From contig OZ025699.1 of the NCBI GenBank assembly GCA_964019335.1, forward strand, positions 310,001-374,000: a DNA stretch of 64,000 bases, given 5' to 3'. Under the pieces are notes generated by a model, which saw nothing but the letters and a program-made list of their open reading frames with translations, was not told where the DNA came from and ran no database searches. A program made the translations under genes and the position numbers. The DNA is from Diplonema japonicum (Eukaryota > Protista > Euglenozoa: Diplonemea). Of this stretch, positions 1 to 64,000 are shown piece by piece (position 1 is the first letter of the stretch; the number at the start of each line of letters is the position of its first letter).

Positions 1-184
1 CAAAATCTCATTATTTAACTAGTTAAATAATGGCGATTTCGCGTTAAATAATGGCCATTTCGCGTTAAATAATGAGGCCCCTAGTGAGTGAAGAAAATGA
101 CGAAGAGTGAAATAAAAAAAAAAAAAAAAAAAAAAAAAAGATGTCTTTGAAGGGAACCTGCAGTATGTTACAGGATCGCCTAAA

Positions 185-230
<46 letters not shown>

Positions 231-280
231 TTATGTGTTCCTTTCGCCCACCACGCTGGCAAAACTTCAGAAGACAACGG

Positions 281-312
<32 letters not shown>

Positions 313-1193
313 AATAGAAGGTTTCCAGTGAAAACCAGTGATTTGATTAGGCATCACTTGGTCCACCCCCCTCCCCTCCCCTTCCAATTGTCTTCTTACG
401 TTACCATTGTGCTGCTTATAATGGCATCTGTGAGAGGGCAAAGGAACACAGTTTCCTCGATTTTGTTTAAGGGGATGAAAAAAGAGGAGTTTTTTTTTTG
501 TGTTTTTTCTTCGTTCGGTGATACCACCCTATTTTCAAAAGCCCGGACTCTTCTTTGTTGAAAAACTATAGTAACGCTTCACTAAATGTTTTGATTAACC
601 AAAAAGGTACTGTTTTTGACCATGGAAGAGCTCGGCCTCTTGTCAGTCCGTAATTGCTAGCCGCTATCGGCTGTTTTGTAGGGGGAAAAAAAGAAGAAAA
701 AAAGTGTCTTTTAACATGCTTTTAAAAAAAAAAAAAGAGGGAAAAAAAAAAAAGAGGAAAAAAAAGAAAAACTAGTCTGGCGCTTCATTTGAATAGTTTC
801 AGTGCAGGGGAGCGCCTACTGAAGAGAAAAAAAAAAAAAAAGAAAGAAGAAAAAAGAATTTTTTTTTCTACAATATTATATATAAGAGAAACAGGGGGCC
901 ATTTTTCTTTTGGTGGCGCCCTGCACAAGCACTGTACTTAATTACAGATTAAAAATGGAGAAGCAAAAAAAAAAAGAAAAAAAATCTTTTTGGCGATGAA
1001 CAATGGTCATGTATGTGGCACTCATGGAACCAGCGGAGAGAGCAGGGAAAAAAAAGAAAAAAAAGGGGGGAGTGAGCATAGCAATGAACAAGAGGGATTC
1101 TGTAAGAATAATAATAAAAAAAAAACCCCTCTTATGGACATACGTAAGCTTCGTTCGGTCGGACCTCTTGGGGGAACGGTTTTTTCTTTTTTC

Positions 1194-1365
1194 GGGGACC
1201 AATGTTTCCGACCTCCCAGTGGTGGTTCCTGGTAATTGTGGTTTGGGGGAAAGATATAAGCGAAAGGGAGATTTTTATTGTCAATCCGTACACGTGGGGA
1301 AGCCTGGACGGGGGTGGAGAGCCCACCCTACGCGTGGCGCCAGTTAGCATCGCCCTCAACGGAGA
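1194..1365 (+). ncRNA. HDV-like self-cleaving ribozyme (second family)
   Basis: P1 GGGGACC (1194-1200) pairs with GGTTCCT (1224-1230), with a G1-U wobble. P3 ACC/GGT encloses L3 TCCCAGT; GG (P1.1) at 1231-1232. P2 TTTCC(G) can pair after GCGAA (1260-1264) or after TCAA-CGGAGA (~1356-1365). A T-tract lies upstream. Confidence 0.65.
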
Positions 1366-1923
1366 GACCCTTATCTCATTACATCGAACAAAGAGGTGGT
1401 TTCACTAGGTCTAACAAGTAGCCTCACTGGCCTTGTGCCAGTTAAGCAAGCCACCCACAACTCTCCAGTTGGTGTTTAATCTCCCTGTTTCAAAACTCTT
1501 TCTTTACCTCTCCACTTTTACTTTCTACGGGACCACAGGGGGGAATGAAGTTTAAAACACAAGGATGGCCGCTGTGTCACATAGAGACTACCTTTCTTTT
1601 TTATAAAAAAAACTTTTCGTTCTTCTTCTTTTCGATGACTTCACACAAACTCGGGGGGAAGGGGGGGCGGCTACCCTTGTCGGCGTACGTGCACGCTGTA
1701 AAATCTGGGCACAAAAAATGCAAACATTTTTACACTCGATTCAAGTTTCTATCAGCAGGACATTCTTCGTCTCTCTCCGTCATCGAGGTCATCGGGGATA
1801 TTGCCTTAAATCTATCCTGAAGACTTTTCAAAATGAACGCCGCACGAGCTTAACGCGTACGCAGCAAATCTAAAAAAAAAAAAGTGCGCACAGCGTACGG
1901 TGAAGTATCGGCATGAAGAGGAA

Positions 1924-3413
1924 ACTAAAGGGGGGGCCTGAATAATTCCCTCCCAAATAATGTGTTTTTTCCCAAATAATTCTTTTTTTTTTTGGGGATT
2001 TTTCCACTCCAAATTTCCCAAATAATTCCCAACCCCCTTTCTTTTTTTTTTTTGGGGACCAGGGTGGGGGGGGTCACATGGTAGTCATGCAATGGGCTTT
2101 TCTCAGTTATGCCTGTGCAGGGTACTAGCCTACCTAACCCATTATGACACCCCTTTTTTGACCAAAAAGTCGATTTTCACCTGGTTTTGGGCACTTATGA
2201 GCAATTCCTTTGCATTTTGAACAGGGACCACAGGGTTTGGCACCTGGGTTATTGTGGGGGACTATTTTTCTTAATGCAAGAAGCTAGCTGGTTTGTGATG
2301 AACGGTTCAAAATTTCACAGAACCACTTAGTTCAAAGGCGCTTGTGGGTGGCCTGGGTGCTTCTGCATTGCCAGAAGGACATGTGCATTCATGTGTTGAC
2401 AACTTATCCTGTATTTGCTTTGTTTCATGGCCCACAATGTCAATATTCCATTCCTGAGCAAGATCCCAAAGTTGTGTCGTAGCCCACTGGCAGTATTGTG
2501 AGGCTGCTTACACAAGTAAGAGTGCTGGCCCAGTGAGCCATAGAAGATGAGAAATATATTATAGTGTGACATGATCAGACTGGAACGGCCACCCTGGGGC
2601 ATCCTCTGCTCAACCCAGCAGACGTGGGAGGCCCTTCTTCAGAAGGTGCCAGTTGCTTGATCAGTGCCATCATGCACGCTATATTTTATTAGTACAAATA
2701 TAACAATCGATTGAAAAGGAAAAGTCTGTATTGTGAGGCTGCTTCTCACCATTTTGAGGGGTTAAGGGGGGCTGTGGCATGCCCCAAGCAGCCGAGGTGG
2801 GACGTTGATGACTGCAGCAGAGTGCCGAGTCAACGTGGCACTGTGGATAGGGCAAGCACATGAGAAAGGTCATGCAACTGCTCAACACCTTTAGCTATAT
2901 GCAATCTCACGGCTACCTTCCAGGTAGTTCTGAGGAGGCCATACAGCTAAGGGCACTTAGCAAAGTTTAGACAGTGCAGCACAGAATGTTGTTGCAGGTG
3001 TTACAATGGACACTACACCTGATGAGACTCCAGCAGCCTCCCAAGCCCTTGCAGCTTCTCAAGCCCTGACAGTTTCTCAAGCCTCTCAGACCCCAGCAAC
3101 CTCCCAGCAACCACCTAATGCCAAAACCAGGCAGTTTGTCTGCAACGTTTGTGGGTTCTCCACAGCCTGGGAGAAAAACTGTTAAAATTTCCCTTGGAAA
3201 AAAAAAGGGCATGAAAAAAGTCTTGGCACGATTTGGCATGTTAAGATTTCCAAAGTGCTCTAAGCCCTGCTCCCTGCTTTCCATGTGGCAGGCCCCCCAG
3301 CCCAAATAAATACAACCCAAATAAGTCTATTCCAAATAATTCTTTTTTTTTGGAGCCCTAACACCCCCCCTCCACTGCCCAAATAAAGGGATTATTCAGG
3401 GGGCCCCTTTAGT
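1924..3413. mobile_element. decayed DNA transposon with ~27-bp imperfect terminal inverted repeats
   Basis: ACTAAAGGGGGGGCCTGAATAATTCCCT at the left end versus AGGGATTATTCAGGGGGCCCCTTTAGT at the right; CpG-poor interior with no intact ORF. Confidence 0.6.
2510..2727 (+). mobile_element. 5'-truncated retroposed copy of the 3' end of the 55054-58100 element, with a 17-bp target-site duplication
   Basis: Aligns with the reverse complement of ~55054-55300; flanked by GTATTGTGAGGCTGCTT at 2493-2509 and 2728-2744. Confidence 0.75.
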
Positions 3414-3709
3414 CTTCTTTTTTTTTTTCTTTTTTATATTTCTTTTTTTTTCTTTGGGGGAAACACCAAAGTAACTTTCAGAGAATCATGACAATAAAAG
3501 ACTATCGCCAAGGAAAACCGATCTTCTTGCACTAAAGAAGAGTAAAATGGCTTTGGGGGGGGGGGGGGAGGGGAAAAATCTTCAAAAGGGAGGGGGGGGG
3601 GGGGGGGGGGGATATGGTTCAAAAAGGGGAAGACACAGTACGGCACATGCACAGAAACCTCAAAAAAAAAGTTCCCCCTAGTTTCGCACGGGTGGGTCCA
3701 TTGTTATTT

Positions 3710-3758
<49 letters not shown>

Positions 3759-3854
3759 AGTTTGGCGCTTCCTTGCACGAGCAGGTAGACCCCATCCACC
3801 TGTCTACCCCTCAAGCAATGGTCGCCAATGATCGCGGGTACTATCGCAGGAGGG

Positions 3855-3890
<36 letters not shown>

Positions 3891-4387
3891 AATAATAATA
3901 ATAACGCTCCGGGTCCCCTAAGTGAACTAGCCGATGTGCGACATATGGAAGTTAAAAATAAAGAAATATAGGGGGGGGGCTTGTTTAAACCCTCTTTGCA
4001 GGCTTTGCTTTAAAAGAATGGACACACCCCCAAGCCGATGTCCTCTGGCCTTAACCACTCCTTAGATCGAGAACATATACTCTAACTGTTACCCAGTTTT
4101 TTTTTTCGTTTTACAGTATTCTTCCTCTTTTCTTTTTTTTTTTTCTTTTTTTTCTTTTTTTTTTTTTTTTGCAAGAACGAGGTCTTTTACTTGTCTAGTT
4201 CATATACTTCTCCAGGTACTTTCTACCCCGGAAGGTACATTCAACGACGACAAGCTCCCCCTCTATAAACTGTCAATTGCCATGGCGCCCGAAACGGGTA
4301 ATAAAAAAAAGAAAAAAAAAAGATCTTCACGATGAACGGTACCTGAACAAAAAAAGAACTATGCTCATATCTCTCTACCAGCCAGTA

Positions 4388-4438
<51 letters not shown>

Positions 4439-4936
4439 GAGATCTATGGAATGGAGGGGATTTCCTTTTTTTTTTTTTTTTGCTGTCGTTGGTTTCTCCT
4501 ATCGTTGTAAGAACGATGGTGAATAAAGGCTCATTTCTCTCACCCTCCCCCCCGGGATTGTTTTTGTGCACCGACGAGCCGCAAATAGATTAAGAGCCCC
4601 AGCCTTCTTTGCCAAAAGAAGAAGCTTAATCGTTGGAGGGGAGGGGTGAGGGGTGAGGAGTGAGAGAAGCTTCAATCTCATCTTTTTTTTTTCTCCTCAT
4701 TTCGTTTTTCTTCTTTTTTTCATACCCCCCCCGTATCTTCAAAAAACACACACATCACAAAAAAAGAGTCGGTGCACAGCCGGTGGGTTAACCTGTAGAA
4801 GGATAAGTTATCCCCACCACATGAGAAAAAAAAACAATAGGGGGGGGGGGGGGGGGAAGCCTGGGAAATGGTCTTTGTTTCTTTTTTTCTTCTTAATTTT
4901 CTTTTTTTTTTTTGAATTCTGTAAACCCCTCCCCCC

Positions 4937-4937
<1 letters not shown>

Positions 4938-5009
<72 letters not shown>
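4938..5009. repeat. (CA)n microsatellite immediately after the stop codon of the esterase-like gene
   Basis: Direct reading. Confidence 0.95.
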
Positions 5010-5012
<3 letters not shown>

Positions 5013-7751
5013 CTAATGCCCGTCCCGAGTTAGCAAACTATCAAACGCATTCATCAAGATAATCCAAAGATTCGCCCCATAATAGTCATAGCACAAATGA
5101 CCATTTTTCGTTTGGATCGCCATGTCAGTGACCGTCTTTGATCCAGGCGTCCCGGGGTAAAAAGTACTGGCACCGCACATGTAATGAGTTCCATCAGTGG
5201 CCGGGAAGTATTGCAACATCGAGTACCTGGTCATAGATAAGGTGTGCGCGTTTGGCTGATTGATGAGCTTGGTAAGCTTCTCAAGCTTAGCGACTCTTGT
5301 CTCGTCGGGGGGGTTCTCCAAAAACCGGAAACGAACCTTCACTGTTCCTGGGAGGAATACGTATGTGAAATTTTTCGGGTGGTCTGCGGCAAATCGCATA
5401 GCACCCTTCATGTAAGAGTTGATAAAGTTGCTCGGCTGCCCGTCCTGCCACCACACCCCGACGGAACCGATATGAAAATCTACAACCCCACGGGTGGTGA
5501 AGGACTTTGTCTTGAAACTTGTTGGAAGCGGGTCCCAGATAAACTGCACCTCAAAGATCTGATTTTCAACAAGGTACACCCCTTTCTTTGGAATCTTGTT
5601 GACCAAAAAAACATCTTCCTTTTCACCCATTGCGTAGTAGAACTTGATGTGGCCCTTGTACTCGAAGCTGTGGTCCCAGTACCCATCCCGCGCAATGTGA
5701 ACAAACTTCTTGAACATTTGCCTGGTGAGGGAATCTCCTGAAAACAGTAGCTTCTTCCCCCGGAAAACCCGCATGAGATCGGCCCGGCTGTATTCTAACA
5801 AATTGCATGACTCTGAGATGACTTGTTGTCCTTTCTCCGTTTTTCTGTACGAGAAGACACCGTTATCCTTTCTTGTGATGGCTTCCAGATCTTTCTTGAT
5901 CCCGCTAAACGTGCATCGAGGGAGTTTTGTTGCGGGTGTGCAGTCTTGTACAGTTGAGTCGATGAATTTTCCTTTTCCCGGTGCGAAGCATCGGCCTGGG
6001 TTTTTACAGTATTTTCTGAAAACTAAAGGACCGTTTTCGCTGCAGCCGGACTTGGGTACTATTGTTTGGGGTGCGGCGCAGGATTGAAACACGAACGTTT
6101 CTGTTTTCTTCGTCACACACAGCTTTTCCTTGATGTGGTTGGGGCCATTCAGGTTATCAAGCACGTTGAACAACAATTTCCACCAGTTTGTGTTGAAGTA
6201 ATCGCGACATCTTTTCCCGGATTTCTTCGGGTTCGTCTGCTTCCTGTTGCACATGTATAGTCTAGGTGACAGAGGATCAAAGTACCGGAGCTTGGAGTAT
6301 GCCGCCATTGACAGCGAGATGGTGTTGGACAGTTGTAGCTTCTCTGCGAGTTGTTCCATCGACGCCTGGGCCACCTGTGAGGAGCTCTGGGACTTCTTCA
6401 AGGATCCCGGGATGAACACGTACTGGAAATCGGGCCGCGATTTTGCGTATTCTACCGCCCCGTCCATGTACGTGTTGAACATCTCAACATTGTAGCTGTT
6501 CTCCCAGCTCATGACAGCGATGTGAACGTCAACCTCACCCCTCGAGGCGGATAGCACGGAATATGTTGTAGGGTTTGACACAAAACTGAATTCAATTTCA
6601 ATGAGTTCATTGAGAACAGGGTGCTCGCCTCTCTTCGGCTTTCCTTGGAGCAGAACATCGTGTGATGTGTTGGAAGCGAAGTAAAGACCGCCTGTCCCAC
6701 CGAAGTCAAGGTTTGTTTCCCACTGAGTTCCGCGGAGCAAGTGGGTTAGTTTGATGAACATCTGTCGTGCTATGGAGTTCCCCGTTATTAAAATCCGCTT
6801 CCCCTCCCACAACTTGAATATCTCACCCCTTCCGTACTGTTTCAGCGAGCAAATCGAGCTCTTCACGTTCCAACCGACGGGCGTTCTGTGCCTCACGAAG
6901 TCACCGTTGTCGTGATATGTCACCTTATCAAGCATCTGCTCAATGTCGAGGCGAGAACATTGAGGAAGCGAGCTCTTGGGAGGATCGGGTTCACGCTCTG
7001 CTTCGGTGTACCTCCCTGTTTTGTACGCGAAACAATTGTCCTCTCGCAAGCAAAAGGGTGCGATTATCGGGTTCGGGGTCTCGAGGCGGCACTCTAGTTC
7101 AGATAGAACGGTACTTTGAGAAAAACAGTCGTTCGCCTCCCAGATCCACTTACACTCCTTGCAAAGCGGAATTGTAACATTAAGAACGGGCAACGGCGGA
7201 GGTGTAGGCCCACTTGGCGGGCTTGGTGTCGGAACTGGAGTAGGTGCCAATGTAGACTCTGTTGGTTCCGGTGTCGGCATGACAGAAAGCTCGTCAATGT
7301 ACTCGATTGTAACATCTGCCCCAGGTAGAATTCGGAGCGTTAGCCGCCTTGGGCCCTGCGCCTTAAGCGTGTGAACCCCAGTCATGAGCACAACTTGACT
7401 TGTCTCATTTGGTACTTCAGAAAGCGATTTATAGGGTCGTACTATACTACCATCACCTGTATCGTTTCCTCTTAATGGGTCTACGTAAATCTCGTTTGGG
7501 CGAGATGGGGTGGATGTAGGTGGTGATAACGTGGAGGATGCGGTGGGCGAAGGTGTAGAGGGGGGGGGGGGTGCGGTGTGGATTCCAGAGTCGTGTGTGT
7601 CTTTCCTCATCCAGATTCTGTTGATGCAGAATAATGTCAGCAGCACGCTTCCCACAATGAGCACCCTTATCATCATCTTTTCGGAGCCGGTGTACAGCCT
7701 ACTCGTCCCTTCTTCCTCCTCGTCGGGGGTGCTTCTTTGACCACGAGACAT
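5013..7751 (-). CDS. type II membrane protein with two SGNH/PC-esterase (TBL/Cas1p-like O-acyltransferase) domains
   Basis: Long ORF, probable start MSRGQ at 7751 after an A-rich leader. N-terminal TM, Pro/Thr stalks and an IYVDP..GND.GDGS..PYKSL motif (DUF1565-like). Domain 1 has GNSIARQMF and no DxxH; domain 2 has GDSLTRQMF...DGTH. Confidence 0.8.
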   Translation of the reverse strand: MSRGQRSTPDEEEEGTSRLYTGSEKMMIRVLIVGSVLLTLFCINRIWMRKDTHDSGIHTAPPPPSTPSPTASSTLSPPTSTPSRPNEIYVDPLRGNDTGDGSIVRPYKSLSEVPNETSQVVLMTGVHTLKAQGPRRLTLRILPGADVTIEYIDELSVMPTPEPTESTLAPTPVPTPSPPSGPTPPPLPVLNVTIPLCKECKWIWEANDCFSQSTVLSELECRLETPNPIIAPFCLREDNCFAYKTGRYTEAEREPDPPKSSLPQCSRLDIEQMLDKVTYHDNGDFVRHRTPVGWNVKSSICSLKQYGRGEIFKLWEGKRILITGNSIARQMFIKLTHLLRGTQWETNLDFGGTGGLYFASNTSHDVLLQGKPKRGEHPVLNELIEIEFSFVSNPTTYSVLSASRGEVDVHIAVMSWENSYNVEMFNTYMDGAVEYAKSRPDFQYVFIPGSLKKSQSSSQVAQASMEQLAEKLQLSNTISLSMAAYSKLRYFDPLSPRLYMCNRKQTNPKKSGKRCRDYFNTNWWKLLFNVLDNLNGPNHIKEKLCVTKKTETFVFQSCAAPQTIVPKSGCSENGPLVFRKYCKNPGRCFAPGKGKFIDSTVQDCTPATKLPRCTFSGIKKDLEAITRKDNGVFSYRKTEKGQQVISESCNLLEYSRADLMRVFRGKKLLFSGDSLTRQMFKKFVHIARDGYWDHSFEYKGHIKFYYAMGEKEDVFLVNKIPKKGVYLVENQIFEVQFIWDPLPTSFKTKSFTTRGVVDFHIGSVGVWWQDGQPSNFINSYMKGAMRFAADHPKNFTYVFLPGTVKVRFRFLENPPDETRVAKLEKLTKLINQPNAHTLSMTRYSMLQYFPATDGTHYMCGASTFYPGTPGSKTVTDMAIQTKNGHLCYDYYGANLWIILMNAFDSLLTRDGH

Positions 7752-8523
7752 TTTTTTTGTTTCTTTTTTTTTTTTTTTTTTTTTAATACCCTGACAGAAT
7801 AGAAATAATGGAAAGCTTTTTGTTGTTGTAAAATAATGCTCGCAGCCGTCTTGCCATTCTTGCATTCTTGTCATGCAAGTTCACCCAGAAGTTGATATTA
7901 GCACTGTGACGAAGCAGCATCAGGGCCGCACTCCATAACTTGTTCTTTTCGCTCACCACCACCTTTACAACATCCGTGTCGGCCAATGGGCTAGGTTCGG
8001 CTTCGCAGCTATCTTATCAGTGGCGCCCCCAGGGTTACTTTTTTTCGATTTGCATCAGCACCTCCTATCTTTTTTTTTTTTTAACGCTGTAATTTTTTTT
8101 CCGTTCCTTGTACTTCTGCCACGGCGGGAGACAGACATTTTTTTTTCCCTTCCGGATTTCTTTTTTTTGTTAGAATCTGATGATGAAAACATTTGAGTGC
8201 AAAATAAAAGTGGAACAAAAAAAAAAGAAGCGAAAATAATTGCTTTTTCAGAAACCTGCGCAAGGAGCAATAATCATTAAGAATGGTTAAGAATGCATGC
8301 TACTTCCTCAAAGAATAAGAAAACATGCAGCGAAAGGTAGGTTCTGGGGACAATAAACGATCAAAAAAAAAAAAAAGAAATTTTAAAAAAAGAAAGGAAC
8401 AAAAGTATGATAAAAAAAAGAAGTCAGTTTTTAGCAGTTATCTTTTTTTCTTTGTGCTAAATACTAAGGAAAACAAAAAAAAAGATGTCTTTGAAGCGAT
8501 CCTGCAGTATGTGACAGGATCGC

Positions 8524-8558
<35 letters not shown>

Positions 8559-9270
8559 AGAAAGGTAAAAAAAAGGATTTTCTTTGAAGCAAGAAGAAAC
8601 ATATAATATGAAAAAAAAAAAAAAAAGAAAAGGAGCAAGACAAAAAAAAAAAGAAGATAAGAGATAAGGAGGCCAGTGTTGGTGGCGCCTTGAAAAAGAT
8701 GAAGAAGGGTGGGGGAAAAAAAAAGGTGATGTTTAAGGGCAAATCCCACTTGAGGACTCACCCTTAAAAAAAAAAAAGCATAAAGAGGAGGGAAAGAGAA
8801 ATACCCTCTGCCAAGCGCTTATAGGTTAAGAAGAGAAGGCAGCAGATGAGTACTAGAAAAATAATTCAAAAAAAAAGGGAGAGGAAAATAGCCAAGGAGA
8901 GTAAGCAAACTATCTATGAAGAAATCACGAATTTGTTTACCGTTCTGCAATCAAAGCTTCTTTTCCAACCCCCTATTGTCTTCTTCTTTTTCTTAAGTCC
9001 CCATATCCCATTCCCCTGGCACTTCTTTTTCTTTTCAATTCACTTCTTTTCTTTGAATGCAATATGGCTTTTTTCTTTTTTTTAAAAGAAAAGTGATATT
9101 CTTTGGGCCGAGTAAGGATTTACTTGTTCTGCAAGTTACCTTTGCTTCCCGACCTCACTCGAGCGTAAGAAAAAAAAAAAAAAATATAATTAAATATGAG
9201 TTAAAGGAAGTCTTTGTGAAACGCTCCTTTGAAAAAAAAGGGGGGTAAAAAAAATGAAAGATTATTGTTC

Positions 9271-10173
9271 TTACTGCATTTCTTCAACCTTGTTGATGGT
9301 GTGCGTGTCCTTCCAGTTCGAGTGCGAAGAAATAGGAAGGTAGTTGACACCGAAAGGCCCAGTGGTGCTCCTCCACAGGAGTGCCCAAGCCATCAGATCA
9401 TTGGCGTCCGACATAGGCGGGACGTTAATAACCCCACCCTGCACCGGTTTCCAGAGCGACTTCCACAAGCAGCACCTGCGCTCAACACCAGTAGTCATCG
9501 AACCCACAACGGGGGGGAGTTCAGTTCCAGGGTGGTTCGGAGCAGGCCCTCTGACGATACTGGTGGTTGCTTGGGAAGGGCAGAAGGCGGGGAAGGTGAA
9601 GCAGCAGCAGGACTTCACACCAAAGGAGGGAATGCAGTACCTGCACCCCTTCTTCCCAAGGGTGTGCGGCATACTGTAGATACCTAGCATGTTGTCACCT
9701 GTCTGGAAGTTGGCGGAGAAGTGGTCCATTGTACCACCGGCAGTGCCGAAGTACCAAAACTGGCAGCACGACACATATGCTGGCATGATGGTGTACTCCG
9801 AGGCACAGCAGCAAGCCAGTGTCGGTGCACCTGGTCGGGCACTAGCGGTACCAAGCATCCCGTCTCCTTGGAAGGTTTCCCCTCCGCTGAAAAGCTGAGT
9901 GTACACCTTACCCGTCGCAGCCCCCGTGACTGTCTGCCTCGAGGCACAGTGGCAGGGGCTCAGCAGCGAGTACATGAAGTCAGAGCAGTTCTTCTCGATG
10001 GTGATCTCTGGAGGGGAGTTCCACTCCCGCGACACAGTGGTCCTGTAGCTGCAAGGCTGGATGATGCACGGCCAGAAGCAGGTCGGCTCACCCTTTATGT
10101 AGTACTTGGTACCGTTCATTTGATGGGCGTACGTAGGCATCTCGGTGTTCAGGGGAACGTGCATGTTCGTCAT
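9271..10173 (-). CDS. Cys-rich phospholipid-scramblase-like protein, copy 1 (300 aa)
   Basis: Start inferred from paralogues; Cys clusters and a C-terminal INVPPMSDANDLMAWALL segment resembling scramblase/tubby-like folds; family call tentative. Confidence 0.7.
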   Translation of the reverse strand: MTNMHVPLNTEMPTYAHQMNGTKYYIKGEPTCFWPCIIQPCSYRTTVSREWNSPPEITIEKNCSDFMYSLLSPCHCASRQTVTGAATGKVYTQLFSGGETFQGDGMLGTASARPGAPTLACCCASEYTIMPAYVSCCQFWYFGTAGGTMDHFSANFQTGDNMLGIYSMPHTLGKKGCRYCIPSFGVKSCCCFTFPAFCPSQATTSIVRGPAPNHPGTELPPVVGSMTTGVERRCCLWKSLWKPVQGGVINVPPMSDANDLMAWALLWRSTTGPFGVNYLPISSHSNWKDTHTINKVEEMQ

Positions 10174-10685
10174 TTTTTCTTTTTTTTTTTTTAACGGGAA
10201 GAAAGAAAAAAAAAGGTTTAATCTGCAGAGATGGGGGTGAGAGGGGAGTAATTTAATGAGAAATAAAAGAAAAAGGACAAAACTACCCAAGTCTAAATGT
10301 TTCCCCCCCATGTTCACCCCAGGGAAAGCCAATGGTCAAACATGCGGAAAAGCATTAAGTTAATGTTTGAAACAAAAGAAAAAGAAAAAGGGTAGAATAT
10401 TTTTTTAAACAAAAGTATGATGAAAAAAAAGGAAGGACCATTTAAAATGCGACCAAAAGAAAGTAAGGTTTTTAGCATTTGTTTGTGCACAAGGTGCACA
10501 TTCTCCCTTATTCTTTTCACCCATACAGAAAAAAAAAAAAAAAATCAGATAAAAAAAGAAATATAAAAGATAAAGGCCGGTGTTGTGGTGCCCCCGGGCG
10601 GCAAACAAAGAAAAGGAAAAAAGTCGGAGCAAGACGGGAAAAAAAAAAGAAAAAGAAAAAAAAGAAAAGAAAAAAAAAAAATGAA

Positions 10686-11790
10686 ATACTAAAACGAAAA
10701 ACTCTCGTACGGAAAAATGTTTCGAGTTTTTTTTGGCGTCCGGGAATTTCTTTTGTAAGGTCATCAGGGGCCTGGTCCACTACCACCTACATACTGGCCT
10801 GGGCTGCAAACGGCAACCGCGCGAAGAAAACCCCACAGAACCACTGGGTTCCCTTTCTGCATCTTCGTCCCCCCTTGCCCTGAGGCAATTAGCTTCGTGT
10901 GGCCCACTATATATAACGTTTCCTAATAGATTGCCATCGGTTGAACCATGTAGGTGAGCCCAGGGGGACAAAAGCAATGTGCACGTTTGTGCCTTCGAAC
11001 AACTCTACAACCCATAGGCATAGGTCGTATGAGAGTTGTAGTCGCCGACAAGCAGCAGAATCGGGTATAGCAAAAAGGAAGAAACAGCTCCGTGACCCAG
11101 ATACCGAGTGTATCATAATTAGCCCAATGATTGGTTAGGCACCATTCGGTGGGCGGGTGCTTGACCGGGGCACGGATAATCCCTGCCGGGTTGCGTTCCC
11201 GCGTTGCCTTTGTATTTAAGTTGCGGATGCAACTCATCCAGCCAAGGAAACAGCCAGCTGTTCGGGTATAGCCCGGGTTTGTCCCCCAAGCCACGGACTT
11301 TTACGGCCTTAGCACCCCTTTTCGTTTGTATGGGTGTCGATTATGGACCTGAATTCTAGGCGTGTCACACCAGGTGCCGTTGTCCTTCTCGTTCGGAGCA
11401 AGTGGAAAAGGACCAAAGTCTACCAGGTCTGTCTTTCGGGCTGGATTGGCGCACAACAGCCCTTCTACATTTGTTGTGCTGGCTGCCTCTGCCTCGGTCG
11501 AAGAGGTTTGCGACAGACGGTAAAGGGAGCAGCAACAGGTCCAACAGAGCTCCAGTTTCTTCCAGACGGAAGCACTGGACGTTGCTATTCCACCCTCCTC
11601 CGTAGGATACCACACCCTGGCCGCCGCGACGCCGTGATAGCAGCGTATCGCCTAATACGGGGTTTAGCATCCTTCGGGGGCTGGAGCCCGGTGTAAGGAG
11701 TTTCACATGGTGGGAGCTGCTACCCCCCCCCCCCCCCCCCCCGTTAAGTTAAAAAACTTTTCAGAAAAACTCCCGGACGGAAAAATGTCC

Positions 11791-11821
<31 letters not shown>

Positions 11822-11851
11822 GGTGTCCGGGAGTTTTCCGTCCGATATTAT
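10686..11851 (-). mobile_element. degenerate pogo/Tigger-like (DDE_1) transposase relic with quasi-palindromic end repeats
   Basis: Frameshifted fragments NHWANYDTLGIWVTELFLPF and VHIAFVP/PGLTYMVQPM resemble DDE_1 motifs; related AAAACTCCCGGAC...GTCCGGGAGTTTT repeats at both ends. Confidence 0.55.
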
Positions 11852-11960
11852 TTTTACAGTAAATGAGAGAGGGAAATAAGATAAGAGAAAAGGAGGCCAG
11901 TGTTGGTGGCGCCCTGAAGGTAAGAAGGGTGGGGGGGGGGGGGGGAAAGAATTAAAAAAA

Positions 11961-12246
11961 ATGGGGCTTTGGTTGCAACACTGTTGACTGTTGTTACCCT
12001 TCTGCGTCGCTGCATTTTTATCGGCAGATGGGGTGGGGATTCTTCGGTTAGGTTCAGGGTAGGTCGGCGCGAACTTGTTATTCCAGCCGTCTCTCCCCGG
12101 TGAACCAGTTGAGTCGCTGTTCGAGGACGAAGCGCACCCTGCCGTATGATGCGAATGTAGGTCTGCAGGAATACCCTCCTCGGATCCGTTTGTTTGCTCC
12201 AATGGATCGGTTCCCGGGGATAGGAGGATCGTGCTTTCTTTTCGGC
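11961..12246 (-). mobile_element. 3' fragment of a non-LTR element (family F) sharing its terminus with one ribozyme-SINE tail
   Basis: Sense end ...GTGTTGCAACCAAAGCCCCATTTTTTT; flanked by A-tracts on the + strand. Confidence 0.55.
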
Positions 12247-12542
12247 CAAAAAAAAAAAAAAAAAAAGAGAAATACCCTCTGCCAAGCGCTTATAAGTTAA
12301 GAAGAGAAAGCAGCAGATGAGTATTAGAAAAATAATTTTAAAAAAAAAAGGGGGAGGAAAATTGCGAAGGAGAGTAAGCAAACAATCATGAAGAGAAACC
12401 ACGAATTTGTTTACCGTTCTGCAATCAAAGCTTCTTTTCCAACTCCCAATTCTTTTCTTCTTTTTTCTTAAGTCTCCATACCCCATTCCCCCCGACACTT
12501 TTTTTTTCTTTTTAATTCACTTCTTTTCTTTGAATGCAATAT

Positions 12543-12574
<32 letters not shown>

Positions 12575-12830
12575 CCTAAAGAAAAGTGATATTCTTTGGG
12601 CCGAGTAAGGATTTACTTGTTCTGTAAGTTACCTTTGCTTTTCGACCTCACTCGAGCGTAAGAAAAAAAAAAGGAAAAAAAAGAAAAAAAAAACTAGTTT
12701 GGCGCTTCATTTGTTTGTGCACACGGAGCGAGATTTTACTTAATAAAATAGCTCATTGCACTGCCATCAGCTAGTTTTTAGTCTCGACAATAATATTGTT
12801 AAAACAACTTAAAAAAAAAGATTATTGTTC

Positions 12831-13733
12831 TTACTGCATTTCTTCAACCTTGTTGATGGTGTGCGTGTCCTTCCAGTTCGAGTGCGAAGAAATAGGAAGG
12901 TAGTTGACACCGAAAGGCCCAGTGGTGCTCCTCCACAGGAGTGCCCAAGCCATCAGATCATTGGCGTCCGACATAGGCGGGACGTTAATAACCCCACCCT
13001 GCACCGGTTTCCAGAGCGACTTCCACAAGCAGCACCTGCGCTCAACACCAGTAGTCATCGAACCCACAACGGGGGGGAGTTCAGTTCCAGGGTGGTTCGG
13101 AGCAGGCCCTCTGACGATACTGGTGGTTGCTTGGGAAGGGCAGAAGGCGGGGAAGGTGAAGCAGCAGCAGGACTTCACACCAAAGGAGGGAATGCAGTAC
13201 CTGCACCCCTTCTTCCCAAGGGTGTGCGGCATACTGTAGATACCTAGCATGTTGTCACCTGTCTGGAAGTTGGCGGAGAAGTGGTCCATTGTACCACCGG
13301 CAGTGCCGAAGTACCAAAACTGGCAGCACGACACATATGCTGGCATGATGGTGTACTCCGAGGCACAGCAGCAAGCCAGTGTCGGTGCACCTGGTCGGGC
13401 ACTAGCGGTACCAAGCATCCCGTCTCCTTGGAAGGTTTCCCCTCCGCTGAAAAGCTGAGTGTACACCTTACCCGTCGCAGCCCCCGTGACTGTCTGCCTC
13501 GAGGCACAGTGGCAGGGGCTCAGCAGCGAGTACATGAAGTCGGAGCAGTTCTTCTCGATGGTGATCTCTGGAGGGGAGTTCCACTCCCGCGACACAGTGG
13601 TCCTGTAGCTGCAAGGCTGGATGATGCACGGCCAGAAGCAGGTCGGCTCACCCTTTATGTAGTACTTGGTACCGTTCATTTCATCGTCGCACGTCGGCAT
13701 CTCGGTGGAGAGGGGAACGTACTTGTTTGTCAT
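12831..13733 (-). CDS. Cys-rich scramblase-like protein, copy 2
   Basis: 300-aa ORF identical to copy 1 apart from the N-terminal ~18 aa. Confidence 0.7.
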   Translation of the reverse strand: MTNKYVPLSTEMPTCDDEMNGTKYYIKGEPTCFWPCIIQPCSYRTTVSREWNSPPEITIEKNCSDFMYSLLSPCHCASRQTVTGAATGKVYTQLFSGGETFQGDGMLGTASARPGAPTLACCCASEYTIMPAYVSCCQFWYFGTAGGTMDHFSANFQTGDNMLGIYSMPHTLGKKGCRYCIPSFGVKSCCCFTFPAFCPSQATTSIVRGPAPNHPGTELPPVVGSMTTGVERRCCLWKSLWKPVQGGVINVPPMSDANDLMAWALLWRSTTGPFGVNYLPISSHSNWKDTHTINKVEEMQ

Positions 13734-14906
13734 TTTTCTTTTTTCTTTTTTTTTTTACGGGAAGAAAGAAAAAAAAGGTTTAATCTGCGATCTGAGATGG
13801 GGGCGAGAGGGGAGTGATTTAGAGAAATAAAAAGAAGAGAATTTGTAACCGTGCGAAAGGGAAAAGAAAAAAGAGCAAGAACTACCCAAGTTCTAAATGT
13901 TCCCCCCATGTTCATTCCGGGAAAACCAAATGGTCAAACATGCGAGCTAGAAACAAAAAAAAACAGAACAAAAAAAGGGTAGAATATTTTTTTAAACAAA
14001 TGTATGATGAAAAAAAAAAAAAAAAAGGAAGGACCAAATAAAATGCGACCAAAAGAAAGTAAGGTTTTTAGCATTTGTTTGTGCACAAGGTGCACATTCT
14101 CCACTATTCTTTTCGTCCATACAGAAAAAAAAAAAAAAAAAAAAAAAAGAAATATAAAAGAAAAGGAGGCCGGTGTTGGTGTCCCCCCCTCCCCCCCGGC
14201 TGACAAAGAAAAGGAAACAAGTCGGAGCAAGACGAAAAAAAAAAAAGAAATGAAATAAATGAGAAAGGGAAATAAGATAAGGAGGCCAGTGTTGGTGGCG
14301 CCCTGAAAAAAGCAAAGAATTTGTTCGTGCACAGCCGGGGTTAACCTGTAGAAGGATAAGCCCAACAATGCTACCACTACTCTTTTAGCAATAACAATTC
14401 ATTTTCGTCCATACAGAAAAAAAAAAAAAAAAAAAAAAAACAAACAGCATAAGGAGGAAGGGAAAGAGAAATACCCTCTGCCAAGCGCTTATAGGTTAAG
14501 AAGAGAAGGCAGCAGATGAGTATTAGAAAAAAAATAATTCAAAAAAAAGGGGGAGGAAAATAGCCAAGGAGAGTAAGCAAACAATCTATGAATAGAAATC
14601 ACGAATTTGTTTACCGTTCTGCAATCAAAGCTTCTTCCAACCCCCTATTGTCTTCTTCTTTTTCTTATATCCCCATATCCCATTCCCCTGGCACTTTTTT
14701 TTCTTTTCACTTTTTTCTTTTTTTTAAAAGAAAAGTGATATTCTTTGGACCGAGTAAGGATTTACTTGTTCTGCAAGTTACCTTTGCTTCCCGACCTCAC
14801 TCGAGCATGAAAAAAAAAAAAAAAAAAATATAATTAAATATGAGTTAAAGGAAGTCTTTGTCCTTTGAAAAAAAAGGGGGGTAAAAAAAATGAAAGATTA
14901 TTGTTC

Positions 14907-15809
14907 TTACTGCATTTCTTCAACCTTGTTGATGGTGTGCGTGTCCTTCCAGTTCGAGTGCGAAGAAATAGGAAGGTAGTTGACACCGAAAGGCCCAGTG
15001 GTGCTCCTCCACAGGAGTGCCCAAGCCATCAGATCATTGGCGTCCGACATAGGCGGGACGTTAATAACCCCACCCTGCACCGGTTTCCAGAGCGACTTCC
15101 ACAAGCAGCACCTGCGCTCAACACCAGTAGTCATCGAACCCACAACGGGGGGGAGTTCAGTTCCAGGGTGGTTCGGAGCAGGCCCTCTGACGATACTGGT
15201 GGTTGCTTGGGAAGGGCAGAAGGCGGGGAAGGTGAAGCAGCAGCAGGACTTCACACCAAAGGAGGGAATGCAGTACCTGCACCCCTTCTTCCCAAGGGTG
15301 TGCGGCATACTGTAGATACCTAGCATGTTGTCACCTGTCTGGAAGTTGGCGGAGAAGTGGTCCATTGTACCACCGGCAGTGCCGAAGTACCAAAACTGGC
15401 AGCACGACACATATGCTGGCATGATGGTGTACTCCGAGGCACAGCAGCAAGCCAGTGTCGGTGCACCTGGTCGGGCACTAGCGGTACCAAGCATCCCGTC
15501 TCCTTGGAAGGTTTCCCCTCCGCTGAAAAGCTGAGTGTACACCTTACCCGTCGCAGCCCCCGTGACTGTCTGCCTCGAGGCACAGTGGCAGGGGCTCAGC
15601 AGCGAGTACATGAAGTCGGAGCAGTTCTTCTCGATGGTGATCTCTGGAGGGGAGTTCCACCCCCGCGACACAGTGGTCCTGTAGCTGCAAGGCTGGATGA
15701 TGCACGGCCAGAAGCAGGTCGGCTCACCCTTTATGTAGTACTTGGTACCGTTCATTTGATGGGCGTACGGAGGCATCTCGGTGTTCAGGGGAACGTGCAT
15801 GTTCGTCAT
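14907..15809 (-). CDS. Cys-rich scramblase-like protein, copy 3
   Basis: 300-aa ORF, two substitutions versus copy 1. Confidence 0.7.
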   Translation of the reverse strand: MTNMHVPLNTEMPPYAHQMNGTKYYIKGEPTCFWPCIIQPCSYRTTVSRGWNSPPEITIEKNCSDFMYSLLSPCHCASRQTVTGAATGKVYTQLFSGGETFQGDGMLGTASARPGAPTLACCCASEYTIMPAYVSCCQFWYFGTAGGTMDHFSANFQTGDNMLGIYSMPHTLGKKGCRYCIPSFGVKSCCCFTFPAFCPSQATTSIVRGPAPNHPGTELPPVVGSMTTGVERRCCLWKSLWKPVQGGVINVPPMSDANDLMAWALLWRSTTGPFGVNYLPISSHSNWKDTHTINKVEEMQ

Positions 15810-16427
15810 TTTTTCTTTAACGGGAAGAAAGAAAAAAAAAGGTTTAATCTGCAGAGATGTTCGTCATTTTTTACAACGCGAGAAGAAAAAGAATGAGTTA
15901 GATGAGGGAAGGGGGTGGGAGGGGGAGTTCTTCTTTTATAAGAGAAATAAAAGAATAAAACTTTTAATGTGGACCCCCCCCCCCCCCCCCCCCCCCTGGT
16001 TCAAAATAAATTTTAAGAAAAATGAGGGGTGTACGCTAGTTGTGTCTCTCGATAAGCACAGTGGGCACTTTTTTTCCTCTCCCGAACTCTTGAGAGCTCC
16101 CCAGAAACTCAGCCTTAGAAAGGTTCTACGTAGATCGGTTAATTTTCAAAGAAAAATAGTTGCTCTGATAGGCGATCGCCGTTCTATCCCCTACCTTACC
16201 AGTGGCCCTGATTTTAATCGTGCTAAAGAAGAAAGAAGAACTACTCTTTTTAGCAATAACAAATTCATTATCAATAATATTATATTATATTATATTGTTT
16301 TTCTTGTTCAAGCAAAAAAAAAAAAAAAGAAGAAAAAAAAGACGTGTGAAAGAAAAAAAAAAGTTGAGCTAGATAAAAAAAAAAAAAAAAAAAAGAAAAA
16401 TAGAATTTAAAAAATAGCTATTTATTA

Positions 16428-16572
16428 AGTGAAAATATGATAGCATTATTTCACGCGTGGTGGCAGGGGGTTTAACGAGTAGGGATCTTAGTTCACGAGC
16501 GAAGCGAGTGAAGTAAAAAGCTACGAGCTAAACCTGCCACCACAAGTGGAATAATGCTCTTATTTTCATTAA
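16428..16572. repeat. long imperfect hairpin with central TTCACGAGCGAAGCGAGTGAA
   Basis: GCATTATTTCAC..GTGGTGGCAGG / CCTGCCACCAC..GTGGAATAATGC arms. Confidence 0.7.
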
Positions 16573-16592
16573 TACGTTGTTTTATTTAACAA

Positions 16593-17089
16593 GAGCCGGG
16601 TTTGAAAGGGTGGGAGGTTACAGGGTTACAACAAGTGAAAAGTGGGATTGGGTTACAGGGTGTGGGAAATACAACGTCGCTAAATTTCAGTTTGTGCGAC
16701 TCTTTTGTCCAAACATGCAAGCTGCATATGCCTGACGCACTATGTTGTTGCTGAATTTCATTGCCAGATACTCTTTCATTTGTTCCTGACTAAACACCGA
16801 AGCTTTTTTCACCTCATGGCCTTCTTCAAAAGAAGTGCAACCCTGGGAAAGCTCTGCATTTTTTTAGCGAAGTTTCGTTGGATGATGGCGTTGATCTTGC
16901 TGTAACTTGCCCTAAACCTAGGTGGAATAGGTGAAATTAGGCCCAGGAGTGAAATACTGTTACATTATTTCACGCTCGAACATTATTTCACTCCTGGGCC
17001 TAATTCAAGGTAAACTGGGAGTGAAAATAAAGCTGGGAGTGGCATAAAGTAAAATCTTATTTTCACTCCCACCCTTGAAAACCCGGCTC
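16593..17089. mobile_element. MITE-like element with 24-bp TIRs
   Basis: GAGCCGGGTTTGAAAGGGTGGGAG versus CTCCCACCCTTGAAAACCCGGCTC. Confidence 0.65.
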
Positions 17090-17111
17090 GAGTTATATAT
17101 AAAAAAAAAAA

Positions 17112-17935
17112 CTCGATCTATTTTTGCGGTGCGCTGGTTGGTGCCCACCGTGGACTGGGGATCCTACACGTGCCTGTCACCATTCTGCGGTTGCATCCTG
17201 GTGCCGGCCGTCGGGGTTTGCCTGTCCGTCATGGACGGCATCTGCGCTAAGAACATCGGTCGCAGTCCCTCCAAATAGGGGGCTGTTTGGGTTGACGAGA
17301 ACAAGGGTCTCTTGTCGTAGCCATGCATCGCTGGTGCGCTCAGGTTTCTCAGGGAGTGTACTCTGGTCATCCTTCCTGCCGGGAAGCCGCTTTTGTTGCC
17401 CTTTGCCGCACATGCTTGCACTCTATTGAGGATGTACCGCAGACGTGCGGCTTTTCTCTCCAACAGACTGCTCTCCCCATGTTCCCCCCATTGAGGATAT
17501 ACCGCGTCATCTCAAAATCAATTGCCAGCTCCATCGTGGTGATTGACGTTCTTCGATCCTAGGTACCACCTCAGACCTTGCAGCCAGGGTAGCACATGTT
17601 TCAACAGCTTTTTCAGCATCTCACCCGTTGCTCCGTGCGCAACAAGCATCCGTCGGTACCGGGCATCTCGTTCCGGTCGTCGTCTCTTTCCAAGGATATG
17701 GTCTTATAACATGCACCGTCCTCTCCGCTGCTCTACTGTCACGCAACGCCACCACTCGCACCAGGTAGCTCTGCACCAGTCGCGCTTGTTTCTGCACTTC
17801 CGCTCCCGTTCCTCTCACCACTACACCGTGTAGCGCCGTTGCTTTCGGCAGCCCTTCTCTTTTGACCTCCGCGTACACACTTTCCTGCTGCGCTTGTCTC
17901 GCAGGGGCACACTCCCACAACAACTTTTATGGGGG
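17112..17935 (-). mobile_element. degenerate 3' fragment of a non-LTR retrotransposon (family E), oligo(T)-ended
   Basis: LWEC...ALHGV and ELAIDFE motifs shared with the other LINE fragments; sense end ...TAGATCGAG-T11. Confidence 0.7.
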
Positions 17936-17978
17936 GAAAAAAAGAAAAAAAAAAAAAAAAAAAAGGGAGAGAGATGCA

Positions 17979-18479
17979 TCAATTCACGTTCAGTAGTTCC
18001 CACCCTTCAGGAGACGCCACAAACATCTGGATCAAAATACAGAGAACAAAGCACACAAAAGGGCTCAGCAGGACTGCCCCTATGACTGTAAGCGTCACGC
18101 CAAGTGACTTATGCTCAGAGGGGAGAACAAGGTCGAGGCTAGAGCAGTCGGCACGCACTTGACAAGGTGTCAGGACGCCTGCCACATACTCAGGGCTGTA
18201 TGTACACCTGCTGGATTTCCAGGTATATGTTTCGTTTCTACTGACGCAGGCACCTGTTTCAACTAATACCGTGTATATGAAGTTTCTCCCGTGGCAGCTG
18301 CCCTCACCATTGCATTTTATGTCGCACCGTTTGCTTTTAGAATGTTCCATTACTAGGCATTCTTGCTGGGATGTTCCCTTGTTCCAGTTGCCGGCTTCGT
18401 GGATCTGCCACAGTCCAAAGGCGAAGCAGCATATACCAGAAACCAGCATTGTAAGGAGTACCTCGGCGATGGTGTTCAT
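17979..18479 (-). CDS. small 2-TM protein with a Cys-rich loop (BK beta-subunit-like topology)
   Basis: 166-aa ORF, two hydrophobic segments flanking a loop with 8 Cys. Confidence 0.65.
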   Translation of the reverse strand: MNTIAEVLLTMLVSGICCFAFGLWQIHEAGNWNKGTSQQECLVMEHSKSKRCDIKCNGEGSCHGRNFIYTVLVETGACVSRNETYTWKSSRCTYSPEYVAGVLTPCQVRADCSSLDLVLPSEHKSLGVTLTVIGAVLLSPFVCFVLCILIQMFVASPEGWELLNVN

Positions 18480-18930
18480 CTTTTTTCTTTTTTTTTTCCC
18501 CTCCCCCCCTCCTGCATGGTGTTTTTATGGGGGGAAAAAAAAAAAGAAAAAAAATTGGGCTAGGGTTGGGGGGAGGGGGGGGGACTTTTCAAAATATGTG
18601 CTTCATCGGTACGCCTTCACCTGCATTCTCATCAACGATTACTGCCGGTTTTGCAGATATACGAAATACGGGCTCCATGCTGAACTGCGCGACGCACACC
18701 GCCAAGTCAGAAGGGAGGTGCCTCAGAGAAAATAAAATGGTGCTAATCCTCTTTAAAATCTGTACCTTGCCGATGCAAGGCTCCAGCCAGTTACCAGTAT
18801 TCCATGGTTCCAGTGCTGGTACGGTGGCGCGACACGGTGCACCTGTCTCCTTTTTTAAAATAGAGAACTTTGCGGTTTGACCTTCCGTGCTTTTCTTTGG
18901 CAGCATTTGTTTGGTTTTGCTGCAGTAGTA

Positions 18931-18973
<43 letters not shown>

Positions 18974-19871
18974 TGGGGAGGACTTTAAACAAACGAGGAA
19001 GAAAGATAAACAAGGTAGAAACAGAAAAAGCAGGATATAAACTAGCCCACCGCGGTGGTGCCTTATGATGCCCTTACGGCAAATGACGAAATAGCTATTT
19101 ATTTGCAACAAATTATGGCCATAATTTACTTGAGAATCGTGGGTTGAAAAAAAAAACGGTTCGAGTAATTTTATCTGATATTGTTCAGAAATTGAGTCAC
19201 TCCGAGTAAACCGAGAAAGTGGGCCAAAAAAAAAAAAAAAAAAAAAAAAAAACCCAAAACCAAATTATGACCAACTGTCAATAATAGCTATCAAATTATT
19301 GAAAAACGGCCTATTTTCAGCTGATACAGGCGGAAGTGAGGTGACCCTACACATTTTTAGTCCCCGGACAATCCTGTTGACCTGTGACATTGCACCTTCC
19401 AGGTTGTAGTTCTCCCGAAGAAACCGCATACAAACAAAGCACGGGTCAGCAAGAAGCAGTTCAGCGGTCCAGATCCAGGTCACTCCATAGACATGAGCTC
19501 CTCGAGATCCTCCCGTTGTCGAAAGTAGATGCTTTCGTCTTCGGGGGCCCTTGTTCTTCGCACGCTTGCAAAAAAGTTTGACACGGTCCCATTCCCCAAC
19601 CTTCTGGTTGCATTTTTCTTAAAAAAACTGCCCTTATCTGGGAGTACTTGGTCCAAAGAGAAGGGGCAGCGCCATTTTCCTTCAGCTTCCTAAGATGAGC
19701 GAGAACCTCATCTTCAGTCGGTTCTTCGTCTTTTTCCCACGAAGGTCAGCCCATGTTTTTGCAGGCACTGTGCTTTGCTTATTTCGGGTAGAAGACTCTC
19801 TTCCTTCTTCGTTTTCGGCATTTGATGTTTTTTTTTTTTTTTTTTGATGATCTTGAGCTCAAATGTTTTAA

Positions 19872-20177
19872 ACTCGATGATTTAAAGGAAGCCGGTGGGG
19901 GCACCCTGCACCAGCACCATTTACTTGATTACAGGGGGCGCACCTCGGCCTAGCTGTAGCTTCTTTTGCGTTCCGCGTCGTGTCCTTAATGCAGCTCAAC
20001 CCCAGCCGGGGCGCCCCGGGTAACCAAGATTCTGAGCCCGTGTAGTTTGCTGCCTGTTCGCCACCCAGAGCATCTGCTTCTTCCACTCGGGCGCTACCGG
20101 TGATGACCGACGGGGAGGTCAACAGCGAACAACACATCTGATGTACTTCTTTATATTTCCATGTTATCCCCACCACC
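19872..20177 (-). mobile_element. HDV-ribozyme-headed SINE, copy 1 (ribozyme 20049-20177, tail type 1)
   Basis: P1 GGTGGTG/CATCACC, L3 TCCCCGTC, J4/2 GCGAA. Confidence 0.8.
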
Positions 20178-20344
20178 TGAAATTTTAAAAGAAATTTCAC
20201 TCTGTCCCCAATAATGGCAGCCACGGGCCATAAACACCTAAGTCTTGCCCATAATTGAGCTATCAAGGATTATCAAATTATGAGAGGGGGGTAATCAGAT
20301 TATAGGGGGGGTTAGGAGTGAAAAAATTTCTGAACTATCAGATA

Positions 20345-20930
20345 AAAAAAATAATTCTTTATGACTACATGTCTTTGTTGTTCGCACGAGCAAAAAAAAG
20401 GTTTTAAAAAGCTGCGAAAGTCTTTTTTTTTTTTTTTTTTTTTTTGCTCGGCACAAGTTGCATATAACAATTATAAAATCATTTTTTTGAAAGATAAATA
20501 TTTGTAACAAAAAAAATAATTCTTTATGACTATATGTCTTTTGTTGTTGGCGCAAGCAAAAAAGGTTTTTAAAAAGCTGCGAAAGTTTTTTGCTCACACA
20601 AGTTGCATATAGTTATAAAATCATTTTTTGAAAGATAAATATTTGTAACGAAAAAAAAAAAAAAACAAGCCTTGGTCTTTTCAATTGAAAAGACCCAAAA
20701 TGGCTCTGGTGTAAGCTAGTTGTTTTCGCCCGAGCAAGAAGTTAGAATTATTTCTTTGCGCAGGGAAGTTTCCGTGTGCTACAGCTTCAGTCTGAAAAGA
20801 ATGAAAGTGTAAAAAAATAGTTAGTTCTTTATGACTACACGTCTTTGTTGTTCGCACGAGCAATGCTCGGCGCAAGTTTGACACATAGTTATAAAATTAT
20901 CTTTTCTGAAACATAAATATTTTGTATAAA
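20345..20930. repeat. three degenerate tandem copies of an AT-rich unit
   Basis: TTCTTTATGACTA...GTCTTT(TT)GTTGTT at ~20355, 20520 and 20826. Confidence 0.7.
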
Positions 20931-20959
20931 AAAAAAATATATATATATATATATATAAA

Positions 20960-21010
20960 CGAACAACACATCTGATGTTTTTCTTATATTTTCATATTAT
21001 CCCCACCACC
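20960..21010 (-). mobile_element. 5'-head-only remnant of the ribozyme-SINE
   Basis: P1 strand plus J1/2 only, followed by (TA)n on the sense strand. Confidence 0.7.
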
Positions 21011-21225
21011 TTAAAAAAAAAAAAAAAAGAATAAGTACAGTAAGCAGTGGCCGCCAAGAGAAGCAAATATTTTACAACACGGCCAAAGTGGGGAAGGAAA
21101 AAAACCCAACTGAACGTCCGAAAGGAAAACCTGATTCTCCTTTTACAGTAACAATATACGTGATAAAAGTGTTGATGGCACCCTGCACAAGCACCAAACA
21201 GCGAAAAATCATAGAAATTAGAAAT

Positions 21226-22869
21226 CTAAGAACACTCCACAGTCTTTCTCAGCTTCGTCATGTAAATTGCAATGCAAGCCGGCGCGCTGGCCGTATCTTT
21301 CTTAATGGACAGAAAGCGGATCGCCTCCCCCCTATTCCCCATCAGGAAATGCTTCCCCGCTTCATTATAGACATCCCAGGGATTCTCATCAAGTTGGTAC
21401 ATCCACTCCGCCTCTTTGCAAGAACTCTGACATGGTGCCGCCCAACCTGTAATTATTTCGTAGGCAAGAATGGAACCCTCGCAAAGTCTGATCACAAGAC
21501 GCATAGGGCAGGCGTAAGACACTTCACTGTACACAGTCCCGCTGGTGACGATGTTGAGGTTCTCTTGCCTGCAGAACCTTTCTAGTTGTGAGGCTTGAAC
21601 GGCGACCTTTCCGATGACAGCGATCGACATCAGCTCGGCACACCCGAACGACCCGCAGTGCGCTGACCCAGTGGAAATCCCAAAAGTTGTGATAATATAA
21701 TTCTCAGCTAGTACTGACTGGACTTCCAAGGTGGTTTCAACAGCCATTTTCGCATGAGCAGCGCATCGCCTGGAGGTGTTAAAAGAGGAGTGGATGTGAT
21801 CGCCAACGACGACCCCCACGACACCACTATGAGAGCTCACAGAATGGACAACCTGAAGTGCGAACGAAGCAAATCTCGAAGTGAATACAGCCGCGTCCTC
21901 CACCTGCTTGTGCGTCCCAAGCATGTTCGCAACAAAACACGATACCCGTTTACACACCTTATCAGCTATTAAAGGTGTACTGTTTGAAGAAGCCGAAATT
22001 GGGGTTTGCCTACTACCGCCCTTCCCAGAACTACTCTCCCCGTCGGGGTCACCACAATTAGATTCTTCAGAATTTAGTTGAAGGCAAGATTGCGGGAGAT
22101 AAGGTCGGTACATGTAAAGGTTGTTTAGAACATCTGAGAATGCTGTGTATAATGGTGGGGGTAGGGGTGATTCGTTGATGGCTTGCTCAGCGGACTCGAG
22201 GTCGAAACGTGATAAGTAGCTTGCGATGCGCTCGGCGGCAGTGATGACAGATTTCATGGACTCCTGTTCCGCGTGGAGATGCAGTGCAAAATGACGTGTG
22301 AAGTAGAAGTCCAACAAAAGCACGAGGCATTGCCCGAACAGACGCGCCACACCTGACGGCACATCCTCCTTACAGGGCAACGCTTCACAGTTACACAGAA
22401 TTTCCCGCCTCTTTTCTTGCGACGGCAAGAAACCCAAATCGTACATTCCAAAACGAAAAGTGCTTTCCATCGTTGCGATGTGCAGCCAAACAATAATCAC
22501 TCCGACAATGTTGCGGGGGACCCTGTGAGGCAGAGCGCATACAAGAGCGATATCTAGGCAAACTACAACGGCGGTCCAGCTCGCATGTGATTTGGTTGAG
22601 CCTTGCAACAAGTCGGAGGCCACTATACTGACCATGCCGGTGTAGAGGGCGAACTCGATGACGGAGTTTCTCGGCTTCTTCTCTTTTACTATCTGCGCTA
22701 GTAGAACGACATCCCCAACGAACGCAACCGAGAATTCGAAGTTTCCCAAGAACATCATCCCCCCGAACAGGCCTACCCCTACCAGGGCCGACAGAAATAT
22801 CACCCTCTTCCTGAAAGCCGTAGTTCCGTCATCGTCTGGTAGCTCCAGCCACTTCAAGCAGCTTAACAT
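21226..22869 (-). CDS. multi-pass receptor-like class III cyclase, degenerate-domain-only type
   Basis: ~5-6 TM, CxCxxLPC loop, LRPYLP-like linker, cyclase fold with ANMLG/VGD/VAVQASQL, C-terminal EWMYQL; start at MLSCL inferred. Confidence 0.8.
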   Translation of the reverse strand: MLSCLKWLELPDDDGTTAFRKRVIFLSALVGVGLFGGMMFLGNFEFSVAFVGDVVLLAQIVKEKKPRNSVIEFALYTGMVSIVASDLLQGSTKSHASWTAVVVCLDIALVCALPHRVPRNIVGVIIVWLHIATMESTFRFGMYDLGFLPSQEKRREILCNCEALPCKEDVPSGVARLFGQCLVLLLDFYFTRHFALHLHAEQESMKSVITAAERIASYLSRFDLESAEQAINESPLPPPLYTAFSDVLNNLYMYRPYLPQSCLQLNSEESNCGDPDGESSSGKGGSRQTPISASSNSTPLIADKVCKRVSCFVANMLGTHKQVEDAAVFTSRFASFALQVVHSVSSHSGVVGVVVGDHIHSSFNTSRRCAAHAKMAVETTLEVQSVLAENYIITTFGISTGSAHCGSFGCAELMSIAVIGKVAVQASQLERFCRQENLNIVTSGTVYSEVSYACPMRLVIRLCEGSILAYEIITGWAAPCQSSCKEAEWMYQLDENPWDVYNEAGKHFLMGNRGEAIRFLSIKKDTASAPACIAIYMTKLRKTVECS

Positions 22870-23153
22870 TCCCCCCCCCCCCTTCGCCGGCTCCTTTTTT
22901 TTTTTATCTACACACGAAAAAAAAAAAAAACAAATAAAAAGAGAAAGAAACAAACGTGGCTGCCTTTCCCACGTACCAGGGATTAAGCAGAGGTTGTTTC
23001 CATGGCCCATATCAGTCTATCGCCGGAAAGAAATATAAAAAAAAAAAAAGGAAAGTAACAAAACAAACGGAAGAAGAAAAATAGAATGTACAGAGCTAGA
23101 GATTATGACGGCCTAGGGTCACGGTTCCACCAAAAAAAAAAAAAAAAAGAAAA

Positions 23154-23456
23154 ATGGGCTTTGATTGCAACACTAGGTGGCATTAGCGTGCAACGAAGCA
23201 CGAACTACCTACTTGATAACAGGGGGCGCTCCTCGGCCGAGCAGTAGCTTCTTCTGCGTTCCGCGTCGTGTCCTTAATGCATGCGGTGTGCTCAACCCTA
23301 GCCGGGGCGTCCCGGGTAACCAAGATTCTGCGCTCGTGCTGTTTGCTGCGCGTTACGTTCTTCCACTCGGGCGCTACTGGTGATGACCGACGAGGAGGTC
23401 AACAGCGAACAACACATCTGATGTACTTCTTATATTTCCATGTTATCCCCACCACC
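23154..23456 (-). mobile_element. ribozyme-SINE copy 2 (tail type 2), ribozyme disabled
   Basis: Deletion removes P4 3' strand and J4/2; P1.1 GG changed to AG. Confidence 0.8.
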
Positions 23457-23559
23457 TTTAAAAAAAAAAAGGGGGGGGTTATTCGGAGCCTTGCAATTCA
23501 CTCAAAGCACTGATTATCTCTTATCTCTAATCTCTTCGTAACTGTTGTGCTCTGAAATG

Positions 23560-23735
23560 CAGCTGTGCGGTCGAGCCTTGGATGTCGGTGAAGACGATGG
23601 TGGAGCGGTTTGACTCGCTGTTAACCGGTGTGTCGCACCTGGAGTGCTTCGAGGTAACCTTAGTGACGGCAGAGCACGTTGATGGTTATCACGCAAGCTG
23701 TCCAAGACCTTCCTGTGCCTTTCACTAAAATGGTT
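23560..23735 (-). pseudogene. patchwork remnant of a cyclase gene
   Basis: Short blocks matching IVFTDIQGST and TM-region DNA of neighbouring genes, joined by deletions. Confidence 0.6.
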
Positions 23736-23791
23736 CTACAGAAACGGCCAGATACCTCTTATCATTATTCGTTCTCGTTGCTGTAAAAGAT

Positions 23792-25888
23792 TTAAAAGTC
23801 CTCCACCATGCTCGTCCCGCCAACCCTGTAAACACAGAAGGTGTCAGTGGGACCCTGATGCGTTCCCTGTTTCTCGCCAAGAACGTTACCTTCGATGTGG
23901 CTACTTTCGTTCACAGTTCCGTAGTAACAGAACACGACGTCTTCCTTCGCTTTGGAACACAACTCGAAACACACATCAACACACTCCCCCAGAACCGCCA
24001 CGAACTTCTGCCTCGCACTCCCCACAGTCCCATGCCGAACCTCGCTCGTCGCCACCCCAATGTGGAGGTCGCACTGCATCGCATTCCCTTGAAGCATCTT
24101 AACAAAGGCAAGGGAGTTCTCCACATGTGTTGTGCAGGAACGTGATGTGTTCCACCCAACAGCGACCCTGCTCCCCTGCAGAGACACGATCACCCCGTGC
24201 GACCTCTCCGTGCACATCGCGATACGGGAAAGCACATCATTCACCACAACTGCAACACCCTCCTTCATCCCCACACGCATGTCCACCACCCCCACTGTCG
24301 CTGACAAGGTGTGATGAAGAGGAGTGTCTGCCACAGTCAGAGTGCTTCCTATTGAGCGCATAGAGTCAAACGAACGACTGCTGTTGACTGTTTCCACACT
24401 GAGGTTCCTGTCCCTTCTGTTTGTCGGAGAGAGTTGTGATTCGACAAAGGCTTGCCTCCCTTGAAGGCTTCTGGGAAGGAGCAGGGAAGGGTTGATGTGA
24501 GAAGTGATCCCCTTCAGGACCGTCGCCCCCATCGGAAGAACACAGACAGACGCCAGATCCAGTTCCACCCCCTCCAACACCTCAGGAGTCACAGCCACAG
24601 CTCCCCCAACACACACCCCTTCCATCCGAGCCGCCTTGTTCACTGTCCCCCCGAAGTAGTCGTACCTCCCTGTCAGTGTGTTCAACTGAACATCAACATC
24701 ACCACAGTGTACCCCAACACGGACACGAAGCCCACACCACGGACCATCGCTGTCCAAAGCAAGGTATTCCAAAGCCAGCAGTGCAGAAGGCCACACAGCA
24801 GAGACGAGCCCCTCTTGAACAGAGAGCCCAAAGGAAACAGCATCAGAAGAGCTCTCAAAGGCGACCATGAAGGCATCACCAATGGTCTTCACCTCGTAAC
24901 CGTTGTGCTCGGAAATGCATTCCCGCATCACTGTGTTGTGCACACGAAGACCCTCCTTCATCCCCTCAGGGCACGCCTCCCATGTTGCCGTCGAGCCTTG
25001 GATGTCAGTGAAGACGATGGCGGAACGACCTGAGTTGCTACCAGGTGCAGCGGTTGTGCCGGACCTAGAGAGCTTGGAGGGGGCAAACTCAACGAAGAGG
25101 GCATCAGGGAGGTAAGGGCGGTAGATGTGGAGGTTGTCGAGGATGTCGGTGAAGGCGGCATGGAGGGGAGGGGGGAGAGGAGAGGTGCCGATGATGGACT
25201 CTGCCTCAGTGAGGTCGAAGCGTGCCAGGCTGCCTGCAATGTGCTCAGCTGCAGTGATCACAGACTTCATGACCTCCTGCTCCGCGTGGAGAGATTTGGC
25301 AAAGCCACGGGTGAAGTAGAAGTCCAGGAGGAAGACGGTAGAGTTCGCAAAAAACACTGAACAAGCCTCTACAAAAGGAATAGAACAAGGGAGGGTTTCA
25401 CATTCACAGAACTTCTCTCTTCGGGCTGCTTGTGAAGGGAGCGGGGTAAAAAAAGAATCAGCCTCAAAGAGGCCGAAGCGAGATGTCTTCTCGACAGCAA
25501 GAAGCAAGAGCCACGATAACAGAGATATGATGAGAACCGCAGTGACACGTGAAGGAAGCTGGCATACGAGTGCTATGTCGATGATTAAAACGAAAGCTGT
25601 CCAAACTCTTCCTGTGCCCTCTACAAAAACACTCAGATCAGTAAGGATGTAGAATATCGACAACATGTAAAGCAAAGCCTCCACAGCCAGCATGCTTAAC
25701 TTCTTAGTTACAACAAGCCGCACCGCAAGTACCAAAAGGAACGCAACAGGCACAGACGATCCATACTTTCCGGATAATATGAAAGCTCCACTAGAAATGC
25801 AGCCAGCGGCTGTCCCAATGAGGATGATTTTCTTGGCCATTACCATTGGCAGCTCGTCACCAGGCAGAATAAAACGCTTGAATACCAT
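23792..25888 (-). CDS. multi-pass receptor-type adenylate cyclase (catalytic plus degenerate domain)
   Basis: FTDIQGST..W, YEVKTIGDAFM, RVRVGVHCG and YDYFGGTVNKAARME are intact; second cyclase-like domain lacks the catalytic Asp/Asn/Arg. Confidence 0.9.
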   Translation of the reverse strand: MVFKRFILPGDELPMVMAKKIILIGTAAGCISSGAFILSGKYGSSVPVAFLLVLAVRLVVTKKLSMLAVEALLYMLSIFYILTDLSVFVEGTGRVWTAFVLIIDIALVCQLPSRVTAVLIISLLSWLLLLAVEKTSRFGLFEADSFFTPLPSQAARREKFCECETLPCSIPFVEACSVFFANSTVFLLDFYFTRGFAKSLHAEQEVMKSVITAAEHIAGSLARFDLTEAESIIGTSPLPPPLHAAFTDILDNLHIYRPYLPDALFVEFAPSKLSRSGTTAAPGSNSGRSAIVFTDIQGSTATWEACPEGMKEGLRVHNTVMRECISEHNGYEVKTIGDAFMVAFESSSDAVSFGLSVQEGLVSAVWPSALLALEYLALDSDGPWCGLRVRVGVHCGDVDVQLNTLTGRYDYFGGTVNKAARMEGVCVGGAVAVTPEVLEGVELDLASVCVLPMGATVLKGITSHINPSLLLPRSLQGRQAFVESQLSPTNRRDRNLSVETVNSSRSFDSMRSIGSTLTVADTPLHHTLSATVGVVDMRVGMKEGVAVVVNDVLSRIAMCTERSHGVIVSLQGSRVAVGWNTSRSCTTHVENSLAFVKMLQGNAMQCDLHIGVATSEVRHGTVGSARQKFVAVLGECVDVCFELCSKAKEDVVFCYYGTVNESSHIEGNVLGEKQGTHQGPTDTFCVYRVGGTSMVEDF

Positions 25889-26400
25889 CTCTGTGCGGAT
25901 GTATCCTGAGGTGGCTTGTGAGATCTACTAAATTAGAATAAAAAAAAAAACTAAAAGTAAATGGTCAGTACTTGTAAGGTAGCTCTCAGTTTTCTTCTTT
26001 TTTTTTTTTTTTTTCCCCGGACATTTTTAGAGATCTGTCCTCCTCCAGGCGAGAGTACTGTTTTCCAATATAGAAAAAAAAAAAAAAAGAAAAAAAAAAA
26101 ATCAAATTTTAACATGCAAGCGCTCCCTGAACGAAAGCCGCATGCCCTAATAAGGGGAAGGGGGTATGGTCAGTACTAGGTAACTCTCAGCTTCGGACAT
26201 ATCTCGCGGCTCCTCCATGTGCTGTCCTCTTCAGGCGAGAGGCACCCTTCAATGGCTCCTACTAGTGCCCCAGCAGGTTGGAGAGTACCTTTCCCGACCG
26301 GAAAAAAAATAGCTTCTTGCGAAAGGCTCCTGCGAAGGTTTCCTTTTTTTTTTGTGTTGTTGCATGAAAATAAAAAAAAAAAAAAAAAAAAAAAAAAAAC

Positions 26401-26647
26401 AATATGAGCTTCGTCCGGAGTCAACACTTTTTCTTTTTTTTTTTTTTTGGCAATTCGAAAATCAAAATTATTTGGAGCAAAAAAAAAGGGATTTTTTAGC
26501 CAAACATGCCTTTTTCAGAAAAAATAACCAATTCTTAACACTTGCCCTTTGCAGAGCTTCGACATTGGTATCTTTGCATTTTGACCGCATTTCTGTACAC
26601 AAACTTGTTGACATTTGGACATTTTCCCGGACGAGCTCATATATTGA
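26401..26647. mobile_element. MITE with GAGCT(T)CGTCCGG inverted ends, short relative of 44611-45365
   Basis: AATATGAGCTTCGTCCGG ... CCGGACGAGCTCATATATTG; internal blocks shared with the longer copy. Confidence 0.6.
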
Positions 26648-27044
26648 CAATGAATTGTTTTTTTTGTTTTGCTAAAAAAGAGTAGTAGGTTAACGTAAAC
26701 AACAACTAACCCGATTCTTTTTTTTTTTTTTTTTTTTTTTGCTCGAAAATAAATAATGATTCTTTCTTGCAAGCATCGCACGAGTCGCAAGATGAGACTA
26801 ACGCCTTTATCAAAAAGGCGGCCGTGGCCTTTTGGAGCCGAATCATCGTTGTTACACGTGGAAGAATAGAGGAACTGGCTTGTTGGCGCGTATCCAGGGA
26901 GCTGGAGGCTTTAAAACCCGTTTGACGCGTATATCAAGCCAAAGTTCTTTTCTGCTATATTTCAGTTTGTCACGAGGGTTTAGGGTGGGGGGGCATCTTT
27001 TTCTTTTGCCGAAGCCAAGGTTTTGCCCCTTTGGAAAAAAAAAA

Positions 27045-27360
27045 ACTCGATGATTTAAAGGAAGCCGGTGGGGGCACCCTGCACAAGCACCATTTACTTG
27101 ATTACAGGGGGCGCTCCTCGGCCTAGCTGTAGCTTCTTCTGCGTTCCGCGTTGTGCCCTTGATGCGTGCGGTGTGCAGCTCAACCCCAGCCGGGGCGCCC
27201 CGGGTAACCAAGATTCTGAGCCCGTGTAGTTTGCTGCCTGTTCGCCACCCTGACATCTGCTTCTTCCACTTGGGCGCTACCGGTGATGACCGACGGGGAG
27301 GTCAACAGCGAACAACACATCTGATGTACTTCTTTATATTTCCATGTTATCCCCACCACC
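27045..27360 (-). mobile_element. ribozyme-SINE copy 3 (ribozyme 27233-27360, tail type 1)
   Basis: All HDV core pairings retained. Confidence 0.8.
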
Positions 27361-27440
27361 TGGAAAAAAAAAAAAAAAAAAAAAATTGATAAATCTCAGT
27401 GTGCGGATATGGGGTGCTCACCTTAAGAAAGAAAGAAGAA

Positions 27441-28453
27441 ATATATATGAGTTAAAGGAAGTCTTTGTGAGACGCCCCCTTGTTCTCATCTTCTACCTGC
27501 ACCTATCCCCTTTCAGCAGCGGGTTCTCCTCCTTTGGTGGTCTTGCCGGCCTTCTCCCCAGCCTGGCCGCTCTTTCTCTTCGTTCTCTCGCCCATTGTCC
27601 TTTCAATGCCTCTAGGTCATGCTTGGTCTTCGGTGATGCAAATATCGCCCTCCTGTTCCATCCGATCACCGCCTTTGTCCTCCCGATGGATCGTAGTGTG
27701 TGCACCCTTGTGCTCGGCTCAGCTGGGAAGGCCCTCCTTCCTTTCACCTTCTTCAGTACCCTCCCTAGCTCCCATGTGTGCCAGATCTTCTTCATCAGTC
27801 CATGCAATCTCCTCGCTTTCTGCTGTACTTCTGCGAGATCCCCCAGCTTCCCTCCAAGGGTCTTCCCGGTCACGTTCTCGAAATCCAGTGCCAGCTCCAC
27901 CGTCGACACTGACGTGTTTCTGCTGCCTGCATACCAGCGCAGTTGCCGCATCCACCTCAGCACCTCCTTCGTGTACTCCCGTAGGACATCCCCTGCCGGT
28001 AGCTTGCCGAAGTCCTTGTCCGACGGTACTGGGTGTTCTTGACCTTGTGTGATCTCCAGCCACTGGTGTGTGTGGTACACCTCCTGCCTCTTCGCTTGTA
28101 GGGCTGCGTCCCGCTCCCCCACCACCGCCAGCAGGTACCTCTGCGTTCCTTCGAGCCTTTCCCTGACATCCTTCCCTGCTCCCCTTGGCAGGATGCCATG
28201 CAGCTTCGTACACGGTTCCAGCCCCCTGCGCGTCATGCCTTCGTGTTCTTCCCGCTGTTGCACTTCCTTGGCCTTTTCGCACTCCCACAGTGCGTGCTCC
28301 AGCATGTTGGGCAGCTGTTGCTCCTGACCGCAGATGTCGCAGTGTGCCGTCGTGGGTTCGGCCTGCTTAGCTTCTTGCTTCCTCGCCTCCGCAATCAGCC
28401 ACTTTTCGGTGTCCTGTCCTTCCTCTTCTTCTTCTTCTTGTTCATCTTCAGCC
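27441..28453 (-). mobile_element. 5'-truncated non-LTR retrotransposon, family B
   Basis: ORF end with CDIC...HALWEC zinc knuckle; near-identical to 50499-51512; (TA)n-T-rich sense tail. Confidence 0.85.
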
Positions 28454-28884
28454 AAGAAACAAAAAAAAAAAAAAAAAAAAAAACCTCAGCCTTAAAATAA
28501 AAGAACTTAAAAAATAGCAGAACAAAAAAAAAAACTTATCCCCCCCCCCCCCCCCCCCGGGCTATGTTGGCAAAGAAGCGCGTTTTCCAAGCTTTTTTTT
28601 GAAAATATGGAAACGCATGGATTTTTGGAAAATATGGAAACGGCTACGGAAGCACGGCCCCCAAACCCTTTCCATCCCCCTCTTCCTCCCGTTGTATAAG
28701 ATATAAAGAGAAATCGAAAACCCTTACTCATACTCCCTCAAAAAAAAAATAATATATATATATATAATAGAAGTAAACTAACCTACGGGAATGGAAATGC
28801 CCATAAGAACGACACCTTCGTCCGGGGTGTGACAGGAAGATATACTTAGGCAAACCGCTCAAGGTAGTAGGTGTGCATACTGAT

Positions 28885-30993
28885 TTAAAAGTCCTCCACC
28901 ATGCTCGTCCCGCCAGCCTTGTAAACACAGAAGGTGTCAGTGGGACCCTGATGCGTTCCCTGTTTCTCGCCCAACAGGGTGACTTCGATGTGGCTACTTT
29001 CGTTCACAGTTCCGTAGTAACAGAACACGACGTCTTCCTTCGCTTTGGAACACAACTCGAAACACACATCAACGCACTCCCCCAGAACCGCCACGAACTT
29101 CTGCCTCGCACTCCCCACAGTCCCATGCCGAACCTCGCTCGTCGCCACCCCAATGTGGAGGTCGCACTGCATCGCGTTTCCTTGAAGCATCTTAACAAAG
29201 GCAAGGGAGTTCTCCACATGTGTTGTGCAGGAACGTGATGTGTTCCACCCAACAGCGACCCTGCTCCCCTGCAGAGACACGATCACCCCGTGCGACCTCT
29301 CCGTGCACATCGCGATCCGGGAAAGCACATCATTCACCACAACTGCAACACCCTCCTTCATATGCACACGCATGTCCACCACCCCCACTGTCGCTGACAA
29401 GGTGTGATGAAGAGGAGTGTCTGCCACCGTTGTCTGAGTGCTTCCCAAAGAACGCATAGAGTCAAACGAACGACTGCTGTTGATTGTTTCCACACTGAGG
29501 TTCCTGTCCCTTCTGTATGTCGGAGAGAGTTGTGATTCGACAAAGGCTTGCCTCCCTTGAAGGCTTCTGGGAAGGAGCAGGGAAGGGTTGATGTGAGAAG
29601 TGATCCCCTTCAGGACCGTCTCCCCCATCGGAAGAACACAGACAGATTCCCAATCCGGTCGCACCTCCTCCAACACCTCAGGAGTCACAGCCACAGCTCC
29701 CCCAACACACGCCCCTTCCATCCGAGCCGCCTTGTTCACTGTCCCCCCGAAGTAGTCGTACCTCCCTGTCAGTGTGTTCAACTGAACATCAACATCACCA
29801 CAGTGTACCCCAACACGGACACGAAGCCCACACCACGGACCATCGCTGTCCAAAGCAAGGTGTTCCAAAGCCAGCAGTGCAGAAGGCCACACAGCAGAGA
29901 CAAGCCCCTCTTGAACAGAGAGCCCAAAGGAAACAGCATCAGAAGAGCTCTCAAAGGCGACCATGAAGGCATCACCAATGGTCTTCACCTCGTAACCGTT
30001 GTGCTTGGAAATGCACTCCCGCATCACTGTGTTGTGCACACGAAGACCCTCCTTCATCCCCTCAGGGCACGCCTCCCATGTTGCCGTCGAGCCTTGGATG
30101 TCAGTGAAGACGATGGCGGAACGACCTGAGTTGCTACCAGGTGCAGCGGCTTTTGACTCGCCTGTGCCGGACCTAGAGAGCTTGGAGGTAACCTCAACGA
30201 AGAGGGCATCAGGGAGGTAAGGGCGGTAGATGTGGAGGTTGTCGAGGATGTCGGTGAAGGCGGCATGGAGGGGAGGGGGGAGAGGAGAAGTACCGATGAT
30301 GGACTCTGCCTCAGTGAGGTCGAAGCGTGCCAGGCTGCCTGCAATGTGCTCAGCTGCAGTGATCACAGACTTCATCGCCTCCTGCTCGGTGAGGAGAGAT
30401 TTGGCAAAGCCACGGGTGAAGTAGAAGTCCAGGAGGAAGACGGTAGAGTTCGCAAAAAAGATCGAACCGGTTTCTGCAAAAGGAACAGAACAAGGGAGGG
30501 TCTCACATCCACAGAATTTCTCTCTTCGGGCTGCTTGTGAAGGGAGCTCGAAAAGGAAGAACTCGATGTCGAAGAGGCCGAAGCGGGTTAACCTCTCGAC
30601 AGCAAGAAGCAAGAGCCACGATATCACAGTCATGATGAGAACTGCAGTGACACGTGAAGGGAGCCGGCATACGAGTGCTATGTCAATGAGAATAACGAAA
30701 GTTGTCCAAATCCTTCCAGCACCTTCCAACAAAGCTGACAAATCAGAAAAGAGGTAAAATACGGAACACGCGTAAAGTACAACCTCCATAGCCAGCATGC
30801 TCAACCGCTTGGTCACAACAAGTCGCATCGCTATCATCGAAAGGAACGCCACAAGTGCAAGTGATCCATATTTCCCAGATAGTGCGAGGCCTCCACTTGT
30901 AGTGACAGCAGCGGCTGTCCCAATGATGATGATTTTCTTAGCCATCACCATAGCCGTGTCGTCACCAGGCAGAATAATGCGCTTGAATACCAT
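28885..30993 (-). CDS. multi-pass receptor-type adenylate cyclase (catalytic plus degenerate domain)
   Basis: Same intact motifs as 23792-25888. Confidence 0.9.
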   Translation of the reverse strand: MVFKRIILPGDDTAMVMAKKIIIIGTAAAVTTSGGLALSGKYGSLALVAFLSMIAMRLVVTKRLSMLAMEVVLYACSVFYLFSDLSALLEGAGRIWTTFVILIDIALVCRLPSRVTAVLIMTVISWLLLLAVERLTRFGLFDIEFFLFELPSQAARREKFCGCETLPCSVPFAETGSIFFANSTVFLLDFYFTRGFAKSLLTEQEAMKSVITAAEHIAGSLARFDLTEAESIIGTSPLPPPLHAAFTDILDNLHIYRPYLPDALFVEVTSKLSRSGTGESKAAAPGSNSGRSAIVFTDIQGSTATWEACPEGMKEGLRVHNTVMRECISKHNGYEVKTIGDAFMVAFESSSDAVSFGLSVQEGLVSAVWPSALLALEHLALDSDGPWCGLRVRVGVHCGDVDVQLNTLTGRYDYFGGTVNKAARMEGACVGGAVAVTPEVLEEVRPDWESVCVLPMGETVLKGITSHINPSLLLPRSLQGRQAFVESQLSPTYRRDRNLSVETINSSRSFDSMRSLGSTQTTVADTPLHHTLSATVGVVDMRVHMKEGVAVVVNDVLSRIAMCTERSHGVIVSLQGSRVAVGWNTSRSCTTHVENSLAFVKMLQGNAMQCDLHIGVATSEVRHGTVGSARQKFVAVLGECVDVCFELCSKAKEDVVFCYYGTVNESSHIEVTLLGEKQGTHQGPTDTFCVYKAGGTSMVEDF

Positions 30994-31169
30994 CTCTGGG
31001 AATGAGAAATATCCTGTGGTGGTTTATGAGAAAAGAAAAAAGAAAAAAAAAAGAAACATTTAAGGGTACCTGCGGTGTGTGGCAGGACGCAAGTAAGAAT
31101 TTTGGTGTGGGTGGTATGAGAGGGAGTGAAAACAATAGGGTTTCTTGTAAAAGTACCCAAAGGACATTC

Positions 31170-33242
31170 TCAGAACCCCATCACTATGCTTGTTTTGTTC
31201 ACCATGTAAGCATTGCTGAGGGTTGTTCCAGTTTGTACCCGTTGCACCTTGATGCATGTGGTGCCCTCCATCTCACAGATCTCTGCCTCCGTTCCGTAGT
31301 AACAGAACACACGGTCTTCCTTCGCTTTGGAACACAACTCGAAACACACATCAACACACTCCCCCAGAACCGCCACGAACTTCTGCCTCGCACTCCCCAC
31401 AGTCCCATGCCGAACCTCGCTTGTCGCCAGCCCAATGTGGAGGTCGCACTGCATCGCGTTTCCCTGAAGCATCCCAACAAAGGCAAGGGAGTTCTCCACA
31501 TGTGTTGTGCAAGAACGTGATGTGTTCCACCCAACAGCGACCCTGCTCCCCTGCAGAGACACGATCACCCCGTGCGACCTCTCCGTGCACATCGCGATAC
31601 GGGAAAGCACTTCATTCACCACAACTGCAACACCCTCCTTCATCCCCACACGCATGTCCACCACCCCCACTGTCGCCGACAAGGTGTGATGAATGCCTAC
31701 CGAACTGTTTTTTATGGAATATATCGAGTTCTTCGCACTGAGGTTCCTGAGCCCAAGACGGCGTTCGTCTCTTTTCAGTACGAGTTGCGATTCGACAAAA
31801 TTACGTCTCCCCCGTAGGCCATCTGGGAGGAGCAGGGAAGGGTCAATTACCCCCGTGATCCCCTTCAGAGTAGTTTCCCCCATCGGAAGAACACAGACAG
31901 ACTCCAGATCCGGTCGCACCTCCTCCAACACCTCAGGAGTCACAGCCACAGCTCCCCCAACACACACCCCTTCCATCCGAGCCGCCTTGTTCACTGTCCC
32001 CCCGAAGTAGTCGTACCTCCCTGTCAGTGTGTTCAACTGAACATCAACATCACCACAGTGTACCCCAACACGGACACGAAGCCCACACCACGGACCATCG
32101 CTGTCCAAAGCAAGGTGTTCCAAAGCCAGCAGTGCAGAAGGCCACACAGCAGAGACGAGCCCCTCTTGAACAGAGAGCCCAAAGGAAACAGCATCAGAAG
32201 AGCTCTCAAAGGCGACCATGAAGGCATCACCAATGGTCTTCACCTCGTAACCGTTGTGCTTGGAAATACACTCCCGCATCACTGTGTTGTGCACACGAAG
32301 ACCCTCCTTCATCCCCTCAGGGCACGCCTCCCATGTTGCCGTCGAGCCTTGGATGTCGGTGAAGACGATGGCGGAGCGGTTTGACTCGCTGCCAGGTGCG
32401 GTGGCTGTGTCGCACTTGGGGGTAGCCTCAGTGAAGAGGGCATCAGGGAGGTAAGGGCGGTAGATGTGGAGGTTGTTGAGGATGTCGGTGAAGGCGGCAT
32501 GGAGGGGAGGGGGGAGAGGAGACTGAGATGATTTTAAGTTACTGATGATGAGCTCCGCCTCAGAGAGGTCGAAGTGGGAGAGCGCGGAGGCGATCCGCTC
32601 TGTGGCGCTGATGACGGAGTGCATCTTCTGGTGCTCCTTTTTGAGTCTGTGCGCGAAGCCACGGGTGAAGTAGAAGTCCAACAAGAATACTGATGCAAAG
32701 GAAAGCAGCTCACCAAAGGAATGATAAAAAGACTGAGCACAAGGAAGCTCACTACACTCGAAGACCTCCCTGCGTGTCGTTTGCGATGATAAGAAGGGCA
32801 TGTCCATGAGCCCGAAGCGAAGCCACAGCTCGGTGCTGATTATGACGAGCCAGGAAACCGTCATTGCTAAAAGGCGGTGTGTCACCCGCTGCTTTAGATC
32901 ACAGACCAAGCAAATATCGATGATAAGGATGACACTGGGCCACAGCCGAGTATCGCTCAGAGCTGCTACGTACAGATCCCCCATCAAGACACTTATGCCG
33001 AAAATGTACATCCCGGTCTCCACCAGCCAGGGCCTAAGCTTCCTCTCCCAGGCCATCTGCGCAAAGAACACCACGGCCCACAGTATCGGGGGTACTCCTC
33101 TTAAGTTAAATGGTGCGGTGGCAGTATTCGAAACTGTGAAGCCAAACCCAATTATGGCGACCAAACCTGTTACAAGCAGCACTTGTGTCTTGAAGATAGT
33201 CTTCATGCTGTCATCCTTACGGACTGCCCATCGGTACCACAT
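31170..33242 (-). CDS. multi-pass receptor-type adenylate cyclase with a divergent TM region
   Basis: Catalytic domain near-identical to its neighbours; N-terminal TM region strongly diverged. Confidence 0.9.
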   Translation of the reverse strand: MWYRWAVRKDDSMKTIFKTQVLLVTGLVAIIGFGFTVSNTATAPFNLRGVPPILWAVVFFAQMAWERKLRPWLVETGMYIFGISVLMGDLYVAALSDTRLWPSVILIIDICLVCDLKQRVTHRLLAMTVSWLVIISTELWLRFGLMDMPFLSSQTTRREVFECSELPCAQSFYHSFGELLSFASVFLLDFYFTRGFAHRLKKEHQKMHSVISATERIASALSHFDLSEAELIISNLKSSQSPLPPPLHAAFTDILNNLHIYRPYLPDALFTEATPKCDTATAPGSESNRSAIVFTDIQGSTATWEACPEGMKEGLRVHNTVMRECISKHNGYEVKTIGDAFMVAFESSSDAVSFGLSVQEGLVSAVWPSALLALEHLALDSDGPWCGLRVRVGVHCGDVDVQLNTLTGRYDYFGGTVNKAARMEGVCVGGAVAVTPEVLEEVRPDLESVCVLPMGETTLKGITGVIDPSLLLPDGLRGRRNFVESQLVLKRDERRLGLRNLSAKNSIYSIKNSSVGIHHTLSATVGVVDMRVGMKEGVAVVVNEVLSRIAMCTERSHGVIVSLQGSRVAVGWNTSRSCTTHVENSLAFVGMLQGNAMQCDLHIGLATSEVRHGTVGSARQKFVAVLGECVDVCFELCSKAKEDRVFCYYGTEAEICEMEGTTCIKVQRVQTGTTLSNAYMVNKTSIVMGF

Positions 33243-33380
33243 ATTTCTATTCTTTTGCCCTCCTTTCAGTAAAACTCAAAGTAAAAGACAAAAAGAAAAA
33301 AGTTTAAAAAAAAAGGACTCATGACAGAAAAAGAGAAGAAGAAACACGACAAGAAAAGGATGAAAGAACTCAAAAATTGA

Positions 33381-33945
33381 ATTCACTATGATAGGAAACG
33401 AAGTTGTGCAACGGCCTACCTTATGATGCTCTCGACAGACGAACAACGAGCACCAGCTTCGTTTCCTGAATGGCGATGACGTCCTTCCCTCTTTCTCGCT
33501 TGGTGAAGCAGCGTCTTGACACAGTTACAGTTCCACGTGACACCTCGGAGGGGAGCCACATATTCCTGCCCGTCGGGGCACGTGCCAGGCGGTTTGGTCT
33601 CCGTGGGTCCCCCTTCAGCAGCGCCGCGAGCACCCGCCTCACGACTCCCTCCACCAGCTCGCGCGCTGAATGCAGCTGGCTTTTCGCTTAGCACCTTTGG
33701 GGGCATTGTCTTTTCCTTTGCTGCCGGTGGCCTTCTTCCACGCCTTCGGGGTAGGAGTAGAAGGTACAGTGTTGTTCCTACCAACTGTCTGTCGGACCTC
33801 CTTGGTCTCTGGCTGTGACGAGAAAATTACAGTGGGTAGCAGGGAACTGCCCCAAAAGGGGTGTCTTGTCCAAGCCTTGTTGTGCTGTATTCCTCAAGAC
33901 GGGTAGGAGCTTACACCAAAATTCCATCCAATTCTATCCCTGGAA
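33381..33945 (-). mobile_element. internally deleted family A element (5' region and APE start joined to the 3' end)
   Basis: VTWNCN and DVIAIQETKL AP-endonuclease motifs; 3' end matches 35238-35305; 5' boundary uncertain. Confidence 0.7.
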
Positions 33946-35237
33946 AGGGAAGAGAAGAAGAGAAAGATGGTTCAAAACAGGCTAAGGAGCGAAATAAAAC
34001 AAGACTATGCGGGGGGGGGACTAAAAAAAACTATGAGTGTGGTGAGCCACTCCCTTTACCCTCCTCTTGAGTTTTGGCCGCGGGAACTTCAGGCCATTCA
34101 AAAATAGGCAGAAAGTATATTCCACTCGTGCTCCAACAATCAAGAAAGCCTCCCTAAAAAAAAGGAAGGAACTGGCCGTTACTCTACATGCGCCGAGGGG
34201 GTAGCTGAAATGTTGTAAATAAAAAAAGGGGGAAAAAGAACCGAGAGGGGTAGACCACCTGGAGGAAAACGGCACAGCAAGGACAAGGGTAGTCTGCAGA
34301 CAAAAAGAAATATAACAACCAAAGGAGGTTGACAGCCCGGGTATCAAACCCCCCCTAAAATCCCATGCAAAGGTGGTTTTTTCTCACTTTTGCCAAAAAT
34401 GCACCATCAAAATTACAGCACCAGGGCAGTCACAATGGGGCGTTCCATGCAGAGTTGCCAGCCCGCGTTTGGATCTGCAAAAACATGTTGCATGCAGCTA
34501 AGGGACCTGATATGCAGTCCCCAACTTGCAGGTTGTAGGTGACGTGGGGCTATCGAGAGGTGGACGCTCCTCGGGCAAGGCCCAGATCGCGGACGTGCGG
34601 GCTGATCCGAACTGGGTCTGGGGTGTTTTGTGACGGGTTTGGGTCAAAATATATGGTCAAATGGCCTTTGAAACGTTTTTTCTTTTGGCAAAAAGAAAAC
34701 TACTTGGCGTTAAGTGTGCAGCGTGGTGGGGGGTGTTATAAAACACCTTTGCATGGGGCTTTTGATAGGAAACAAGGAAAAAAAAAAAGCAATTTAAAAA
34801 AAGCACCCCCCCCCCCCCATGCAATGCCTGGAAAGGCCACATAAAACAAAAAAGAAAGCTGATTGTGACAACGCTCCGCCCCCGAATCCTGACCACCACG
34901 TACAGCACATGGGTAGGGGGGGGGGGATTTTTTTCTTGCTAGGAAACCGGGAAACGCTTCCCTTGCCGTTTCCTCCTTAAGGAAGTGGTTTCGGCCAAAA
35001 AAAGATTTCCCTCAAGCCACAGTACTGCGACGCAAAAAAATTCACTATGATAGGAACGAAGTGGTTAGCAACGGCCCGCCGAAAAAAAAAAGGGAGCTTT
35101 TGACGTGAAAAAAAGTTGAACTCGTATAAAAAACCTTTTTTTTGTTTGTGATACAACCGGGGGGTTAACCTGTAGAAGGATAAGCCCAAAACAATTCATT
35201 ATCAATATATTGTTTTTCCTGTTCAAGCAAAAAAAAA

Positions 35238-36455
35238 TTCACTATGATAGGAACGAAGTGGTTAGCAACGGCCCGCCGCGGTGGCGTGCCTACCTTATGA
35301 TGCTCCCCTTTTGGGGTCGTTCCCTGCTACCCACCGTAGTGCCTAGCTGTCGTTTATATCTTCCAATCCTTTCTTTCCGATAACCTTCTCTCAGTCCTTT
35401 CAGGGCCCTCCTATCAAAGCCAACGACGTGGTCGCGGCCAATGGATCGTAGTGATCTCACGTTCTTGCATGACTGCGCCGGAAAAGCGCGTCTCCTCTTC
35501 TCCCTCATCCATGTCGCTTGCAGCGTATCCAGGATCCGCTTGATCCTCACCGCCTTCTTGTCGATGTCAATCGTCGTGTTGATGTTAACCCCCAGCGTCT
35601 TCTTCGTGTAGCACTCGAAGTCAATCGCCAGCTCGATCGCCGACACGGACGTTCCCTCCTCCGCCCACCGCAGCGCAGCCAGCCATCTCAGCACCTGATC
35701 ACCGTACTCCCTGAGCTGCGGGGTCAGCTTGAGCTTGTACAGTTCCACAACCTTTGGCGCCTCGAAACGCCTTCCTTGAGTCGTCACCATCCACGGCGGT
35801 TCCTTCTCAACCGCGAACCGCTTCACCGCCAGAGCATCGTCCCTGCGCCTCACCACCTCTGCCAAATACCTCTGCAGCCTCTCCAAACCGCGGAACACGA
35901 CCTTCCTCGGGAGAATCCCGTGCAGCTCCAAACAGACCGGCCACCTTTCGCTCCTGACCAGACCGGTATATACCTCCTTCTTCTGCACCTCCAATGCGAC
36001 CTCGCACTCCCAAAGCTGGTGTCGCAGCAACCTAACTGTGCTGCCCTTCGCAGCATCACAAACATCGCAATTGAGCGTTCCCGCTGCTTTGTCCGTCCTC
36101 CCCCTATCCAGGTGGTCGGCTTCTTCCTCGCTCCCCTCACCTCCCTCCTCATCAGGTTCTTCAGGAGGGGAGAGTAAAACTTGTTTCGCATACGGGCGGA
36201 GGTACGGCACCGCCCCGGCGATTATCCTCCTCACCCGCCACGCTTCGAGCGGTCTGCGTGCGCTGCACTTCATCCAGTAAGCGTTCGTTGCAGGGGCCGC
36301 GCCCATCCCAAGCCCGGCCATCGTGCTTCGCGCCTTCACAATACCCGATGTCCTCATCCTCCGCAGAGCCTCCCTGAGGTCGTGCCCAGGATTCTCTCCT
36401 CTGTGCCAGCTTGTCAGCCTTTCCCACTTCCATCCGATCGCCGGAAGCCACCTCA
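35238..36455 (-). mobile_element. 5'-truncated non-LTR retrotransposon, family A
   Basis: ORF with CDVC...HQLWEC, ELHGILP and ELAIDFE; sense end CCTATCATAGTGAA-T10. Confidence 0.85.
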
Positions 36456-36542
36456 GAAAAAAAAAAAAAACTCAAAGTACAGGACAAGCCCCCCGCTAGA
36501 GGGCCGCCCTATGGGAGGGGGGGGGTCTATCTGTTAAAAAAA

Positions 36543-36866
36543 ATGGGGCTTTGATTGCAACACTAGGTGGCGTCAAGCGTGCAACGAAGCACGAACTACC
36601 TACTTGATAGCAGGGGGCGCTCCTCGGCCGAGCAGTAGCTTCTTCTGCGTTCCGCGTCGTGTCCTTAATGCGTGCGGTGTGCTCAACCCTAGCCGGGGCG
36701 TCCCAGACCAAGATTCTGCGCTCGTGCAGTTTGCTGCCTGTTCGTCACCCTGAGCATCTGCGTTACGTTCTTCCACTCGGGCGCTACCGGTGATGACCGA
36801 CGAGGAGGTCAACAGCGAACAACACATCTGATGTACTTCTTATATTTCCATGTTATCCCCACCACC
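36543..36866 (-). mobile_element. ribozyme-SINE copy 4 (tail type 2)
   Basis: Full length; starts 46 nt after the stop codon of 36913-38586. Confidence 0.85.
36733..36866 (-). ncRNA. HDV-like self-cleaving ribozyme (reference copy)
   Basis: P1 GGUGGUG/CAUCACC; 43-nt J1/2; P2 GCUGUUG/CA(G)GCAGC; P3 ACC/GGU; L3 UCCUCGUC; P1.1 GG; P4 CGCCCGAGU/GCUC(A)GGGUG; J4/2 ACGAA with the catalytic C. Confidence 0.8.
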
Positions 36867-36912
36867 TTTAAAAAAAAAAAACATTTTCGCATCACTACAA
36901 TGCCGTGGCACC

Positions 36913-38586
36913 TTAGAAAGCAGAAACTGTGTCTGATTCCGCTTTGAGGATTCTTGCAAGCTTCGTCACGTGATCTGCGACAAAGCTGGGCAAGTCCCTC
37001 TTGATACTCAGGACACGGAGGGATTCCTCCTTGTTCCCCATCAAGTAGTGCCTCCCTGCCTGGTTGTAAACCTCCCAAGGACTCTCTTGTAACTCATACA
37101 TCCATTCACCAAGAGCGTTGTTCTTCTGCGTGTCATGGCCAACCACCTCATAAGCAATGTTGTCAAGGTAGGTTTCCAACAATATGCGCATGGTGACGCA
37201 GTAAGAAAGCTCATTGTACATCCCATCGCTGCAAATGACATCGAGGGAGGCGTGCTTGCAGAACCTCTCCAGTTGTGAGGCTTGAACGGCGACCTTTCCG
37301 ATGACACCGATTGACATCAGCTCGGCACACCCGAACGACCCGCAGTGCGCTGCCCCTGTAGAAACACCAATAGTACATTGCACGCCTTCAACAAGATTGT
37401 CTTGAAGATCAATGGCGGCATTGATGGCTGAACGGGGATGTAGGGGGCATCTTTTTGTTGCGTTGAACGACGCGTGGACGTGGTCGCCCAGAACGACACT
37501 TACAATACCGCTGTGCGTTTTCACCGCACGAAGTGACGCCTCCACAAAACGGGTGAATCTCGACCCGAAGCCTCCCGGATCAGACACTACAGCATGCGAC
37601 CCCAGCATATTCGCCACTGTGTACGAGACCCTTCTTTTATCTATAGCAAGAAACAAGGAGCTCCCTTCTGACTGCAACGACTGCAAACGAGGGTCAGCCC
37701 CCTTGCTCATCCTCGTCTCTTGCGTGTTTATGGTCGAGTCTTCCTCACCCAAGTTCACATCCATCGGGAAGCTTTCGCCCTGCAAGCAAGACTGCGGTAA
37801 GTAAGGGCGGTAACTGTACAGATTTCGAAGTACACTACTTAAGGCTTCGTATAATGGTGGGGGTAGTGGTGGTGATTCCTTGATGGCTTGCTCTGCGGAC
37901 TCGAGATCAAAACGTGACAAGCAGCTTGCGATGTGCTCGGCAGCGGTGATCACAGACTTCATCGACTCCTGCTCGGTTTTCAGCGTCTTTGCAAACCGTC
38001 TGGTGATGTAGAAGTCGTATAAAAAGATGGCGGATTGTCCGAAGAAATAGTTAAATGATTCGACTGCTGGGATGGCACAGGGAAGCGTTTTGCAATCGCA
38101 GAGAACCTCCCATCGAGACTGTTGCGAAGGAAGGGTGAATAGACCCCCGTTGTCGATTTCAAACAGACCGGCCCGCACAACACGTTCCACAGCGACCACC
38201 AAGAGCCAAGCAAGAACAATGGAAACAAGGACAATAGATACGCGAGGGGGCATGTTCGTGACGAGAGCGATATCTGCGAGGACAACAAACGCTGACCACG
38301 ACCGCATAGTGTGGTCGGATAAACTGATCCAATCCGATATTATAAAATTAACCGCATACGCGTACAAAAGAATCTCCACAGACAGCTTGCTTACACGTTT
38401 TGTTGCAAACACGTAGCCCCCTGCTCCTAGCTGTGCGGAGAAGCCGACAGCTGTGTAGTAGTCCCCAGATGACATCATTAGTGGAATTATAATAAGAGAT
38501 ACAAGAGTGGACCACACCAGGACTTTCTTCGTCATTGTCACATGCATGTCGTCGCCAGGCCGCAGCACATATTCGATGAGGAACAT
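36913..38586 (-). CDS. multi-pass class III cyclase, degenerate-domain-only type
   Basis: ANMLG, LGD, VAVQASQL, EWMYEL. Confidence 0.85.
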   Translation of the reverse strand: MFLIEYVLRPGDDMHVTMTKKVLVWSTLVSLIIIPLMMSSGDYYTAVGFSAQLGAGGYVFATKRVSKLSVEILLYAYAVNFIISDWISLSDHTMRSWSAFVVLADIALVTNMPPRVSIVLVSIVLAWLLVVAVERVVRAGLFEIDNGGLFTLPSQQSRWEVLCDCKTLPCAIPAVESFNYFFGQSAIFLYDFYITRRFAKTLKTEQESMKSVITAAEHIASCLSRFDLESAEQAIKESPPLPPPLYEALSSVLRNLYSYRPYLPQSCLQGESFPMDVNLGEEDSTINTQETRMSKGADPRLQSLQSEGSSLFLAIDKRRVSYTVANMLGSHAVVSDPGGFGSRFTRFVEASLRAVKTHSGIVSVVLGDHVHASFNATKRCPLHPRSAINAAIDLQDNLVEGVQCTIGVSTGAAHCGSFGCAELMSIGVIGKVAVQASQLERFCKHASLDVICSDGMYNELSYCVTMRILLETYLDNIAYEVVGHDTQKNNALGEWMYELQESPWEVYNQAGRHYLMGNKEESLRVLSIKRDLPSFVADHVTKLARILKAESDTVSAF

Positions 38587-38762
38587 ATTCCGTTTAGTTT
38601 TTTCTTTTTTTTTTTTTTTTTTTTGTTCTCTACCCCCCTCCTCCTCCCCCTCCTGTTCGTGTTTTTTCTTTTAAGGAAACGGAAAACGCTTCCCTGTTGG
38701 GGGGCATTCGGTAATTCCTCTTGGAAAAGAGGACAGGAAATCTCACTTGCCCGATAGAGTGC

Positions 38763-40433
38763 TCATGCAATCTTCGTCTTCAACATCTGTATGTGCTCAG
38801 CAACCTCATCACTGCCGGTGAAGGGTATAGCGAGAAGGCGGAGGGACTCCTCCGTGTTCCCCATCAGGAAGTGTTTCCCTGCCTCGTTGTAAGCCTCCCA
38901 AGGGTTCTCATCAAGCTGGTACATCCACTCGTCGTCGTCCTTCTCCTTGACAGCCTGCTCAGAGAGGACCTCGTAGGCCACCACATGGTACCCTTCCTGC
39001 ATGGTCAGAAGTGCCAGCACAATGCGAAGCCGGAAGGCATGCGACACTTCACGGTACACAGTCCCGCTGGTGACGATGCTGAGGTTCTCTTGCCTGCAGA
39101 ACCTCTCCAGTTGTGAGGCTTGAACGGCGACCTTGCCAATGACAGCGATCGACATCAGCTCGGCACACCCGAACGACCCGCAGTGCGCTGCCCCAGTTGC
39201 GATGCTCATCGTGGTGATCATGTCGCCAGAGCTCAGCTCGGGGTGAAGCATCACAGCCGTCTCCACTGCAGCTTGTGCATAGCTGGCACACCTCTTGGTT
39301 GCGTTGAAGTACGAGTGGATGTGGTCTCCAAGGACGATACCCACAACACCGTTGTGACTCTTCACCGAGCGGAGCACCTTCTGCACGAAGTCGGAGAACG
39401 TATGACAGAAAGCAGCATGGTCCGAGATGGCCTTGTGTGTCTCCAGCAGGTTCACCACAAGGTACGACACCCTCTTCTCAATTGTGGTTGGCAGCTTATC
39501 AGGCAGCTTTTCCGTTGAAACGTGTGAAGATCGATGCTGACAGTTCTTATCAAGGGTCGGTGAGTCAACAGACATCGTGCCGGTACCTGAGATGCTGTCC
39601 TCGGAGCTCTCACTACCCCCCACGTTTTCAGGGAAACAGGACTGCGGGAGGTACGGAATGTAATTGCGGAGGTTTGCAAGAATATCGGAGAAGGCGGTGT
39701 GGAGTGGCGGGGGCAGCGACGATCCTTCGATGGCTTGCTCGGCGGACTCAAGGTCCAAGCGGGACAAGCAGCTTGCAATGTGCTCGGCAGCGGTGATCAC
39801 AGACTTCATCGACTCCTTCTCGGCATGCAAAGCTTCCGCGAAACTCCGAGTGAAGTAGAAATCCAGGAGGAAAATCGAAATCTGTCCACCCCCAACATAC
39901 AGGGATTGAATCCAGGGAATAGGGCAAGGGAGGGTGTCGCAGTCACAGTACCTCTCCCTCCGTGTATCCTGCGTTGGTAACTCTAAGAGGAAGAATCTGG
40001 AGTCAAACAAACCGAAACGAGCAGAACGCTCAACCGTGATGCACATTAACCAGACAACCACCCCCATTGTGAGGATCTTGGTGACGCGGGGGGGGAGCCG
40101 GCACACCAGCGCCGTGTCAATAAGGATTATGAAAACCGACCAAGTTCTACCTAAACCGAGAGCTGCTGTGCTCAGATCTGCCAGCAAGTAGTACAGTCCG
40201 TACGCGTAAAGAACAAACTCCAGCGACAACAAGGATACCTGTTTGGTGATCATCAGCCTTATAAACATGGTGGCAATGGGGATGTACGCCAGTAAAATTC
40301 TGAACTTTCCGTCAGCGGTTACCAATGCGGTCAACATTGACGTTGATATCGTGCCGTAAACAACTATCGTTTTAGCGGAGATGACTTGCTGGGTGTCACC
40401 TGGTAACAAGAGTTTTTTTACTATACAGGACAT
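38763..40433 (-). CDS. multi-pass class III cyclase, degenerate-domain-only type
   Basis: VNLLE, LGD, VAVQASQL, EWMYQL. Confidence 0.85.
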   Translation of the reverse strand: MSCIVKKLLLPGDTQQVISAKTIVVYGTISTSMLTALVTADGKFRILLAYIPIATMFIRLMITKQVSLLSLEFVLYAYGLYYLLADLSTAALGLGRTWSVFIILIDTALVCRLPPRVTKILTMGVVVWLMCITVERSARFGLFDSRFFLLELPTQDTRRERYCDCDTLPCPIPWIQSLYVGGGQISIFLLDFYFTRSFAEALHAEKESMKSVITAAEHIASCLSRLDLESAEQAIEGSSLPPPLHTAFSDILANLRNYIPYLPQSCFPENVGGSESSEDSISGTGTMSVDSPTLDKNCQHRSSHVSTEKLPDKLPTTIEKRVSYLVVNLLETHKAISDHAAFCHTFSDFVQKVLRSVKSHNGVVGIVLGDHIHSYFNATKRCASYAQAAVETAVMLHPELSSGDMITTMSIATGAAHCGSFGCAELMSIAVIGKVAVQASQLERFCRQENLSIVTSGTVYREVSHAFRLRIVLALLTMQEGYHVVAYEVLSEQAVKEKDDDEWMYQLDENPWEAYNEAGKHFLMGNTEESLRLLAIPFTGSDEVAEHIQMLKTKIA

Positions 40434-40780
40434 CTTTTTTCTTTTTCTTGTGGGTACCTAAATTTTTTTTTTTTTCAAAAAGAAAAAAAAATATTAAAAA
40501 ATAAATAAGAGAGTGAATGAAGTACAATTCGAGAGGAACAGAAAGTGTATTCAATGGGTCTTTCAAAAAAAAAAAAAAGATGTTTTTGAAGGGACCCTGC
40601 AGTATGTGACAGGTTAAAAAAGAATAGAGGTTCGGTGTTGAAATTAATGCACTTACCACTACTCTTTTTTTTTTTTTTTTTTTTTTTTTAAAGCACAAAC
40701 AAAATTTTCAGTGCCAATATATTGTTTTTTCTTGTTGCGGGGGGAAAAAAAAAAAAAAACATATATATATAAACCTTTAA

Positions 40781-40783
<3 letters not shown>

Positions 40784-40818
<35 letters not shown>

Positions 40819-41760
40819 TTAAAGGAAGTCTTTGTGAGACGCCCCCTTGTTCTCATCTTCTACCTGCACCTATACCCTTTCAGCAGCGGTTTCTCCTCCT
40901 TTGGTGGTCTTGCCGGCCTTCTCCCCAGCCTGGCCGCTCTTTCTCTTCGTTCTCTTGCCCATTGTCCTTTCAACGCCTCTAGGTCATGCTTGGTCTTCGG
41001 TGATGCAAATATCGCCCTCCTGTTCCATCCGATCACCGCCTTTGTCCTCCCGATGGATCGTAGTGTGTGCACCCTTGTGCTCGGCTCAGCTGGGAAGGCC
41101 CTCCTTCCTTTCACCTTCTTCAGTACCCTCCCTAGCTCCCATGTGTGCCAGATCTTCTTCATCAGTCCATGCAATCTCCTCGCTTTCTGCTGTACTTCTG
41201 CGAGATCCCCCAGCTTCCCTCCAAGGGTCTTCCCGGTCACGTTCTCGAAATCCAGTGCCAGCTCCACCGTCGACACTGACGTGTTCCTGCTGCCTGCATA
41301 CCAGCGCAGTTGCCGCATCCACCTCAGCACCTCCTTCGTGTACTCCCGTAGGACATCCCCTGCCGGTAGCTTGCCGAAGTCCTTGTCCGACGGTACTGGG
41401 TGTTCTTGACCTTGTGTGATCTCCAGCCACTGGTGTGTGTGGTACACCTCCTGGCGCTGTTCCTTCACCATCTCCCGTTCGCGTCTCTCCACCGCCTCTG
41501 ACATGATCTCTGCATCCGCCACCATGTCTTCGATGTTGGCCTGCGTCGGGTCAATGGGTAGGCACTTCACGAGCGTGTGTTCGAGCTCCCCGTTCAGGTT
41601 GTGGATTGTGTTCACCGTAACCTTACTGAGCTGCCCTCCTCCTCTTTTCTGCAACTTGTTGAGCTGCGTCTGAATGGCTATCAGCCTGCCTCGCATTTTC
41701 TCCAGCCGTACTTGCATGACCGACGCTGCCCCACCGAGCCAGTTGTTGTCGGTGCACATA
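40784..41760 (-). mobile_element. family B 3' end fused in frame to an unrelated coiled-coil segment
   Basis: Identity with the other B copies stops at ~41453; the upstream 300 bp encode different sequence. Confidence 0.75.
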
Positions 41761-41825
41761 GAAAAAAATAAAGAGGTAAAAGGAAATCCCTGATTTAGGA
41801 CGTCCTGTTGAAAAAAAAAAAAAAA

Positions 41826-42098
41826 ATATATATGAGTTAAAGGAAGTCTTTGTGAGACGCCCCCTTGTTCTCATCTTCTACCTGCACCTATCCCCTTTCA
41901 GCAGCGGGTTCTCCTCCTTTGGTGGTCTTGCCGGCCTTCTCCCCAGCCTGGCCGCTCTTTCTCTTCGTTCTCTCGCCCATTGTCCTTTCAATGCCTCTAG
42001 GTCATGCTTGGTCTTCGGTGATGCAAATATCGCCCTCCTGTTCCATCCGATCACCGCCTTTGTCCTCCCGATGGATCGTAGTGTGTGCACCCTTGTGC
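41826..42098 (-). mobile_element. short 5'-truncated family B copy
   Basis: Near-identical to 27441-27713; A-tracts on both sides on the + strand. Confidence 0.85.
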
Positions 42099-42222
42099 AA
42101 AAAAAAAAAGGAAATTCCTGTTTTTTATCATTCTTTTTCGTTTAGATTGCTGCGGTGCTAACACCAGAGACCTTGCTAGCTTCTTCTGATAAGAAGTGTC
42201 AGCGAGGCCGTAAAAAAAAAAA

Positions 42223-43416
42223 CTCAAAGTGCAGGACAAACCCCCTCATGGAGGGCCGCCCTTGGGTGGGTTGGGGGGGGCTATCTATTTATACTCCCTT
42301 CTGGAGCATTGCTTTCGTTCCAATCGAGTCCAGTCGTGTGATGCGGTCTCGCTTGTAAGCGGCTTTCAGTTCCATCAGCTTGTCGTGCGTGGAGTGGGTG
42401 GCGAAAATGGGCCTCCTGGCGAAACCCATAGCCGTCTTCCCACCTATTGCAATGAGGGACTTCACTCTCTTCTGTTCATCCGCTGGGAAGGTGCGTGGCT
42501 TCTTCCGTGCTCTGCATGCCGCGTTCAGCTATCTTCCAGCAGACCTCCCAATAACTTGCCTGTCGTCCATTCGAAGTCGATGGCCAATTCCACCGCTGAC
42601 ACTTCAGAGCTGGTGTCCTCCTTCACCCATCGTAGCTGTGACAACCACTGCAGCAGCGGGTTCAAGAATTCTGCGACGACTCCACCCACTCCTTCGAGCT
42701 CCCCCGCCGTTGGCACGAGGCATCTCCTTCCCTCCACATTGCGTACCCACGGCAGCGGCTCCATTCCGTCTAGTGCCAGTTCCTCTTGTGCACAGAACTG
42801 GCGTTGTCTATTTGCATGAGCTCCACATCCCGTTTCCCGACCACCACAGCCATGTACTGCTGCAGCTTCTCCAGGTGTGCGAAGACATGCCCCCTCGGCA
42901 GTATCGCGTGCAGTTCCAGACATAGGGGCCATCCTGATCTGTTGCGCAGCGGCTCCATTCCGTCTAGTGCCAGTTCCTCTTGTGCACAGGCGCACTCATA
43001 CAGCTGATGGCGGAGTAAGGTCACCGTGTCCGGGTGTGGTGACTTGCACAGGTCGCATCTGAATCCTTGCGTGTGCGATACCTCCGTCGTTGGTGCCTGG
43101 CCCATGTTCTCCTCATCGTCACCGTTGTCGTCACCTTCAGGCGCCCCTTGGGAAGCTCTTTTGGTTCGTATTTGCGTGCGGGTTTAGGTAGGGGACCCCT
43201 CCTGCGATCACACGTCTCAGGCTGTAGGACATGAGCGGGTCCTTGGCCGTCCTCCATAATCGGTTCGTCCTGGGGTCCGCCCCCGGCTCTATCCCGCTTA
43301 TCGTGCTCCTCTCGACCGCCAGCGTTCTACTTCGGGCCTCCCTCACCACCTCTCTATGTGTCCGCGTTCGGCCCAAGATGTGTTGCAACCTAGGAGCTGC
43401 GCCCAACTCCATCCTA
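42223..43416 (-). mobile_element. degenerate non-LTR fragment, family D
   Basis: CDLC...HQLYEC, ELHAILP, ELAIDFE; frameshifts and an internal ~45-bp duplication; sense end GCACTTTGAG-T11. Confidence 0.8.
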
Positions 43417-43578
43417 TAAAAAAAAAAAGGGTTTTATTTTTATTTATTTTTATTTTCTTTCTATTTTAAAATTTTAATCTCCCTAGTTTAAAAGAAAGAG
43501 AGAAGAAAGGATTGTTTGATATGGGTTCTAGAATGAAAAAAAAAAGAACCTATTCCGAGGGTGGCTTAGGAAAAAGAA

Positions 43579-43887
43579 ATATATATGAGTAAAAGGAGGC
43601 CGGTGTTGGCGGCGCCCTGCCCAAGAACTGTCTACTTGATTACAGGGGGCGCACCGCGGCCGAGTTGTAGCTTCTTCTGCGTTCCGCGTCGTGTCCTTAA
43701 TGCGTGCGGTGTGCTCAACCCCAGCCGGGTAAGATTCTGCGCTCGTGCAGTTTGCTGCCTGTTCGTCACCCTGAGCATCTGCGTTACGTTCTTCCACTCG
43801 GGCGCTACCGGTGATGACCGACGTGGAGGTCAACAGCGAACAACACATCTGATGTTTTTCTTATATTTTCATGTTATCCCCACCACC
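43579..43887 (-). mobile_element. ribozyme-SINE copy 5 (ribozyme 43754-43887, tail type 3)
   Basis: L3 TCCACGTC; tail ends CTCATATATATTT like family B. Confidence 0.8.
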
Positions 43888-44610
43888 TAAAAAAAGAAAA
43901 AGAAAACTTTTTTTTTCCTTTTTATCTCTTTTCTTTTCCCTCCCTCCATCTCTTCCTCTCAAGTTTTGGTAGTCCTCCCCCCCCCCCCACTTTCTTGAAC
44001 TTCTTTTCACCTCTTTTCCCCTACCTCTCCGTGGTTCCCAGTGAACATGAAAGAATGAAAGTAAAGAAAAAAAAAAAAAAAAACAATAAACCTTTCCACA
44101 CTTTTTTTTTCTCGTCTTTATTAAAAGAGATTAGAGGAGGAAAAACGTATTTCCTTCTCAAAATGCAATTTCTTTTGGCACCACAAAAAAAGCAAATTGC
44201 GACCTGCCAGTAGTGGGTCAAAACCATAAGGTCAAAAGCCAGCTCAATACTCCATAAAAAAAAAAAATATATATATATATGAGTTAAAGGAAGTCTTTGT
44301 AAGACGCCCCCTAAAAGAACACTTTGATTTGGGAAATTGACTTTTTCGGTTTTTTGGCCTGTGGGCTTAGTGGTTAAAAAGACCTATTGTTCTGAGGACA
44401 GCCTTATGTACTACCTGTTTTCCCGCATCTGGCACGGTGGTAGCCAGATGTGAGCCTTCTCACACGGCGGTAGGACGCATTCGTCCTTCTCGGCCCCGCT
44501 TGTACTCCCCGCGGGGTAGGACACAGCTGTCAGCAGTAGAAGGATAAGCCCAACAATGCTCCCACCACTACTCTTTTTAGCAATAACAAAAAATTTTCAT
44601 TATCAATATA

Positions 44611-45365
44611 TACAGAGCTCGTCCGGAAAAAAAAGAGAAAAAAAAGAAAAAAGAAAAAAAAAATGTCAACACTTTTTTGGGCACCTCCGAAAATTCTTGA
44701 TTATTTGAGCAAAAAAAAGGGCAGCATGCAACCATAGGAAGATGACATATATGGTGTACGTGACGCCGTTCTTTCAATTGCGATGCTTGTTTTGCCATGA
44801 GGGTGGCAGGCTTTGCAACCGGCTGCCCCCGGGAAGCGGAAAACAGAGGTCAGAAAAACGACGAAAAATGTTTAAAATGCAGTTTAAAGGCTTGAAATGC
44901 AGCACCTAGGGTGGCATAAAAGTGGTGAACACACACCTTTGTGACCCCTGGGTACAACCCAGGGTCGGGTTACTGCTAAAAGTACTTAGCGAAAAATATA
45001 TGGCGTTGCATAGCCCTCAAAAAACCGGTTTTTTTAGCCCTATTCTTTGCTTTTTCGAGGGGTTCCTAAGGGAATTGGCCTAAAAGGCCCATTTTCCTGA
45101 AAACCCAATTCTTAACACTTGCCTGCTCAACATCCGGTATCTTTGGGGCCAAATATGCATTCTCTACCCATCTGCTGAGGTTTGTCATTTTTTTCTTACT
45201 CATTTGCACGCGCGTTTTAGAAATGAAACGAACGGCGCGCATTGTGACCTATATGGTGAACACACTTAGACCGCAATTCTGCACACAAAGTGGTGTCGGA
45301 CTACTTTTGTACTTAGAAATCTTCCGAGGGTCATTTGCTGACATTTTTTTCCGGACGAGCTTGCA
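44611..45365. mobile_element. non-autonomous DNA transposon/MITE
   Basis: CAGAGCTCGTCCGGAAAAAAA ... TTTTTTTCCGGACGAGCTTG; interrupts the dispersed CATTATCAATATATTG repeat. Confidence 0.6.
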
Positions 45366-45601
45366 ATATATTGTTTTTTCTTGTTCAAGCAGAAAAAAAA
45401 AATAAAAAAATAAAAACAAAAAAGCTTTAGACAAAATCTCGTCTCTTGCAAAACCCTCTTGGAAAAGAGAGCGAGGAAAAGTGCTGCATTAAGGTCCACC
45501 GCTAGTTCCGCCTTGGAAACTTGCCTGTCCTTGCTCCACTTTAGGGCTTTCAACCAGTTGAGTGGGAAAAGTATTTCTTCTGCAGCCCATGTGGAGTTTT
45601 C

Positions 45602-47434
45602 TCATTCTTCGTCGGTTGTGTACAAGGAAGTTCCCACTGAATTTAGACTTTTCTGAACTCCTGCAAATCCCAGGATTGGGGTGACTTCGTTGTTCGTCTC
45701 CCTACGTTCCACGTTTCTTGCTGCCGGCTTGGCACCGCTCGGCAAGGTGTCAATATGCAACATCTTCAACATCTGTATGTGCTCAGCAACCTCATCACTG
45801 CCGGTGAAGGGTATAGCGAGAAGGCGGAGGGACTCCTCTGTGTTCCCCATCAGGAAGTGTTTCCCTGCCTCGTTGTAAGCTTCCCAAGGGTTCTCATCAA
45901 GCTGGTACATCCACTCGTCGTCGTCCTTCTCCTTGACAGCCTGCTCAGAGAGGACCTCGTAGGCCACCACATGGTACCCTTCCTGCATGGTCAGAAGTGC
46001 CAGCACAATGCGAAGCCGGAAGGCATGCGACACTTCACTGTACACAGTCCCGCTGGTGACGATGCTGAGGTTCTCTTTCCTGCAGAGCCTCTCCAGTTGT
46101 GAGGCTTGAACGGCGACCCTTCCGATGACAGCGATCGACATCAGCTCGGCACACCCGAACGACCCGCAGTGCGCTGCCCCAGTTGCGATGCTCATCGTGG
46201 TGATCATGTCGCCAGAGCTCAGCTCGGGGTGAAGCATCACAGCCGTCTCCACTGCAGCTTGTGCATAGCTGGCACACCTCTTGGTTGCGTTGAAGTACGA
46301 GTGGATGTGGTCTCCAAGGACGATACCCACAACACCGTTGTGACTCTTCACCGAGCGGAGCACCTTCTGCACGAAGTCGGAGAACGTATGACAGAAAGCA
46401 GCATGGTCCGAGATGGCCTTGTGTGTCTCCAGCAGGTTCACCACAAGGTACGACACCCTCTTCTCAATTGTGGTTGGCAGCTTATCAATCGACATGAGTG
46501 AAGAGCAGAACGACCCCGAGCGACGATGGCCCTTATCGAGGGTCGGTGTGTTAATAGGTGGCGTACCGGTGCCGGCGGTGCCTGAGATATTGATGCTGTC
46601 CTCGGAGCTCTCACTACCCCCCACGTTTTCAGGGAAACAGGACTGCGGGAGGTACGGAATGTAAATTCGAAGGTTTGCAAGAATATCGGAGAAGGCGGTG
46701 TGGAGTGGCGGGGGCAGCGACGATCCTTCAATGGCTTGCTCGGCGGACTCAAGGTCCAAGCGGGACAAGCAGCTTGCAATGTGCTCGGCAGCGGTGATCA
46801 CAGACTTCATCGACTCCTTCTCGGCATGCAAAGCTTCCGCGAAACTCCGAGTGAAGTAGAAATCCAGGAGGAAAATGATAATCTGCCCAACCCCAACATA
46901 CAGGGATTGAATCCAGGGAATAGGGCAAGGGAGGGTGTCGCAGTCACAGTACGTCTCCCTCCGTGTATCCTGCTCAGGCAACTCAAAGAGGAAGAACCTG
47001 GAGTCAAACAAACCGAAACGAGCAGAACGCTCAACTGTGATGAATGTCACCCATAAAATTACCACAGCCGTGAGGATCTTGGTGACGCGGGGGGGGAGCC
47101 GGCACACCAGCGCTATGTCAATGAGGACTATGAAGCTTGACCAAGATCTGCCAATACCGAGTGCTATTGCACTCAGATCTGCCAGCAAGTAGTACAGTCC
47201 GTACGCGTAAAGAACAAACTCCAGCGACAACAAGGATATCTGTTTGGTGATCATCAGCCTTATAAACACGAGAACTAGTGGAACGTACCCAATGCAAAGC
47301 CTGAACCTGCCATCGGACATTATCAACACCGCCGATATAGTCCCGGTCAGCGTGCCGCAGACTATAATCTTTTTGGCGATTGCGATTTGCTGGGAGTCAT
47401 CTGGGGACGCGGCTCTGTTTAAAATGCAGGACAT
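45602..47434 (-). CDS. multi-pass class III cyclase, degenerate-domain-only type with a C-terminal extension
   Basis: Near-identical to 38763-40433 over most of its length; start MSCIL inferred. Confidence 0.85.
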   Translation of the reverse strand: MSCILNRAASPDDSQQIAIAKKIIVCGTLTGTISAVLIMSDGRFRLCIGYVPLVLVFIRLMITKQISLLSLEFVLYAYGLYYLLADLSAIALGIGRSWSSFIVLIDIALVCRLPPRVTKILTAVVILWVTFITVERSARFGLFDSRFFLFELPEQDTRRETYCDCDTLPCPIPWIQSLYVGVGQIIIFLLDFYFTRSFAEALHAEKESMKSVITAAEHIASCLSRLDLESAEQAIEGSSLPPPLHTAFSDILANLRIYIPYLPQSCFPENVGGSESSEDSINISGTAGTGTPPINTPTLDKGHRRSGSFCSSLMSIDKLPTTIEKRVSYLVVNLLETHKAISDHAAFCHTFSDFVQKVLRSVKSHNGVVGIVLGDHIHSYFNATKRCASYAQAAVETAVMLHPELSSGDMITTMSIATGAAHCGSFGCAELMSIAVIGRVAVQASQLERLCRKENLSIVTSGTVYSEVSHAFRLRIVLALLTMQEGYHVVAYEVLSEQAVKEKDDDEWMYQLDENPWEAYNEAGKHFLMGNTEESLRLLAIPFTGSDEVAEHIQMLKMLHIDTLPSGAKPAARNVERRETNNEVTPILGFAGVQKSLNSVGTSLYTTDEE

Positions 47435-48333
47435 TTTGGGTTTTCTCCCCCCAACCACCACCCCCCTGTTTTTTTTTTCTTTTTTGTTTTGTTAAAAAAT
47501 TCCAGCAACCTCTTTATCTTCTCTCCGCGTTTTTGGTAGTATTTTGAAGAAAAAGAAAAAGAAATTTGAAATCTGTCGGCGAACCCGAGGGTAATCAACA
47601 GGGCAAGTCGACGAAGCCGACGGAAGCAGGCACCTCCACGGGGTCCCCACTGGGCGGCGCGCAAGGCACCGGCAAAGACACACGCTGACGTCTTTGTTGC
47701 CCCGCCGCGTGAATGGAGATTGCCATAGGTGCCATCAGAGCTGAGAAGGCTGATTGATATCAAAGCGAACGCCATGTAGAGAACGCACAGGAGGAGCAGG
47801 TGGAATCTTCGCTGACGCCGGGGCGAGGCGCACACACGGCGAGGTGGAGAAGAGCGAGGTTGTTACAAGATAGCATAAAATAAAAAACTTCGTTTTTGAA
47901 ACAATGAATATTTCGAGGGTTGAAATCCTGCACGGCTAGTGCTGAATGCTGAAAGCGACTGTGTTGAAGCCATTGGCAAAGGTAAAAAAAGAGGTGGCTT
48001 GTTGTCTGTGCAAAGTCGGGGTTGACCTGTAGAAAGATAAGCCACCACAACTTCTTCAAAAAAAAAAAAAGAAAAAATGGATCAAAAGAAAACCCTCGAA
48101 CACGCTGAGGCGCAGATAATGGTTTATTTGAAAAGGATTATATTTAAATATTGAAATAGGAGGGGTTCTCCCTCTGATTCTGGGTTGTGGGAACCATCGT
48201 CCTCGGGATTCCTCTTCATCACCCTTTATAGGTAGGTACCTCTATAAAAATTTAAAAAAGAAATACTCCCTTGTCTCTCTTGGCCCTTTCTTTCCTCTTC
48301 TTTTTTTTAAAATAAGAGGGGGGGAAAAAAAAA

Positions 48334-50281
48334 GGCGATGTTTAAGGGCAAATCCCACTCGAGGACCACCCTTAGGGGGGGTGGGGGTCTATCTCTTGAT
48401 GCTTCCTTTTTGGAGCCTCGCTTTCGTTCCGATGGCGGATACCAGTGTCTTTCGCAGACGGTTGATGCGGTCCTTCTTCAGGTTGGTCTTCAGCTCTCTT
48501 AGCCTGTCCTGGGTTTCTCGTGAGGCGAAGATCGGTCTCCTTGCAAAGCCTATCGCCGCCTTCCCTCCTATTGCCATGAGGGACTTCACTCTCGTTTTGT
48601 TCTTCGCCGGGAAAGGCCTTTTCCTTCTTGTAATGCGCACCTGTCGTTCACCTTTTGGATCAGTTTCTTGATCCTTCGCGCCTTTTCATCCTGCGTCATT
48701 CCCAGCGATCTTCGTGTCGTCGCTTCGAAGTCTAGGGCTAACTCCACCGCCGTCACCTCCGACGTCGTGTCTTCTTTAACCCATCTTAGCTCCGACATCC
48801 ATTTCAACAGCGACTCCGCGTACATCCGCAGTATCCCACTTGTCGTCCCGAGCTGTTCCAACGTCGGCGTCAAGTGCTTTACTCCTACCACTTTCCGTTC
48901 CCACGGCAGTTCTCCTCCAAAATCCTCCACTTGGATCAGTTCTTCATCACGTTTTGCTACTATCATCGCCAGGTACCTCTGCAACCTCTCCAGGTGTGCA
49001 AATCCGTGCCCCCTCGGCAAGATCCCGTGCAGTTCCAGGCAGAGAGGCCAGCCCGACCTGTCGCGTAGCGGTTCCAACCCGTCCCTCGCCAGCTCTTCCA
49101 GCGCAAGTGGGCATTCGTACAGCTGGTGCCGTAGCAGCGTCACTGTGTTCTGGTGTACTGCTGTGCATATGTCGCATCTATAATTCTGAGGAAGCATAGT
49201 CTCTCCGGGTGGTCTCGTCCTTTCTTTTCAAGTCATCATTGTCCGGTTCCTCTTCCTCACTTGCCGGGTCGAGCGGAACGGTTTTCGGTCCCGCACTGGC
49301 GTGTGGGCTTATGTAGGGGACTGCTCCTGCTATGATCCTCCTGATCTGGTAGGCTACCACCGGATCCCTCTCCTCCTTCCACAGCCTATTCGTTTCAGGG
49401 TCAGCCCCAGCCTCGAGTCCTCGTACCGTGCTCCTTTCCTTCGTGAGGTCCCCGCACCGGGCCTTCCTCACAGCTTCCCTGAAGACGTGTCCTCTTTCTG
49501 GCCATCCCATGTTCTTGCAGTCCGTCAATCGGCTCCAGCTCCATCCGATGTACGGCAGCCATCTTTTCATCAGGTTCCCAACCGGACCTCTTGGCGCCCC
49601 CCCTTCCACGTAGCGTTCTGCTATTTTCTGCAACCTTTGTCGCAGTCCTTCCTTTTCCATGCCCTCGGATATCATTTTGAGGGACCGGTACGCCACTAAT
49701 GAGGTAGGGTCGTTGGTGTGTCCCTTCAGCAGGACTGCATTCACAGCAATAGGCGAGCGGCCACGGTGGTGGGGGCCCCATAGGCATACTGTGATCCTCG
49801 TCGTCAATTTCTTGATCGTTTCCTTATTCGGCGGTGAGAAGGGGCTCGCGTATAGGCAGGAGGGCAGTATCGACGAGCTCACAAAGTGCGCTTTGGTTTC
49901 GAAGGCCAGGTTCGTGTTCCCCAGTCTATCCAGGGACCCGAATGCTTTGGTCGATGGGGCGTTCCATGTCGTTCCTGCTTCCATGCTCAGCTGCACCCCG
50001 AGTGCTCTTGCCAGCCTAGCACCTGCTTCAGTCTCGCGCTCGCCCACAGCCGGTAGATGGTGCTGGTCACCGTGATTGGCCGGTGGTTTAGGGGTGCCGA
50101 CCCCTCCCCTTTCGGTGTGAGCGTTACCAGGGCTGTTGTGATCTGCTCCGGCCATTGTCCTGTTCTCTCAACGAGGTTGAAGAGATCCGCGAATCCGCTG
50201 AGGATGGGCTTCGGCAGTCGCTTCAGCTCGCTGATGCGCCATCCATCCACTCCGCACGCTCCTTTGTCAGGCTTTTTCCTG
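48334..50281 (-). mobile_element. non-LTR retrotransposon family C, truncated, RT core deleted
   Basis: DGW..ELK, WPEQ..ALVTL.PK, RPITVTSTIYRLWA (RT N-part) joined to LGVQL; CDIC..HQLYEC; sense end AAACATCGCC-T9. Confidence 0.85.
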
Positions 50282-50498
50282 ATTAAAAAAAAAAGAAACT
50301 CACAACAAACAGGGACTACTATGTCAGGGCAAGTTATTCTCCTTAGCGTGAGCTCTTGTATTTACATATCCCCCCCCCCCCCACTTTTAAATTCCACTTT
50401 CTGTTTCAACATTGCCAGGCCGTTCAGGCACCAGTTTATAAAGAGAGCCAATGCACGAAGAGAGAGCTTAAATTCGTTTCTTTTTTCGACAAACAAAA

Positions 50499-52145
50499 AT
50501 ATATATGAGTTAAAGGAAGTCTTTGTGAGACGCCCCCTTGTTCTCATCTTCTACCTGCACCTATCCCCTTTCAGCAGCGGGTTCTCCTCCTTTGGTGGTC
50601 TTGCCGGCCTTCTCCCCAGCCTGGCCGCTCTTTCTCTTCGTTCTCTCGCCCATTGTCCTTTCAATGCCTCTAGGTCATGCTTGGTCTTCGGTGATGCAAA
50701 TATCGCCCTCCTGTTCCATCCGATCACCGCCTTTGTCCTCCCGATGGATCGTAGTGTGTGCACCCTTGTGCTCGGCTCAGCTGGGAAGGCCCTCCTTCCT
50801 TTCACCTTCTTCAGTACCCTCCCTAGCTCCCATGTGTGCCAGATCTTCTTCATCAGTCCATGCAATCTCCTCGCTTTCTGCTGTACTTCTGCGAGATCCC
50901 CCAGCTTCCCTCCAAGGGTCTTCCCGGTCACGTTCTCGAAATCCAGTGCCAGCTCCACCGTCGACACTGACGTGTTTCTGCTGCCTGCATACCAGCGCAG
51001 TTGCCGCATCCACCTCAGCACCTCCTTCGTGTACTCCCGTAGGACATCCCCTGCCGGTAGCTTGCCGAAGTCCTTGTCCGACGGTACTGGGTGTTCTTGA
51101 CCTTGTGTGATCTCCAGCCACTGGTGTGTGTGGTACACCTCCTGCCTCTTCGCTTGTAGGGCTGCGTCCCGCTCCCCCACCACCGCCAGCAGGTACCTCT
51201 GCGTTCCTTCGAGCCTTTCCCTGACATCCTTCCCTGCTCCCCTTGGCAGGATGCCATGCAGCTTCGTACACGGTTCCAGCCCCCTGCGCGTCATGCCTTC
51301 GTGTTCTTCCCGCTGTTGCACTTCCTTGGCCTTTTCGCACTCCCACAGTGCGTGCTCCAGCATGTTGGGCAGCTGTTGCTCCTGACCGCAGATGTCGCAG
51401 TGTGCCGTCGTGGGTTCGGCCTGCTTAGCTTCTTGCTTCCTCGCCTCCGCAATCAGCCACTTTTCGGTGTCCTGTCCTTCCTCTTCTTCTTCTTCTTGTT
51501 CATCTTCAGCCTCGTCTTCATCCTCGTCTTCTTCTCCTTCCGCCATCGGGATGTGCTCCACCGTGTCCGTGCGCCATCCCCGTGGGTTGATGTAGAACAC
51601 TGCCCCCGAGATGATCCTTCGCACGTCCCTTGCTGCAATCGGGTCCGTCACCACCAGCTTCCTCCACAGCGCGTTGGTCTCCGCTGCTGCCGCAGCTTCC
51701 ATGCCCCCCATGGTGCTCCGTTTGCTCATGATTTCCTGTGCTTCCGCCCGCCTGAGTCGGTCCCTGATGTAGTGCTTGTAGGGCTCCTTTTCCAGTGCGT
51801 GGGTGTCCTTCAGCTGTGCCCAGCTTAACTTGATCTGAGGCAGCCACCTTTCCATCATGATGCCCACCGGTCCCACCGGTATCTTCTTCCCGCTGTACCG
51901 TTTGGCAATGGCGTCGCAGCGTGTCCACAGCTTGTCGTCCTTCTTGCAGGCTCTGTATAGGAGCATAAGTGCTCTGTATGCGGCTGTCATCTGTGGGTGG
52001 CTCGTGTGTCCCGGCAGTGTCACGGATAGTACTGTGCCTGGGTTCCTGGTGCAGTACTTCTGCCCCCAGAGCGCGTACGTGGTCTCCTTCACCAGCGTGG
52101 CCATTTGTCCCGTTTTCGGCGGTGAGAATGGGCAGTCGTAGAGAC
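50499..52145 (-). mobile_element. 5'-truncated family B copy (longest)
   Basis: Open ORF with GPVG motif, acidic tract and zinc knuckle. Confidence 0.85.
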
Positions 52146-52315
52146 AAAAAGGGGGGGGGGGGGGAGGAGCAATGCAATTGATATTGAGAGCGTAAAAGAT
52201 TTGTGTTGTGAGCGCGAGAGGTATCAACTAGTTTAATAACATTGTTAAAAAAACAAATCTCTTTAAAAAGAAAAACTCAAAGTACAGGACAAGCCCCCCG
52301 CTAGAGGGAAACAAA

Positions 52316-52639
52316 ATGGGGCTTTGATTGCAACACTAGGTGGCGTTAAGCGTGCAATGAAGCACGAACTACCTACTTGATTACAGGGGGCGCTCCTCGG
52401 CCGAGCAGTAGCTTCTTCTGCGTTCCGCGTCGTGTCCTTAATGCGTGCGGTGTGCTCAACCCTAGCCGGGGCGTCCCAGACCAAGATTCTGCGCTCGTGC
52501 AGTTTGCTGCCTGTTCGTCACCCTGAGCATCTGCGTTACGTTCTTCCACTCGGGCGCTACCGGTGATGACCGACGAGGAGGTCAACAGCGAACAACACAT
52601 CTGATGTACTTCTTATATTTCCATGTTATCCCCACCACC
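52316..52639 (-). mobile_element. ribozyme-SINE copy 6 (ribozyme 52506-52639, tail type 2)
   Basis: Near-identical to copy 4; starts 165 nt after the stop codon of 52805. Confidence 0.85.
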
Positions 52640-52804
52640 TTAACAACAAAAACAAAAACAAAAACAAAGGCGATGTTTAAGGGCAAATCCCACTTGAGGA
52701 CCACCCTAACAAAATTTTCTCGAGGCCATGAAAAAAAGAGGAACTGAACGGACTTCTGAACCACGAATAAATACTACAACCGCAAGAGGATGGTTCAAAG
52801 GTCA

Positions 52805-54463
52805 TCAGCCGACCTCTCCTGCGAGTAGCCTGCCTTCAAGGGATTCGACTAAGATGCCTGCCTCACCCGTCCTTGCCCCCGAGATGGCAAGAAGGCGGAG
52901 GGACTCCTCCTTGTTCCCCATCAGGAAGTGTTTCCCTGCCTCGTTGTAAGCCTCCCAAGGGTTCTCATCAAGCTGGTACATCCACTCGTCGTCGTCCTTC
53001 TCCTTGACAGCCTGCTCAGAGAGGACCTCGTAGACAGATGTTTGGTTCCCTTCCTGCATGGTCAGTAGTTCCAGCACAATGCGAAGCCGGAAGGCATGCG
53101 ACACTTCACGGTACACAGTCCCGCTGGTGGCAATGTTGAGACGCTCTTTCCTGCAGAACCTCTCCAGTTGTGAGGCTTGAACAGCGACCTTGCCAATGAC
53201 GCCGATCGACATCAACTCGGCACACCCGAAAGACCCGCAGTGCGCCGTCCCAGTGCTAACCCCTCCAGACACCCTGGCCCCCGTGTCTTTGATGCTGCTG
53301 TTGATGTAGACTGCCGTCTCCACTGCAGACTGTGCATAGCTGGCACACCTCTTGGTTGCGTTGAAGTACGAGTGGATGTGGTCGCCAAGCACGATACCCA
53401 CAACACCGTTGTGACTCCTCACCGAGTGGAGGACCTTCTGCACGAAGTTGGAGAACTGCGCGCAGTATAATGATGTGTCGGCTATGCGCTCGTGTGTCCC
53501 CAGCAGGTTCACCACATAGTACGACACCATTTTTTCGTGCACTTGGGCTTGGACATCGTGGACAGGGCTTGAAGAGCCTGCCTTGCTCTTAGTAGAAGTG
53601 GGAGAGGCCGACATCCTTTCGCTGCTAATCTCCGTCGACACAATTTCACTGTTTTCCTGATTCTCATAGAGGCAAGACTGTGGGAGATAAGGACGGTAAA
53701 TGTGGAGATTTGCGAGGATGTCGGAGAAGGCGGTGTGGAGTGGCGGAGGCAGGGGCGAGCTTTCAATGGCTTGCTCGGCAGACTCGAGGTCCAAGCGGGA
53801 CAAGCAGCTTGCAATGTGCTCGGCAGCGGTGATCACAGACTTCATGGACTCCTGCTCGGTTTGAAGGGCACTGGCGAAGCCACGGGTGAAGAAGAAGTCC
53901 AAGAGGAAGATTGCAGAATAGGTGAAGAAGGTGAAGTACGCTTCGATTGGCTGCACGGAGCAAGGGAGGGTGTCGCAGCCACAGAACCTCTCTCTTTGTG
54001 TGGCTTGTGAAGGGAGCTCGGCGAGGAAGAAGTCGGTGTCGAAGAGGCCGAAGCGCAACGATCGCTCAACAGCAAGCAACAAGAGCCACAGCACAGCACA
54101 GCCCACGATGACTTTTGAAACCCGAGAAGGGAGGCAACAAACGAGAGAGACGTCGGTGAGAGTGACAAAATGAACCCAAGACCGCGTGCTACCATTTACC
54201 ACACTTGTCCAATCGCCCAGAATATAGTAAACCGCATGCGAATAAATCGCTAATTCAACAGCGAGAAAGTTCACACGTTTAGTCACCACCATGCTCACAA
54301 AGCAGCAAAGAAGAGGTCCCGTGGAAATCCATATTCTCATTCTCCCTGACAGACTCAACAGCAGCATCGAGATCACGCTGATCACAGTGGCGTAGGTCAC
54401 AACCTTCTTCGTGACGACGGTGCGTGGATCGTCCTTGGGGTCAAGTATGTATTTTAATATCAT
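52805..54463 (-). CDS. multi-pass class III cyclase, degenerate-domain-only type
   Basis: VNLLG, LGD, VAVQASQL, EWMYQL; start MILKY inferred. Confidence 0.85.
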   Translation of the reverse strand: MILKYILDPKDDPRTVVTKKVVTYATVISVISMLLLSLSGRMRIWISTGPLLCCFVSMVVTKRVNFLAVELAIYSHAVYYILGDWTSVVNGSTRSWVHFVTLTDVSLVCCLPSRVSKVIVGCAVLWLLLLAVERSLRFGLFDTDFFLAELPSQATQRERFCGCDTLPCSVQPIEAYFTFFTYSAIFLLDFFFTRGFASALQTEQESMKSVITAAEHIASCLSRLDLESAEQAIESSPLPPPLHTAFSDILANLHIYRPYLPQSCLYENQENSEIVSTEISSERMSASPTSTKSKAGSSSPVHDVQAQVHEKMVSYYVVNLLGTHERIADTSLYCAQFSNFVQKVLHSVRSHNGVVGIVLGDHIHSYFNATKRCASYAQSAVETAVYINSSIKDTGARVSGGVSTGTAHCGSFGCAELMSIGVIGKVAVQASQLERFCRKERLNIATSGTVYREVSHAFRLRIVLELLTMQEGNQTSVYEVLSEQAVKEKDDDEWMYQLDENPWEAYNEAGKHFLMGNKEESLRLLAISGARTGEAGILVESLEGRLLAGEVG

Positions 54464-54705
54464 TTGGGAGCGTCCCCTTCCCCCCCTCCCCCCTACTAGT
54501 GGTGTGTTCGAGTAATACGAAGTTACAGACAACAGAAAGCAAATTATCTCCAACAGCAGAAGCTGCTCGGGGTTAGCAAAGCAGGAAAAGTAGGATTCAC
54601 CATTTTCTGAATTGCTTGGCTTCTGGGCTTAGGTATAGGTGACCTCACATACCTGAGACCTAAGCGAAAGCCTTTGATGTTGAATATGTGCGCTTTAGAG
54701 CCAGT

Positions 54706-54983
54706 GGAAGGCATGCGACACTTCACTGTACACAGTCCCGCTGGTGACGATGCTGAGGTTCTCTTGCCTGCAGAACCTCTCCAGTTGCGAGGCTTCTGAA
54801 ATGATATTGTAAGTTAGAATAAAGAAGCGAAAAAGTGAAATAAAAAGGGGGTGAAAAAAGAAAGAATACTGCATACGAAACAGAGAGTCGAATAAAGTAC
54901 ATCCTAAACTTCTTCTCTATCGCCAGCAGTGTGCTGATACTTGCTAACAGACCCAAGATCATAATCTTTTTTGCCAACACCAT
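54706..54983 (-). pseudogene. collapsed cyclase remnant (N-terminus plus ~90-bp cyclase patch)
   Basis: MVLAKKIMILG start; 54706-54795 near-identical to 39034-39120. Confidence 0.7.
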
Positions 54984-55053
54984 AAGGGGGGATCATCAGG
55001 CCGGAGCACATATTTAAACATTTTCTTATAATTGTCAATCACTTGGTAAACGT

Positions 55054-58000
55054 TCTTCTTCTTTCAATCGATTGTTATATGTACTTATAAAATATAAAAT
55101 ATAGCGCGCATTCGACGACACTGATCAAGCGACTGGCACCTTCCGAAGAAGGGCCTCCCACGTCCGCCGGGTTGAGCAGAGGATGCCCCGGGGCGGCCGT
55201 TCCAGTCTGATCATGTCGCACTATAATATATGTTCTCATCTCCAAGGAGAAATGAGGTTTTTTGCCCTCGTAGCTCGCCGGGCCAGCACTCTTACTTGCG
55301 TAAGGTCTTCGTGGTTCTTGGGGGGTGGCGCTGTCCCACATTATGCCACTGCAGCGTGGTGAAGAACAGCCAGTCAGTGGCCACGAAGTAGTGATCCTTC
55401 AAGGCTCTCATATCTCCGTGCCGCGTGAACTGCTGCCGTCTCTCGACGTCCCCCTTCGCCTTCCACGTCTTGTCAAAGTCCAGGATGAGGGCGAACCGGA
55501 CAAACTTCATGTGAATCCCGAGTTCCTTCGCGGTTTTAGGCTCTTCGCCGAGCACGTGTTTGCAGACCCGTATCATGGCTTCTGGCGTCCACTCCCCTTC
55601 CGCTTCGACGATCCCGGCCGTCGCCAGTTTCGTGTGGGAGAGCTTATCTTCCAGACCCGCTCGATGTTCTTCAGCCAGGGCGTGAACGGCGGCCTTGCCC
55701 GACCGTCGGTTCGCCCTGAGGAGGTCCAAGCGGTCTTTCTTCTTTGCGGGCTCCGCTTGTCCGTCGCACAACTGCCCGCGCTTCGCGCTCTTGGACCGCC
55801 ATTTGACGAGCAGAGGTGGCTCTGGTGCACGATCTGTGCTGGTCCTTACCAGCTTGGTGTCGTGGCCAAGGTACACGTCCGGGCATGCGCCTCCCTTTCG
55901 CTTCTTCTTGTGGTGGCTTGCGAGGGGCGGGGCCGGGGCTGGGGCTGAGTGTGGGGCCAGGGCTTCGTCGCCGTCGTGGGTAGTGAGGCATGCCAGTTCC
56001 AGCTCCTCCGTCCGTGGCGCAGGTTCCGCCGTTTCCGATGGCGGGGTCGAGGTCGGGGCAGAGACTTTGTCGCCGTCGTCGCCAGTCAGGTCTATGACCA
56101 CCCTTTCATTTCCTTGTGCCTCCTGTGGTGTAGGCTCTGTCTTTATCGATGTCGGGGTCGAGATTGGGGCAGAGGTCACGTCGTCGTCGCCGGTCAGGTC
56201 TATGACCACCTTCAAATTTCTCCGTGCCTCATCGGTCCCCCGTGGGGCAGGTCTCGCCTATTGAGGATGGGGGTCGTCGTCTGTTTGCGTCGACTCTGTG
56301 GGTGGTGGCTCCAGCATGTACATGTCTCTGCTGTGCTGTGTCAGCTCCGGCATGTACAGGTCGTCTGTAGCTGACAGACCGGCCAGGGGTGAGAATCGTT
56401 CTGGGGTGCGAGGGAAACACGCGGTCGTTGCGCTGTGTGCGCGTCTCGGTTGTGATCCGGGGCTTGACGTGCGACCTCTCGTGATGCCCCCACGACCTCG
56501 TTGGTGCCCCGGTACATCGGTCCACAGCAGACTCTGATGGACAGTCGTCGTTGTCCGCGTAAAAGAAGAAGAAGCAGAAAAAGAAGGAGGAGAAGTAGAA
56601 GTGCCCCGTCCTGACGCAGTCCTGCTACTGCTTTGCATCTGTCGTTGCGACATCGTCGTCAGAGCTAACGGCACCCAGGGCTCCGCTGTCGTCAAGAGGG
56701 GTGGTGGGGCGACCGCCTCCGTTGAGGGCTCGGGTTGCACCCATGTCGTCGATCCATGCTGCCCCAGAGGTTCAGACAGATCCATCTGCACGGGGACTGG
56801 GTCTGTAACGGGGAGGGCATCAGCTTCGGGTAACGGGTCCGAGGCGAGGACCGGGTCAGACGCGGGGACCGGGTCTCTGGTGGAGGCTGCGCCTGATGTA
56901 GGAACCGGGTCTGCGGAGGGGATCGGACTAGAAGCGTGGACCGGGCCTGTGGTGGGGACTGCGTCCGTGACAGAGATCGGGCCAGGCGAACTGACTAGGT
57001 CCGTGGCGTAGACTGGGCCAGTTGTGGGCACTGGGTCGTCATGGACTATCGAGACCGGGCCAGATGCGGGGACCGGATCCGTGACGGGGACCGGGTCAGC
57101 GATCGGGCTATTTGCGGGGACCGGGTCAGCGACTGGGCTTGCTGCGGGGACCGGGTCTGTGATGGGGGTCGTGTCTCCAACCGGGTTGGTTGTGGGGGCC
57201 GGGTCCGTGACAGGGACCGGGTTAGCTGCGGGGACCGGGTCTGTGACGGACCGGGTCAGCGACTGGGCTGGTTGCGCGAAGCTACTTCCGCTCTTGTTTA
57301 TCACCAGCTCCTTCCCGGCGTGCTCGAAGGCTTCGCGGATTGCTCTGCCCAGGCCCTTTCGAAGGAGTCCCTGGTCCAGGTTGGAGTACATCGTTTTAAA
57401 GTCGTAGGTGGCGGGGACCTTCGACTTGAAAAACGTGTACCGCTGCTTGATCTCAGCCGCGACCTGCTCAGCTGATTCCACGATCCAGAAGCGGCGTACT
57501 CCGCTGAGGCCCGGATTCACCTCCTTGCTTCGGAACTCCAGGTCCTTCTCGTGCAGGGTGCGTTGTACAGCTTTTAGGAGGCTCCTGCAACCGGTCTTGC
57601 TGCGTTCGTTGGGGCGGCGGCCTTGAAGGCGTCGTCGCGCTCGCCTCGCCGTCGGAACCTGCAGCTAGCAGTCGTTCCATTATGGACTGTGTTGATTGTG
57701 CTTGTGGGTTGGTGCCTTCCTCCGTCGCAGGGGGGTCTCGGGACGACACGCCAGAAATCCACCGGAAGCCTACTTGTTCTTTGTGTAACTTGATGGCCCC
57801 GTAAAGGTATGGCATCTTCGTCGACTTGATCTTGATGCCGAACGATTCAGTCTCTTCTGTGATGCTATGCCTTGTGCTCTCCATGTCTTGTACCTCTGCA
57901 AAACACTCGCCGTCGAGCTGGGCGTGGAGCAGTTGTAGGTAGTGTGCCTTGCAGACCATGCCGATGTCGTGGACGCTGTTGTCGACTGGCAAGAACACGA

Positions 58001-58100
58001 AAGCCTTCTGCAACTCTTTTAGCTTTGATTTAAGCTGCTCGGGGACCTTAGGATCAAAAACGGGCTGCTGGAGCTCTTTGTTCAGAGTTATAATTGTCAA
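55054..58100 (-). mobile_element. Penelope-like retroelement relic with a large low-complexity insertion
   Basis: FLPVDN....CK..Y, PYLYGAIKLHK...RWIS, FWIVES and TYDFKTMY motifs typical of PLE reverse transcriptases; frameshifted. Confidence 0.7.
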
Positions 58101-58310
58101 TCACATGCCTAGAATTGATTTATTAAAATTCACCATGATATGAACGAAGTGGTTAGCAACGGCCCGGCATTAAAATAAAACTCATAGTAAAAGACAATCC
58201 CACTTTGAGGACAGCCTCTTGTGGTGTGAGTTCCTATCTATAAATAAAATAAATAAATTCGTAGTCAGCTGCAAGTGTATCATAACAAAAGGAGTTCTTG
58301 TAAAAGAACC

Positions 58311-60416
58311 TCAATAAGCTTCGACCATGCTCGTCCCGCCAACCTTGTAAACACAGAAGGTGTCAGTGGGACCCTGATGCGTTCCCTGTTTCTCGCCAAG
58401 AACTTCATTGTCTTTGAGGTGGCCCTTTCCTGCCATCGTTCCGTAGTAACAGAACACGACGTCTTCCTTCGCTTTGGAACACAACTCGAAACACACATCA
58501 ACACACTCCCCCAGAACCGCCACGAACTTCTGCCTCGCACTCCCCACAGTCCCATGCCGAACCTCGCTCGTCGCCACCCCAATGTGGAGGTCGCTGCATC
58601 GCGTTTCCTTGAAGCATCTCAACAAAAGCAAGGGAGTTCTCCACATGTGTTGTGCAGGAACGTGATGTGTTCCACCCAACAGCGACCCTGCTCCCCTGCA
58701 GCGACACGATCACCCCGTGCGACCTCTCCGTGCACATCGCGATCCGGGAAAGCACCTCGTTCACCACAACTGCAACACCCTCCATCACCTCCACACGCAT
58801 GTCCACCACCCCCACTGTAGCTGACAAGGTGTGATGAAGAGAAGTGCTTGCCGCCATCGGAATGCTTCCTGCAGAATGAACAGAGCCATCCGTATTGAGC
58901 CCCCTGGGGTTCCTGTCCCTTTTGTCAGTCAGAGAGTTCCTGTCCTTTCTGTTAAGAGAGAGTTGTGATTCAACAAAGGCTTGCCTCCCTTGAAGGCTTC
59001 TGGGAAGGAGCAGGGAAGGGTTGATATGAGAAGTGATCCCCTTCAGGACTGTCGCCCCCATCGGAAGAACACAGACAGACTCCAAATCCGGTCGCACCTC
59101 CCCCAACACCTCAGGAGTCACAGCCACAGCTCCCCCGACACACACCCCTTCCATCCGAGCCGCCTTGTTCACTGTCCCCCCGAAGTAGTCGTACCTCCCT
59201 GTCAGTTTGTTCAACTGAACATCAACATCACCACAGTGTACCCCAACACGGACACGAAGCCCACACCACGGACCATCGCTGTCCAAAGCAAGGTGTTCCA
59301 AAGCCAGCAGTGCAGAAGGCCACACAGCAGAGACAAGCCCCTCTTGAACAGAGAGCCCAAAGGAAACAGCATCAGAAGAGCTCTCAAAGGCGACCATGAA
59401 GGCATCACCAATGGTCTTCACCTCGTAACCGTTGTGCTTGGAAATGCACTCCCGCATCACTGTGTTGTGCACACGAAGACCCTCCTTCATCCCCTCAGGG
59501 CACGCCTCCCATGTTGCCGTCGAACCTTGGATGTCGGTGAAGACGATGGTGGAACAATTTGACTCGCTGCCAGGTGCGGTGGCTGTGTCGCACTTGGAGT
59601 GCTTCGATGGGGTAACCTCAACGAAGAGGGCATCAGGGAGGTAAGGGCGGTAGATGTGGAGGTTGTTGAGGATGTCGGTGAAGGCGGCATGGAGGGGAGG
59701 GGGGAGAGGAGAAGTACCGATGATGGACTCTGCCTCAGTGAGGTCGAAGCGTGCCAGGCTGCCTGCAATGTGCTCAGCTGCAGTGATCACAGACTTCATG
59801 ACCTCCTGCTCCGCGTGGAGAGACTTCGCAAAGCCACGGGTGAAGTAGAAGTCCATGAGGAACACATAGAGATTTCCAATAAGGATTGAAGCAGATTCTT
59901 TAGCAGGAATAGAGCAAGGGAGGGTGTCGCAGCCGCAGGCTCTCTCTCTTCGGGCTGCTTGTGAAGGGAGCTCGACGAGGAAGGTGTCGGTGTCGAAGAG
60001 GCCGAAGCGGGATGACTTCTCAACAGAGAGCAGCAAGAGCCACAAAGCCAGAGTCATGATGAGAACTGCAGTGACACGTGAAGGGAGCCGGCATACGAGT
60101 GCTATGTCAATGAGTATTACGAAATTAGACCAATATCTTCCAGTTTTCTCTAGTATTGTGGTCCAATCACCAAGGATGTAATACAGAGCATACGCATAAA
60201 CCATAACCTCCACAGCCAGCATGCTCAATCGCTTGGTCAGAAAAAGGTGCACCACAACCATCGCATGGCCTGACAAGAGAACTATTGCCTTGTACTTTTC
60301 ACTTAGCACCAAACCATGGTTGCAAGGAAAGTGCCTACAAATCCCACGATTATGATCTTCTTCGTCATCACCATTGAAGGGCTGTCGTCAGGCAGAATGA
60401 CATGCTTGAATACCAT
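58311..60416 (-). pseudogene. receptor-type adenylate cyclase with two frameshifts
   Basis: Paralogous start MVFKHVILP at 60416 is out of frame with the main ORF; 2-bp loss near 58593 (GTCGCTGCATC versus GTCGCACTGCATC); catalytic motifs intact. Confidence 0.75.
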
Positions 60417-60730
60417 TTCTTGAGGATTACTCTAAAACGGTGATTATTAATAGATAAAAAAAGAATCGACCGACTTCTTTCTCTTTGATCCCGGCTACAC
60501 ATATTCTAAAATCCGTTGAGCACCCTCCGCCGATGCCATTGCATCCGTGGAAATCTTTTTTTTTTTTTTTTTTTTTAAATTTCACCTCCTCTTGGTCTAG
60601 CCAGACCGACCCAGCTGGGCTGTGTGAGCCAACGGAAGTGTGTTGAGACGCCCGTGCTTTCGTGTCGGCCTGTGTTATTGTTCTAGCACCTTTGTGACAT
60701 GGGTATTCTCTTTCCACAGTTGGCTAATGG

Positions 60731-60762
<32 letters not shown>

Positions 60763-63368
60763 CTTTCTATTTCCTGTTTACACTTGATTTGTTTTCTTCC
60801 TGCTGCCTTTTGATTAGCTTGCTAGGTAGACGGCTAGTCGGTGGGGGTTAGTCGGTGGGCTCGTCGGGGGGCTTGCCGGTGGGCTTGTAGGTAGTCTCTT
60901 CGGTGTCCTCGAGGAACCTGATTGCCCTCTTCGGGTCTTTGATGAGGATGTGCTCCAGCGTGTGGATGTCGTAGTGCTTGTCTCTGGCCGCCTTGGTCGC
61001 TGGGCACTCTAGGAGGAGGTGGTGTAGTGTTCTCTGTGTTGTGCCGTCGCATTTTTCGCAGGTGCGTTGGGTTGCGTACTCCTCTTTGAGCAGGTGGTGA
61101 TGACCAGTCTTTAGCTGGTTTACTAGCACTTCTTCGCGTCTGCTGAGCCCTTCCATCCGCTTCGGTGCCTCTCTCCCCTTCGTCCACTTGTTGTATTCTC
61201 GATTTTTATCGAGTCCTGCTCTTATCTCCGCCTTCGTCTTCTGCAGGTAGTTCTTCGCCGCGTTCAGGCTTATCCTCTGCGTCGCTTCCTTGTCTCTACC
61301 TTGCTCGGCGAGTTCATCTGCCTTCTCGTTACCTTCTATTCCGCAGTGACCCGGGATGTAACAGCAGGTGATGCGGTTCTTATTTTTTAGAAGGACATGT
61401 ATGCTGTGCCACATCCTCTCTCCGCGATCCAGTCATTGATTTTTGTGCCGCTTGCGTCCTCTGTCATGTGTGCACTCCACGTTTTGTAGTGCAGGTTTGT
61501 TAGGACGTTATCGCCGTCATGCAGATCTTCTGCGGTGAAATCCTCTGTGCGGGTGTCGTCCCCTCCGTGAGTGGTGGGCGGTAGAGGTTCACAATGTGGA
61601 TGTCCGGTCCGTTCTTCTGGCTGATTAATACGGATATCTTTTCCGTCACTCTCTTGGTGTAGGTGTCGCTCTGCCTGGCTGGGATGCCTTCTCGTACCAG
61701 GATGCTACGCCTCCGCCTTCTATTGCCTTTCCTTTCCGTCTTGGTATTGAACGGTTCTGTTGATAGGTGTTGTACCCCTTGATTTCTATCGGTGTTTTTT
61801 TTTTTTTTTTTTTTTAAATTCCACTTCCTCTTCGACTTGCTAAGGCCGCACCCACTACTGTTTTGAGGAAAACTTCCTGGAGGCACAGCACGTCTATCCG
61901 GTTTTCCTGCAGGCCGTTTATTACGAAGTCTCTGCTTGTGGTCCACCTGTTGCAGTTGAAGGTGACCACCCGTAACCTTTCTCCTTGCTCGCTTGTTATC
62001 AAGTGTTCAGTCAAATGCTTCGCATGTCTGTTTCGCTTTTCAATTTCTTCTCTTTTCTTCTCACGTTCCCGTTCTTTCCTCTCCTTTTCTTTGTATTCTT
62101 CAAATTCGACTCTTATGTCCTCTTCGCTGCTGTCTTCCTCTTCTCCGATAGCATGAATGGCATCCGCTAGCGCTGCATGTCGTTGAAATGAAGATGGAGT
62201 GGGTGGCAGGAAGTGGCTGTCTGACTTCGGAGTGGCTGGTGCCACTGTTTCCGTTGTCTCGTTTGTTGTTGTTTGTTTTGATGATGTTTTTCCGTCTGCG
62301 CTGAACGCTGCATGACGTGGGAATGATGTTGCAAGTAGAGGATGTGGGGTTGTTGTTGGGGATGCGTTCGTGGCTTGGGAGGGTGTCTTGGGTGCGGTTG
62401 TCGTCTCGTTTCATATCCCCTTCTGTGGGGTGTGGTCCAGGACGTGGACTTCTACGGGCGGCTGCCGGTTCGGTGACTGCGACCTTCTCTCTTTTCGGAG
62501 CTGCGCGAGTTTGCCCTCCGTCGCTTTCTTCACCATCTCCCTTCTCCCCTCCGCCTGCCTTTCATGGTCTACCCCCTCCTTGGGGTTCTTCATTTTTTCG
62601 CTCGACCTTGCCCGTCCTTTCCGTTCCCCATCAGCTGACACTGTCCTCCTCCTCACTTCTGCTTTCGTCGTCTTTTTGTTGGTAGTTTTGTCACTTGCTT
62701 TGGTTGTTCCGTGCTCGTTTCAAGGTCGATCTGTGGTGTCGCTGGAGAGTTTGGCTGAGGCTTCTCGACTTCTAGCCTTGTCAACAGCTTGATCATTCGC
62801 TCTTCCAACTCTTGTTGACGTAGCTGCTGTGTTTTCATTTGATCGTTCTGCTGGTTCCATTGCTCCTTTTGTAGTCTTTGCCAGTTTTGTTGAATTCCCT
62901 CTTGTTGTTCTTGCCAGCTGCGTTGTTGCTGTTCTTGCCACTGTGTCTGCCAGCCTTGTTGTTGTTGTTCCTGCCATTTTTCCAGTTGATTTTGCCAGAG
63001 CTGTTGCTGAACTCCTTGTCTTCGTTCTTGTTCTTGTTGCCACGCCTCTGCTTGCCTTTCTGTTTCTGTTGCCACTCCAGTAGGTTTTGTTGCTCCCATT
63101 CGAGGTCTTCTAGCACTACGGTCAGGTGTAGCGGGGTAGTGTTGTAGGGGAGTGGGTGGATGATCCACATCTTCGGGAGTGGTGCCTCTGTAGTCGTTGT
63201 CGTTGTCGTTGTCGTTTACGCAACCCAGGGGGACTTTCGTTTTCACCCATCGGGTGATCCGGCTGGGACCCCGTGGAGGTATCCCCGGGACACGTCTGCG
63301 CTGTTGCCGTTGCCATCTCTTGTGCCTGTTGCCCGCTCATTTTCTTGTCGTTTGTGTCCCACCCAGCC
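60731..63368 (-). mobile_element. ingi/I-group non-LTR retrotransposon, internally deleted, with poly(A) tail
   Basis: APE motifs VTFNCN, DVLCLQE and NLYRPP; RNase H PGHCGIEGNEKADELA; CEKC..HLLLEC; sense poly(A) at 60732-60762. Confidence 0.85.
63229..63368 (-). ncRNA. HDV-like ribozyme at the 5' end of the ingi-like element
   Basis: P1 GGCUGGG/CCCAGCC; P2 GGGGAU/GUCCCC; P3 ACC/GGU; L3 UCCACGG; GG; P4 UCACCC/GGGUGA; J4/2 ACGAAA. Confidence 0.85.
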
Positions 63369-63589
63369 AATAAAGTACAGAAACTGTAGCTTTAGAATCG
63401 TTGGTAGAATCTTAGGTTCGCAGCCAACCTTTTGGACGACTTGCTCTGAATCTCGCCGCTTCTACAATAAATGGGTTGATTTCAAAAAAAAAAAAAAAAA
63501 ACCCCAAAATGAGGCCAATTGACACTTTCGTTGCATCTTTGGGCATGCCACTCCTCAAAAAAAGATATTTCTCCATATTTCAGAGCTCA

Positions 63590-63965
63590 TATTTTGACCT
63601 ATGAAAAATTTAGTTTTAGGGTTAAAAATCGGGTTTTAGTGGTTTTTTTTGGTAAAGTCAGAGAGTATGCTTTCAATAGCAAGAAATACCTTGCCTCTAT
63701 CATACGCTGCGCACCGGTCCCGCGTATCTATGCAGTAGGTACTGCTCTACGAGGTCCGCTATCTCCGAGAACGCTTCGGTGGGCTTCTGTGCTGTAATGA
63801 ACTCACGGTATCTCGACTTCTGCATCAGAGACTCCGCGACTCCGGTGGATGCGGGACGGTGCTATTTTGACCTATGAAAAATTCAGAAAAATTCAGTTTT
63901 AGGGTCAAAAATCAGGTTTTAGTGGTTTTTTTGGTAAAGTCAGAGAGTATGCTTTCAATAGCAAG
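63590..63965. repeat. ~95-bp direct repeat pair
   Basis: TTTTGACCTATGAAAAATT...GAGAGTATGCTTTCAATAGCAAG at ~63590 and ~63864. Confidence 0.8.
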
Positions 63966-64000
63966 TGGAAACCTTCTTTTCCTAGTCTTCTGCGGCTGAC

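What the first reader, a model, noticed from the sequence alone, without database searches (positions are those of the whole stretch)
19872..52639. Short retroposon family headed by an HDV-like self-cleaving ribozyme
Seen: six ~300-bp copies (19872, 23154, 27045, 36543, 43579, 52316) and one stub all start at the same base, G1 of GGUGGUG, on the minus strand. The first ~134 nt satisfy the full HDV nested double pseudoknot: P1 GGUGGUG/CAUCACC, P2 GCUGUUG/CA(G)GCAGC, P3 ACC/GGU, L3 UCC-H-CGUC, P1.1 GG, P4, and J4/2 RCGAA. In the five intact copies, variation falls in L3 position 4, P4 and J1/2. Known: HDV-like ribozymes head R2, L1Tc/ingi and their short derivatives. Inference: self-cleavage releases this promoterless element from polycistronic read-through RNA. 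I do not recognise the family.
Basis: partly seen in the sequence, partly recalled or inferred. Interest (0 to 1): 0.9.

Follow-up and report, generated by a model that had tools for sequence, protein, structure and literature searches.

The report
Ribozyme-headed short retroposon in a diplonemid
A ~320-base non-coding mobile element, present in at least 650 copies in a marine protist (diplonemid) genome, starts with an RNA fold of the hepatitis-delta-virus ribozyme type. This fold probably cuts the element's RNA out of long host transcripts, a trick known from insect and trypanosome elements but not reported for this group.

Summary
Six minus-strand copies and one 51-nt stub all start at the same G. 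The genome holds 653 exact 5' ends of this family and about 1,400 candidate copies.

The first 128-134 nt fit the HDV nested double pseudoknot: P1, P2, P3/L3, P1.1, P4 and a J4/2 CGAA.

The main support is comparative. At least 12 other LINE or SINE families in this genome start, just after a T tract, with the same architecture but different helix sequences.
- P1 is fully paired from the element's first base in 12 of 13 types. The background rate is 4 in 2,626 positions.
- P3 switches ACC/GGT to GCC/GGC.
- On a structure-fitted alignment, 90% of cells pair against 73% in shuffles, and 18 pairs show double changes.

The element is a composite passenger. It has no ORF, and its two 3' tails are borrowed from two APE+RT LINEs, one of which lies 5'-truncated seven times in the window. 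It sits in T tracts and is co-oriented with host genes.

Self-cleavage itself is not shown. No raw RNA reads were available, and no Rfam HDV model reaches its threshold.

It is a new member of a known kind (R2, L1Tc/NARTc, SIDER), and no paper found reports it for diplonemids. The scan had already flagged the same idea on other DNA of this genome.

The parts
36543..36866 (-). Reference copy of the short retroposon (type T1, tail subfamily A), 324 nt, intact. It starts 47 nt downstream of the stop codon of ORF 36913-38586.
36733..36866 (-). HDV-like ribozyme domain of the reference copy, 134 nt. P1 5' strand 36860-36866; J1/2 with closing hairpin 36817-36859; P2 5' strand 36810-36816; P3 5' strand 36807-36809; L3 36799-36806; P3 3' strand 36796-36798; P1 3' strand 36789-36795; P1.1 GG 36787-36788; P4 36745-36786; J4/2 CGAA 36741-36744, with the candidate catalytic C at 36744; P2 3' strand 36733-36740.
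52316..52639 (-). T1 copy, subfamily A, 99% identical to the reference copy. Its ribozyme at 52506-52639 is intact.
23156..23456 (-). T1 copy, subfamily A, with a 22-nt deletion that removes the P4 3' strand, J4/2 and the start of the P2 3' strand, plus G-to-A in P1.1. It is a dead ribozyme and a natural negative control.
27045..27360 (-). T1 copy, subfamily B (tail like that of the T2 LINE). Ribozyme at 27233-27360, 128 nt, with a shorter P4 loop.
19872..20177 (-). T1 copy, subfamily B. Ribozyme at 20049-20177.
43579..43887 (-). T1 copy with a B-like tail variant. Ribozyme at 43754-43887, with A at L3 position 4.
20960..21010 (-). Stub holding the first 51 nt of T1 (P1 5' strand plus J1/2), followed by (TA)n and a T run.
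63228..63368 (-). Ribozyme of a different family (T4) with P1 GGCTGGG/CCCAGCC and P2 GGGGAT/GTCCCC. It is directly preceded by the spliced-leader exon and followed by a decayed ORF.
50501..52146 (-). Longest of seven 5'-truncated copies of the partner LINE (T2, APE+RT). All seven end at the LINE 3' end. The others lie at 9194-9231, 14838-14861, 27443-28453, 40810-41453, 41828-42098 and 44275-44312.
11962..12031 (-). 3' end of a second LINE (LINE-A). Its last ~20 nt here, and ~45 nt in copy L070, match the tail of SINE subfamily A.

Best explanation
T1 is a non-autonomous non-LTR retroposon of about 305-326 bp. It resembles SIDE or NARTc elements rather than a classical Pol III SINE.

What is shown:
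- It has at least 650 copies.
- It has an exact common 5' end and no ORF.
- Its two alternative 3' tails are copied from two resident APE+RT LINEs.
- It inserts in T tracts on the coding strand of one-directional gene arrays.
- Its first 128-134 nt fold as an HDV-like nested double pseudoknot. That architecture is conserved, with covariation, across many LINE and SINE families of the genome.

What is inferred:
- The element is transcribed as part of host polycistronic RNA.
- The ribozyme cuts immediately 5' of G1. This frees the element RNA with a defined 5'-OH end and severs it from the upstream gene.
- The LINE reverse transcriptase recognises the borrowed 3' tail, or the U run behind it.
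- The LINE endonuclease nicks an A run on the opposite strand of a T tract, and the RNA is copied in up to G1. A few untemplated or unexplained bases, mostly A, are left at the 5' junction.

The long J1/2 (43 nt) forms a closing hairpin. By analogy with drz-Agam-2, this hairpin would hold P1 and P2 together.
For: Exact 5' end and copy number:
- The 5' end is identical in 34 distinct copies, with flanks diverging at G1.
- There are 653 exact 5' ends genome-wide.

Fold in T1:
- P1 is 7/7 paired starting at base 1, P2 has 7 bp directly after CGAA, and P3 and P1.1 are complete.

Comparative support across 13 types:
- P1 is 6/6 paired at the first base in 12 of 13 types, against a background of 4 in 2,626 positions.
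- Swapping strands between families destroys P1 (fully paired in 22 of 156 swaps) and P2 (at least 6 bp in 14 of 156 swaps, against 12 of 13 matched).
- P3 is ACC/GGT in 7 types and GCC/GGC in 6.
- The count of structure pairs on the model-fitted alignment gives 90.2% of cells paired against 73.2% in shuffles (0 of 500 shuffles as high). It gives 18 pairs with changes on both sides against 11.5, and a covariation score of 0.36 against 0.14. Slid controls give 36-48% paired.
- P2 was not part of the model, yet it is still 70% paired, with 4 of 7 pairs showing double changes.
- A model built from T1 alone finds T6, T9, T4, T8, T5, T2, T3 and T7 full-length at their first base.
- J1/2 forms a closing helix with different sequences in 8 types.

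Retroposon nature:
- The tails match LINE tails.
- The partner LINE encodes an APE endonuclease and RT. Its RT region is 100% identical to a transcriptome ORF.
- Seven 5'-truncated copies of that LINE, 92-100% identical to it, lie in the window.
- Two clear 5'-truncated T1 copies follow T runs.
- T1 is co-oriented with the longest flanking ORF in 24 of 29 loci.
- T content is 64% upstream and 86% downstream of the copies.

Literature:
- In R2, variable 5' junctions go with cleavage at the element's own end, and P1 and P1' can be 23 to over 700 nt apart (PMC3774820).
- A J1/2 helix activates large HDV-like ribozymes (PMC4908430).
Against: - No cleavage or RNA 5'-end data exist. All runs found are assembled contigs, which cannot show RNA ends.
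- No Rfam HDV-type model reaches its threshold on the window or the genome. There are only weak RF02682 hits on T9 (24.5 bits) and T6 (18.9 bits).
- In T1, G1 pairs with C rather than forming the G.U wobble of HDV and CPEB3.
- The pseudoknot-free folding energy is not better than that of shuffles (z = +1.4).
- P3, the L3 motif and the GG of P1.1 were imposed by the pattern used to find the other families, so their conservation is not an independent test.
- In the LINE types, the long ORF reads the core in one frame as [A/T]-S-T-x. Coding constraint may therefore add to core conservation.
- The base before G1 is A in 25 of 34 copies, which cleavage at G1 does not explain by itself.
Confidence: 0.75

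Rival explanations
1. The fold is real but is only a relic in this SINE. T1 inherited a LINE 5' end, and its RNA 5' end is set by an internal promoter that starts transcription at or just upstream of G1, as Pr77 does in L1Tc. On this reading the T1 ribozyme is slow or inactive.
For: - T1 has a G1-C pair instead of G1.U, and a long J1/2 whose closing helix is rich in G.U pairs.
- A, AA or AAA often lies between the T tract and G1. This could be copied from a master copy if RNAs start 1-3 nt upstream.
- The Pr77 sequence of L1Tc is both a promoter and a ribozyme (PMC3383444, PMC4035085).
Against: - The A spacer also occurs in unrelated families with different master copies.
- In L007 the A lies outside an 8-bp target duplication.
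- A promoter does not explain why P1 starts at the first base in 12 of 13 families.
- The two T1 subfamilies differ only at positions that tolerate change: L3 position 4, the P4 loop and J1/2.
- T1 and T6 keep P4 through compensatory changes, CCC/GGG against GGAT/ATCC.
Confidence: 0.17
2. The common 5' end is made by spliced-leader trans-splicing at the AG formed by the A at -1 and G1 behind the T tract, not by a ribozyme.
For: - A T tract followed by A and then G1 looks like a 3' splice acceptor.
- Nine T1 copies carry the spliced-leader exon fused at G1 or G2.
- The same fusion is seen in T2, T4, T5 and T8.
Against: - Only 9 of about 653 copies (1.4%) carry the leader.
- A trans-spliced RNA would transmit the leader to its daughter copies.
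- This route gives no account of the covarying helices.
Confidence: 0.04
3. The match to the HDV fold is chance or a by-product of protein coding, or the element actually reads on the other strand as a poly(A)-tailed SINE.
For: - The core is read in a single frame in the LINE ORFs.
- T runs at both ends read as A runs on the opposite strand.
- There is no Rfam hit.
Against: - P1 5' strands lie in untranslated leaders and still covary with their partners.
- The non-coding T1 and T6 keep the fold.
- LINE ORFs, LINE 5' truncations and SINE 5' truncations all give the same orientation.
- The descriptor finds 6 strong hits in the window, while shuffles give a mean of 1.6 weak ones.
Confidence: 0.02

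Closest known systems
L1Tc/NARTc, ingi/RIME and SIDER elements of trypanosomatids, whose Pr77 hallmark folds as the L1TcRz ribozyme (PMC3185411, PMC4035085)
   Same: - The host is also a euglenozoan with polycistronic transcription.
- An APE+RT LINE and its short non-coding derivatives both start with an HDV-like ribozyme that cuts at the element's first base.
- The short elements sit in intergenic regions or 3' UTRs.
   Different: - By its published description, L1TcRz is 77 nt and starts with C1. The diplonemid ribozymes are 100-145 nt and start with G1. They have an HDV/R2-like L3 (UCCNCG) and J4/2 (CGAA or CAAA) and a long structured J1/2.
- The diplonemid elements insert in T tracts and end in T runs rather than poly(A).
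- None of the 82 protein relatives of the partner LINE is from a trypanosomatid.
- No Pr77 sequence was available in the tools for a direct comparison.
R2 retrotransposons and their short SIDE derivatives (PMC3774820)
   Same: - The element is co-transcribed with a host transcript and released by a 5' HDV-like ribozyme.
- The active-site sequence is close to that of HDV.
- 5' junctions are variable when cleavage is at the element's own end.
- P1 and P1' can be far apart.
   Different: R2 has a restriction-like endonuclease and a single rDNA target. Here the partner LINEs carry an APE endonuclease, and insertion is dispersed in T tracts of Pol II gene arrays.
drz-Agam-2 type large HDV-like ribozymes of mosquito RTE elements (PMC4908430; Rfam RF01788)
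   Same: A long J1/2 forms a peripheral helix (P1.2) that brings P1 and P2 together.
   Different: There is no sequence-model match. In the diplonemid LINE types, J1/2 also holds an ATG in frame with the downstream reading frame (in T2 that ATG is out of frame with the long ORF).
HDV and CPEB3 ribozymes (PMC4836649)
   Same: - The fold is a nested double pseudoknot with P1, P1.1, P2, P3 and P4.
- L3 has U at position 1 and G at position 6, the partners of the G25.U20 pair.
- A C in J4/2 sits directly before the P2 3' strand.
   Different: - T1 has G1-C instead of G1.U.
- J1/2 is 43 nt rather than a few nt.
- P2 has a one-base bulge.
- No Rfam score comes near threshold.

Membership tests
HDV-like self-cleaving ribozyme (nested double pseudoknot) | A P1 helix of 6-7 bp whose first base is the +1 nucleotide of the cleavage product | tested here: met
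   T1 pairs 7/7 from the element's first base. This holds in 12 of 13 families against a background of 4 in 2,626 positions. P1 is 96% paired, and 6 of 7 pairs show double changes.
HDV-like self-cleaving ribozyme (nested double pseudoknot) | A P2 helix joining the stretch just 5' of P3 to the 3' end behind J4/2, crossing P1 | tested here: met
   P2 has 6-9 bp directly after C(G/A)AA in 12 of 13 types. Swapped families reach 6 bp in only 14 of 156 cases. P2 is 70% paired on an alignment that was not fitted to it.
HDV-like self-cleaving ribozyme (nested double pseudoknot) | A 3-bp P3 closing an L3 loop that contains the U...G pair partners | tested here: met
   T1 has ACC/GGT with L3 UCCNCGUC. 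ACC/GGT switches to GCC/GGC across families. For the other families this motif was imposed by the search pattern.
HDV-like self-cleaving ribozyme (nested double pseudoknot) | P1.1, two pairs between the L3 CC and the GG after P1 | tested here: met
   P1.1 is present in 5 of 6 window copies and broken (AG) only in the deleted copy. It is invariant, so it carries no covariation, and it was imposed by the pattern elsewhere.
HDV-like self-cleaving ribozyme (nested double pseudoknot) | A catalytic cytosine in J4/2 | tested here: inconclusive
   A C stands in CGAA or CAAA directly before the P2 3' strand in 12 types; T9 has CTGA. Its catalytic role cannot be tested with these tools.
HDV-like self-cleaving ribozyme (nested double pseudoknot) | A G1.U wobble at the base of P1 | tested here: not met
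   T1, T4, T6 and T8 have G1-C. T2, T2', T3, T5, T7, T10, T13 and an older T1 subfamily (CATCACT) have G1.U. One search counts GC:6, GU:6, AU:2.
HDV-like self-cleaving ribozyme (nested double pseudoknot) | Mg2+-dependent self-scission giving a 5'-OH end | not testable with these tools
   Only assembled contigs of public runs were available.
Rfam HDV-type families (RF00094, RF01788, RF02682 and others) | A score at or above the curated gathering threshold | tested here: not met
   There is no hit on the window or the genome. RF02682 scores 24.5 and 18.9 bits, below the threshold of 44, on T9 and T6 at the right place and strand.
Non-autonomous non-LTR retroposon mobilised by a LINE | Dispersed copies with fixed ends, no ORF, and a 3' end shared with a partner LINE | tested here: met
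   Searches give copy numbers, one search shows no ORF, searches show the shared tails, and searches identify the APE+RT LINE and its 5'-truncated copies.
Non-autonomous non-LTR retroposon mobilised by a LINE | Target-site duplications | tested here: inconclusive
   The T-rich flanks hide duplications. One clear 8-bp duplication is seen in L007/L008.
Classical SINE (Pol III head derived from tRNA, 5S or 7SL) | A tRNA-, 5S- or 7SL-derived 5' head with an internal Pol III promoter | tested here: not met
   No Rfam family matches the element. The element starts with the ribozyme itself.
L1Tc/ingi clade Pr77-hallmark elements | The 77-nt Pr77 signature at the 5' end, and a partner LINE of the ingi clade | not tested
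   No Pr77 sequence was available in the tools. The published description (77 nt, C1) differs from what is seen here. The partner LINE's 82 relatives are from diplonemids or are unnamed, and none is trypanosomatid. That search is word-limited, so this does not exclude a relationship.

The most novel reading that the evidence does not exclude
Insertion into a T tract places a polypyrimidine run plus AG directly on G1. Each copy would then offer the cell two competing cuts at the same phosphate region. Spliced-leader trans-splicing at A(-1)G1 would give a capped RNA, translatable in the LINE types. Ribozyme cleavage at G1 would give an uncapped 5'-OH RNA that serves as the reverse-transcription template and truncates the upstream host mRNA. 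With 650-1,400 SINE copies sitting just behind host stop codons, the family would be a genome-wide layer of 3'-end and mRNA-stability control in a diplonemid, comparable to SIDER2 in Leishmania.
Probability: 0.25. Interest if true: 0.75.

Novelty: new member of a known kind. Interest (0 to 1): 0.55.

Why it matters
Diplonemids are among the most abundant marine microeukaryotes, and their mobile elements are essentially undescribed. The only genome paper found lists retroelement ORFs and does not mention ribozymes. No paper in the library links diplonemids with HDV-like or self-cleaving ribozymes.

If the ribozymes are active, three things follow:
- It would show that a second euglenozoan lineage solves the problem of having no promoter inside a polycistron by self-cleavage.
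- It would provide more than a dozen natural, covarying HDV-like sequences with long structured J1/2 domains for ribozyme biochemistry.
- It would place hundreds of potential RNA-cutting sites in the 3' regions of host genes, with likely effects on mRNA 3' ends.

Tried and rejected
- **Rfam.** Gathering and E-value scans of the window, of the element and of other types, and genome searches with RF00094 and RF01788, found no family at threshold.
- **RNA evidence.** The one run search returned only Logan contigs. Laying them showed that related organisms hold the family with the same boundary at 36866, but gave nothing on RNA ends. Contig ends at repeat borders are uninformative.
- **Thermodynamic folding.** The z-scores are not significant (+1.4 for T1, -0.4 for T6). 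This is expected for pseudoknots and is not used as support.
- **MAFFT alignments of different types.** These were out of register. I replaced them with coordinate-based parsing and a covariance-model alignment.
- I redid the analysis by coordinates.
- **A retracted argument.** I had argued that the core is read in different frames in different LINEs. The long T2 ORF uses the same frame as the others, so this does not hold.
- **Cross-species test.** Two metagenome scans gave 20 distant LINE relatives with no HDV-like core at their 5' side.
- **The parent LINE.** The LINE that donated the T1 ribozyme itself was not found. The closest ribozyme is that of T6.

Full report
**Setting.** The window is G000:C52:310001-374000 of a 62.5-Mb assembly. 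All large ORFs lie on the minus strand, and several encode adenylate cyclases. Earlier agents of this scan called the organism a diplonemid. That fits two results here. The partner LINE's nearest named relatives are Diplonema papillatum proteins at about 49% identity, and its RT region is 100% identical to an unnamed EukProt transcriptome ORF. I did not establish the species.

**Observation.** The six copies and the stub are real.
- They align from a common first base, GGTGGTGGGG..., on the minus strand, and their upstream flanks diverge exactly there.
- The 28-nt core occurs six times against none in shuffles.
- The copies fall into two subfamilies that differ in their last 40-60 nt.
- Copy 23156-23456 has lost 22 nt, including the J4/2 CGAA, so it is dead.
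- The stub at 20960-21010 keeps 51 nt.
- Genome-wide, the 18-nt 5' end occurs 653 times and a 19-nt body probe 676 times, with none in the controls. The first look of a DNA search counted 1,411 candidates, and the best 40 are 97-100% identical.
- Of 20 body-probe sites that lack an exact 5' probe, about 12 still have the full 5' end with point changes, two are plainly 5'-truncated behind a T run, and the rest are old rearranged arrays. The 5' ends are therefore not ragged.

**Fold of T1.** Counting from G1 (window 36866, minus strand), the parts are:
- P1 at 1-7 pairs with 72-78;
- J1/2 is 8-50;
- P2 at 51-57 pairs with 127-134, with one bulged G;
- P3 at 58-60 pairs with 69-71;
- L3 at 61-68 reads UCCNCGUC;
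- GG at 79-80 can pair with the L3 CC (P1.1);
- P4 is 84-93 with 111-121;
- J4/2 CGAA is 123-126.

This is the HDV order of strands, as described for HDV and CPEB3 in PMC4836649.

**Comparative test.** This is the strongest evidence.
- A simple descriptor turned up a second ribozyme with different helices at 63228-63368.
- A full LINE (L051, C11) starts behind a T tract with a third version.
- Genome pattern searches for the core, RCC-TCCNCG-N(1-2)-GGY-N7-GG, gave 82 and 68 sites against about 20 and 15 in reversed controls.
- Sampling these sites gave 13 types. For the multi-copy types, the element start can be read independently, from where the flanks of different copies diverge.
- In 12 of 13 types the first six bases pair perfectly with the six bases before the GG. 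The same test at 2,626 other nearby positions succeeds 4 times.
- There are eight different P1 sequences. Swapping strands between families gives full P1 pairing in 22 of 156 cases and a P2 of at least 6 bp in 14 of 156 cases, against 12 of 13 for the true partners.
- P3 is ACC/GGT in seven types and GCC/GGC in six.
- P2 always follows a C(G/A)AA-type J4/2; T9 has CTGA.
- J1/2 is 40-72 nt and closes into a helix of different sequence in eight types. This resembles the P1.2 domain that activates drz-Agam-2 (PMC4908430).
- A covariance model built only from nine T1 copies (P1, J1/2 hairpin, P3, P4) found T6, T9, T4, T8, T5, T2, T3 and T7 full-length, starting at or within one base of their first base. 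Scores ranged from 44 down to 7.5 bits.
- On that alignment, the count of structure pairs gives 90.2% paired cells against 73.2 +/- 1.4 in shuffles, 18 pairs with changes on both sides against 11.5, and a covariation score of 0.36 against 0.14. Each of these was exceeded in 0 of 500 shuffles. Slid controls give 36-48% paired.

Two caveats apply. The alignment was fitted to P1, P3 and P4. P2 and P1.1 were not fitted, and P2 still shows 70% pairing and four pairs with double changes. Also, P3, the L3 motif and the GG were imposed by my search pattern, so they are not independent evidence for the other families.

**What kind of element.**
- T1 has no ORF.
- The last ~45 nt of subfamily A match the 3' end of one LINE (LINE-A: L070, and window 11962-12031). 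The last 25-40 nt of subfamily B match the 3' end of the T2 LINE.
- The T2 LINE is 6.2 kb with one long ORF that encodes an APE-type endonuclease and a reverse transcriptase. A second ribozyme-headed LINE (T5) adds RNase H.
- The window holds seven T2 copies of 24 to 1,646 nt. All are on the minus strand, all end at the LINE's 3' end, and they are 92-100% identical to it. This is the pattern left by target-primed reverse transcription. It fixes the orientation and shows recent activity.
- T1 copies lie in T-rich sequence, 64% T upstream and 86% T downstream. They share the strand of the longest flanking ORF in 24 of 29 loci and in all six window copies.
- T1's own ribozyme is closest to that of T6, another non-coding family. 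The two share P4 loop sequences and have compensatory P4 stems.

**Mechanism.**
- Shown: the anatomy, the covarying fold, the borrowed tails, the APE+RT partners, the orientation and the target preference.
- Inferred: read-through transcription with host genes, self-cleavage 5' of G1, and mobilisation by the LINE proteins.

One indirect sign of read-through is that nine T1 copies carry the host spliced-leader exon fused at G1 or G2. The same fusion occurs in T2, T4, T5 and T8. Some template RNAs were therefore processed by trans-splicing, which acts on polycistronic precursors. At 1.4% of copies, this is not the main route.

**Weak points.**
- There is no biochemical or RNA-end evidence.
- No Rfam model reaches its threshold. 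Only RF02682 appears, below threshold, on T9 and T6 at the right place and strand.
- T1 has G1-C instead of G1.U, although seven families (counting T2') and an older T1 subfamily have G1.U.
- Folding energies are unremarkable.
- The LINE ORFs read the core in one frame, so coding may add to its conservation. I withdrew an earlier argument based on differing frames.
- The base before G1 is A in 25 of 34 copies, with A, AA or AAA after the T run. Other families show CA, CCA or AA. I cannot explain this. In L007 the A lies outside an 8-bp target duplication.

**Comparison with known systems.**
- Ribozyme-headed LINEs and their short derivatives are established for R2 and its SIDE (PMC3774820) and for L1Tc/NARTc, ingi/RIME and SIDER (PMC3185411, PMC4035085).
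- The present family works like these. It differs in its longer ribozyme with a structured J1/2, in G1 rather than C1, in T-tract insertion with T-run ends, and in its host group.
- No paper in the library links diplonemids with such ribozymes. The D. papillatum genome paper does not mention them.
- I therefore file it as a new member of a known kind.
- The scan has noted the same idea many times on other DNA of this genome: 110 notes hold the words, and none of those listed had been followed up.

Noticed in passing
window 63369-63406 (-), and loci L013, L019, L026, L059, L077, L085: The full spliced-leader exon (...CTGTACTTTATTG) sits directly in front of G1, or G2/G3, of the ribozyme in single copies of at least five element families. 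It is itself preceded by a T tract. Nine of about 653 T1 copies have it. Six read as leader plus G2 and three as leader plus G1.
   Followed up: partly
window 36867-36869 and the base before G1 in all families (L001-L030, L052-L096): A short spacer, mostly A, AA or AAA (CA or CCA in other families), lies between the upstream T tract and G1. The base at -1 is A in 25 of 34 T1 copies. Together with G1 it forms a polypyrimidine-AG acceptor-like site. The origin of the A is unexplained.
   Followed up: partly
window 9194-9231, 14838-14861, 27443-28453, 40810-41453, 41828-42098, 44275-44312, 50501-52146 (-): There are seven 5'-truncated copies of the 6.2-kb APE+RT LINE (T2), 92-100% identical to it and all ending at its 3' end. 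Several 'ORFs' of the window, such as 27493-28455 and 50551-52227, are LINE fragments and not host genes.
   Followed up: yes
L004:2529-2604 (+) and window about 1195-1265 (+): A compact HDV-like look-alike of about 76 nt with a very short J1/2. It has P1 GGGGGCC/GGTTCCT, P2 GTTTCC/GGAAAC, L3 TCCCTGT and J4/2 GCGAAA, and it lies behind a T run. The window copy has a degenerate P2 3' strand. It may be a further, minimal family.
   Followed up: partly
L051:8975-9088 (-), L065, L077, L081, L093, L095, L100: In the LINE types, an ATG lies inside J1/2, and the long ORF runs through P2, P3, L3, P1 and P4 in one frame, reading the core as [A/T]-S-T-x. In T2 the first in-frame ATG lies just after the ribozyme.
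   Followed up: partly
L095:243-520 (+) versus L096: The T11 family (LINE-A) has an internally deleted derivative. In it, the ribozyme-like head plus about 100 nt is joined directly to the LINE 3' region. P1 of T11 pairs only 5/7, so this head may be weakened.
   Followed up: no
window 47632-47653 (+): A decayed T3-like ribozyme core, ACC TCCACGG GGT CCCCACT GG, lies on the plus strand with no recognisable P1 5' strand upstream.
   Followed up: no
proteins P0003, P0004, P0042, P0043, P0052, P0066: Several related LINE proteins carry an N-terminal OTU protease domain (PF02338) ahead of the endonuclease and RT. The T2 LINE studied here shows no OTU hit in Pfam.
   Followed up: no
G000 contigs C52:97-256 kb, C51:79-162 kb, C61, C13, C18, C74: RT-encoding LINE copies of 1,429-1,445 aa cluster densely in a few contig regions at a spacing of roughly 7 kb. 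This suggests LINE-rich or site-specific arrays.
   Followed up: no
runs X1-X3 laid on window 35200-38700: Contigs of two other coded organisms hold T1-like sequence at 91-97% identity with the same 5' boundary (36866), and hold the downstream gene at about 92%. The family is therefore shared with close relatives.
   Followed up: partly
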